Of a stretch of DNA of 37,425 nucleotides, positions 1 through 37,425 are shown piece by piece. The stretch's first letter is position 1. Each line of letters begins with the position of its first letter. The stretch covers positions 7,765-45,189 of the forward strand of contig CAYSXQ010000005.1 of NCBI GenBank assembly GCA_964435085.1. Reading direction: 5' to 3'. A program made the translations under genes and the position numbers. The notes under the pieces were generated by a model that was not told where the DNA came from, searched no databases, and saw only the letters and a list, made by a program, of their open reading frames with translations. Source of the stretch: an uncultured Gammaproteobacteria bacterium. Its GTDB lineage: Bacteria > Patescibacteriota > Patescibacteriia > Patescibacteriales > Patescibacteriaceae.

Positions 1-10
1 TATCAACAGC

Positions 11-27
11 CTTTGGACTTTTAGACC
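11..27. repeat. Short dispersed copy of the GGACTT-type repeat seen around the pilC terminator
   Basis: ctttggacttttagacc at 11-27 matches ctttggactttcagact at 2151-2167 in 15 of 17 positions. Confidence 0.4.
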
Positions 28-210
28 AATGAAAACGGACTTATCAACAGACAGGTAGTTAGATGTTAGAGTCGATCTTCTACTACCGGCCTAGCTCTAA
101 TTGCTGAATATTTTTGATAAGGGCTAAAGTTAAATAAAATATTTAATTTGTTTGCGGGCTAATAAAAATAAGCTCTACAATTTTGTTAAGTGTTAAAAGC
201 CTTTAATTCA

Positions 211-239
211 TTGCTCTAATTTATTAGCTAGTGTATAAT
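211..239 (+). promoter_or_regulatory. Candidate sigma70-type promoter upstream of the HU gene
   Basis: ttgctc at 211-216, a 17-nt spacer, then tataat at 234-239. It would give a leader of about 145 nt. Confidence 0.4.
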
Positions 240-386
240 AGTTATATAAAGAGTTATAAATATTAGGAGGGGACTTTTCGCTACTACAATATTTAGTTGT
301 AAGCGGAACCACGAGCCTTGCGCCGTGGCTTTAACAATAATTAATTTTACTTCAGTTCTCGCTTGTCGAAAACGAGTAATAAATTT

Positions 387-668
387 ATGGCAAAGATGAC
401 TAAGTCACAAATTTTGGAATCATTAGCTAATGCTACTGAATTGTCCAAGAAGCAGGTTAACAATTTTTTCACCGAATTAACTAATCTCGGTTACAAGGAA
501 GTTAAGAAGAATGGTGAATTTGTCGTGCCTGGCTTTGGTAAAATCGTTAAAATGCACCGCAAGGCTCGTCAGGGTCGCAATCCAGCCACTGGCGCTACTA
601 TCCAGATCCCAGCTAAGACTGTTGTGAAGTTCCGTTTGGCTAAGGCTGCTAAGGACGCTGTTCTTTAG
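387..668 (+). CDS. hup: HU/IHF-family DNA-binding protein
   Basis: The protein ...MTKSQILESLANATELSKKQVNNFF...GFGKIVKMHRKARQGRNPATGATIQIPAKTVVKFRLAKAAKDAV has the HU fold signature (GFG..., R.GRNP.TG). The tracked ORF starts at TTG 363, with in-frame ATGs at 387 and 396. The 396 start aligns best with 90-aa HU proteins. Confidence 0.9.
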   Translation: MAKMTKSQILESLANATELSKKQVNNFFTELTNLGYKEVKKNGEFVVPGFGKIVKMHRKARQGRNPATGATIQIPAKTVVKFRLAKAAKDAVL

Positions 669-689
669 TCCTTAATTTTTTATTTCTCA

Positions 690-723
690 AAAAAGTTCCT
701 CCTTAAGGGGGAACTTTTTATTT
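690..723 (+). terminator. Intrinsic terminator after the HU gene
   Basis: Stem agttcctcc (695-702 region) pairs with gggggaact around a ttaa loop and is followed by tttttattt. Confidence 0.75.
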
Positions 724-743
724 AGCAACTTTCTTGTTTTTGG

Positions 744-763
744 AAAAAATGTTATAGTTAATC
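744..763 (+). promoter_or_regulatory. Extended -10 promoter box upstream of pilC (AAAAAATGTTATAGTTAATC)
   Basis: TG at 750-751 and TATAGT at 753-758. The 20-nt box matches 17 of 20 positions of the box upstream of the pilin gene (2189-2208). Confidence 0.45.
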
Positions 764-809
764 TTATTTAAGCATTTTAGCAGCTCTGCTAAGTGATCTA
801 TCTCTTCCT

Positions 810-2021
810 ATGCCTCTATTTAAATACAAAGTTATTAATCGTGATTTTGACAAAGAGTCTGGTACTATTGAGGCAGCCAGCGACAAGCAAGTTGAGAGTA
901 TTTTGTCTAACAAGGGCTACCAGATCATTAGCATTAGTCAAAGTTCTTCTAGCGATGGCCTCGGTAGCTTCTTTAGAGGTCTGGTCGGGCGAGTCACAAT
1001 TAAGCAGCTAGTGGTTTTCATGCGCCAGTTTTCAGTTCTGATTAGCGCTAGTGTGCCACTATCGCAATCATTGCATATTCTATCTGAACAAGTTGAGCAA
1101 CCAGCCTTACGCGCTGTTATTATGGAGATTTCCAACAATGTCGATGCTGGTGAACGTTTGTCTGAAGCTATGTCTAAGCACCGCAACGTCTTTAGTGAAT
1201 TCCACATCAGCGTTGTTCGTTCTGGTGAAACTTCTGGTAAATTGGACGAGTCTCTGATCTACTTAGCTGACGAAGAAGAAAAAAACTACGAAATGGTGCG
1301 TAAGCTCAAGGGAGCTATGACTTATCCAGTCATCATTCTTATTACTATGGCTGGAGTTGGTGTGGCTATGATGATCTTTGTAGTGCCAAAACTCGTTACT
1401 ATTTTTAATGAAGTCGGTGGTGAATTGCCGATTATGACTAGGATGTTGATTGGTATTTCTGATCTAGTGCTCAACTATTGGTGGGCGTTACTGGCTGCTC
1501 TGCTGGGCCTAGTTCTCTTTATTAAATTTCTAACTAATAAGCCCTTTGGCAAACGCTATATCGACCTCGCTCTCTTCCGTATTCCTATTTTTGGTAATAT
1601 TATCAAGAAAATGGCTATGGTTCGTTTTTGTCGCACTATGAGTACTTTGCTAGTTGGCGGTGTGACCATCTCGAATAGTCTAAAGATCTCTAAGGGTATC
1701 GTCGGCAATTCTGTCTTCCAGGATCTAGTCACTGAGACCATCGCTGAAGTTGAAGAAGGTAATTCTGTCTCCACCGCCTTTCTTCGTTCCAAAGAAATTC
1801 CTGTTATGATGCCAAAGATGATGATGATCGGTGAAAAGACCGGTAAGCTTGACTTCGTCTTGGTTAAAATCGCCGACTTCTATGCTAAAGAATTAGATGC
1901 TATTCTTGATAACTTAATGGTTATTCTCGAGCCAGTCATCATGGTCTTCATGGGTATCGCCGTGCTCTTTATGGCAATGGCGATTATTATGCCGATGTAT
2001 AATTTGACTAGCCAGTTCTAG
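810..2021 (+). CDS. pilC: Type IV pilus assembly platform protein PilC (GspF/T2SS-F family)
   Basis: 403 aa. The N-terminus MPLFKYKVINRDFDKESGTIEAAS...ILSNKGYQIISI is typical of PilC. There are two GspF-like repeats with the usual three TM segments, and the C-terminus ends ...MPMYNLTSQF. Confidence 0.9.
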   Translation: MPLFKYKVINRDFDKESGTIEAASDKQVESILSNKGYQIISISQSSSSDGLGSFFRGLVGRVTIKQLVVFMRQFSVLISASVPLSQSLHILSEQVEQPALRAVIMEISNNVDAGERLSEAMSKHRNVFSEFHISVVRSGETSGKLDESLIYLADEEEKNYEMVRKLKGAMTYPVIILITMAGVGVAMMIFVVPKLVTIFNEVGGELPIMTRMLIGISDLVLNYWWALLAALLGLVLFIKFLTNKPFGKRYIDLALFRIPIFGNIIKKMAMVRFCRTMSTLLVGGVTISNSLKISKGIVGNSVFQDLVTETIAEVEEGNSVSTAFLRSKEIPVMMPKMMMIGEKTGKLDFVLVKIADFYAKELDAILDNLMVILEPVIMVFMGIAVLFMAMAIIMPMYNLTSQF

Positions 2022-2022
2022 A

Positions 2023-2168
2023 AAGTCTGAAAGTTCAAAGTCGTAAGTCGTAAGTCTCAAAGATTCAAATGATAAAAAATAAAAGCGTCTCAGATTTGAG
2101 ACGCTTTTATTTTACTAAGTCTATGTTTACACAGTACTTTAGACTTTCGACTTTGGACTTTCAGACTT
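2023..2168. repeat. Nested palindrome: a 28-bp imperfect inverted repeat (arms 2023-2057 and 2141-2168) enclosing the pilC terminator
   Basis: The left arm is aagtctgaaagttcaaagtcgtaagtc. The reverse complement of the right arm is aagtctgaaagtccaaagtcgaaagtct, giving 2 mismatches over 28 nt. The left arm carries an extra tandem gtaagtc unit. Confidence 0.7.
2084..2113 (+). terminator. Intrinsic terminator after pilC
   Basis: A perfect 9-bp stem, agcgtctca (2084-2092) with tgagacgct (2097-2105), has a gatt loop and is followed by tttatttt. Confidence 0.85.
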
Positions 2169-2188
2169 AACCGTTTGTATCTTTTTTT

Positions 2189-2208
2189 AAAAAATGTTAT
2201 TATGAATC
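2189..2208 (+). promoter_or_regulatory. Extended -10 promoter box upstream of the pilin gene (AAAAAATGTTATTATGAATC)
   Basis: TG at 2195-2196 and TATTAT at 2198-2203. It shares its box with the pilC promoter region. A strong SD, gggggg-tg, lies at 2285-2292, 6-7 nt before the ATG. Confidence 0.45.
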
Positions 2209-2297
2209 CATAGAAGAAGTTTATTTAGAAAATATTTTTTAGGTAAACTTGTTAATTTGTTTATGTTGGCAAACAACTCAAGAAGGGGGGTGAAACT

Positions 2298-2741
2298 ATG
2301 AATAAAATGAAGAAAGGTTTCACTCTTATCGAACTCTTAGTGGTTATTGTTATTATTGGTATTCTTGCTACCTTGGCGACTGTCGCCTTAGGCTCTGCTC
2401 GTACCAAGGCTCGCGACGCCCGTCGTTTGTCTGACGTTCGTCAGATGCAGACTGCTTTAGAACTCTACTTCAACGACCAAGGTGGATATCCTGCCACAGC
2501 TACTGTAGCTCCTGGCTTGTCTATTTCCACCGCTGGCGGTACTTACATGGCTAAGATTCCAGGTAACCCAGCTCCTTACGGTGAAGGCGGTTGTCCTAGT
2601 GCTGCTGCTAACTCTGCTTACATCTACACTCAGGATAACGGTGGCTTGTCCTACACTATCTTGTACTGCTTAGGCGGTGCAACTGGTTCAATTTCCGCTG
2701 GTACTAACAGGGCAACTCCTGCTGGTATTACTGGTAGTTAA
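2298..2741 (+). CDS. Type IV (major) pilin with a class III prepilin signal
   Basis: 147 aa. MNKMKKG|[17 protein letters not shown] is a canonical prepilin cleavage/N-methylation motif with Glu at +5. Cys99 and Cys124 could form a C-terminal disulfide loop. The tail is Ser/Thr/Gly-rich and ends in Ser147. Confidence 0.9.
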
Positions 2742-2760
2742 TCACCATCGATCTAAAAAT

Positions 2761-2790
2761 ACTCAGCCTCGGCTGGGTATTTTTTATTTT
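2761..2790 (+). terminator. Intrinsic terminator after the pilin gene
   Basis: actcagcc pairs with ggctgggt and is followed by attttttatttt. Confidence 0.7.
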
Positions 2791-2797
2791 AGCGGGG

Positions 2798-2806
2798 TGT
2801 TATAAT
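2798..2806 (+). promoter_or_regulatory. Extended -10 promoter (TGtTATAAT) ending 9 nt before the ATG of the Wzy_C gene
   Basis: tg at 2798-2799 and tataat at 2801-2806, with the ATG at 2816. This implies a leaderless or near-leaderless mRNA. Confidence 0.5.
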
Positions 2807-2815
2807 ATTTTCACT

Positions 2816-5116
2816 ATGATAGTCAATTCTACTCGCCTTGTGTCAATTTGCGACCGTGTTATTAATTGGTCAATCTACACTAGCTTAGCTCTAGTCCCAA
2901 TTATCTTTGCTTTTTGGCAAGAGAATTTTAATATTTTTGAGTTAAACAAACTGCTTGTTTTTAAAAGCGCTTTAGTCTTAGCCTGGCTAGCTCTGCTTAT
3001 CAAAATTACTATCACTAAGCAGTTGAAACTTAGTTTTGACTCTAAGATCCTGGTGGTCCTAGTAGTTTTGTTTATCTACATCATCGCTAATACTTTTCTT
3101 GCCCTTGACCCAGAGCAAAGCTTCTTTGGTATTTATATGCGTCAGCAGGGGGTACTTAGTCTTATTTATTATTGGCTCTACTTCCTGCTCCTGCTCTTTC
3201 ACCTGCGGCCAGACCAATCCTTGCGACCTTATCTACTTGCTATTGCTGTCGGTCTGTTACCGGTGCTTAGTTATGCCTTTGCTCAGAAGCTAGGCTTTGA
3301 TCCTTTGCGCTGGACGGAGCCAGGGACTGGTCGCACTTTTGCTAATCTCGGTCAACCTAATTTCCTAGCCTACTACCTCGACCTCACTATCTTTCTCTTG
3401 CTGGCCTCCTGGTCCTGGCTGAGTAAGACTTGGCATAAGCTGTTTTTACTCTTCATTACCGCTCTGCAACTAGTCGTTCTCAGCTTCACTACTAGTCGCG
3501 GCGGTTTAATCGGTCTAATCGCTGGCGCCCTAGTCTTACTAGCTGCTAAGCTGTGGCGCTCGGGCCACAAAAAAACCCTATTCATCTCTCTTAGTTCTGT
3601 CATCGCTCTTGTTATCGCTTCGCATTTCTTTGTCCATACTCTAGTGGCCAGGAACATTATTACTAATCCTGTCTTGATCCACTACGCCTCATCATTTAGC
3701 AGTCCTAGTGGCTCTAGTCAGGTTAGGCTTTTCTATTGGCGCTCAGCTTGGCAGGATTTTGAGGCTAGTTCTTGGTCGAGGCGACTGTTGGGCTATGGCA
3801 AAGACGGCCAGCGCTCAGTCTTTGTTCGTTACTATCAGCCAACTTGGGGCTTACACGAGAAGCTTAATTCCTATCCTGATCGCGCTCACAATCTCATTAT
3901 TGATATTTATTTAGAATTTGGCTTGATCGGCCTTGCTCTCTTTGCCTGGCTTAGTCTCTTAGTTGCCAGTCGCTCACTTAAATTCTGGCACACTTCAAGC
4001 ACTCCTATCGCCAAATTAATCCCATATCTACTAGCCGCTCTTGTTGCCTATTTTGCCAGCAATCTCTTTGGCTTCCCTCTGACAACCCATTATCTTTATT
4101 ATTATTTCATCCTTGCTCTACTCTGGATTATCGCTACCTCTGCTTCCGAGCGGATTATTAAATTGCCCTTCTCTTCACTCTTTTGCTGGCTTACTATTGC
4201 TGGTCTTACTGCTTTTCAGGCCTTCTTCTTGTGGCAGTTTACCTACAAATATTTCATTGCTGATACTTATTTCATGAAGGCTAAAGTTGCTGAAGCTCGC
4301 CTTGATTGTGCCGGCGTCATTACTAATCTAAATCAAACTATAGCTTGGCAGCCGCTGGATCTGTACTATCAAGAAAAATTTATCTTCATGTCTAATAACT
4401 GTCTGCCTCTCATTGATCAGGCTAGTCGCAAACAAGTGCTCAGGGCCTTATTGGAGCAATTATCGAAGCTGCGAGAGCGACCCTATGACTACGATCTAAC
4501 TCTCAACATCGCTCGCTCCTATTCGCTCTTTGCTTACTACTTTGATCCTAAGTACTATGCCGAGGCCGAGGGCTACTATCAACAATTAATCCAGCTTAAT
4601 CCCGACATCTTATCTGCCTACCAAGACTACGGCCGCATGAAAATCTGGGCAGGGGACTATGAAGCTGCTAAATCCATCTTTCGTCAGGGCATAGCTCGTA
4701 GCCCGATGCAGATCAGTAATTATCAAGACTTCGGCTACACCGATTTGATCAATGGTCAGACTTACTATCTCTGGCAGCTTATCGCCACCTGTGACTACAA
4801 TCAAAAGAACTTCAAAGAGGCCTTAGCTGTTTATCTAGACATCGAGTCTAAGCGTTTAGTTAGTGTTGAGCTTTATAAAAACATCGCCGATTCCTACTAC
4901 CAACTTAATAATTATCCGCAAACAGAGGTTTATTTAAAAAAGAATCTTGTTCTGGTGCCATCTGATATTAACATTAATTTAAATTTGGCTACTTTCTATA
5001 TGGAGCGCAATAATATTAAGGAGGCTAGGCGCTTCGCTCAGGCGGCTCTAGTAATCGATCCTAATAATGAAGATGTCCTTAAATTGATCGCTAAATTAAA
5101 AGACTTACTAAAATAA
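2816..5116 (+). CDS. Wzy_C-family membrane protein (O-antigen ligase / protein O-oligosaccharyltransferase family) with C-terminal TPR repeats
   Basis: 766 aa. The first ~480 aa contain many hydrophobic segments. Wzy_C-type motifs are FTTSRGGLIGLIAG and ...YPDRAHNLIIDIYLEFGLIGL. The last ~290 aa are TPR-like (AEAEGYYQQLIQLNPD..., YKNIADSYYQLNNYPQTEVYLKKNL..., EARRFAQAALVIDPNN). Confidence 0.8.
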   Translation: MIVNSTRLVSICDRVINWSIYTSLALVPIIFAFWQENFNIFELNKLLVFKSALVLAWLALLIKITITKQLKLSFDSKILVVLVVLFIYIIANTFLALDPEQSFFGIYMRQQGVLSLIYYWLYFLLLLFHLRPDQSLRPYLLAIAVGLLPVLSYAFAQKLGFDPLRWTEPGTGRTFANLGQPNFLAYYLDLTIFLLLASWSWLSKTWHKLFLLFITALQLVVLSFTTSRGGLIGLIAGALVLLAAKLWRSGHKKTLFISLSSVIALVIASHFFVHTLVARNIITNPVLIHYASSFSSPSGSSQVRLFYWRSAWQDFEASSWSRRLLGYGKDGQRSVFVRYYQPTWGLHEKLNSYPDRAHNLIIDIYLEFGLIGLALFAWLSLLVASRSLKFWHTSSTPIAKLIPYLLAALVAYFASNLFGFPLTTHYLYYYFILALLWIIATSASERIIKLPFSSLFCWLTIAGLTAFQAFFLWQFTYKYFIADTYFMKAKVAEARLDCAGVITNLNQTIAWQPLDLYYQEKFIFMSNNCLPLIDQASRKQVLRALLEQLSKLRERPYDYDLTLNIARSYSLFAYYFDPKYYAEAEGYYQQLIQLNPDILSAYQDYGRMKIWAGDYEAAKSIFRQGIARSPMQISNYQDFGYTDLINGQTYYLWQLIATCDYNQKNFKEALAVYLDIESKRLVSVELYKNIADSYYQLNNYPQTEVYLKKNLVLVPSDININLNLATFYMERNNIKEARRFAQAALVIDPNNEDVLKLIAKLKDLLK

Positions 5117-5118
5117 AA

Positions 5119-5138
5119 AGCCGTAATAAATTACGGCT
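5119..5138 (-). terminator. Hairpin terminator between convergent genes; the T-tract lies on the minus strand
   Basis: agccgtaa (5119-5126) pairs with ttacggct (5131-5138). The a-run upstream on the plus strand gives ttttatttt after the stem on the minus strand, so it serves the Nudix gene. There is no T-tract on the plus strand. Confidence 0.65.
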
Positions 5139-5156
5139 AGTAAAAATATCCAAGTC

Positions 5157-5639
5157 TTAGCTAGAGCTAAGCTTTAAAATATTATAGTCTTCAGCAAATT
5201 TTTGATGAATCGGATGCATTTCTTCTGGTGCTTTTTCAAAAAAACCAAATTCTGAAGCTTCATGATTGAGTTTGATTATGTTTATCAAATCATCAGGGAT
5301 ATTCAATTGCAGCGCTATACTAACGCTGTGTTTATAGCTACCGTCTGCTAATATTCCGTCCTCAAGAAATTCCATAGCTCCAAGTACTTTACAGGAGATT
5401 TCTGTTGGGCTAATACCTAGCTCGTTCTCGAGTATACGATTTATTGCAAGCTTAAAACTTTCACCCTTTCTTATGCCTCCACCAGGGAAGTGCCATAATT
5501 TATTATATGGCTCAATGGCTCGTCTTGTTAAAAGAACTTTGCCTCCGCTGTCTATAATCACACCATCGACGCAGACTCTAGCAGCGTGTTCTTGGATCAT
5601 GTTATAAATATCATTTGGCACGGTTTCACCTATTTTCAT
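5157..5639 (-). CDS. Nudix hydrolase, possibly a GDP-sugar (GDP-mannose mannosyl hydrolase-like) hydrolase
   Basis: 160 aa with the Nudix box PGGGIRKGESFKLAINRILENELG. Size and box layout resemble Gmm/WcaH-type enzymes found in glycan loci. A GGAG SD lies 8 nt before the ATG. Confidence 0.7.
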   Translation of the reverse strand: MKIGETVPNDIYNMIQEHAARVCVDGVIIDSGGKVLLTRRAIEPYNKLWHFPGGGIRKGESFKLAINRILENELGISPTEISCKVLGAMEFLEDGILADGSYKHSVSIALQLNIPDDLINIIKLNHEASEFGFFEKAPEEMHPIHQKFAEDYNILKLSSS

Positions 5640-5682
5640 GGCTGATTCTCCAACCTACTTAGTAAAAGACAATTGTAAAAAT

Positions 5683-5711
5683 ATTATATAATCAATTAAT
5701 GTTTTTGTCAA
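5683..5711 (-). promoter_or_regulatory. Consensus sigma70 promoter for the Nudix gene (TTGACA-17-TATAAT)
   Basis: On the minus strand, TTGACA is the reverse complement of 5706-5711. A 17-nt spacer follows, then TATAAT (reverse complement of 5683-5688), about 44 nt upstream of the ATG at 5639. Confidence 0.65.
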
Positions 5712-5732
5712 GGTATACTTAATGGCTATAAC
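5705..5732 (+). promoter_or_regulatory. Candidate plus-strand promoter for the glycan operon (TTGTCA-16-TATAAC)
   Basis: ttgtca at 5705-5710 overlaps the minus-strand -35 through the palindrome ttgtcaa/ttgacaa. tataac lies at 5727-5732. The leader to ATG 5908 would be about 170 nt. Confidence 0.3.
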
Positions 5733-5907
5733 GAATAGTCTTCATAATAGAGTCTGTTTTTTAATAGCTAATTTAGTAAGTACTTGTTTATATCAAAACT
5801 AAAAAATGGCAAAAGGTCAAGTTGCCTTTTTGCTATAAAAAACCTATTATTATCTATGTATTACAGTATAAAAATTCATTCAGATTTCTAAAATTAATTA
5901 TTTTTTT

Positions 5908-6870
5908 ATGAAGCAAGTGTTGGTTTGCGGCGCTGGTGGTTTTATCGGCAGTCATTTGGTTAAAAAGCTTAAAAATGAAGGTGCTTGGGTAAGGGGAGTC
6001 GATCTGAAGTATCCGGAATTTAGTCTCACTCATGCCGATGAATTTATCATTGGTGATTTACGTTCTCAACAGATTGTTGCCTCGATCTTGGATCGTCCTT
6101 TTGATGAAGTTTATCAATTAGCGGCTGATATGGGTGGGGCCGGTTACATTTTTACCGGTGAGCACGACGCCGATGTGATGTACAATAGCGCCATGATCAA
6201 TTTAAACATTGCTCATTATGGTCGTCTTGCTGGCATTCACAAAGTTTTTTATTCCTCTTCGGCTTGTATCTATCCTACTCACAATCAGCTTGATCCTAGT
6301 AATCCTAGGTGCAGTGAAGCAAGCGCTTATCCAGCAGCACCTGACAGTGAGTATGGCTGGGAGAAGCTTTTTAGTGAGCGTTTATATTTATCCTATGCTC
6401 GCAATTACGGTCTTAATATTCGCGTCGCTCGCTTTCATAATATTTTTGGACCTGAGGGTGCTTGGCGCGGTGGCAAAGACAAGGCTCCAGCTGCCATCTG
6501 TCGCAAAGTTGCAGAGGCTGTCGATGGCGCTGAGATTGAAATCTGGGGTGATGGTAAGCAGACCCGCAGCTTTTTGTATATTGATGAATGTCTAGAAGGT
6601 GTCTCAAGGCTCATGGCCTCTGACTTCATTGGCCCAGTCAATATTGGCTCTGAGGAAATGGTTAGTATCAATCAACTAGCAGAAGCTGTTATGACAATAG
6701 CTGCTAAAAATTTATCTATTAAGCATGTCTCTGGTCCCTTGGGTGTTCGAGGTCGCAATAGTGACAATAATCTCTTGCGTGAAAAATTGGCCTGGGCTCC
6801 TACTACTACTCTCAGACATGGCTTGGAAAAAACTTTCCATTGGATTAATGAGCAAGTAAAGAATCAATAA
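5908..6870 (+). CDS. GDP-mannose 3,5-epimerase (GME-type extended SDR)
   Basis: 320 aa with GAGGFIGSHL. Long blocks match plant GME as I recall it: LAADMGGAGYI, SSSACIYP, ARFHNIFGPEGAWRGGKDKAPAAICRK, GDGKQTRSFLYIDECLEGVSRL, PVNIGSEEMVSINQLAE, GPLGVRGRNSDNNLLREKLAWAP. Confidence 0.85.
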   Translation: MKQVLVCGAGGFIGSHLVKKLKNEGAWVRGVDLKYPEFSLTHADEFIIGDLRSQQIVASILDRPFDEVYQLAADMGGAGYIFTGEHDADVMYNSAMINLNIAHYGRLAGIHKVFYSSSACIYPTHNQLDPSNPRCSEASAYPAAPDSEYGWEKLFSERLYLSYARNYGLNIRVARFHNIFGPEGAWRGGKDKAPAAICRKVAEAVDGAEIEIWGDGKQTRSFLYIDECLEGVSRLMASDFIGPVNIGSEEMVSINQLAEAVMTIAAKNLSIKHVSGPLGVRGRNSDNNLLREKLAWAPTTTLRHGLEKTFHWINEQVKNQ

Positions 6871-6872
6871 TC

Positions 6873-7697
6873 ATGAGCGAAAACATCAAGGTAATTCAAC
6901 CAAATATCAAATTTCATTGGAGTGATTTTCGTGAACTGCTTGCTTATCGTGAGTTGCTCTACTTTTTAACTTGGCGCGATCTCAAAGTTCGTTATAAGCA
7001 AACCATTATCGGTGTTGCTTGGGTTATTTTTCAGCCTTTTATTACTATGGTAGTTTTCACTATCTTCTTTGGTAATTTTGCCAAAATGCCCACCGACGGA
7101 GCTCCTTATCCCATCTTTGTCTTTATTGGCCTGCTCTTTTGGCAATTTTTTAGCTCAGCGCTTAGTGACATATCCAACTGTCTAGTGGCTAATCAAGGCA
7201 TTATTAGCAAGGTCTATTTCCCGAGGATTATTTTGCCTCTCTCTATGATCCTGACTAGGTTAATCGATTTTTTGGTGGCTTCGGCTATGTTGATTGTGCT
7301 CATGATCTATTACAGTTTTATGCCAAGTTTAATTGGTTTGCTTGTATTTCCAATTCTAATTTTGGTTAGTGCTATTGCGGCTCTGGGTCTAGGTTTATTT
7401 TTCGCTAGCTTAAACGTTAAGTATCGAGATGTTAGGTATGTCTTGCCTTTCTTTATCCAGTTAATGATGTTCGTCACTCCAGTTGTTTATTCTTCCAGTA
7501 TTCTAGGTAGCTATGGCTGGATCTTAGCTCTTAATCCCATGGCTGGAGTTATTAAAACTGCTCGCAGCGAATTATTACAAAGTTACGCCACCAATTGGCT
7601 GCAGTTTACTTTATCAATGTGTGTTTGCGCTCTAGTCTTGATAATAGGCTGGCTGTATTTCCGCCATGAAGAACGCGCTAGCGTTGATACTTTTTAA
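6873..7697 (+). CDS. wzm: ABC-2 type polysaccharide exporter permease (Wzm/TagG-like)
   Basis: 274 aa. The N-terminus ...LLAYRELLYFLTWRDLKVRYKQTIIGVAWVIFQP is the ABC-2 signature, followed by 6 hydrophobic segments. Confidence 0.85.
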   Translation: MSENIKVIQPNIKFHWSDFRELLAYRELLYFLTWRDLKVRYKQTIIGVAWVIFQPFITMVVFTIFFGNFAKMPTDGAPYPIFVFIGLLFWQFFSSALSDISNCLVANQGIISKVYFPRIILPLSMILTRLIDFLVASAMLIVLMIYYSFMPSLIGLLVFPILILVSAIAALGLGLFFASLNVKYRDVRYVLPFFIQLMMFVTPVVYSSSILGSYGWILALNPMAGVIKTARSELLQSYATNWLQFTLSMCVCALVLIIGWLYFRHEERASVDTF

Positions 7698-7698
7698 T

Positions 7699-8934
7699 AT
7701 GTCGATTATTTCAGTGGAAAATTTAAGCAAAAGGTACTTAATTAAACACAATAATGAGGCTTATTTAACTTTGCGTGACAAATTAGCTCATCCTATTAAA
7801 AGCATTCTAGAAAAAAGTTCTGGCAAAAGAGAAGATTTCTGGGCTCTCAATGACGTTTCTTTTGAGGTAGAGGCTGGTGAAGTACTGGGTATTATCGGTC
7901 CCAATGGCTCTGGTAAGTCAACGCTCTTAAGAGTGCTATCTCAAATTACTCCTCCTAGCACAGGACGAGCAATCTTAAGAGGTCGCTCAGCCTCTTTATT
8001 AGAAGTTGGCACCGGCTTTCATCCAGAGTTAACTGGTAAAGAAAACATTTACTTGTCAGGAGTTATTTTGGGTTTAAGTAAGGCTGAAATTAGTAAAAAA
8101 TTTGATGAAATAGTCGATTTTGCAGGAGTTGAAAAATTTCTTGATACACCCGTTAAACGCTACTCTTCTGGTATGGGTGTGCGCCTAGGCTTTGCTGTCG
8201 CTGCTAATCTAAATAGTGATATTTTAATTATTGATGAAGTTCTTGCTGTTGGCGATATTGAATTTCAAAAAAAGTGTCTAAGAAAAATGGATGACATAGC
8301 CAAAAAACAAGGCAGGACCATACTATTTGTTAGTCACGATATGGCTACTGTTACTTCCTTGTGTGAAAAGTGTCTATTTTTACTAAACGGCACTAATAAA
8401 TTTATTGGTCCCACTCAAGATGCTGTTAATTATTATAATAACTATTTTTCTGCTAATGAGATAGTTTTTGATCTGAAGTCTAGACAAGATAGGCAAGGCG
8501 GTGGTGAGTTAAAGTGTACTAAGGCTTGGGTAGAAAATTCTCATGGTCAAGTAGTTAACAGGGTTAAGGTTGGAGAAGATGTTCGTCTAGTTATTCAATA
8601 TCAAAAAATGACCGATATAGATATTAATAACTTATCTGTTAGCATCGCTCTCACTAACGAAGTTGGTCAGCAGCTCAGTGATCTCTCTAATGGAACAGTT
8701 TGGCACAAGGCTCCTGATTCTGGCAAAATTATTTGCCATCTCAAAAAGCTGCCATTAAACATTGGTAATTATTCCTTTAATTCTTCTATTAAAGTTAATG
8801 GAGTTTTAGCGGATGGCGTTACTGGAGTCGCTAATTTTTCGGTCGACAAAGGTGATTTTTTTGGTAATAATTTTTTACCGCACGTTACCCAAGGTTACTT
8901 TTTATTCGATCAATCTTGGGACCTAGTTAATTAA
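7699..8934 (+). CDS. wzt: Polysaccharide ABC exporter ATPase (Wzt/TagH-like) with a C-terminal glycan-binding (Wzt_C-like) extension
   Basis: Walker A is GPNGSGKST, the signature is YSSGMGVRLGF, and Walker B is ILIIDEVLAVGD. About 170 extra C-terminal residues appear beta-rich. The tracked ORF starts at 7666, but ATG 7699 (MSIISVENLSKRY) lies 1 nt after the wzm stop and fits the family N-terminus. Confidence 0.9.
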   Translation: MSIISVENLSKRYLIKHNNEAYLTLRDKLAHPIKSILEKSSGKREDFWALNDVSFEVEAGEVLGIIGPNGSGKSTLLRVLSQITPPSTGRAILRGRSASLLEVGTGFHPELTGKENIYLSGVILGLSKAEISKKFDEIVDFAGVEKFLDTPVKRYSSGMGVRLGFAVAANLNSDILIIDEVLAVGDIEFQKKCLRKMDDIAKKQGRTILFVSHDMATVTSLCEKCLFLLNGTNKFIGPTQDAVNYYNNYFSANEIVFDLKSRQDRQGGGELKCTKAWVENSHGQVVNRVKVGEDVRLVIQYQKMTDIDINNLSVSIALTNEVGQQLSDLSNGTVWHKAPDSGKIICHLKKLPLNIGNYSFNSSIKVNGVLADGVTGVANFSVDKGDFFGNNFLPHVTQGYFLFDQSWDLVN

Positions 8935-8938
8935 ATTT

Positions 8939-9691
8939 ATGATCAGACAATACATACTTAATTTCTTTCCTTGGCTCAGGAGCTTAAAAAAAATTTATTT
9001 AACGCTTCTTTCTAATTATAGAATGTTTCAGCCTCAGCATTCCTATTCTCAAACTGGCGAAGACTTGTTAATCAAAAATATTTTATCCAATCTTCATATC
9101 GCTAAGCCGAACTATTTAGATATTGGAGCCTACCATCCAATTTATCTTTCTAACACTTATCTATTTTACAAACTAGGTGGTCGAGGTGTGCTAATCGAAC
9201 CTGATCCTTTAAGAGCAAAAATATTTTCACGCACTAGGCCGGGTGATATTTTTATTAATGCCGGAGTAGGTGATAAGGATGAAATCATGGATTATTACCA
9301 GCTCGATGCTCTAAGTACTTTTTCTCAGCTAGAAAAGGAACAAATGGAAGGCAAAGGCTATCAATTTGGTAAATCACTAAAAGTGTCGGTTATTGCTATT
9401 AACAATATTTTACAGCGCTACTTTTCTGATCGGCCGCTAGACTTACTTAGTATTGATACAGAAGGTTATGAAATGACCATTTTTCAAGCTTGGAATTTTG
9501 CTCAGTATCGCCCTAAGATCATTTGTGTTGAAGCTGTTGAACACTCACCAAATTTATTTCTAGTTAAGAAAAGCCAAGAAGTTATTGATTTTTTACAATC
9601 CAGAGGTTATTCTATCCTTTGTGATACGGTCAATAATCTTATTCTGGTTGATAGTTATCTCATTGAGGCTGAGCAAAAAAATAATCTATGA
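8939..9691 (+). CDS. FkbM-family SAM-dependent methyltransferase
   Basis: 250 aa with YSQTGEDLLI, YLDIGAYHP, VLIEPDP and LLSIDTEGYE, which are the FkbM pattern. Confidence 0.8.
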   Translation: MIRQYILNFFPWLRSLKKIYLTLLSNYRMFQPQHSYSQTGEDLLIKNILSNLHIAKPNYLDIGAYHPIYLSNTYLFYKLGGRGVLIEPDPLRAKIFSRTRPGDIFINAGVGDKDEIMDYYQLDALSTFSQLEKEQMEGKGYQFGKSLKVSVIAINNILQRYFSDRPLDLLSIDTEGYEMTIFQAWNFAQYRPKIICVEAVEHSPNLFLVKKSQEVIDFLQSRGYSILCDTVNNLILVDSYLIEAEQKNNL

Positions 9692-10596
9692 TAGTTGTTA
9701 AAGTAAGAGGCGGTATGGCCAATCAAATGTTCCCTTACGCTTGCGCCAAAGCTTTGTCTTTACGCATGGGAACAAATCTAAAAATTGATGCTAGGGGATA
9801 CTCCGATAATATTGAGCCTGATATTATCAGTCAAAGATTATACGGGCTAAAATGTTTTAAAATAACTTCTCCTTTAGCGGAGGACAAGGATTTGTTACAT
9901 TGGTTTGATCGCTCACTAATAAAAAAACTCAAAAGATTATACGATAGATTTAAGCCTTATTACACCAGAGAACACATTATCGAGCCGCTGTCGAACGTGG
10001 TCTACCGAGACCCTAACATCTATTTACTAAAAACTGACAAGAATATTTATCTGCAAGGCGACTTTAATTCTTACAGAAATTTTATTGACTATGAAGCAGA
10101 AATAAGACAAGAATTTGAATTTTCCATTGAGCCGTCCCTAGAAAATAAAAAAATTATTGATGAAATGAGTCAAGTTAATTCTGTGGCCATCCACTTTAGG
10201 CGAGGGATAGTTTTAGAAACTAATAGTAATTATTTAGTTCTGCCTCTAGACTATTATTTAAAGGCCATCGAATATATTATCAGTAAGGTGCCCGAGCCAT
10301 CTTTTTATCTTTTCTCTGATGATCCGAAATGGGTTAAGGACAACATTAAAATTCCTGCTTTTCCTGTTAAAATAATTGATCATAATGATCAGCGACATAG
10401 TTATGAGGATCTGCGTTTAATGTCTGCTTGCAAGCATGTTATTATGGCTAATAGCGGCTTTAGTTGGTGGGCGGCTTGGCTAGGAAAAAAGCCTAATCAA
10501 ATAGTTATTGCTCCTAAGCATTTTTGGAAAAATGATATTTATGATGTAATAAGTAGTGACTTTTATCCCGAAGACTGGGTTAAGCTTTGGTTTTAA
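9688..10596 (+). CDS. GT11-family glycosyltransferase (alpha-1,2-fucosyltransferase family), divergent paralogue
   Basis: 302 aa with RGGMANQMFPYA (family motif GGLGNQMFQYA), HFRRGIV (family motif HxRRGDY, here lacking the DY) and ANSGFSWWAAWL. Its ATG overlaps the upstream stop (ATGA). Confidence 0.8.
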   Translation: MIVVKVRGGMANQMFPYACAKALSLRMGTNLKIDARGYSDNIEPDIISQRLYGLKCFKITSPLAEDKDLLHWFDRSLIKKLKRLYDRFKPYYTREHIIEPLSNVVYRDPNIYLLKTDKNIYLQGDFNSYRNFIDYEAEIRQEFEFSIEPSLENKKIIDEMSQVNSVAIHFRRGIVLETNSNYLVLPLDYYLKAIEYIISKVPEPSFYLFSDDPKWVKDNIKIPAFPVKIIDHNDQRHSYEDLRLMSACKHVIMANSGFSWWAAWLGKKPNQIVIAPKHFWKNDIYDVISSDFYPEDWVKLWF

Positions 10597-10605
10597 TATC
10601 TTTTT

Positions 10606-12516
10606 ATGTGCGGTATCAGTGGTATCTGGAAAATTTTCGCAACAGTTGAGCAATCAGATATTGCTACTTTTAATAATTCTATGCAGCATCGCGGTCCTGA
10701 TGGCGAGGCTTATTTTATCGATGCTGAAAACAGCTTGGCCCTGGGTCATAGAAGACTGGCCCTACTGGATTTGTCGGATAAGGCCAAGCAGCCCATGGAC
10801 TATCTGAGTAGATATACAATAACTTTTAATGGTGAAATTTTTAATTTTATTGAATTGCGTGAGGACTTGAAAACTTTAGGCTATACTTTTAATTCTGATA
10901 GCGATACGGAAGTTGTCTTAGCTGCCTACGATGCTTGGGGTAAAGATTGTTTAAAAAAATTCAATGGTATGTGGGCTTTTGCGCTCTGGGATGCTAGAGA
11001 TAAGAAAATGTTTTTGGCTAGAGATCGTTTTGGTGTTAAGCCTTTGTACTATTGTCAGCAAGCTAATGATTTTTTTGCTTTTGCTTCAGAGACCATAGCT
11101 TTTAAAAACTTAAAGGGCTATCAAAGGCAATTTGATGAGACCAAGCTAAAGATTGCCATTAGCGATGCTATGGCGCTTGAGGGGTCGGGACATACAATCT
11201 TTAAGGACATCTATCAGCTACTACCTGGTCATTATCTAGAAATGGACAGGCCATCTCAAGTAGTTCAACAACTGCGTTGGTGGAATACTTTTGATAATTT
11301 AATCTCTCCTGATCGAGATTATAATGCGCAAGTTAGTCGTTTTAAAGAACTATTTCTCGATGCTTGTAAAATTAGGTTGCGTAGTGATGTGCCGATTGCT
11401 ACTGCTTTAAGTGGTGGAGTTGATTCCACGGCTGTTTATTCAGCTCTTAATCACTTAGTGGCCACTAAAGATATTAATAGAGCGCCCAAAGATTGTCATG
11501 GCGCTTACTCAGCCATTTTCCCAGGATCGGCTAATGATGAAAAAATTTTTGCTCAAGCCGCAGCTGATCACTTCAGTCAAGCTGCCTCTTTCGTTGAATT
11601 TAATCAATCAGATTTGGTGGACAGAATTATTAAGTCGACGGTTTTGTTTGATGCTATTTATTTTTCACCTATTATCATCGCTTCTGATGTTTATGGGGCT
11701 ATGTATCGTGATGGTATCCGAGTATCACTTGATGGACATGGCGCTGATGAAATGATGTATGGCTATACATTTTTGTTGAAGGATCTTTATGAGTACTACT
11801 CTTGCTTTGATAGTTCTTATGCTAAAGAGATAGCATTAATTTATCAGCAAACACAAGCTTCAAATGATACAATGGCCCTGAGCAACTTAGCCCCCGCTAG
11901 TAAAAAGGAGTGTCTGCAATACACTTTAAAAAAATACTATCACTTAGTGCCGCAAAGCCTCAAGAAAATTTATCGACACTTAGTTTTAGGTAACTACAAC
12001 AGTATTAGCAGTTTGAGTAATGACCCTTATGATTTTTCCAACTTAGCCTTACCTGAAAGGATGCTAGCTGACATGTTTCACTCAGGGACTTTGCCTACTA
12101 TTCTTAGAAACTTCGATCGAGCTTCTATGCAGTCTAGTATTGAGACAAGAATGCCCTTTATGGATTATCGTTTAGTGCAGTATGTTTTTTCTTTGCCACC
12201 ACAAAGTAAATTGGGCGAGGGCTACACCAAAAGAATTCTGCGTGATGCTATGCTTGGTATTATGCCGGAAGCAATCAGGACTAGAAAGTCCAAGATCGGT
12301 CTCAATGCTCCATTAGCTGACTGGTTCAATGGTCCTCTGGCTAAGTTTTTACTAGATAATGTTAGCTCTGTCGATTTTATCAACAGTCCTTATTGGAATG
12401 GCTCAGAAATTAGGGGCTTGGTTGAAAGAAATACCAAAGAAAAGTTGTGGGATGAGCATAATTGTTATGCAATTTGGCAGCTTATTAATGCTCATATTTT
12501 GATAACTAATAATTAA
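10606..12516 (+). CDS. Asparagine synthase (glutamine-hydrolysing)-like amidotransferase
   Basis: 636 aa. The N-terminus MCGISGIW carries the Ntn catalytic Cys2, the PP-loop is SGGVDSTAV, and the AsnB-type C-terminal region is present. This type is common as a sugar amidotransferase in glycan loci. Confidence 0.85.
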   Translation: MCGISGIWKIFATVEQSDIATFNNSMQHRGPDGEAYFIDAENSLALGHRRLALLDLSDKAKQPMDYLSRYTITFNGEIFNFIELREDLKTLGYTFNSDSDTEVVLAAYDAWGKDCLKKFNGMWAFALWDARDKKMFLARDRFGVKPLYYCQQANDFFAFASETIAFKNLKGYQRQFDETKLKIAISDAMALEGSGHTIFKDIYQLLPGHYLEMDRPSQVVQQLRWWNTFDNLISPDRDYNAQVSRFKELFLDACKIRLRSDVPIATALSGGVDSTAVYSALNHLVATKDINRAPKDCHGAYSAIFPGSANDEKIFAQAAADHFSQAASFVEFNQSDLVDRIIKSTVLFDAIYFSPIIIASDVYGAMYRDGIRVSLDGHGADEMMYGYTFLLKDLYEYYSCFDSSYAKEIALIYQQTQASNDTMALSNLAPASKKECLQYTLKKYYHLVPQSLKKIYRHLVLGNYNSISSLSNDPYDFSNLALPERMLADMFHSGTLPTILRNFDRASMQSSIETRMPFMDYRLVQYVFSLPPQSKLGEGYTKRILRDAMLGIMPEAIRTRKSKIGLNAPLADWFNGPLAKFLLDNVSSVDFINSPYWNGSEIRGLVERNTKEKLWDEHNCYAIWQLINAHILITNN

Positions 12517-12517
12517 T

Positions 12518-13540
12518 ATGCATATAATTAAATTTGCCGTCATTGGTTTTGGTAATATAGGCAGTCGACATTGTGCTGTTATTGATGCTAATGACAAGGC
12601 TGAATTAGTGGCTGTTTGTGATACGGATTCTGCCAAACAGGCTATAGTAGCTAAGCTCTATCCAGAAGTAAAATTTTTTAACGATCACCAAGAGATGATG
12701 GATTCTTGCGAGCTAGATGTTGTCAGTATCTGCACGCCTCATGACTTGCATGCCGATATGGCGGTAGCAGTAGCTCGTCATAAAATCAACATTTTGGTAG
12801 AAAAACCCATGGCTTTAACTAGCGCTGATTGCCAAAGAATGATCGAAGCAGCTGATATCAACAGGGTTAAATTAACCGTGGTTAAGCAAAATCGTTTTAA
12901 TGTGCCAGTTGCTCTAGTTCGTCAACTCATCAATGATGATTCTTTGGGACAGATTTATCAAATTCAATGTAATGTTTTTTGGAACAGAAACCCAGAATAC
13001 TATTCCTTATCTGATTGGAGGGGCAAGAAGAGTAGGGAAGGCGGTTGCCTCTATACTCAGGTGAGTCATTTTGTAGATCTAATTTTGTGGTTATTTGGAG
13101 ATGTTGAGCTTGTTAGCGCTGAGCTTGCTCGCTTCAAGCAGTTAGTTAACATTGAAGATTGCGGTGTGGCTCATTTAAAATTTAAAAGCGGAGCTCTTGG
13201 CAGTTTAAATTGGACCACTGATGTTCATCTAAAAAATTACGAAGGTAGTATTACTATCTTTGCGGAGAAAGGTTCTATTAAAATTGGCGGCGAGTATCTC
13301 AATAAATTAGATTTTTTTGATGTGCAAGGTTTTGCTATGCCCGATGAAAAATTATTCAATGACAAGCCTAATAGCTACGGTAAATATCAGGGGACTAGTT
13401 CGAACCATGATAAAGTTATTGAACAACTAATTTTATTGCTCTCTGAAGACCATTCGGAGGTAGTATTTGGTGAAGAAGGCAAAAAAACTGTTGAGTTTAT
13501 TGAGTCAATTTATCAGCATTCAAATTATAAGGACTTATGA
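12518..13540 (+). CDS. Gfo/Idh/MocA-family NAD-dependent sugar oxidoreductase (WbpB-like)
   Basis: 340 aa. The N-terminal Rossmann motif is KFAVIGFGNIGSRH, and EKPMALT is typical of the family. Confidence 0.8.
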   Translation: MHIIKFAVIGFGNIGSRHCAVIDANDKAELVAVCDTDSAKQAIVAKLYPEVKFFNDHQEMMDSCELDVVSICTPHDLHADMAVAVARHKINILVEKPMALTSADCQRMIEAADINRVKLTVVKQNRFNVPVALVRQLINDDSLGQIYQIQCNVFWNRNPEYYSLSDWRGKKSREGGCLYTQVSHFVDLILWLFGDVELVSAELARFKQLVNIEDCGVAHLKFKSGALGSLNWTTDVHLKNYEGSITIFAEKGSIKIGGEYLNKLDFFDVQGFAMPDEKLFNDKPNSYGKYQGTSSNHDKVIEQLILLLSEDHSEVVFGEEGKKTVEFIESIYQHSNYKDL

Positions 13541-14280
13541 AAAAAATTTACTTTTTAGGGGCTAAAGCAATCGGCTACAACTGCTTAAAATATCTACTAG
13601 ATAATAAAAATCAACTGAATTTAGAAATATCAGCCGTTTTTACTAATAGCAAAGCGGGTCCTCAAGATTTTTCTAATCTTGTTAGTCTGTGCCAAGCTAA
13701 TCATTTAGAGCTTCATGACAATATTGACGATATTTTGCAGTTGCCAACAGCTGATTATATTATTTCGGTTCAATATCATCAAATCTTACGCCAGCAGCAT
13801 CTTGCTCGAGCAACTACTTTAGCCATCAATTTACATATGGCACCCTTGCCAGAGTACCGAGGTTGTAATCAGTTCAGTTGGGCTATTATTAACTGTGATC
13901 ATGAATTTGGTACAACTCTTCACGTCATGACTAGTGGCATTGATGATGGTGATATCATTGCTGAGCAAAGATTTTTCATTCCTGAAAATTGTTGGGTCAA
14001 AGATCTCTATCAATTAACCGTGGATAGGTCTTATCAGTTATTTACAGAAGCTATTCCTGAAATCATGAACGGTAATTTTACAGCTAAGCCTCAGCAAGAC
14101 TACGTAGATCGAAAGGGTTCTTTTCATCTGAGAAAGGACATTGAGTTGCTGAAGGAGATTAATTTAAATTGGCCTGCAGAAAAAATAGAACGGCATCTTC
14201 GAGCAACCTTAATGCCTGGCTTTGATGCTCCCTACTTTCTTCTTAATGGCAAAAAAATTATCTTATCCCTCGACAAGTAA
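13537..14280 (+). CDS. Sugar N-formyltransferase (Formyl_trans_N family)
   Basis: 247 aa. NLHMAPLPEYRGCNQFSWAIIN...GTTLHVMTSGIDDGDII matches the H-x-S/A-LLP-x-x-RG and catalytic Asp pattern. Its ATG overlaps the upstream stop (ATGA). Confidence 0.75.
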   Translation: MKKIYFLGAKAIGYNCLKYLLDNKNQLNLEISAVFTNSKAGPQDFSNLVSLCQANHLELHDNIDDILQLPTADYIISVQYHQILRQQHLARATTLAINLHMAPLPEYRGCNQFSWAIINCDHEFGTTLHVMTSGIDDGDIIAEQRFFIPENCWVKDLYQLTVDRSYQLFTEAIPEIMNGNFTAKPQQDYVDRKGSFHLRKDIELLKEINLNWPAEKIERHLRATLMPGFDAPYFLLNGKKIILSLDK

Positions 14281-14329
14281 CCTCTTTAATAATCATTAAA
14301 ATTTACAAAAATTAGCATATTTAAAAAAT

Positions 14330-15439
14330 ATGAAAATCCCCTTAGTCGATCTTACTAAGCAGTACCATGCAATTAAAGAGGAGATAGACGCTGCTATCTT
14401 CAGAGTTATTAATAGCGCTCATTTCATTGGCGGCTCAGAAGTATCTTCTTTTGAGCAGGAATTTGCTAATTATTTGGCTGTATCCAATTTTATTGCTGTG
14501 GCTAATGGCACTGATGCGCTAGAAATAGTTTTAGAGTCTTTTGATTTTCCTGAGGCCAGTGAAGTAATTGTTCCCGCTAATACTTTTATTGCTGACAGTG
14601 AAGCTGTATCTAGGTGTGGCTATAAAGTTGTTTTTTGTGATTGTGGTGAGGATTATTTAATCGATTATGATAAAATTGAAAATTTAATTACTGAAAAAAC
14701 CAAAGCCATCATTGCTGTTCATCTCTATGGCCTGCCTTGTGATATGGATAAGTTGCAACTAATTTGCACTAAGTATCATTTGAAATTAATTGAAGACTGC
14801 TCTCAAGCTCATGGCGCCAAATATCACGATCTTAAAGTTGGTGGACTTGGTGATGCTGCTGTTTTTAGTTTTTATCCTGGTAAAAATTTAGGGGCTTACG
14901 GTGACGCTGGTGGCATAGCAACTAATTATCATGAACTTGCTAAAAAATGCAGAATGATTGCTAATCATGGTCGCCTTGATAGTAAGTATAATCACTACAT
15001 TGAGGGGCGCAATTCTCGTTTAGATGCTATTCAGTCAGCCGTACTCGGAGTAAAATTAAAGTACTTAGATAGTTGGATTGAGAAAAAAAACCAATTAACC
15101 CAGGTCTATTTTAATAGTTTACAGGATTTGAGTTCAGTGACCTTGCCTATTTTATATTCTGACAGGTTTCATGGCTACCATCTGTTTGTTGTTAGAGCGC
15201 ATCGCAGAGATGAGCTGAAGCAACATCTGTATGGTAGAGGTATTGAAAGCGGTATTCATTACCCCATGGCTTTGCCTACGCTAGCTGCTTATGATCATCA
15301 ACATTTCAATCAGTCTGATTTTGTTAATGCTATCACTTACTCAAAAGAAATTATCTCCTTACCACTTTACCCAGAAATATCCGAAGAAGAGGTCCTATGC
15401 ATTACCCAGGAAATAAAAAATTTCTATGAGCAAGATTAA
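14330..15439 (+). CDS. DegT/DnrJ/EryC1/StrS-family PLP-dependent sugar aminotransferase
   Basis: 369 aa with IPLVDLTKQY...FIGG..V..FE.EFA, NGTDALE, and the lysine motif SFYPGKNLGAYGDAG. Confidence 0.9.
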   Translation: MKIPLVDLTKQYHAIKEEIDAAIFRVINSAHFIGGSEVSSFEQEFANYLAVSNFIAVANGTDALEIVLESFDFPEASEVIVPANTFIADSEAVSRCGYKVVFCDCGEDYLIDYDKIENLITEKTKAIIAVHLYGLPCDMDKLQLICTKYHLKLIEDCSQAHGAKYHDLKVGGLGDAAVFSFYPGKNLGAYGDAGGIATNYHELAKKCRMIANHGRLDSKYNHYIEGRNSRLDAIQSAVLGVKLKYLDSWIEKKNQLTQVYFNSLQDLSSVTLPILYSDRFHGYHLFVVRAHRRDELKQHLYGRGIESGIHYPMALPTLAAYDHQHFNQSDFVNAITYSKEIISLPLYPEISEEEVLCITQEIKNFYEQD

Positions 15440-16559
15440 AATATTAAAAGCCAGTCCCTTCTATGATCATTATCTTGATCAGTTTTATCGAGCTAGGCCA
15501 CAGTTAAAAGATTGCTCATATAACGATCAGTATCAAGCAATTATGGCTGATTGCTTTGGTTGGTATGATGTCTGGAAGACAACTCTCGAAGCTACTGGTG
15601 ATTATGAGTTTGTAGAAGTGATTAGCAATGCAGAGCTTTTACAAAAACAATGGGCGCTTGAGCATCAGGTAAATTTTCGCCCCGATCACTGGCGTTTAGA
15701 TATCTTAGAGCAGCAGATATTAGAATTTCAGCCTGATATTTTTTTCTCTCATGATTTTGGAACGATTGATGCTGAGTTTCGGAATTTAATTAGAAAAAAG
15801 TGTCCTAGTATTAAAACTGTCCTAGCTTGGGACGGCATAGCTGCCAATGATAGTAAATTATTTAACGGTTGTGATATTGTTCTATCTTTCAATGACGACA
15901 CGGTAAAATACTATCAAGATCATGGTTTTAGATCGGAGCTGTTTCACTTTGGTTTCAATGAAAAGATTTTAGAAAAAGTTCAGCGGCGAGACGCTCTCTA
16001 TGACTTATCTTTCTGTGGCACAGTTAGTTCTGGCTGGCACAGCGAGCGGCTAGATTTCTTATATAACATAAGCAAACAATTCAAAGTAGATTTGTGGACT
16101 AATCCATTGCCGGTGACAGTCAGAAGTATTGGTGGCGCTCTTGCTAGGCTTAATACAAAAAGCTTGTCTGATTTGATTAAGCTTAAATCACTTTCTAAAA
16201 TTAATCATGGCCAAATTTTTGGCTTAGAAATGTTCCAAGTACTCGCTGACTCTAAAATATCTTTGAATAAACATATTGATTTAGTCGGTAAAAACGCTGG
16301 CAATATGCGGTTATTTGAAGCGGCGGGTATGGGTAGTTGTCTTCTGACGGATTATAAATCTAATTTAAGTGATATTTTTGATCTAGATAAAGAGTTAGTA
16401 ACTTACCAAACTACCGATGAAGCTATTGATAAAATAAAGTATTTATTAAATAATGAAACTGAAAGACGGGCTATTGCTCTGGCTGGACAAAAAAAGGTCT
16501 TAGAAAAATATTCCATCACCAAGCAGATTAAATTGGCTGCGGCTTTCATAATTAATTAA
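15426..16559 (+). CDS. CgeB-like glycosyltransferase (Glyco_trans_1_2 / DUF3880-type)
   Basis: 377 aa. The C-terminal block NMRLFEAAGMGSCLLTDY...ELVTY...EAIDKIKYLLNNETERRAIALAGQKKVLEKY is typical of CgeB-family proteins. It overlaps the upstream gene by 14 nt. Confidence 0.55.
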   Translation: MSKIKILKASPFYDHYLDQFYRARPQLKDCSYNDQYQAIMADCFGWYDVWKTTLEATGDYEFVEVISNAELLQKQWALEHQVNFRPDHWRLDILEQQILEFQPDIFFSHDFGTIDAEFRNLIRKKCPSIKTVLAWDGIAANDSKLFNGCDIVLSFNDDTVKYYQDHGFRSELFHFGFNEKILEKVQRRDALYDLSFCGTVSSGWHSERLDFLYNISKQFKVDLWTNPLPVTVRSIGGALARLNTKSLSDLIKLKSLSKINHGQIFGLEMFQVLADSKISLNKHIDLVGKNAGNMRLFEAAGMGSCLLTDYKSNLSDIFDLDKELVTYQTTDEAIDKIKYLLNNETERRAIALAGQKKVLEKYSITKQIKLAAAFIIN

Positions 16560-16568
16560 AAATCTTAT

Positions 16569-17387
16569 ATGAAAATGATAAACTTGGGTTGCGGTGATAA
16601 GTTTCATGAGAATTTTGTCAATGTTGACCTGGTGTCTAGTCATCCCAAGGTTATTATTTGCAATTTCTTAAACGGCATTCCTTTTGCTGATAATGATTTT
16701 GATTTTGCTTATCATTCCCACGTTTTAGAACATTTTTCTAAAGATTACGCTCGAGTTTTTTTGCAGGAGTGTTATCGCATTTTGAAGCCAGGCGGCGTCT
16801 TAAGGATCGCTGTTCCTGATTTGGAAAATATTGTCAGAAATTATCTACAGTCTCTCGAGGCAGCTATCAGTGGGGCTCCTTTGGCTACTTATGACTACGA
16901 TTGGATGATGCTCGAATTATATGATCAGTTTGTCCGCTCGGTTGGCGGCGGCAACATGGGCAAGTATTTAACTCAAACGACTGTTCAAAATGAAGATTTT
17001 GTTAAATCTAGAATTGGCAATTTTTACAATTTCATTAGGTCTAGTCACAATCCTGAGGCTGAACCAATTGGCCTAAGGGCAACTATCAAAAGACTTACGC
17101 CAGACTTTATCTGGAATATTTTTAAATATTGTAAGAAGAATTTTTTAAATATTTCTTTCGTCAGACGATACAATTTAGGTAAATTTAGAGAAAATGGAGA
17201 GAATCATCAGTGGATGTATGATCGTTTTTCTTTATCTAGACTTCTTTTAGAAATCGGTTTTACTAAAGTGACTGTTAGAACAGCCCAAACTAGTGAACTA
17301 GCTGATTGGGCATCCTATGAACTGGATACTGATGGTGAAGGCAACACCTACAAAAAAGATTCTTTGTTTATAGAGGCAATAAAATAG
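16569..17387 (+). CDS. Class I SAM-dependent methyltransferase
   Basis: 272 aa with INLGCGDK (motif I) and HVLEHFSKDYARVFLQECYRILKPGGVLRIAVPD. Confidence 0.8.
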   Translation: MKMINLGCGDKFHENFVNVDLVSSHPKVIICNFLNGIPFADNDFDFAYHSHVLEHFSKDYARVFLQECYRILKPGGVLRIAVPDLENIVRNYLQSLEAAISGAPLATYDYDWMMLELYDQFVRSVGGGNMGKYLTQTTVQNEDFVKSRIGNFYNFIRSSHNPEAEPIGLRATIKRLTPDFIWNIFKYCKKNFLNISFVRRYNLGKFRENGENHQWMYDRFSLSRLLLEIGFTKVTVRTAQTSELADWASYELDTDGEGNTYKKDSLFIEAIK

Positions 17388-17399
17388 CAATTTAAAACT

Positions 17400-18341
17400 A
17401 TGAACAATGTCTCTTTTGTTATTCCTACTTACAACTGTGCTTCGCTAATTGAGGAGACAATTTTTTCTATTCTTGACGGTAATCTAGAGTCGGGTGATGA
17501 GATCATTATTATTGATGATTGCTCAACTGATAATACCTGGCCACTGCTTCAAGACCTTGCTACAAAACACTCTGCTATTAAAATTTTTAAGCACGATTAT
17601 AACAAAGGTACTGCTGCTGCTGGCAGAAATACAGCTATTGGCAAAGCTCGTCATGAAATAATTTTTGCCTTAGATGCAGATAACTTATTAGAGCCACGCA
17701 GCATCGCTAAGCTTAAATCTTATTTGATTGATAATCAGGCCGATGCTGTAGCCTTTGGTGAGCTGTGGTTTTTTAAAGAATCTAAAGAAAATCTACAAGA
17801 TATCATTTTCTATCCTGCTCAAGTAGAACTAGCTGACTTCTTTGCCTTCGTTTCTAACCCCGGCTCCAGCGGTAATTATATGTTCACCAAGAGCAGTTGG
17901 GTGAGGGCTGGCTATTATTTTGAACCGAAGAATCATAATCAAACTCTAGACTCCTGGTCTTTTGCCTTGTGGCAAGTGGCTACTGGTTCTAAGATGCTTA
18001 CCATGCCTAATAGTCATTACCTGCATAGGCAAACCCCAAATTCCCACTACCTAAGAGAAATGAAGCGGGGAAATGTTTCACTAGCAGCCTTAGCGGCAGT
18101 TTTGCCCTTCCTTGACCTGCTTAGTATCTCTGACCGTGAGTATATTACTAGTAAAAATCGCTTAAACTGGTATGATGATCTCTGGAAGAGACCGCTTAAG
18201 CTGGTCGATGGCAGCTATTCCAAAAAAGAAAATATAGGCTATAATAACTGCGGTCACAGACTAATTCACCCTCGGGAGGCAAGAAGTTGGTGGTTTAGAC
18301 TAAGAAATAAAATAAACTTATGGCAACAGAAAAAATCTTAA
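17400..18341 (+). CDS. GT2-family glycosyltransferase
   Basis: 313 aa with VSFVIPTYNCASLIEETIFSIL, IIIIDDCSTDNT and ALDADN (the DxD motif). Confidence 0.85.
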   Translation: MNNVSFVIPTYNCASLIEETIFSILDGNLESGDEIIIIDDCSTDNTWPLLQDLATKHSAIKIFKHDYNKGTAAAGRNTAIGKARHEIIFALDADNLLEPRSIAKLKSYLIDNQADAVAFGELWFFKESKENLQDIIFYPAQVELADFFAFVSNPGSSGNYMFTKSSWVRAGYYFEPKNHNQTLDSWSFALWQVATGSKMLTMPNSHYLHRQTPNSHYLREMKRGNVSLAALAAVLPFLDLLSISDREYITSKNRLNWYDDLWKRPLKLVDGSYSKKENIGYNNCGHRLIHPREARSWWFRLRNKINLWQQKKS

Positions 18342-19396
18342 TTACTGGCGGTACTGGCTCTTGGGGCAATGAGCTTGTTAGTCAAATAATTGATAATCCT
18401 GATGTAGTCGAAATACGTATTTATAGTCGCGGTGAACATAAACAGGTAGAAATGAAGCGTCGTTTTCATGACAAGTTGGACAAGCTTAGATTTATCATTG
18501 GTGATGTGCGAGATCAGGATCATCTTAAGGTGGCTATGAAAGACATTGACAAAGTTTTTCATATGGCCGCTCTCAAGCATGTTCCAGTTTGTGAAGAGAA
18601 TCCCTTTGAGGCTGTCCAAACTAATATTATCGGTACTAACAACGTTATTCAAGCTGCTTTGTCTAATGATGTTAAGCGGGTCATTTTTATTTCTACTGAT
18701 AAGGCCGTTGATCCTTTGAATCTCTACGGCGCAACTAAGTCCTGCGCCGAAAAATTAATTATTAACGCCAATAACTTATCTGCTAAGACTGATTTTGTGT
18801 GTTTGCGAGCCGGTAATGTGCTGGGCACTAATGGCAGTGTCATCCCATTGTTTATCGAACAAATTAAAAAGACTAATTCCATTACTATTACTGATTCTGA
18901 AATGACTAGGTTCTTTTTAAGAATTGAAGATGCTGTCAGAATAGCCTTGAGAGCGGCAAGCGAAGCAGTAGGAGGTGAAATCATGGTGGTAAAAATGCCT
19001 GCTTGTAAAATTATTGACTTAGCTAAAGTTATAGTTGAGCATTACGGTAATGAGCAAACTAAAATTATCAACATTGGTGTCAGGCCTGGAGAAAAAATTC
19101 ATGAAGTCTTAGTTAATCGTCACGAGTTTAATCGCGTTATTAAAGATGGTGAGTGGCTTGTTATTCTGCCAATGGTTAGCGTTGATAAAATTACTAGTCA
19201 TTACGCTAATTACGCGCAACCTTCTGCTATTATTGATGAATACTCATCGGCCAGCGCTCAGCAATTAACTGTTATTGGCATCAAAAAAATGTTAGAACTT
19301 GGCGGCTTTATGACCGGCGACTTCCGCTCTGAACTGTCTGAGCTTGGTCCGGATGATTTGCTAAATTATTTCAAAAGGGAGAGGTGGATTAGATAG
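18320..19396 (+). CDS. UDP-GlcNAc 4,6-dehydratase-type SDR (PseB/FlaA1/CapD family)
   Basis: 358 aa with ILITGGTGSWGNEL, IRIYSRGEHKQVEM, FIIGDVRD, FHMAALKHVPVCEENPFEAVQTNIIGT, STDKAV.P.NLYGATK and GSVIPLF. It overlaps the upstream gene by 22 nt. Confidence 0.85.
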   Translation: MATEKILITGGTGSWGNELVSQIIDNPDVVEIRIYSRGEHKQVEMKRRFHDKLDKLRFIIGDVRDQDHLKVAMKDIDKVFHMAALKHVPVCEENPFEAVQTNIIGTNNVIQAALSNDVKRVIFISTDKAVDPLNLYGATKSCAEKLIINANNLSAKTDFVCLRAGNVLGTNGSVIPLFIEQIKKTNSITITDSEMTRFFLRIEDAVRIALRAASEAVGGEIMVVKMPACKIIDLAKVIVEHYGNEQTKIINIGVRPGEKIHEVLVNRHEFNRVIKDGEWLVILPMVSVDKITSHYANYAQPSAIIDEYSSASAQQLTVIGIKKMLELGGFMTGDFRSELSELGPDDLLNYFKRERWIR

Positions 19397-19420
19397 GCAA
19401 AGTTAATTTAAGTAACTGTG

Positions 19421-20647
19421 ATGGACATAAATCAGCTAAAGTATTTAGTTAAAAAAACAATTGGTCGAGCTGACTTAGGTTTTCAGTTTGAAAAATTTGA
19501 AAGAGAGCTTCTGAACAAGAAGACTATTGATAATTTCCTTCCTTTACGAGACTGGGCCGCTAACTGCTATACTCAAAAGTCTGTGCTTGAGTCAGTTGCT
19601 AATTATTTAAATAGCCCTGATCCTATTATTAGGCAATGGCACGACTTATCAACTTCGATTAAGTCTAGTTTTAAAGATAGGCAGCTAGGCAATAACTTAA
19701 GGATATTAATACACATTCCTAATAAGGAAGTCTCGCCAGCCGGCTTTTCGCTCTTTACTAACTTACTAGAATCTTTAGATTATTTGGGTCTCGAGGCTAG
19801 GTCTTATACTGATTCTGATAATTTTTCCGAGCTAGTTAAAAAATTTGAACCCAATATTTTTTTGACCAGTGATAATGAAATTTTTTTGAATAAAGTTGAT
19901 TGGCGCTTTTTTGCCAATTACAGAAAGTCTGTCAGGTGTGAGTTGGGTCTAACTGCCTCGCTAGAAGAGTATGGCAACACTGCTTTGGCCACTCGTCTAG
20001 ATTGGGCCAAAGATCATGGAGTTGATTTTTACTATAGTTTCCGGTCTCCAGAATACATCAAGCAAAAGCAAGAATACCAAGAGTTTCTAAGTCGCGGTTA
20101 TAAAATTCTAAATCTAGAATTTGGAGCTAATATCTTATTGTATTACCCAGTTCCTGGCATTGCTAAGGATTTGGATTATATTTTTCTTGGTTCAGGTAAT
20201 TATTCTCGCTATCTAGAATATTTTTATGAAATATTACAAAAATATTCTGGATTTGTAGCTGGCGTTGGCTGGACTCATTTTGACTGGGTAGCTCGTGAGC
20301 ATCAAAGGTACTTGTATTCGAGAGCTAAGCTAGGTTTAAATATCAGCGGCTTAGAACATACTAAATATCCTAGCGAATTGACAGAGAGAACCTATATTTT
20401 AGCAGCGCTAGGCGTACCACAATTAATTGATCACCCCAAACTTTTATTTGATAGGTTTAATCCAGACATGATTTTTGCTGCTGAGAATCCAGAAGAGTAT
20501 ACAGAGCTTTTTTCTTATATCTTAAACAATCCAGGAGAGGCTCAGGCCAGAGCTTTAAAAGCTCAAGAGAGAGTTTTATCTAAATACACTAATTTACATC
20601 GAGCTGATAGCTTTATCACCCAAATCTATGACAACTTTGTACGATAA
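19421..20647 (+). CDS. Second CgeB-like / DUF3880-type putative glycosyltransferase
   Basis: About 408 aa. The C-terminal half (LGLNISG...ERTYILAALGVPQLIDH...NPEEYTELFSYILNNPGEAQARALKAQERVLSKYT) parallels the 15426 gene. The tracked ORF starts at GTG 19418, and ATG 19421 is the next codon. Confidence 0.45.
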   Translation: MDINQLKYLVKKTIGRADLGFQFEKFERELLNKKTIDNFLPLRDWAANCYTQKSVLESVANYLNSPDPIIRQWHDLSTSIKSSFKDRQLGNNLRILIHIPNKEVSPAGFSLFTNLLESLDYLGLEARSYTDSDNFSELVKKFEPNIFLTSDNEIFLNKVDWRFFANYRKSVRCELGLTASLEEYGNTALATRLDWAKDHGVDFYYSFRSPEYIKQKQEYQEFLSRGYKILNLEFGANILLYYPVPGIAKDLDYIFLGSGNYSRYLEYFYEILQKYSGFVAGVGWTHFDWVAREHQRYLYSRAKLGLNISGLEHTKYPSELTERTYILAALGVPQLIDHPKLLFDRFNPDMIFAAENPEEYTELFSYILNNPGEAQARALKAQERVLSKYTNLHRADSFITQIYDNFVR

Positions 20648-21443
20648 TAATTTTGAGCAAAAAATCAACAGTAAAATAAATGCTAAGATCGCTAGAGTGG
20701 GCGGTGCCGTGTTTGAAATATTAACTTACGATCGCGTTAGCAGTGTTAGTGATTTTAATTTGCTCGACGAAGCTTTTGGAACCTGGTCATTTTTTGCAGC
20801 TAAATCTGGTGTCAAAAAAATGTACCGTTATCTCAGGCGCCTCGCCAAGCAAGAGTTAATGTTTTGGCTCAAAGGTTGGGTGGTTGTTAGAGATAGAAAG
20901 AGTTTGGCTATCGATGGTCATGAATTAGCTAAGCAAGGGGACTTACTGACTAGCTTTGATGCTTGTGTTTCTTCTAATTTGTTAGAGCATTCAACTAATC
21001 CTATTAAAATGCTTTTGAATATGTCGGCTATTGTTAAGGAAGGTGGCTGGCATTATCATGTCTTGCCTTTTTATAAATATACCTATGATTCTTTTCGCTC
21101 TGTTACTCCTGTCGAGCATATGATTAATGATTTCGAAGTTAATCAAGGTAATGATGATCAAACTCATATAGCTGACTACGTCACCAATGCTTACAACAAT
21201 AGTGAGTGGCTACGTAATCTTCACAAGGATAAAGAGATGAGCATTGCTTTTCCTTACTTGCACCAACATGTCTTTGATGAACATAATGTTAAGCAATTAT
21301 TTGAATTAATTTTTACCGAAGTCTTTGTGGATGTTCATGTTGAAACTAAGTCTTTGATCGTTTTAGCTAAAAATACTTTGCAGCCAGCTTTTAAAAGTAA
21401 GTACGAAAAATATATTAATGAGTACGTCTATGAAAAATATTAG
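20628..21443 (+). CDS. Hypothetical protein, methyltransferase-like C-terminal motifs only
   Basis: 271 aa. FDACVSSNLLEHSTNPIKMLLNMSAIVKEGGWHYHVLP resembles post-motif-I regions of class I methyltransferases. No clear GxGxG SAM motif is visible. It overlaps the upstream gene by 20 nt. Confidence 0.45.
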   Translation: MTTLYDNNFEQKINSKINAKIARVGGAVFEILTYDRVSSVSDFNLLDEAFGTWSFFAAKSGVKKMYRYLRRLAKQELMFWLKGWVVVRDRKSLAIDGHELAKQGDLLTSFDACVSSNLLEHSTNPIKMLLNMSAIVKEGGWHYHVLPFYKYTYDSFRSVTPVEHMINDFEVNQGNDDQTHIADYVTNAYNNSEWLRNLHKDKEMSIAFPYLHQHVFDEHNVKQLFELIFTEVFVDVHVETKSLIVLAKNTLQPAFKSKYEKYINEYVYEKY

Positions 21444-22173
21444 ACACAAATTATCAGTTATCATGGCTTTACTTAAAAGTCCTGGATCTTCTTGTATTTT
21501 CCTGGCAGATTATTTTAAATTAAAGCGTGGTTCCGATCAGCGCTTCTCTCTACGGCTCGCAGACCTTTATCCTTGTCTCAAAGAGGCTACTGCTGAAACT
21601 GATTTTGATGCTCATTATGTTTATCATCCCGCTTGGGCAGCTAGAATTATTAGTCAGATTAAGCCAGTGAAGCACATCGACATTGCCTCTACTGTCTATT
21701 TCTCAAGTATGATTTCTGCTTTTGTGCCTACAGAATTTTATGATTATCGACCAGCTAGGTTAAACCTATCTAATCTCAAGTCTGCTTCTGCTAATCTGCT
21801 AAACCTGAGTTTTGCTGATAACAGTATTGAATCTTTGTCATGTATGCATACTATTGAGCATATCGGTCTCGGTCGCTATGGTGACGAATTGGATGGCTCA
21901 GGTGATCTTAAGGCCTTGGTTGAGTTACAGAGGGTGGTGGCAATCGGTGGCCATCTTTTAATGGTAGTTCCGGTCGGTAAATTTGCGCGTATACATTTCA
22001 ATGCTCATCGTGTTTATACTTACCGACAATTCTTAGCTTATTTTCCTAATTTTGAGTTGCTAAATTTTGCCTTGGTCACAGACCGGTCTGATTATTTAGC
22101 CTCAGCCACTCAACTGGATGCAGATAATCAATTCTATGGCTGTGGCTGTTTTTGGCTCAAGAAAAAACTATGA
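21418..22173 (+). CDS. DUF268-type putative SAM-dependent methyltransferase
   Basis: 251 aa. SLSCMHTIEHIGLGRYGDELDGSGDLKALVELQRVVAIGGHLLMVVPVG matches the DUF268 signature as I recall it. It overlaps the upstream gene by 26 nt. Confidence 0.6.
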   Translation: MSTSMKNIRHKLSVIMALLKSPGSSCIFLADYFKLKRGSDQRFSLRLADLYPCLKEATAETDFDAHYVYHPAWAARIISQIKPVKHIDIASTVYFSSMISAFVPTEFYDYRPARLNLSNLKSASANLLNLSFADNSIESLSCMHTIEHIGLGRYGDELDGSGDLKALVELQRVVAIGGHLLMVVPVGKFARIHFNAHRVYTYRQFLAYFPNFELLNFALVTDRSDYLASATQLDADNQFYGCGCFWLKKKL

Positions 22174-23024
22174 TCATTTCTAGATTACGTGGCGGACTAG
22201 GTAATCAAATTTTTCAATATGCTTTAGGCAGAACCTTAGCTGATAATTTTAATGATGAGTTATTTTTAGATATTTCCTATTTTAATAAAGCATCTGATGA
22301 CACGCCTCGCAATTATTCTTTGAGTTTTTTTAATATTCGAGCTGAAATTGCTTCCTTGGCCATGACTCAGATAAAAAATCGTCCCTGGACACGCTTTTTA
22401 AATTTCGGCAATACTATTTGGCTTGCAGAAAAAAAGCTTAACCAGTATGACGATCGGCTTTTAAATCTATCTGCTGCCAATTATTATCTCGATGGTTATT
22501 GGCAAACTGAAAAATATTTTCTCAAAAATCGTCAAAAAATTATTAGCGATCTTTCTTTAGCTAAGTCTCTGTCGCAAGAGGCTAGTGACTTAGCTAAAAA
22601 AATCAGTTCCGTTAATGCTGTTGCCGTTCACATTCGACGTGGTGATTATCTGACTAAGCAAGCGCATTCAAACATATTTCATGTCCAGTCTCCAGAGTAT
22701 TATTACAAAGCCATGACTATCTTAAAAAATAAATTAGCAAGTCCGGTTTTTTTTATCTTCTCTGACGATAGCGCTTGGTGTCAATCTAATCTCTCTTTTG
22801 ATGCCCACTTAGTTTTTGTTGATAGTAATGCTCCGCATGATTTTGAACAACTAGTTCTTATGAGTCTTTGTTCCAATCATATTATTGCTAATTCTAGTTT
22901 TAGTTGGTGGGGAGCTTGGCTAGCTGTCAGTCCTGACAAAACAGTTATTGCTCCAAAAAATTGGTTCAAAGTGGCTGCTATGGCGAGTGAAGATATAATT
23001 CCCGATAATTGGCTAAAAATATGA
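22170..23024 (+). CDS. GT11-family glycosyltransferase (alpha-1,2-fucosyltransferase family), canonical motifs
   Basis: MIISRLRGGLGNQIFQYALG, VHIRRGDYL and ANSSFSWWGAWL are present. The tracked ORF begins at TTG 22152, while ATG 22170 overlaps the upstream stop (ATGA). Confidence 0.85.
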   Translation: MIISRLRGGLGNQIFQYALGRTLADNFNDELFLDISYFNKASDDTPRNYSLSFFNIRAEIASLAMTQIKNRPWTRFLNFGNTIWLAEKKLNQYDDRLLNLSAANYYLDGYWQTEKYFLKNRQKIISDLSLAKSLSQEASDLAKKISSVNAVAVHIRRGDYLTKQAHSNIFHVQSPEYYYKAMTILKNKLASPVFFIFSDDSAWCQSNLSFDAHLVFVDSNAPHDFEQLVLMSLCSNHIIANSSFSWWGAWLAVSPDKTVIAPKNWFKVAAMASEDIIPDNWLKI

Positions 23025-24064
23025 ATTCAGCCAAGAAGTTATCGGTCATCATGCCGGTCTATAACAATGAGAAGTATTTAGCTGCTGCGATAGATAGTAT
23101 TCTTGCTCAGAGCTTTGTTGATTTTGAATTGATTATAGTTAATGATTGCTCTATTGATGCTAGTGCTTCAATTATTGCTAAGTATGCTCTTTGTGATCAG
23201 CGCATTGTCGTAATTAATAATGACCGTAACTTAGGCCTGGCTGGAGCGCGGAACGAAGCCTTAAAAGTTGCAGGTGGCGAGTATTTGGCTTTTCAGGATT
23301 CTGATGATATTAGTATGCCGAGTCGTTTTGCTAAGCAATGTGCCTTTTTGGATAGTCATTCTGATTATTTTCTAGTCGGATCGAGAGTTATTTCCTTTGG
23401 CGCTGCTCCTGACAAGGTAATTGGCAGACTAGGGTCAAATGACTATTTAAAGTCTCTGTTGTTTTTCCTAAATCCTTTTATCACTTCCTCGGTGATGCTT
23501 AGAAATTTTAATCTTCATAAAGATCCTGCTCATTATCTACTTTTTGATTTAAATTCTACTCCTTCTGAAGACTACAGTTTGTGGCTCAATTTATTTAGTT
23601 ATGGCAAGTTTTACAATTTAGCAGAGCCTCTAGCTCTCTACCGTCTCCATGCCGAACAAACATCGCATAGTTTGGTCATGCAGCAAAAAATACGCTCAGC
23701 TATAATTGACACTCAGCGGCAGTTTTTTAAGACGCTGCAAATTTCCTGTTCGGAGGATGAGTTATTTGTCAACGCGACTATTGCTTCCAATGACTACAGT
23801 GGTCTTTCTGGGCAGCATCTACACATCATGTCCTCCTGGCTATCGCACCTCGATAAATTTGTCAAAAATAAAGATTTTGGATTTTTTAAAAGCGACCTTA
23901 AGATTTTCCAGAAGGTCATCGGTCATGTCTGGTATGTTTATCTAGTCTCAACTGGCTGCGAACAAGCTTTATTTAAAGCTTTGATTTCCAGTCATCATCT
24001 TTCATTTTGGGCTAAAATAAAGCTCTGTGTAAGATTTTATATTCGCTTTTTTAGAAATTTCTAG
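23021..24064 (+). CDS. GT2-family glycosyltransferase
   Basis: LSVIMPVYNNEKYLAAAIDSILAQSF, LIIVNDCSID and FQDSDDIS are present. ATG 23021 overlaps the upstream stop (ATGA). The tracked ORF starts at 23009. Confidence 0.85.
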   Translation: MNSAKKLSVIMPVYNNEKYLAAAIDSILAQSFVDFELIIVNDCSIDASASIIAKYALCDQRIVVINNDRNLGLAGARNEALKVAGGEYLAFQDSDDISMPSRFAKQCAFLDSHSDYFLVGSRVISFGAAPDKVIGRLGSNDYLKSLLFFLNPFITSSVMLRNFNLHKDPAHYLLFDLNSTPSEDYSLWLNLFSYGKFYNLAEPLALYRLHAEQTSHSLVMQQKIRSAIIDTQRQFFKTLQISCSEDELFVNATIASNDYSGLSGQHLHIMSSWLSHLDKFVKNKDFGFFKSDLKIFQKVIGHVWYVYLVSTGCEQALFKALISSHHLSFWAKIKLCVRFYIRFFRNF

Positions 24065-24065
24065 T

Positions 24066-24094
24066 TTGACCTAAAAATTTAACAATGATAACAT
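24066..24094 (+). promoter_or_regulatory. Candidate internal promoter in the only sizeable gap of the glycan operon (TTGACC-17-TAACAT)
   Basis: ttgacc at 24066-24071, a 17-nt spacer, then taacat at 24089-24094. The gap itself spans 24065-24139. Confidence 0.3.
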
Positions 24095-24139
24095 TTATTG
24101 GTCATTTAAACAGCTACTTTTTATTTAAGTAATTATTCT

Positions 24140-24595
24140 ATGGAAAATTATCAAAAATTAGAATTTAATGAAGTTCAGGGAGGTGTTATTTATCAGGATA
24201 TTAAACGTTTTGGTGATGATCGAGGTGACTTCGTTAATATTGATTTTGCTGTTCAATTAAAACGTAGTTACTTAATTACTAATAATCAAAGCGGTGTTGT
24301 TCGAGCCTTTCATGGCCATCAGCAAGAGGCCAAATTATTTTACGTGCCTCAAGGGGCCTTTAAATTTATTATCATGGACATGGTAGGTGGACAGTGGAAA
24401 GAGTATGTTTTACAAGCCTCAGTGCCTAAAACTCTCTATATACCCAGCGGCTACTATAACGGCTTTGTTTCTTTGAGCAATGATGCCTTGCTGGTAGTCT
24501 ATTCCAGTTCTACTATGGAGGAGTCTAGAAATGATGATATACGTCTGTCTTATGATTGTCTCGGTACTGAAGTTTGGAAAATAAATAATCGTTAA
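24140..24595 (+). CDS. RmlC-like cupin (sugar-nucleotide 3,5-epimerase or keto-isomerase type)
   Basis: 151 aa. FGDDRGDFVNI...VRAFHGHQQEAKLFYVPQGAFKF...LYIPSGYYNGF has the beta-barrel cupin pattern of RmlC/WxcM/FdtA-like enzymes. Confidence 0.6.
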   Translation: MENYQKLEFNEVQGGVIYQDIKRFGDDRGDFVNIDFAVQLKRSYLITNNQSGVVRAFHGHQQEAKLFYVPQGAFKFIIMDMVGGQWKEYVLQASVPKTLYIPSGYYNGFVSLSNDALLVVYSSSTMEESRNDDIRLSYDCLGTEVWKINNR

Positions 24596-24599
24596 TTGT

Positions 24600-26300
24600 A
24601 TGAAGAAAATCATCATTATTGGAGGTCTTGGCTATATTGGTAGCGTCTTAAAGCTAGAGTGTGAAAAAGAGGGTCTGGAAGCAGTCATAATTGATAATAA
24701 TTTATACGGTCTAGCTTCTAGCTCTGAGAAGTTTATTAATTGTGACATTTTAAGCAAAGAGGCTTTAGGTGCTATTTTAAAGAATTTACGGGCTGAATCA
24801 GACTGTATTATTAATTTGGCTGCTGTAGTTGGTGATCCGGCTTGCTTAGTTAATACTAAAGAAGCCTTAGAGATCAATTGTCTCGGCACTAGAAATGTGG
24901 TGGAGCTTGCTAATGAGTATAATTATAAAATTATCCACGCTAGCACTTGCTCTCTCTACGGTTCAGAAAAAAAGTCAGTTGAAGCACCTCTGCACGAAGA
25001 TTCCTTTGTTTTTCCTATAGATTTTTATGGTCAGACTAAATATCAACAAGAAAGATTTGTCGTCAAGCTAGCTAGTAATTTTTGTATCTTTCGTTTAGGT
25101 ACTGCCTATGGTCTATCACCTCGAATGCGTTATGACCTGGTAGTTAATCTTTTTAGCGCCAAGGTTGCTAATGACGAGCTACTTACTATCTATGGTGGTG
25201 AGCAATTCCGTCCCTTTACTCACATTTCTGACATCTCCAGAGCTTTCATCTTTGCCTATAAGAATAATTTAAGCGGTATCTATAACTTAGCTGGTGAAAA
25301 TTTAAGCATCCGCAATATCGCCAATATCTTTAGGGATAAGTACGATGCCAAGTTGGAAGTCATGGACTTAATAGATGATCCTAGAAACTATAACGCTACC
25401 AGTGCTAAATTATTAAGTACAGGCTTCAGTTTTATCTGGAATTTAGACGCTGGGATAGTTGAAATGGTTAATTTTTCCAAAGGCGTGGATTATAGTCGAG
25501 ATACCTATAATCAAAATAAATTAATGCAAAAGAGGCAGCTTGATGAATCCAAAATTCTAATTACCGGTGGCTCTGGTCGTCTTGGCAAGGCTTGCAAAAA
25601 GATTATCACTAAGGCTCAGTATCCTAGTAGTCAAGTTTTTGATTTAGGGGATGAAAAGTCTATCAATGATTATTTCCTTGGCAAGAAAATTAATACTGTT
25701 GTTCATTTTGCTGCGCTGACTGGTATTCCTGACTGTGAAAATAACAAGGCTAAGGCTTATGATGTCAATGTGCTGGGCATGAGGCGCTTACTAGAGGCTG
25801 CTAAAAATAACGGCGTCAAACATTTTATTTATTTGAATACTGCCTGTGTTTTCCCTGGCACTGATGATGAGCTAATGGAAGATGAGGATAGTATTCCTTA
25901 TCCTAAGCACTACTACGGCCTCACTAAGTTACTGGCTGAGGAAATCGCCAAGACCTACAACAGTGCTGATTTCCAAGTCACCATAGTCAGAACCAACTTT
26001 ACTAGTATGCCTTGGGAGTATCCTAAGGCCTTTACTGATCGTTTTGGTACTTATTTATTTGCGCAGGGAGTGGCTAAGGGCATCCGAGATGTGATTGTCG
26101 AAAAGCCTGCTCAGTCTATTATTCATATTTGCGGCGATCGAAAGATTTCTATGTATGACTATGCTAAGCTAGGTGGCAGCGAAGTTACTGCTATGACCCT
26201 CGCAGATTATCACGGACCTGCTTTGACTAAAAATATGTCCATTACTAGTAAATACTGGCGTTTATATAGACTTGAAGATAGTGATTTTAATGATAACTAA
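24600..26300 (+). CDS. Tandem-SDR fusion: an N-terminal NAD-dependent epimerase/dehydratase domain plus a C-terminal RmlD-like reductase domain
   Basis: 566 aa. Domain 1 has IIIIGGLGYIGS and YGQTK (YxxxK). Domain 2 starts near residue 320 with ILITGGSGRLGK and YYGLTK (YxxxK). Confidence 0.75.
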   Translation: MKKIIIIGGLGYIGSVLKLECEKEGLEAVIIDNNLYGLASSSEKFINCDILSKEALGAILKNLRAESDCIINLAAVVGDPACLVNTKEALEINCLGTRNVVELANEYNYKIIHASTCSLYGSEKKSVEAPLHEDSFVFPIDFYGQTKYQQERFVVKLASNFCIFRLGTAYGLSPRMRYDLVVNLFSAKVANDELLTIYGGEQFRPFTHISDISRAFIFAYKNNLSGIYNLAGENLSIRNIANIFRDKYDAKLEVMDLIDDPRNYNATSAKLLSTGFSFIWNLDAGIVEMVNFSKGVDYSRDTYNQNKLMQKRQLDESKILITGGSGRLGKACKKIITKAQYPSSQVFDLGDEKSINDYFLGKKINTVVHFAALTGIPDCENNKAKAYDVNVLGMRRLLEAAKNNGVKHFIYLNTACVFPGTDDELMEDEDSIPYPKHYYGLTKLLAEEIAKTYNSADFQVTIVRTNFTSMPWEYPKAFTDRFGTYLFAQGVAKGIRDVIVEKPAQSIIHICGDRKISMYDYAKLGGSEVTAMTLADYHGPALTKNMSITSKYWRLYRLEDSDFNDN

Positions 26301-26310
26301 TCAATAAAAT

Positions 26311-27249
26311 GTGAGTAAAAACCCTGTTGATTATCATTTGAGTAAGCCTGTTTTGTTGTTAGCTTTTAATGATGTTAAGACGACCGGGCGAGTTCTAGCT
26401 TCTATTCGAGAGGCTAGACCTCTTAGGCTTTATTTCGCTACCGACGGCCCTCGTCTTGGTCGAGATGATGATATTGCTAAAATTAATCAGGTTAGAGCTC
26501 TGGAGTCAATGATCGATTGGCCTTGTCAATTGTTTACTTTACACCAAGCTGTTAACAAAGGCTGTCCTGAAGCTTTGCAGCTTGCTTTGGATTGGTTTTT
26601 TGCTAACGAAGAAAATGGCATTATTTTAGAACATGACATGTTGCCAGATTTAAGTTTTTATAGATTCTGTCAGCTGATGCTAGATAAGTATCAAGATGAT
26701 GAAGAAATCATGCATATTGCTGGCAATAGTTTTCGTGATAAGCTCATTGGTGATGGCGATTATTATTTTTCCCGTATTCCGATAATTTGGGGCTGGGCAA
26801 CTTGGCGGCGAGCTTGGAAAAAATATGATAAAACTATGAGCACTTGGCCGAATTTTAGTCACAGTCAAAATTATCAAAATATTTTACCTTGGTGGTGGTT
26901 GCGTCAAAAATTTACCTACGTCCTAGACAAAGTAGCTTGTGGCAGAACTAATTCCTGGGATTATCAATGGACTTATTCCTTATTAAAAAATAACGGCCTA
27001 GCTATCTGCCCTAATGCTAATCTGATCACTAACATTGGCTTTGGTCCGGACGCTTTAAATAGCACTAACCTTAATGATCCTTTGGCTAACGTCAAACTTG
27101 AGAACATCTCTTTTCCGCTCAAAGACCCTAGTCTCAAGCAACCTGATAAAACTGCTGACCATCAATTTATTACCAAGATTTATAAATTTAATCCGCTCAA
27201 AGTTATCCTTCGCAATTTAGGCATTGATTTACACAAGCTATTATTGTAA
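26311..27249 (+). CDS. HlpA-like nucleotide-diphospho-sugar transferase-fold protein (putative glycosyltransferase)
   Basis: 312 aa with a GTG start. PVLLLAFNDVKTTGRVLASIREARPLRLYFATDGPR...IDWPC...GCPEALQLALDWFFANEENGIILEHDMLPDLSFYRFC matches the family pattern as I recall it. Confidence 0.5.
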   Translation: MSKNPVDYHLSKPVLLLAFNDVKTTGRVLASIREARPLRLYFATDGPRLGRDDDIAKINQVRALESMIDWPCQLFTLHQAVNKGCPEALQLALDWFFANEENGIILEHDMLPDLSFYRFCQLMLDKYQDDEEIMHIAGNSFRDKLIGDGDYYFSRIPIIWGWATWRRAWKKYDKTMSTWPNFSHSQNYQNILPWWWLRQKFTYVLDKVACGRTNSWDYQWTYSLLKNNGLAICPNANLITNIGFGPDALNSTNLNDPLANVKLENISFPLKDPSLKQPDKTADHQFITKIYKFNPLKVILRNLGIDLHKLLL

Positions 27250-27250
27250 T

Positions 27251-28408
27251 ATGAATATTTTGATTACTGTCTATGATGACTGGCGGGCGAGTGGTGGCAC
27301 CGCTGTTTCTACTGAGCTGATAGCTAAAAATTTAGCAGCTCTGGGGCATCGAGTATTCATAGCCTCGACTGGCGACTACCCGCAGATTAAAACTTTTGTT
27401 TTCTCTAAAATTAGAAGGCTGCCTATCTTTGCTTTGCGCGACTGGTATTTAAAAAAGTTTTTTTTACGGCTCATTAAACAGGAAAAGATCGACCTGATCT
27501 ATGCTTCTGACTGCCGCTTTACAGCTGTGGCGGCCATATTAGCTGGAACCAAAGCTGGTATTAAGACAGTTGTTCACTACAGGGACTACTGGTTTAGATG
27601 TCTGCGTGGCGATATGTTGCATGGTCATAATACTTGCGATGGTCATGATTTAGATTTTTGTTATTCTTTGCAAGTCAAAAAAATATTACTTTGGGAGCTC
27701 TATAAATTAGTTTATTTTAAAAAAAGACAAATCATACTTAATTCTGCAGACTTGAATTTATCGGTTAGTGCTGCTATGCGTAAGAGGCTGCACCAAGCTG
27801 GTCTAAATAATCGAACTGAGATTATCTATGATCTGTTTGACCTTGAGCGGTCCAACAATGATCGCGTTAGTAGTGATCGGCTTAAAATAATCTTCGTCGG
27901 CAGGTTAGTTGATCACAGAGGTCTAAAAACCATGATGAGCATTGCCAAAGGTCTGAAGGACAGGGGGGTGCTGTTTAGCTTAGTTATAGTCGGTGAGGGT
28001 GAGCTTATGAATTATTGTAAAAACTTTATCAAAAACCATGAGCTTGTTAATGTTGGTCTAGTTGGTCTTTTAAGCCATGAGACAGTCTCGGATCAGTATC
28101 GGTCTGCTGATACCTTTCTGTTTCCGGCTAGATTAGAGGAGCCATTGGGTCGAGTCGTGGTAGAGGCTATGTCTGCTGGCTTACCGGTCATTGCCAGTAG
28201 AGTCGGCGGCATACTTGAGTTGGTAACCGATGGTGTGGAAGGTTTTTTGGTCGATAAGAATGATATTTCTGGGTTTATTGATAAATTATTATTATTGCAA
28301 GACAAATCTTTGCTGAGCAAAATGTCCACGGCCGCTATAAAAAAGGCTGATTCTTTTGATCAGCTGCTTGTGGCTAAGCGCCTCAATGATTTAATAACTG
28401 GCCTGTGA
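27251..28408 (+). CDS. GT4-family (group 1) glycosyltransferase
   Basis: FPARLEEPLGRVVVEAMSAGLPVIASRVGGILELVTDGVEGFLV contains the E-x7-E region. ATG 27251 lies 1 nt after the upstream stop. The tracked ORF starts at 27224. Confidence 0.85.
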   Translation: MNILITVYDDWRASGGTAVSTELIAKNLAALGHRVFIASTGDYPQIKTFVFSKIRRLPIFALRDWYLKKFFLRLIKQEKIDLIYASDCRFTAVAAILAGTKAGIKTVVHYRDYWFRCLRGDMLHGHNTCDGHDLDFCYSLQVKKILLWELYKLVYFKKRQIILNSADLNLSVSAAMRKRLHQAGLNNRTEIIYDLFDLERSNNDRVSSDRLKIIFVGRLVDHRGLKTMMSIAKGLKDRGVLFSLVIVGEGELMNYCKNFIKNHELVNVGLVGLLSHETVSDQYRSADTFLFPARLEEPLGRVVVEAMSAGLPVIASRVGGILELVTDGVEGFLVDKNDISGFIDKLLLLQDKSLLSKMSTAAIKKADSFDQLLVAKRLNDLITGL

Positions 28409-29475
28409 GTCAAATGAATTATTTTTATAGAAATCCAATGACTAAAGGTCTTTTTTACTGTCTTGATAAATTATTATTTTGGCAGCTTTCTAGAAAGCTG
28501 CCAACTGTTAAGAGGCTGTTATTGGTTAACTTGGGCGGCATCGGCGATGTTGTGTTGATGGAGCCAATGATTAGAAGGTTAGTATGTTTGTGGCCATTAG
28601 CCGAAATCGATATCTTGGTTGATAGTAGGACTCAAGAGCTTTTGCGTGGAAATAAGTATATCCATCGCATCGATATCTTTGCTTTGCCTTGGCTTTCGCA
28701 TAGCCAGCCAGGCTGGCTCGCTAGTCTGGCTTCATTTTGCCGTCAAGTCAATCTATTAAAAAACCGTAATTATGACCTAGCTTTTGATTTGAAGGGTGAT
28801 CCGGCTGTTATCCTCTTGCTCACTTTGGCTAAAATTAAATATCGCATCGGCTTTGCTAATGGGGGCTTGTCGGCGTTCTTGCATGAAGCTTATGATTTCT
28901 TCAGTTACCACCTGCCGCGCGCTAATTTAAATTATCTGCTACTTAGTAACTTTTTGCCCGAGTGGCAGCTAGAGCAGGCGAGTCCTATTATTAGTTTGAC
29001 TGATGCTGAAAAACTTTGGGCTATTAAAGAAAAAACTAAGCTGTGTCAATCTAATAAGAAAACTATTACTATTCATCTAGGCGCAGGTCGTTCAGATAAA
29101 GTTTGGCCAAGTAGCTCCTGGCGCCAATTGCTCGCCGATTTATCAGTTTACAATCTACTGGTCATTGGTAGTGAATCTGATAATGATTTACTGACAGCGC
29201 TGGATAGCGATCAATTAATTAACTGCTTGGGCTATGAATTACGACAAACGGCAGCGCTGATTAGTCAGTCTGATCTATTTATTGGCGGTGATAGCGGTCC
29301 TGGCCATTTAGCCGCTGCTCTCGGCACGCCACTTATCTCAATTTTTTCAACTGTTAATGATTATATTGTGTGGTCGGCTAGTGGAGCTCATTTATTTACT
29401 TTTGGCTCTGACGAGCCTGTTGATTTTCGGCAGATTGCTAACGCAGCTTTACGTATTTTAGGAGCTAAGATATAA
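28405..29475 (+). CDS. GT9-family glycosyltransferase (heptosyltransferase family)
   Basis: 356 aa with LLVNLGGIGDVVLMEPMIRRL, ITIHLGAGRSDKVWP and LFIGGDSGPGHLAAALGTPLISIF. The GTG start overlaps the upstream stop (GTGA), and an alternative ATG lies at 28414. Confidence 0.75.
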   Translation: MSQMNYFYRNPMTKGLFYCLDKLLFWQLSRKLPTVKRLLLVNLGGIGDVVLMEPMIRRLVCLWPLAEIDILVDSRTQELLRGNKYIHRIDIFALPWLSHSQPGWLASLASFCRQVNLLKNRNYDLAFDLKGDPAVILLLTLAKIKYRIGFANGGLSAFLHEAYDFFSYHLPRANLNYLLLSNFLPEWQLEQASPIISLTDAEKLWAIKEKTKLCQSNKKTITIHLGAGRSDKVWPSSSWRQLLADLSVYNLLVIGSESDNDLLTALDSDQLINCLGYELRQTAALISQSDLFIGGDSGPGHLAAALGTPLISIFSTVNDYIVWSASGAHLFTFGSDEPVDFRQIANAALRILGAKI

Positions 29476-29482
29476 TTAATTT

Positions 29483-30796
29483 ATGGCTATTACTAGGTTT
29501 TTACTCAAAAAAATGCTCACTCCCAAAGCTTTGCTTAGCTGTGCTACTGTTGTAAGTCTCGCTCTTATTTTGGCTAGGCTACTGATCGGTGGTGGTTTGC
29601 CTGGTGGTGATTCTATTACTTACTACTCTTCTTTGCGAGCCATTGTGCTTGAGCATAGTTTAAATTTAGAGAATAGTTATAATTACTTTCATAATGATCA
29701 TTCTAAATTTACTGGCTTATCTAAGTTTCCCTACCTCACGAAGCCTTATGAGCCTACTGGACGTTATTTGATGCACTATCCCATCGGTGTCGTCATATCT
29801 TGGACGCCTTTTTTCTTACTGGGTCAATTAGCCGCTCAAATTTACAGTTTTTGCTCCGGTGATTATTGGTCACTTACTGGCTTTTCCATGATTCAGTACT
29901 TTTTCACAGCAAGCTCTGCTGTCTTCTATGCCATGTTGGGTTTGTTTTTTATCTATCACTACCTAATTAGATATGAGCAAGTGGCTAAGAGCACTGCCCT
30001 ACTAGCAGTTCTTTCTGTTGGTCTTGGTACTTCTTTGACTTACTATATTTACTTTATTCCTACTTATTCTCATGTTGTCTCATTTTTTTGGTCTAGCTCT
30101 TTGTTGATTTACTTTCTAAAATGCTACCGCAGTAAGCTCTGGACTAAGCGCTCTTTTTTACTGCTAGGCTTTCTAACGGCTATGACGGCTCTAACTAGAT
30201 ATCAAGATATTGGTATTTTGCTTGTGCCATTGACTATCTTGCTGTTTGATTGGCTTAGGGAGAAAAAAATGCCAATTGCCTTGTCTCCGCTTAATCTTAG
30301 TCTGGCTATCTTAACTTGTTTTACAGCCTTTATTCCTCAGTTATTAATCAATAAATATTTAGCTGGCTCATATTGGGAGAGTGGTTATGTCGGTGAAACT
30401 TTTGCCTACTTAACAAATCCTCAGCTTGGCTATGTTCTATTTAGTCCACTTAAAGGTTTGTTTATAATTACTCCCCTTATTTTATTTGCAATTATTGGCC
30501 TGTGCACTAGGTTAAAAAACAGTTTATATTTAGGACTCTTTATTTTTTTTCTGGCCGAGCTCTATTTGACATCTGCTTGGTACGCTTACCATCAAGGTGA
30601 GAGTTATGGTATTCGTATGCTGATTGTTTGTTCTATAGCTTTTATTTTTGGACTCATTCCTGTTTTGAATAAGCTTGCTGCTTCTAAAAAATATTGGCCA
30701 TATATATTTAGCGTCATCTTTATTGCCATTAACTGGCTCTTAATGGTTCTTTACGCTTTACGTGTTTTTGGTTCTGATTATAGTGCTTACAATTAA
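29483..30796 (+). CDS. Polytopic membrane protein, likely a GT-C fold glycosyltransferase (ArnT/PMT, GT39/GT83-like)
   Basis: 437 aa with at least 10 hydrophobic segments. An acidic motif lies in the first loop (GGDSITYY). The gene sits next to a polyprenyl-phosphate glycosyltransferase gene. Confidence 0.5.
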   Translation: MAITRFLLKKMLTPKALLSCATVVSLALILARLLIGGGLPGGDSITYYSSLRAIVLEHSLNLENSYNYFHNDHSKFTGLSKFPYLTKPYEPTGRYLMHYPIGVVISWTPFFLLGQLAAQIYSFCSGDYWSLTGFSMIQYFFTASSAVFYAMLGLFFIYHYLIRYEQVAKSTALLAVLSVGLGTSLTYYIYFIPTYSHVVSFFWSSSLLIYFLKCYRSKLWTKRSFLLLGFLTAMTALTRYQDIGILLVPLTILLFDWLREKKMPIALSPLNLSLAILTCFTAFIPQLLINKYLAGSYWESGYVGETFAYLTNPQLGYVLFSPLKGLFIITPLILFAIIGLCTRLKNSLYLGLFIFFLAELYLTSAWYAYHQGESYGIRMLIVCSIAFIFGLIPVLNKLAASKKYWPYIFSVIFIAINWLLMVLYALRVFGSDYSAYN

Positions 30797-30821
30797 TTAT
30801 ACCTAGCCAATTATCTAATCT

Positions 30822-31520
30822 ATGAAAAAAATCACTATCATCATACCTGTGTACAACGAAGTTAAGACCATCTTGCCTATTTTAGATTTGGTTCGAGCTG
30901 TTAATTTAGATTTAGAAAAAGAAATTATCGTTATTGATGATAAGTCAACTGACGGCACTAGAGAAATTTTAGCTAATCTTGCTTTTCCTGGCCTACGAGT
31001 AATTTTTCAGCCTGTCAATAAAGGCAAGGGTTCTGCTGTACGTGCTGGTTTTGCTGAGTCAACTGGTGATATTATTGTTATCCAAGACGCTGATTTAGAA
31101 TACCGTCCCAATGATTATCCTAAGTTACTCGCACCTATCTTGGCCGGCCATGCTGACGTAGTCTATGGCTCAAGAGTTTTGGGTGGCGAAGCAAAGCGTG
31201 TAATATTCTTTTGGTATGCTTTAGGTAATAGATTTTTAACACTACTCTCCAATATGCTGACCAATCTCAATTTGACCGATATGGAGACTTGCTATAAAGT
31301 TATGACTAGGGAGGTGCTTGATAGTTTGCGTACTAAGCTTACAACTAATCGCTTTGGCATCGAGCCAGAACTTACTGCTCACTTTGCTCGTGGCGGCTGG
31401 CGTATCTATGAAGTTGGTATTAGTTACGATGGTCGTACCTACGCCGAGGGTAAAAAAATCAATTGGCGTGACGGTGTGGCAGCGCTTTGGTATATTATTA
31501 AATTCAATTTATTAAAATAA
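30822..31520 (+). CDS. GT2 polyprenyl-phosphate glycosyltransferase (DPM1/Ppm1/ArnC-like)
   Basis: 232 aa with ITIIIPVYNEVKTILPIL, IIVIDDKSTDGT, NKGKGSAVRAGF and VIQDADLEYRPNDYPKLL. Confidence 0.8.
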   Translation: MKKITIIIPVYNEVKTILPILDLVRAVNLDLEKEIIVIDDKSTDGTREILANLAFPGLRVIFQPVNKGKGSAVRAGFAESTGDIIVIQDADLEYRPNDYPKLLAPILAGHADVVYGSRVLGGEAKRVIFFWYALGNRFLTLLSNMLTNLNLTDMETCYKVMTREVLDSLRTKLTTNRFGIEPELTAHFARGGWRIYEVGISYDGRTYAEGKKINWRDGVAALWYIIKFNLLK

Positions 31521-31523
31521 CCT

Positions 31524-32396
31524 ATGTTCGATCTCTTCTTGGCTTTCTCTTTTATCTTCGGCACCATGATCGGTAGTTTCCTTAACTGCCTAGTCTGGCG
31601 TCTCTACCGGGACGAAAGCCTCTGGACTAGATCGCATTGTCCTCGCTGCGACAAACAAATTGCTTGGTACGACAATATTCCTCTAGTAAGCTTCTTGTCT
31701 CTCGGCGCACGTTGCCGTCATTGCAAAGAGAAAATTAGTTTTGAATATCCACTGGCTGAACTCGCTCTCGGCTTCCTTTTTGCCTTTGTCTTTTGGTATA
31801 ACTTTAATGGTCTATCTGACCTCTTTTTAATCAATGAGCTTACTAGTTTTAATCTCGGCACCTTGTTACTACTGCGTGACTGGATTATCGTTGCTTTCCT
31901 CTCCGCTATCTTCCTCATGGACTATAAATGGTATGTTGTAGCTGATGAAATAAGTATTCCGGGAATTATCATTATCTTTTTAATTAATCTTGGGATTGGT
32001 TTCGCTTGGCCAGATATAGCCTTAGGGTTCGTCTGGTGGAGACTACTGCTAGCTACTCTGGTCGGCGGCGCATTTTTCTCCTTGCAATACTTCCTTTCTG
32101 GCGGTCGCTGGGTCGGAGCCGGGGATATTCGTATCGGCGCTCTGATGGGTGCCGCTCTCGGTTGGCCGGGCATTCTTGTTGGTCTAGCTTTGTCTTATGG
32201 GATTGGAGCCGTCGCTTCTATTTATTTGATCGTCGTTAAGAAGAAACAAAAATTTGATTTTCGTCATCTCTGGCAAGAGTCCGAACCGACCGAGGAGGCA
32301 ATTATTCCTTTTGGGCCATTTCTGGCTATTGGTTGTATTATCGCTCTTTTTTACAGTGAAGTAATTATTAATTGGTATCAAAACCTAATGTTTTAA
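31524..32396 (+). CDS. pilD: Prepilin peptidase / N-methyltransferase (A24 family)
   Basis: 290 aa. GSFLNCLVWRL and the CPRC...CRHC zinc-knuckle region (DiS_P_DiS) are present, as are Asp motifs in FLMDYKW and GAGDIRIGA, and the C-terminal IPFGPFLAIG. Confidence 0.9.
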   Translation: MFDLFLAFSFIFGTMIGSFLNCLVWRLYRDESLWTRSHCPRCDKQIAWYDNIPLVSFLSLGARCRHCKEKISFEYPLAELALGFLFAFVFWYNFNGLSDLFLINELTSFNLGTLLLLRDWIIVAFLSAIFLMDYKWYVVADEISIPGIIIIFLINLGIGFAWPDIALGFVWWRLLLATLVGGAFFSLQYFLSGGRWVGAGDIRIGALMGAALGWPGILVGLALSYGIGAVASIYLIVVKKKQKFDFRHLWQESEPTEEAIIPFGPFLAIGCIIALFYSEVIINWYQNLMF

Positions 32397-32406
32397 ATAA
32401 AAATCT

Positions 32407-34071
32407 ATGGAAGAGCTTTGCCAAAAAACAGAGACTAAGACTAAATATATCTTTGTCGTCGGTGGCGTCATGTCTGGCGTCGGCAAAGGTATCTCTGCCG
32501 CTTCTATCGGCCGCATCATGATTAGCAAAGGCTTCAAGGTTAGCGCTATCAAGATCGATCCTTACATTAACGTCGATGCTGGTACTATGAATCCAGTTGA
32601 GCACGGCGAAGTCTTCGTCACTGATGACGGCGACGAAACTGATCAAGACATCGGCAACTACGAAAGGTTCCTCGGTCAAAACATCTACCGCGAAAGCTAC
32701 ATGACTACTGGTCGCGTCTATCAGTCCGTCATCCAGAAAGAACGCAACCTCGAGTACAAAGGTCAATGCGTGCAAGTCATTCCTCACATTCCTAATGAAG
32801 TCCGTGAGCGTATTGCCAAGGCTGTCGAAAAGACCGGTGCTGAAATTATGATCATCGAAATCGGTGGCACTGTCGGCGAGTATGAAAACTTACTATTCCT
32901 CGAAGCTGCTCGCTACATGCATCTTGACCATCCTGACAATGTTCTCTTTGTCATGGTCACTTATTTGCCTATCCCTTCGAAGCTCGGTGAAATGAAAACT
33001 AAACCGACTCAACACGCCGTCCGCGCTCTTAATAGCGCCGGCATCCAGCCTGATTTCATCATTGCTCGCGCCGAGGTGCCTCTTGATGAACCTCGTCGCA
33101 AGAAGATTGCTGTTCACTGCAATGTCACCAGTGCCGATGTCATTAACGCTCCTGACATTGAAACTATCTACGATGTCCCGCTTAACTTCGAAAAAGACGG
33201 TCTCGGTGATCGCATTCTCCATAAGTTCAATCTCGAACCACGAGCCACTAATCTTGATGACTGGCGCGCCATGGTTGAGCGCGTCAAAGACGGTGAAAAG
33301 ACCGTCAAAGTTGGTATTGTCGGTAAGTACTTTGCTTCCGGTGACTTCTCACTGTCGGACTCTTACATTAGCGTCATCGAGGCTATCAAGCACGCCGCTG
33401 CCGCTAATCACTGCCGCGTGCAACTAACTTGGCTTTCTGCTGAAGAGCTAGAAACTAAAGGTGTCGAACATCTCAAGGCCTTTGATGGTCTAATTATTCC
33501 ACAGGGCTGGGGGAGTCGTGGCAGTGAAGGCAAGATCAAAGCCATTGAATATTGCCGCGTTAACAAAGTCCCATACTTCGGTCTCTGCTATGGTATGCAA
33601 ATGGCTGTCATCGAGTACGCTCGTCATGTCCTAGGTCTATCTGATGCTCATAGTGCCGAAGCCGAACCAAGTACTTACAATCCTGTCATCCACATCATGC
33701 CTGAGCAAGCCGAGCTCCTTGCTAAGAAGCAATACGGTGGCACCATTCGCCTCGGCGCTTGGCCTTGTGAGCTTAAAGCTGGCACACATCTGGCTAAGGC
33801 TTACGCTAATAAATTCGGCACGGAGACAATTATCTCCGAGCGTCATCGTCATCGCTATGAATTTAATAATGCCTATCGCAAACAGCTTGAAGAAGCTGGT
33901 CTAGTTGTTAGTGGTACTAGTCCTGACGACAAGATAGTTGAAGCTATCGAAATAGCTGATCATCCTTTCTTCATCGGTACGCAGTTTCATCCTGAATATA
34001 TTTCCAAGCCCTTAGATCCGCATCCGCTCTTTGTGGAGTTTGTGAAAATTTGTTTGAGTTTAGTGAAATAA
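32407..34071 (+). CDS. pyrG: CTP synthase
   Basis: 554 aa with KYIFVVGGVMSGVGKGI, KIDPYINVDAGTMNP.EHGEVFVT.DG.ETDQDIGNYERF, the GATase motif GLCYGMQ and QFHPE. Confidence 0.97.
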   Translation: MEELCQKTETKTKYIFVVGGVMSGVGKGISAASIGRIMISKGFKVSAIKIDPYINVDAGTMNPVEHGEVFVTDDGDETDQDIGNYERFLGQNIYRESYMTTGRVYQSVIQKERNLEYKGQCVQVIPHIPNEVRERIAKAVEKTGAEIMIIEIGGTVGEYENLLFLEAARYMHLDHPDNVLFVMVTYLPIPSKLGEMKTKPTQHAVRALNSAGIQPDFIIARAEVPLDEPRRKKIAVHCNVTSADVINAPDIETIYDVPLNFEKDGLGDRILHKFNLEPRATNLDDWRAMVERVKDGEKTVKVGIVGKYFASGDFSLSDSYISVIEAIKHAAAANHCRVQLTWLSAEELETKGVEHLKAFDGLIIPQGWGSRGSEGKIKAIEYCRVNKVPYFGLCYGMQMAVIEYARHVLGLSDAHSAEAEPSTYNPVIHIMPEQAELLAKKQYGGTIRLGAWPCELKAGTHLAKAYANKFGTETIISERHRHRYEFNNAYRKQLEEAGLVVSGTSPDDKIVEAIEIADHPFFIGTQFHPEYISKPLDPHPLFVEFVKICLSLVK

Positions 34072-34076
34072 ATAAT

Positions 34077-34108
34077 AAAAACAGCTCGTGATTTGCGAGC
34101 TGTTTTTT
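34077..34108 (+). terminator. Intrinsic terminator after pyrG
   Basis: acagctcg (34081-34088) pairs with cgagctgt (34096-34103) and is followed by ttttt. Confidence 0.85.
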
Positions 34109-34135
34109 AATGTCAAATATCTAAATACTTCTACT

Positions 34136-34250
34136 CTGTCATGCTGGAGCGTAACGTAGTGAAGCGATAGCATCCCGTTGCGATTTGGATAAAGGTTGCT
34201 TTTTGGCACGGGATTCTATCGTTGTGCTACGCTTCACTCCAGAATGACAG
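34136..34250. repeat. Long imperfect palindrome (43-nt arms, 29-nt loop) between convergent pyrG and the ABC-F gene
   Basis: The left arm is ctgtcatgctggagcgtaacgtagtgaagcgatagcatcccgt. The reverse complement of the right arm is ctgtcattctggagtgaagcgtagcacaacgatagaatcccgt. They are identical at 34 of 43 positions, and 3 of the mismatches would be G-U pairs in RNA. Confidence 0.7.
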
Positions 34251-34261
34251 AATTCTTTATG

Positions 34262-36007
34262 CTAGTTCGCTTTCATCAACCACTCATTCTCTGTCTCTAC
34301 AATGCTTCGATCCAAATCACTCAAAATCATCATCTTCTCCGCATTATAATTCGTCGGGTTATTAGAAAAATACTCCACAATCTCCTCACGCTGTTTTCTA
34401 AGTTTCGCAAGTTTCTTCTCAATACTAGCCAGCTCCTTAGCGGCCAATTTTTTATCCAGATAAAGCTGCTGCTTGCTATTATCAGAAACTTTTTCCGCCA
34501 CCTCATTATTTTGATTATTAATTTTATTCTCAAGCTCCTCAATGTAGTCTTCGTAATCCTGAAATCTCCGTCTCGCTTCACCGTTTTCAATCTGCACCAG
34601 GCCTGTGGCAATCAAATTAGCAAAGGTTCGATCGTGACTAGTGAAGATTATCGCACCAGTAAATTTAGCCAAAGCTTGACCTAGCGCTTCGACGGTTTCA
34701 AAGTCCAAATGACTAGTCGGTTCGTCCATGATCAAGATATCCGGCTTGGATAATAAAATCCCGGCTAGTTGCAGTCGTGACTTCTCGCCACCGGAGAGCA
34801 CTGAGACCGGTTTCTTCTGCGCTTCTTCATCAAAGAGAAAGTCACCGGCCATCTTCAGTACTGCTTCGGTCTTAATCTCTGGCGCCGCAAGTCTTCGCAA
34901 ATAAACGCCTACTTGCTCGTTGCGATCTAATATTTCTAAGCTATCTTGCGCATGATAGGCGAGTGTCGCCGCGCTATACCAATGAAAGGATCCGCCCAAG
35001 CTATCCAAGTGACCAGCTAAAGTTTTCAGCAAGGTCGTCTTACCTTGACCATTTTGACCAAGCACCAAGAGGCGCTCACCAAAAGTCATTTCAAAATTAA
35101 TATTAGGCACTAAAACTTTGTCATCATAACCAATGCTTAAGTTCTTGACCCGCAAAGCTAGGTTCTTGCGCTTTGGTACTGGCGGCAAGACAATACGGGT
35201 AATGCCAGCTTCATGTTCAATAGTAATGCGCTTCGCCTCCAGCTTATCAATCTTCCGAATCATCGCTTGCGCTTGCTTGGCTTTCGATGCACTAGCGCGA
35301 AAGCGATCCACGAAACTCTGCAAATGTTCTTGCTGACGGGCGAGACCCTGATTTTGCTTGATCAGCGTCGATTGCTTCTGTTCTTTAAAGGCTAGATATT
35401 CTTCCAGTGGTCCTGGATAATGATAATAGCCACCCTCATAAATTTCCAAAGTCTCCTCGCAAGTCTTTTTAATAAATTCGCGATCATGGGAAATAATCAC
35501 AAAGCTGCCTTTATAAGTTTTTAAATAATTCTCGAGTAAGAGTAAAGTGTTTAAGTCAAGATAGTTAGTCGGCTCATCGAGCAAAAATAAATTAGGCTGC
35601 GTCAGTAACATGGCCACGATCTTCAGACGCATGCGCCAACCACCAGACAGTTGGCGAGCCTCTAAAGCTAATTTCTCCTCACCAATCTCAAAACGTGCCG
35701 CCAATTTCTTCGCCGTCCAGACAGCTTGTCCGCTCATACGCATGAGATAGTCTAGACTGTTCTCGCCCTCCAGCCAGTCATTCTCCTGATTAATCTTCCC
35801 CAGCTTCGTCTCGGTACTAATAATCACCGAGCCACTATCGCTCTGCTCCTCGCCAGTGATAATCCGAAACAAAGTTGATTTGCCTGCGCCATTACGCCCA
35901 ATCACGCCGATCTTTTGCTTCTCGTGAATACTAAAATTAAAGTCAGTAAAAATTTCCTGCCGTCCGTAACTTTTAGATAAATTGTTGGTCTGTAATAGAA
36001 TGCTCAT
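34262..36007 (-). CDS. ABC-F family ATPase (ribosome-associated translation factor type) with a C-terminal coiled-coil
   Basis: 581 aa. Two NBDs carry GRNGAGKST and GQNGQGKTT (Walker A), two LSGG signatures (LSGGWRMRL, LSGGEKSRLQLA) and DEPTN/DEPTS Walker B motifs. There are no TM segments. The tail is Lys/Glu-rich. Confidence 0.9.
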   Translation of the reverse strand: MSILLQTNNLSKSYGRQEIFTDFNFSIHEKQKIGVIGRNGAGKSTLFRIITGEEQSDSGSVIISTETKLGKINQENDWLEGENSLDYLMRMSGQAVWTAKKLAARFEIGEEKLALEARQLSGGWRMRLKIVAMLLTQPNLFLLDEPTNYLDLNTLLLLENYLKTYKGSFVIISHDREFIKKTCEETLEIYEGGYYHYPGPLEEYLAFKEQKQSTLIKQNQGLARQQEHLQSFVDRFRASASKAKQAQAMIRKIDKLEAKRITIEHEAGITRIVLPPVPKRKNLALRVKNLSIGYDDKVLVPNINFEMTFGERLLVLGQNGQGKTTLLKTLAGHLDSLGGSFHWYSAATLAYHAQDSLEILDRNEQVGVYLRRLAAPEIKTEAVLKMAGDFLFDEEAQKKPVSVLSGGEKSRLQLAGILLSKPDILIMDEPTSHLDFETVEALGQALAKFTGAIIFTSHDRTFANLIATGLVQIENGEARRRFQDYEDYIEELENKINNQNNEVAEKVSDNSKQQLYLDKKLAAKELASIEKKLAKLRKQREEIVEYFSNNPTNYNAEKMMILSDLDRSIVETENEWLMKAN

Positions 36008-36015
36008 AATTTGCT

Positions 36016-36024
36016 ATGATAACA
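36016..36024 (-). promoter_or_regulatory. Extended -10 promoter (TGtTATCAT) ending 8 nt before the ABC-F ATG
   Basis: The minus strand reads ttgttatcat-agcaaatt-ATG. This is the same architecture as at 2798-2818. Confidence 0.45.
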
Positions 36025-36034
36025 AAGAAATTTG

Positions 36035-36072
36035 AAAAAAAATAGCCCTACTCTCACGATGGAAAGTAGGGC
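36035..36072 (-). terminator. Intrinsic terminator overlapping the 3' end of the upstream hypothetical CDS
   Basis: gccctact (36045-36052) pairs with agtagggc (36065-36072). On the minus strand the stem is followed by cta plus T8 (the A-run at 36035-36042 on the plus strand). Confidence 0.7.
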
Positions 36073-36647
36073 CTTAGTTCGTAGTCACTACGAGCTGCTA
36101 CCGCCTTGTATACTGGGGAAGCATCGAAAGCAAAGGCATATTTTTGCTTGCCTAGATCTTTGGTCTCGCTTGATAGAAGCTCTAGAGCGGTACGATTTTG
36201 CTTGCGCAGGTCTTGATACTGATATAGTCCAAGTAGTTCTGGTGTGAAGCGAGAGTGTCTGATAATGGGCTTGTTCATCATGATTATTTTATCAGCCTCC
36301 AAATCAGCTAATTCTGCCTTGCCGACCTGTTCACAAAGTAAGCAGTATTGTTCAAGGCTAATAGTCCCGAAGCTTAATCTTTTGGATATCTTTTCTAGGG
36401 TACTAAGTAGAGCTATCTTGAGATCTGCCTCGGTGTTTTTGATGATAGCTATCTGATAACGTAGACCGTTAGTTGCAATAAATCTATCTGACAGTAATTC
36501 TTCCTGTATTTGCTCAGGAATTATCATCTTTCTCTTTCTAAAGCGTCTTAGCCACTGTTTGCCTGATCTGCCACTTGTTGCGTCTAGTCTTAGGTAAGAG
36601 ATGAGTTCATTTAGCCTAGTTGGCTCTGTTTCTCTTGAGCTATTCAT
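36054..36647 (-). CDS. Hypothetical protein (197 aa), no family recognised
   Basis: The ORF is open to 36722. ATG 36647 is preceded by AAAGGAG with a 6-nt spacing, whereas the longer version would run into the upstream terminator T-tract at 36721-36730. A basic patch, KQWLRRFRKRK, lies near the N-terminus. Confidence 0.6.
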   Translation of the reverse strand: MNSSRETEPTRLNELISYLRLDATSGRSGKQWLRRFRKRKMIIPEQIQEELLSDRFIATNGLRYQIAIIKNTEADLKIALLSTLEKISKRLSFGTISLEQYCLLCEQVGKAELADLEADKIIMMNKPIIRHSRFTPELLGLYQYQDLRKQNRTALELLSSETKDLGKQKYAFAFDASPVYKAVAARSDYELRPYFPS

Positions 36648-36720
36648 CACTGACTCCTTTGATATGTTAAAGATACTATTTATTATGCTGTCAACAATGC
36701 TATGTTTATCAAAAAATGTC

Positions 36721-36752
36721 AAATAAAAAACCGATCTTATTGTAAGATCGGC
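36721..36752 (-). terminator. Intrinsic terminator after the micro-ORF
   Basis: ccgatctta (36731-36739) pairs with taagatcgg (36743-36751). On the minus strand it is followed by ttttttattt. Confidence 0.85.
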
Positions 36753-36758
36753 TCCTAG

Positions 36759-36851
36759 TTAATTACTGCAGGATACCGCTAATAGCAAGATCGCAACAGT
36801 GGTCATTATTGCCAAGGCACCAGTTAGTTTCGCCAGCTGTCGCTCACTCAT
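36759..36851 (-). CDS. 30-aa single-TM micro-protein (MSERQLAKLTGALAIMTTVAILLLAVSCSN), absent from the ORF track
   Basis: I translated it by hand from the minus strand. The ATG overlaps the TGA of the upstream 146-aa gene (ATGA). AAGGAG lies 7 nt upstream, the core is hydrophobic, and a strong terminator follows directly. Confidence 0.55.
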   Translation of the reverse strand: MSERQLAKLTGALAIMTTVAILLLAVSCSN

Positions 36852-37288
36852 GCCAGTACTCCTTTTTTGCTTTCATTCATTTCCCGGTCATTTGTTCTTA
36901 AATTTAATAAGGCTTCATTGCTTATCACGGCTACATCATTAATGCCAAAGTTATCTCCTAGCCATTTTTTAGCACTTTTCCATTCGCCAGCCTCATAAAA
37001 GAAGTAAGGCACTTGTTGGCCGAGCGGTAGAAGTGGGCCCAAGCCTTTCCAAGCAAATAGGTTTAAGCCTTGCCAAGATTCTGGAACTTCATTCGCTTTG
37101 GCTAAAATTAGCCCTAAATACTCCTTATTTACTAACAATTTTTGATTTGGTAGTTCTTGGAAGAGGTCGTAGCCACTTATAAGCTTATTATTCTTTTGCT
37201 CTTTGTGGCGGTAGAAATCAATCCTATTAATCATTTGTGAGCGTACTGAGATAGTCTCGCCAGCACCCTGGAATTGCTTAATAGACAT
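36848..37288 (-). CDS. Hypothetical protein (146 aa), no family recognised
   Basis: The ORF has a strong SD (AAAGGAG, 6 nt before the ATG) and a near-consensus promoter upstream. The central region is Trp/Gly/Pro-rich (WQGLNLFAWKGLGPLLPLGQQVPYFFYEAGEWKSAKKWLG). Confidence 0.7.
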   Translation of the reverse strand: MSIKQFQGAGETISVRSQMINRIDFYRHKEQKNNKLISGYDLFQELPNQKLLVNKEYLGLILAKANEVPESWQGLNLFAWKGLGPLLPLGQQVPYFFYEAGEWKSAKKWLGDNFGINDVAVISNEALLNLRTNDREMNESKKGVLA

Positions 37289-37335
37289 AGTGTCTCCTTT
37301 ATATAGTTATCAAAAAACAATTAATCTAAGTCATA

Positions 37336-37364
37336 TTTATAATACTTTTAGATTAACTTGTCAA
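37336..37364 (-). promoter_or_regulatory. Near-consensus sigma70 promoter (TTGACA-17-TATAAA) for the 146-aa gene
   Basis: On the minus strand, TTGACA is the reverse complement of 37359-37364. A 17-nt spacer follows, then TATAAA (reverse complement of 37336-37341), about 48 nt upstream of the ATG. Confidence 0.6.
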
Positions 37365-37379
37365 TATTGGCTAGTAACC

Positions 37380-37409
37380 TTGACATTTCCAAAAATTTAT
37401 GTTTATATT
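37380..37409 (+). promoter_or_regulatory. Divergent plus-strand promoter (TTGACA-18-TATATT) pointing out of the window
   Basis: ttgaca at 37380-37385 and tatatt at 37404-37409. The gene it would serve lies beyond the window end. Confidence 0.4.
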
Positions 37410-37425
37410 AGCCCATAAAGTTTAG

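Follow-up and report, generated by a model that had tools for sequence, protein, structure and literature searches.

A glycan locus nested in a type IV pilus gene cluster of a Candidatus Falkowbacteria-related bacterium

The 37,425 nt stretch of DNA analysed here (the window) carries a glycan locus that is nested among type IV pilus genes. Comparison with relatives supports its origin as an insertion that split an ancestral cluster consisting of a pilin gene, a Wzy_C-type gene (WzyC_TPR) and the prepilin peptidase gene pilD, because uninterrupted, partly filled and expanded states of this cluster occur among them. The reading we lean towards, with moderate confidence, is that a glycan exported by Wzm/Wzt is O-linked to pilin, and that the locus is a functional insertion in the pilus cluster. 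Judged by its encoded proteins, the window is chromosomal DNA of a member of the Patescibacteria (CPR) akin to Candidatus Falkowbacteria: the nearest named homologues of PilD and WzyC_TPR are from Patescibacteria, and the closest named genome is the MAG Ca. Falkowbacteria UBA917 (70% identity for PilD, 86% for PyrG). Domains were assigned to all 35 window genes using Pfam and NCBIfam.

The left edge is occupied by pilC, the pilin gene and the Wzy_C gene, starting at 810, 2298 and 2816, where a first-pass annotation of the sequence had placed them. PilC (810-2021, plus strand; Pfam T2SSF, E 9e-55) is the platform protein of the type IV pilus, is also matched by the GspF and PilC models of NCBIfam, and is 87% identical to PilC of locus L012, in which pilB abuts pilC. 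A HU gene sits upstream of pilC, and neither pilB nor pilM is found within the window. The prepilin (2298-2741, plus strand; Pfam N_methyl, E 6e-10) is of the major-pilin type, with the leader MNKMKKG/FTLIELLVV carrying the N_methyl motif and the processing site G/FTLIE, and is the candidate glycan acceptor. It is followed by WzyC_TPR (2816-5116, plus strand), a membrane enzyme of 766 aa belonging to the WaaL/PglL (Wzy_C) superfamily (Pfam Wzy_C, 55.5 bits, cut-off 31.7, plus TPR families). From 5908 to 34071 there are exactly 27 ORFs, all on the plus strand, with overlaps at 11 junctions and a largest gap of 75 nt (24064 to 24140), matching the earlier description of 27 one-strand genes with gaps of at most 75 nt and many overlaps. 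This array ends, also as first annotated, with pilD (31524-32396, plus strand; Pfam A24_N_bact, E 2e-30, and Peptidase_A24), encoding a prepilin peptidase/N-methyltransferase, and the housekeeping gene pyrG (CTP synthase; 32407-34071, plus strand; Pfam CTP_synth_N, E 5e-109).

Related loci were collected in two scans, one centred on pilD (one genome per species; 63 informative loci) and an independent metagenome scan centred on WzyC. Of the 140 informative loci together, chosen for their similarity to the window rather than at random, 99 have WzyC_TPR and pilD as same-strand neighbours, adjacent (<400 nt) in 50 and 0.4-10 kb apart in 49. The distance between them in the pilD-centred scan is <400 nt at 22 loci, 0.4-3 kb at nine and 3-10 kb at nine; the WzyC-centred scan places pilD downstream within 400 nt at 28 loci, 0.4-3 kb away at 23 and 3-10 kb away at eight, and seven further loci have Wzm as the next gene and pilD out of reach. 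The common order in Patescibacteria is an uninterrupted pilB-pilC-pilin-WzyC_TPR-pilD, with WzyC_TPR (product of roughly 770 aa) and pilD usually closing the pilus operon; this comparison identifies the Wzy_C gene as a member of the ancestral cluster. Locus L095 (pilM..pilC-pilin-WzyC_TPR-pilD-pyrG) has a gap of 59 nt between WzyC_TPR and pilD and is, by gene order, an empty site bearing the window's own flanks. Intermediates of 4-7 kb that end in pilD-pyrG are seen in L098, L110, L028 and L080, and on contig Ga0172379_10000931 about 34 kb separates WzyC_TPR from pilD on the same strand. The space between the two genes holds no genes, two to six genes (0.4-7 kb), or a cluster of 26-35 kb; the last, fully expanded state is, by this comparison, that of the window's clade. 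In a PilD tree (single-gene neighbour-joining, no support values), the loci with large clusters fall into a single clade, which branches from within loci with a short gap or none.

The first-pass annotation had proposed, as one option, an insertion splitting a pilC-pilin-pilD cluster. The insertion is supported by contiguous relatives such as L095, but its site is the WzyC_TPR-pilD interval rather than a junction of the pilin gene with pilD. A pilD gene routinely beside pyrG and unlinked to pilC and the pilin gene, which had been named as speaking against the idea, is not what relatives show: pyrG lies directly 3′ of pilD in only 10 of the 63 informative species-level loci, and wherever upstream DNA is visible in this subgroup (L028, L067, L080, L084, L086, L095), pilD is linked to pilC, the pilin gene and WzyC.

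The contents of the site differ between close relatives. From position 30821 precisely, the DNA is 89% identical to L009, and the match extends across pyrG and the ABC-F gene; upstream of this point there is no similarity, and different genes stand in L009. The stretch 5904-13598 is 70-74% identical to L010 in DNA sequence. By these alignments the 26-kb glycan cluster is strain-variable.

Signals in the DNA indicate that, in the window, the array and the pilus genes belong to separate transcription units. Strong terminator-like hairpins stand downstream of pilC (2076-2113, a 17-pair stem then a T run, nested in a larger 33-nt inverted repeat at 2023-2055/2136-2168) and the pilin gene (2755-2784, plus strand, a 13-pair stem then a T run). 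The pilus genes and the array are further separated by a minus-strand NUDIX hydrolase gene (5157-5639; Pfam NUDIX, E 2e-13), whose product weakly resembles GDP-mannose mannosyl hydrolase (NCBIfam PRK15434, E 8e-11, below cut-off). A hairpin with an 8-pair stem and a T run on the minus strand (5119-5138) lies between the convergent WzyC_TPR and NUDIX genes, and gene lists of L010 and L012 have no NUDIX gene at the corresponding position. Since this gene is on the minus strand between the pilus genes and the array, the latter needs its own promoter in the divergent intergenic region 5640-5907, which presumably serves both; it contains a perfect TTGACA-17-TATAAT on the minus strand (5711-5683), a match for the NUDIX promoter, and a 9/12 match on the plus strand (5822-5850). 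A simple scan of 5908-34071 found only weak intragenic hairpins, no more than in shuffled sequence, followed by a good terminator-like hairpin (34077-34107, 12-pair stem) between the convergent pyrG and ABC-F genes, in line with the earlier remark that no convincing terminator precedes 34077.

An apparent promoter region of its own, the bounding hairpins and opposite-strand gene, and a GC content of 0.38 vs 0.42-0.48 in the flanks would also suit a glycan locus that landed or grew by chance at a permissive intergenic site, with no functional tie to the pilus. We consider this highly improbable, as this site is filled across many lineages and within two unrelated genomic contexts, the second being SecD-SecF-WzyC_TPR-pilD-FtsA-FtsZ, where L134 has a GT2 and a GT8 gene between WzyC and pilD. 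All 23 gap genes scanned, from seven loci across both contexts, are of glycan type or unassigned: GT2, GT4, GT8, GT9, methyltransferases, PMT_2-like GT-C proteins and one radical SAM enzyme, with three products (~215 aa) having no Pfam family. The gene at the left border also encodes an enzyme of glycan transfer, and the window contains no integrase or transposase domains (Pfam), no tRNA or Rfam matches, and no direct repeats found flanking the array. The position of the insertion is probably functional rather than accidental.

The array begins with an NAD-dependent sugar epimerase/dehydratase (5908-6870, plus strand, as are the other array genes; Pfam Epimerase, E 2e-41; 77% identity to its L010 counterpart) and the two components of a glycan exporter. 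Wzm, the ABC-2 permease (6873-7697; Pfam ABC2_membrane, E 3e-17), has counterparts of 65-76% identity in L010, L012, L013, L097 and L103, immediately 3′ of WzyC_TPR in several of them. Wzt (7666-8934) combines an ABC ATPase (Pfam ABC_tran, E 8e-22) with a C-terminal carbohydrate-binding domain (Wzt_C, 37.4 bits, cut-off 30.4). Next come an FkbM-type methyltransferase (8939-9691; Pfam Methyltransf_21, E 2e-21), a GT11 glycosyltransferase (9688-10596; Pfam Glyco_transf_11, E 7e-23), and, by Pfam, a modified-sugar block (10606-15439) of an AsnB-like amidotransferase, a GFO/IDH/MocA oxidoreductase, a formyltransferase and a DegT aminotransferase. The central assembly block (15426-24064; Pfam) encodes four or five glycosyltransferases (two Glyco_trans_1_2, two GT2 and GT11), three methyltransferase-like proteins (including DUF268) and a Polysacc_synt_2 4,6-dehydratase. 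It is followed at 24140-29475 (Pfam) by a cupin (FdtA/RmlC-like), a fused double SDR (epimerase and RmlD-like), a 312-aa protein without a family, a GT4 and a GT9; heptosyltransferase models of NCBIfam match within this group below their cut-offs.

Two further genes adjoin pilD. The first (29483-30796) encodes a polytopic membrane protein with at least nine hydrophobic segments and no Pfam match of its own, assigned through its homologues as a GT-C glycosyltransferase related to PMT_2: it has 3460 homologues, PMT_2 is matched by 21 of 38 aligned homologues, and D43 is invariant. PMT_2-type proteins occupy the equivalent position in L004, L009, L006, L028, L080 and L084. The second (30822-31520) encodes a soluble GT2 of 232 aa, similar to polyprenyl-phosphate sugar synthases (AglJ/ArnC/PpgS/PgfS-like; Pfam Glycos_transf_2, E 3e-35; all NCBIfam matches below cut-off), and is the conserved gene directly 5′ of pilD, with 57-85% identity in L002-L009, L016-L018 and L020, and 54% in L028. 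No initiating phosphoglycosyl transferase (Bac_transf or Glycos_transf_4) is matched in the window, so the pathway is incomplete as seen there.

WzyC_TPR, whose family occurs across Patescibacteria, is predicted to have 13 TM helices, carries a TPR domain at its C-terminus (about residues 498-765), and has a confident AF2 model (pLDDT 86.5, pTM 0.81). The best PDB match of the N-terminal domain, and the only strong fold match of the membrane domain, is the LPS ligase WaaL (7TPG; E 1.5e-5, TM 0.66), and Pfam finds no match to the PglL-specific motif PglL_A (PF15864). Residues R228, R304 and H358 vary little or not at all, and are spaced by 76 and 54 residues, compared with 74 and 51 in PglL and 73 and 50 in WaaL (PMC3643930); spacing and loop position, without direct alignment, suggest that they match the catalytic residues of these enzymes. 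The TPR domain is predicted, from helix count and charge distribution only, to face outward.

The WaaL fold and missing PglL motif, the family names used in sources ('O-antigen ligase family protein', 'oligosaccharide repeat unit polymerase') and a gene content (Wzm, Wzt with Wzt_C, GT9, GT4, GT11, methyltransferases) indistinguishable from that of an ABC-transporter-dependent O-antigen cluster would all fit a cell-envelope polysaccharide locus, in which WzyC_TPR ligates or polymerises the polymer exported by Wzm/Wzt onto a lipid anchor or peptidoglycan and the pilus neighbourhood is conserved but functionally unrelated. Both this arrangement and its product, a functional equivalent of O-antigen or of a secondary cell-wall polymer in a monoderm, seem to us decidedly doubtful. 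Wall polymers of monoderms are normally ligated by LCP enzymes, for which Pfam gives no match in the window. Patescibacteria are monoderms (PMC11665869) and so have no lipid A-core/LPS acceptor of the kind known for WaaL. Such a locus would also leave unexplained the tie to pilD (99/140 informative loci), the tie to the pilin gene in the window's lineage, and the conservation of a TPR protein-binding domain predicted to face outward.

WzyC_TPR is treated here as the candidate O-oligosaccharyltransferase. Wzy_C O-oligosaccharyltransferases are often encoded beside their pilin substrates (PMC3643930, PMC9829042), and in the window's lineage and in 23 of the 70 WzyC-centred loci a prepilin gene lies just upstream of WzyC_TPR, with a median distance of 107 nt from its end to WzyC_TPR. 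An A-[S/T/Y]-P motif in the pilin tail is found in 40 of 53 non-redundant pilins encoded beside WzyC_TPR vs 9 of 41 other pilins; the TfpO/TfpM rule, by which a C-terminal Ser/Thr is the acceptor, is not followed family-wide. These ties, and the lack of any S-layer-type gene in the examined loci, make it unlikely that WzyC_TPR acts in general protein O-glycosylation, like Neisseria PglL or the S-layer enzymes WsaB/WsfB, on many exported proteins (S-layer proteins, adhesins) with pilin at most one substrate, the link to pilD then reflecting shared maturation of membrane-surface proteins. In favour of such a broader role, the WzyC_TPR-pilD pair also stands between secDF and ftsAZ without a nearby pilin gene, 47 of the 70 loci have no prepilin gene within 2.5 kb upstream of WzyC, and TPR is a generic protein-binding module, here with O-GlcNAc transferase as its best structural match. 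Moreover, clusters for S-layer glycosylation in monoderms are built from Wzm/Wzt and a Wzy_C O-oligosaccharyltransferase, which can bear a C-terminal TPR; their ORFs overlap and their GC content is low (PMC2943079). Because the SecDF/FtsAZ context keeps pilD, not the pilin gene, as partner, the acceptor might be other than the major pilin.

[quoted passage not shown] Methyltransferases would modify or cap the chain, and the cap would be recognised by the carbohydrate-binding domain of Wzt for export through Wzm/Wzt. Outside the membrane, WzyC_TPR would hold its protein substrate by the TPR domain and pass the glycan to a hydroxyl-bearing residue in the product of the adjoining upstream pilin gene, with the A-[S/T/Y]-P motif as a candidate acceptor site. 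The GT2 and PMT_2-like GT-C pair beside pilD may attach individual sugars to either the pilin or the glycan, on the outer side of the membrane. Export and O-linkage of this kind resemble S-layer glycosylation clusters and TfpO/PglL systems.

A functional pilus-glycosylation island, the other option of the first-pass annotation, thus gains indirect support from the glycan-type or unassigned gap genes in two contexts and from the O-oligosaccharyltransferase-like enzyme at the left border. The coupling it called unusual is partly familiar, as a pilin gene beside a Wzy_C O-oligosaccharyltransferase is known (PMC3643930, PMC9829042), but here a whole glycan locus is nested in the pilus operon, an arrangement of which no description was found in the literature. 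The nested locus suggests, from its gene content and position, that the host-attachment pili of this ultra-small Patescibacteria/CPR bacterium may be glycosylated.

The ORF map and domain scans bear out all coordinates of the first-pass annotation. The left edge of the window carries genes for PilC (T2SSF domain; 810–2021), a prepilin with the leader MNKMKKG/FTLIELLVV (2298–2741) and a 766-aa Wzy_C protein (2816–5116), and further right lie those for the A24 prepilin peptidase PilD (31524–32396) and CTP synthase (pyrG, 32407–34071). A NUDIX gene on the opposite strand (5157–5639) divides the left-hand pilus genes from an array of 27 same-strand ORFs (5908–34071), which was found exactly as described, with no intergenic gap larger than 75 nt and 11 overlapping junctions. 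The claim that no convincing terminator lies inside the array also stood: a consensus scan returned only weak intragenic hairpins, no more frequent than those of shuffled sequence, and a good hairpin follows pyrG (34077–34107). Features that had been missed include the NUDIX gene, the C-terminal TPR domain of the Wzy_C protein (hereafter WzyC_TPR), detected by domain scan, strong hairpins 3′ of pilC, the pilin gene and the WzyC_TPR gene, and the GC content of the array, which is 0.38, against 0.42–0.48 in the flanks.

Among the criteria for a type IV pilus cluster, a PilC platform protein, a prepilin with a G/F-x-x-x-E leader and an A24 prepilin peptidase are present. PilB, PilM and PilO were not found in the window by tblastn with the proteins of two related loci (L012 and L013); relatives carry the genes for these upstream of pilC. 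Only 2 nt separate the end of pilB from pilC in these relatives (pilB of L012 lies at 2456–4234), and in the window pilC is preceded by an HU gene (363–668) and a hairpin (696–712). The presence of HU instead of pilB, and the fact that DNA similarity to L012 begins exactly at the start of pilC (window 809), indicate a rearrangement breakpoint directly upstream of pilC. A 27-nt motif (TTTTTGGAAAAAATGTTATAGTTAATC) is found at 737–763, 47 nt 5′ of pilC, with two copies upstream of the pilin gene (2182–2208 and 2222–2248; 81% and 74% identity), and may act as a promoter or operator common to the pilus genes. A 33-nt inverted repeat (2023–2168; 88% complementary, rich in AAGTC/GACTT) surrounds a terminator-like hairpin just past the pilC stop codon. 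PilD of the window clade (289–292 aa) is about 25 residues longer than most Patescibacterial PilD proteins (255–270 aa), and the window PilD (31524–32396) matched no NCBIfam model at E ≤ 0.01, yet both Pfam A24 domains were found.

The pilin gene ends at 2741 and the WzyC_TPR gene starts at 2816, so the two are adjacent and in the same orientation. WzyC_TPR matches Pfam PF04932 (Wzy_C) over residues 214–377 with 55.5 bits (cut-off 31.7). In the full-length AF2 model (pLDDT 86.5, pTM 0.81), 13 long helices lead into a TPR superhelix that spans residues 498–765 or so. Since TPR matches swamped the full-length fold search, residues 1–492 were modelled separately (pTM 0.84), using an alignment built from proteins returned by the homology search. 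The best PDB match of this model was the O-antigen ligase WaaL (7TPG_B; E 1.5e-5, TM 0.56/0.66), the sole strong match, followed by RodA and FtsW at E > 0.03; the membrane domain, as modelled, has a polytopic WaaL-type fold in which a large external loop follows TM9. Profile searches of the PDB gave TPR proteins only for the full-length protein and no match for the membrane domain. Across 23–27 family members, R228 (with S227), R304 and H358 (in an R-A-H-N motif) are invariant or nearly so, at spacings of 76 and 54 residues. The essential residues of PglL (R224/R298/H349) and Escherichia coli WaaL (R215/R288/H338) are spaced 74/51 and 73/50 (PMC3643930), and by this spacing R228, R304 and H358 are the putative equivalents of the WaaL/PglL catalytic set. 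The PglL_A motif (PF15864), which marks PglL as against WaaL, gave no match in WzyC_TPR at E ≤ 0.001 in the Pfam scan. Both termini of WaaL are cytoplasmic. The 13th helix of the WzyC_TPR model, together with basic residues in the even-numbered loops, suggests that the TPR domain lies outside the membrane, beside the catalytic loop.

The genes between WzyC_TPR and pilD encode the parts of a glycan pathway. Sugar modification is represented by epimerases, dehydratases, a trio of oxidoreductase, aminotransferase and formyltransferase, an AsnB-like amidotransferase, a cupin and a fused double reductase; assembly by about ten glycosyltransferases (GT2, GT4, GT9, GT11 and Glyco_trans_1_2); methylation by four or five methyltransferase-like proteins; and export by Wzm (6873; ABC2_membrane, E 3e-17) and Wzt (7666; ABC_tran, E 8e-22, and Wzt_C, 37.4 bits with a cut-off of 30.4). 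An FkbM-type methyltransferase gene directly follows wzt and is conserved in the related loci L010 and L012. Absent from the 35 genes of the window are an initiating phosphoglycosyl transferase (no Bac_transf domain), a flippase or polymerase of the Wzx/Wzy route, an LCP ligase and an S-layer-type protein. A 312-aa soluble protein in the array (26311–27249), without a Pfam or NCBIfam match, is 39–48% conserved in five other glycan loci (L004, L009, L018, L020 and L108) and probably represents an unrecognised family of glycan-modifying enzymes.

The last two genes before pilD encode a polytopic GT-C protein (29483–30796) and a 232-aa soluble GT2 (30822–31520). The GT-C matched no Pfam family, and its profile found nothing in the PDB; it is tied to PMT_2 transitively, by way of a search of 1.84 billion proteins, in that 21 of its 38 aligned homologues match PMT_2 (best E 6e-10), with D43 invariant. 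Against ten proteins encoded at the same position in other loci, phmmer matched the window GT-C to that of L020 only. The partner GT2 matched the AglJ, PgfS, PpgS and ArnC models, all below cut-offs, and in sequence resembles the polyprenyl-phosphate sugar synthases.

The synteny of these genes was followed in two independent scans, which gathered loci by similarity to window proteins, so that all counts from them describe a biased sample and not a census. An alignment of 20 PilD sequences (A1) searched against a genome collection gave 80 pilD-centred loci (L016–L095), 63 of them with usable upstream DNA, on which the window proteins were placed by tblastn. WzyC_TPR ends within 400 nt of pilD in 22 of the 63, lies 0.4–3 kb upstream in nine and 3–10 kb upstream in another nine; a pilin gene abuts pilD without WzyC in seven, and 16 show no WzyC in the upstream DNA available, of which four (L016, L017, L018 and L020) correspond to the right end of the window, GT2(232 aa)-pilD-pyrG. 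The usual complete order is pilM-...-pilB-pilC-pilin (one or two)-WzyC_TPR-pilD. In 10 of the 63 loci pilD is followed by pyrG, and within this pilD-pyrG subgroup L095 has the order pilC-pilin-WzyC_TPR-pilD-pyrG with only 59 nt between the WzyC_TPR gene and pilD, a distance that is 2.7 kb in L067, L084 and L086, 4.1 kb in L080 and 6.2 kb in L028.

An alignment of WzyC_TPR (A2) searched against metagenome contigs gave a further 80 loci (L096–L175), some of which duplicate genome loci (L100, for example, is L013). On the same strand, pilD lies within 400 nt downstream of WzyC_TPR in 28 loci, at 0.4–3 kb in 23 and at 3–10 kb in eight; in seven, Wzm comes next and pilD is past the fetched 10 kb, eight have no pilD after WzyC_TPR, and six are too short to tell. 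The order pilin-WzyC_TPR is common to most pilD-centred loci. A prepilin ORF was found just upstream of WzyC_TPR in only 23 of 70 WzyC-centred loci. Neighbours were in general called mainly by tblastn with window proteins at a coverage of at least 50%, so that divergent pilins or glycosyltransferases are under-represented. Many of the loci without such a prepilin ORF share a second context, ClpP on the opposite strand followed by SecD-SecF-WzyC_TPR-pilD-FtsA-FtsZ, with no pilin gene nearby (L118, L119, L126, L139, L148 and L153, at about 6.4–15.8 kb in each). The frequent lack of a prepilin gene and the existence of this second context make the WzyC_TPR-pilD pair the most conserved unit. In L102 (3080–10001), about 6.5 kb lie between the pilin gene and WzyC_TPR, so that here the insertion is on the pilin side of WzyC_TPR.

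Glycan genes have accreted between WzyC_TPR and pilD, and the length of this gap varies widely. Pfam scans of 23 genes in the gaps of seven loci identified a methyltransferase and a GT2 (L031 and L042); a methyltransferase, a family-less 214-aa protein and a PMT_2-like GT-C (L084); a GT2, a family-less 210-aa protein, a GT-C and a GT2::methyltransferase fusion (L080); a GT2, a methyltransferase, a GT9, a family-less 220-aa protein, a GT-C and a 234-aa GT2 (L028); a radical SAM enzyme and a GT4 (L026); and, in the SecDF context, a GT2 and a GT8 (L134, 12305–14072). In relatives of the window, an entire glycan locus occupies the gap. On contig Ga0172379_10000931, WzyC_TPR and pilD are about 34 kb apart, both on the same strand. 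The left junction of the window locus, WzyC_TPR-(one to three genes)-Wzm-...-Wzt, recurs in L012/L096, L013/L100, L097, L099, L102 and L103, and the right end, GT2(232 aa)-pilD-pyrG, is conserved in L004/L016, L006, L009, L017, L018 and L020. The GT-C gene is immediately 5′ of this GT2 in L004/L016, L006 and L009 and about 0.6 kb 5′ of it in L020, and was not detected upstream of the GT2 in L017 or L018. A neighbour-joining tree of PilD, indicative only as it is based on a single gene and carries no support values, places the large loci in one clade whose neighbours have no gap or short ones. A protein of about 210–220 aa is encoded directly 5′ of the PMT_2-like GT-C in L084 (8037–8681), L080 (6763–7395), L028 (7295–7957), L004 (7360–7989) and L006 (5353–6012), with no Pfam family in the three copies scanned (L084, L080 and L028); the window has no counterpart, its GT-C gene being directly preceded by a GT9 gene.

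Close relatives have replaced the interior of the locus. The DNA of L009 (PilD 90% identical) matches that of the window at 89% identity through the gene for the 232-aa GT2, beginning exactly at its start (30821), and on through pilD, pyrG and ABC-F (PyrG proteins 98% identical); upstream of 30821, L009 has no DNA similarity to the window and carries other genes (HAD, NTP transferase, GDPD and others). By contrast L010, which is less closely related (57% PilD identity), is 70–74% identical in DNA to window 5904–13598. A mosaic interior between conserved flanks, combined with low GC, is the hallmark of loci for O-antigen, for capsule and for S-layer glycosylation (slg-type) (PMC2943079). The GT-C beside GT2-pilD is highly divergent among close relatives (window 29483–30796; L004 7986–9293; L009 7978–9291; L006 7802–9127), a variation that is an allele-like replacement at a fixed position. 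L009 also has a 23S_rRNA_IVP-family gene (12614–12970) between pyrG and ABC-F, where the window is intergenic (34072–34261). Two minus-strand genes near the right edge of the window (36054–36722, 222 aa; 36848–37288, 146 aa) belong to no Pfam or NCBIfam family and are fast-evolving, their proteins being only 48% and 66% conserved in L009, where the flanking housekeeping genes are 96–98% identical.

These comparisons point to insertion into an ancestral pilin-WzyC_TPR-pilD cluster, and this evolutionary part of the interpretation is much firmer than the biochemical part. A mobile island was rejected, as searches of the window for tRNAs, Rfam elements, integrases, transposases and direct repeats beside the array came up empty. 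That the insertion is neutral, and functionally unconnected with the pilus, is very improbable: the array does appear to have its own promoter region, and has a GC content unlike that of the flanks, but glycan genes recur at one site in two contexts.

The nearest homologues of PilD are metagenome proteins (90, 70 and 57% identical), and the next tier (40–49%) belongs to Patescibacteria, Falkowbacteria or Parcubacteria. The best match in a scan of one genome per species was Candidatus Falkowbacteria UBA917 (PilD 70% and PyrG 86% identical), and all named members of the Wzy_C+TPR family (about 760–800 aa) are Patescibacterial. Records labelled 'uncultured Gammaproteobacteria bacterium' (binchicken/SRP co-assemblies) include L018, L019, L023, L025, L027, L032 and about 25 others; these loci hold typical Patescibacterial pilus genes, and the label looks to be wrong or a placeholder. 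Patescibacteria are monoderms (PMC11665869), which limits what a 'ligase' could ligate to. An LPS O-antigen locus with a WaaL ligase was accordingly rejected as the main reading, given that the close homologues are all from this monoderm phylum (PMC11665869) and that the GT9 'heptosyltransferase' matches fall far below cut-offs. Ligation of the glycan to a lipid or wall acceptor would agree with the WaaL fold and with the missing PglL motif, but is quite unlikely, given that the envelope is monoderm, that the gene is tied to pilD and that a protein-binding domain is conserved.

Pilins encoded beside WzyC_TPR share the C-terminal motif Y-C-L-G-G-x-T-G-G-x-x-A-G-x-H-x-A-[S/T/Y]-P-x-G-[I/L] (window 2670–2741; L012–L095 and L096–L175). 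Its A-[S/T/Y]-P element is present in 40 of 53 non-redundant WzyC_TPR-adjacent pilins and in 9 of 41 other pilins, with Tyr at the hydroxyl position in four pilins. Being enriched near WzyC but not exclusive to it, the conserved stretch ...H/N-x-A-[S/T/Y]-P-x-G... is kept solely as a candidate acceptor site; its use as a discriminator of WzyC linkage was rejected because of the 9 of 41 other pilins that carry it. The last residue of the window pilin is Ser; the 53 non-redundant WzyC_TPR-adjacent pilins of related loci, however, include none with a terminal Ser or Thr and commonly finish in Q, N, P or D. A second pilin paralogue with a different C-terminus (...Y-R-Y-V-S-...-L-Q-V-I-R-G-W) is encoded upstream of the WzyC-adjacent one in L019 (6479–6955), L027 (6350–6829), L032 (6511–6984), L036 (6044–6541), L044, L045, L047, L074 and L076; the window has no such paralogue.

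The reading we favour, and hold to be somewhat probable, is that the exported glycan is O-linked to the pilin by WzyC_TPR. The polymer would be assembled on a polyprenyl diphosphate carrier, methyl-capped and exported via Wzm/Wzt. Outside the membrane, WzyC_TPR would then attach it at a hydroxyl residue to the pilin, whose gene lies 75 nt upstream, with the TPR domain binding the protein substrate. The GT2/GT-C pair may add single sugars, also outside the membrane. A general O-glycosylation system acting on many substrates would account for the SecDF/FtsAZ context, and TPR domains are generic by nature; we regard it as unlikely to be the right explanation.

With the O-linkage of the glycan to pilin as the working interpretation, the closest parallels include the slg clusters of Geobacillus stearothermophilus (WsaB) and Paenibacillus alvei (WsfB), also in monoderm hosts (PMC2943079). 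Like the window, they have a Wzm/Wzt exporter upstream of central glycosyltransferase genes, chain methylation proposed as a cap read by Wzt, an asparagine-synthase homologue, GC below that of the genome and overlapping ORFs, and their O-oligosaccharyltransferase (O-OTase) is either a Wzy_C protein with a C-terminal TPR domain (WsfB), as in WzyC_TPR, or is accompanied by a separate TPR protein (WsaA) (PMC2943079). The window differs in that the neighbour of its candidate O-OTase gene is a type IV pilin gene and not an S-layer protein gene, in the nesting of the cluster between that gene and pilD, in lacking a WbaP-type initiating enzyme and an rmlABCD set, and in its Patescibacterial host.

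[quoted passage not shown] Further points of likeness are the conserved Arg/Arg/His set, of which WzyC_TPR has a putative counterpart by spacing, and the borrowing of a lipid-linked glycan from a polysaccharide pathway, as proposed for the window. These systems are diderm, however, and draw on glycan genes at other places in the genome (O-antigen, capsule or pgl loci). The WzyC_TPR gene is tied to pilD as well. TfpO and TfpM, which are similar in size to each other, are shorter than WzyC_TPR (766 aa) and are not known to have a TPR domain. They glycosylate a C-terminal Ser/Thr, a terminus that the WzyC_TPR-adjacent pilins of related loci do not have (0/53), and PglL differs by the PglL_A motif, which was not detected in WzyC_TPR.

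The ABC-dependent O-antigen pathway (E. coli O8/O9a, Klebsiella; WaaL 7TPG) resembles the window in its Wzm, its Wzt with Wzt_C, candidate methyl caps, GT4/GT9/GT11 enzymes and the WaaL fold. Its lipid A-core acceptor is not expected in a monoderm, WzyC_TPR exceeds WaaL by one helix, the 13th, and by the TPR domain, and the window locus lies inside a pilus operon, so that its borders are not housekeeping genes alone. GT-C glycosylation with polyprenyl-phosphate sugars is known from Ppm1/Pmt O-mannosylation in Actinobacteria and the Pgf system of Streptococcus mutans. Protein glycosylation of this kind is also represented by TfpW, which arabinosylates pilin in P. aeruginosa Pa5196 (bioRxiv 10.1101/2020.04.19.049825). 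As in these systems, the window pairs a soluble GT2 (weak PgfS, PpgS and ArnC matches) with a PMT_2-related GT-C, right beside a pilus gene, but the window GT-C is PMT_2-like only transitively and its alleles differ strongly among close relatives. The acceptor of the GT2/GT-C pair could be the pilin or the glycan chain, the latter as in GtrABC O-antigen modification. Geobacter sulfurreducens, a diderm, presumably has xap polysaccharide/ABC exporter genes directly downstream of pilA, a lead only; we know of no Wzy_C+TPR enzyme or pilD bracket at that locus.

The window combines the motif of a pilin-adjacent Wzy_C O-OTase with the slg-type layout of Wzm/Wzt and Wzy_C(+TPR), each of which is known already. 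It departs from the known systems in five respects: the phylum of the host, the link with pilD, the nesting of a complete and variable glycan locus in a pilus operon, the absence of a C-terminal Ser/Thr acceptor rule and the absence of a PglL motif. Full-text literature searches found no description linking CPR pili with O-antigen ligase or glycosylation genes, nor of this arrangement, and in a study of Saccharibacterial pili the glycosylation of CPR pilins was called unexplored by its authors (PMC11623550).

Cultivated Patescibacteria need type IV pili, which mediate attachment to host bacteria (PMC11665869, PMC11623550). Synteny supplies a candidate enzyme (WzyC_TPR), a motif close to the C-terminus of the pilin as candidate acceptor (A-[S/T/Y]-P) and a variable genomic site (from WzyC_TPR to pilD), which make questions about the decoration of the CPR cell surface, the determinants of host specificity and the targets recognised by CPR phages testable. 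Glycoconjugate production could also profit from a TPR-bearing O-OTase whose natural substrates are ABC-exported polymers. We put forward tentatively, and with some doubt, a broader proposal: that in many Patescibacteria the pilus, on which these episymbionts depend for locating and gripping their hosts, carries the main variable surface polysaccharide, with WzyC_TPR, alongside PilD, adding long, ABC-exported, methyl-capped glycans. The DNA between the two genes would then be a serotype-like locus, and WzyC_TPR a distinct fifth family of pilin O-OTases using polymer-length substrates. If this is true, host range and sensitivity to phages would be set by the locus, much as by serotype loci for O-antigen or capsule; if instead the glycan is a wall polymer, the place where a large and little-known group of bacteria keeps its main variable surface-glycan genes would still have been located.
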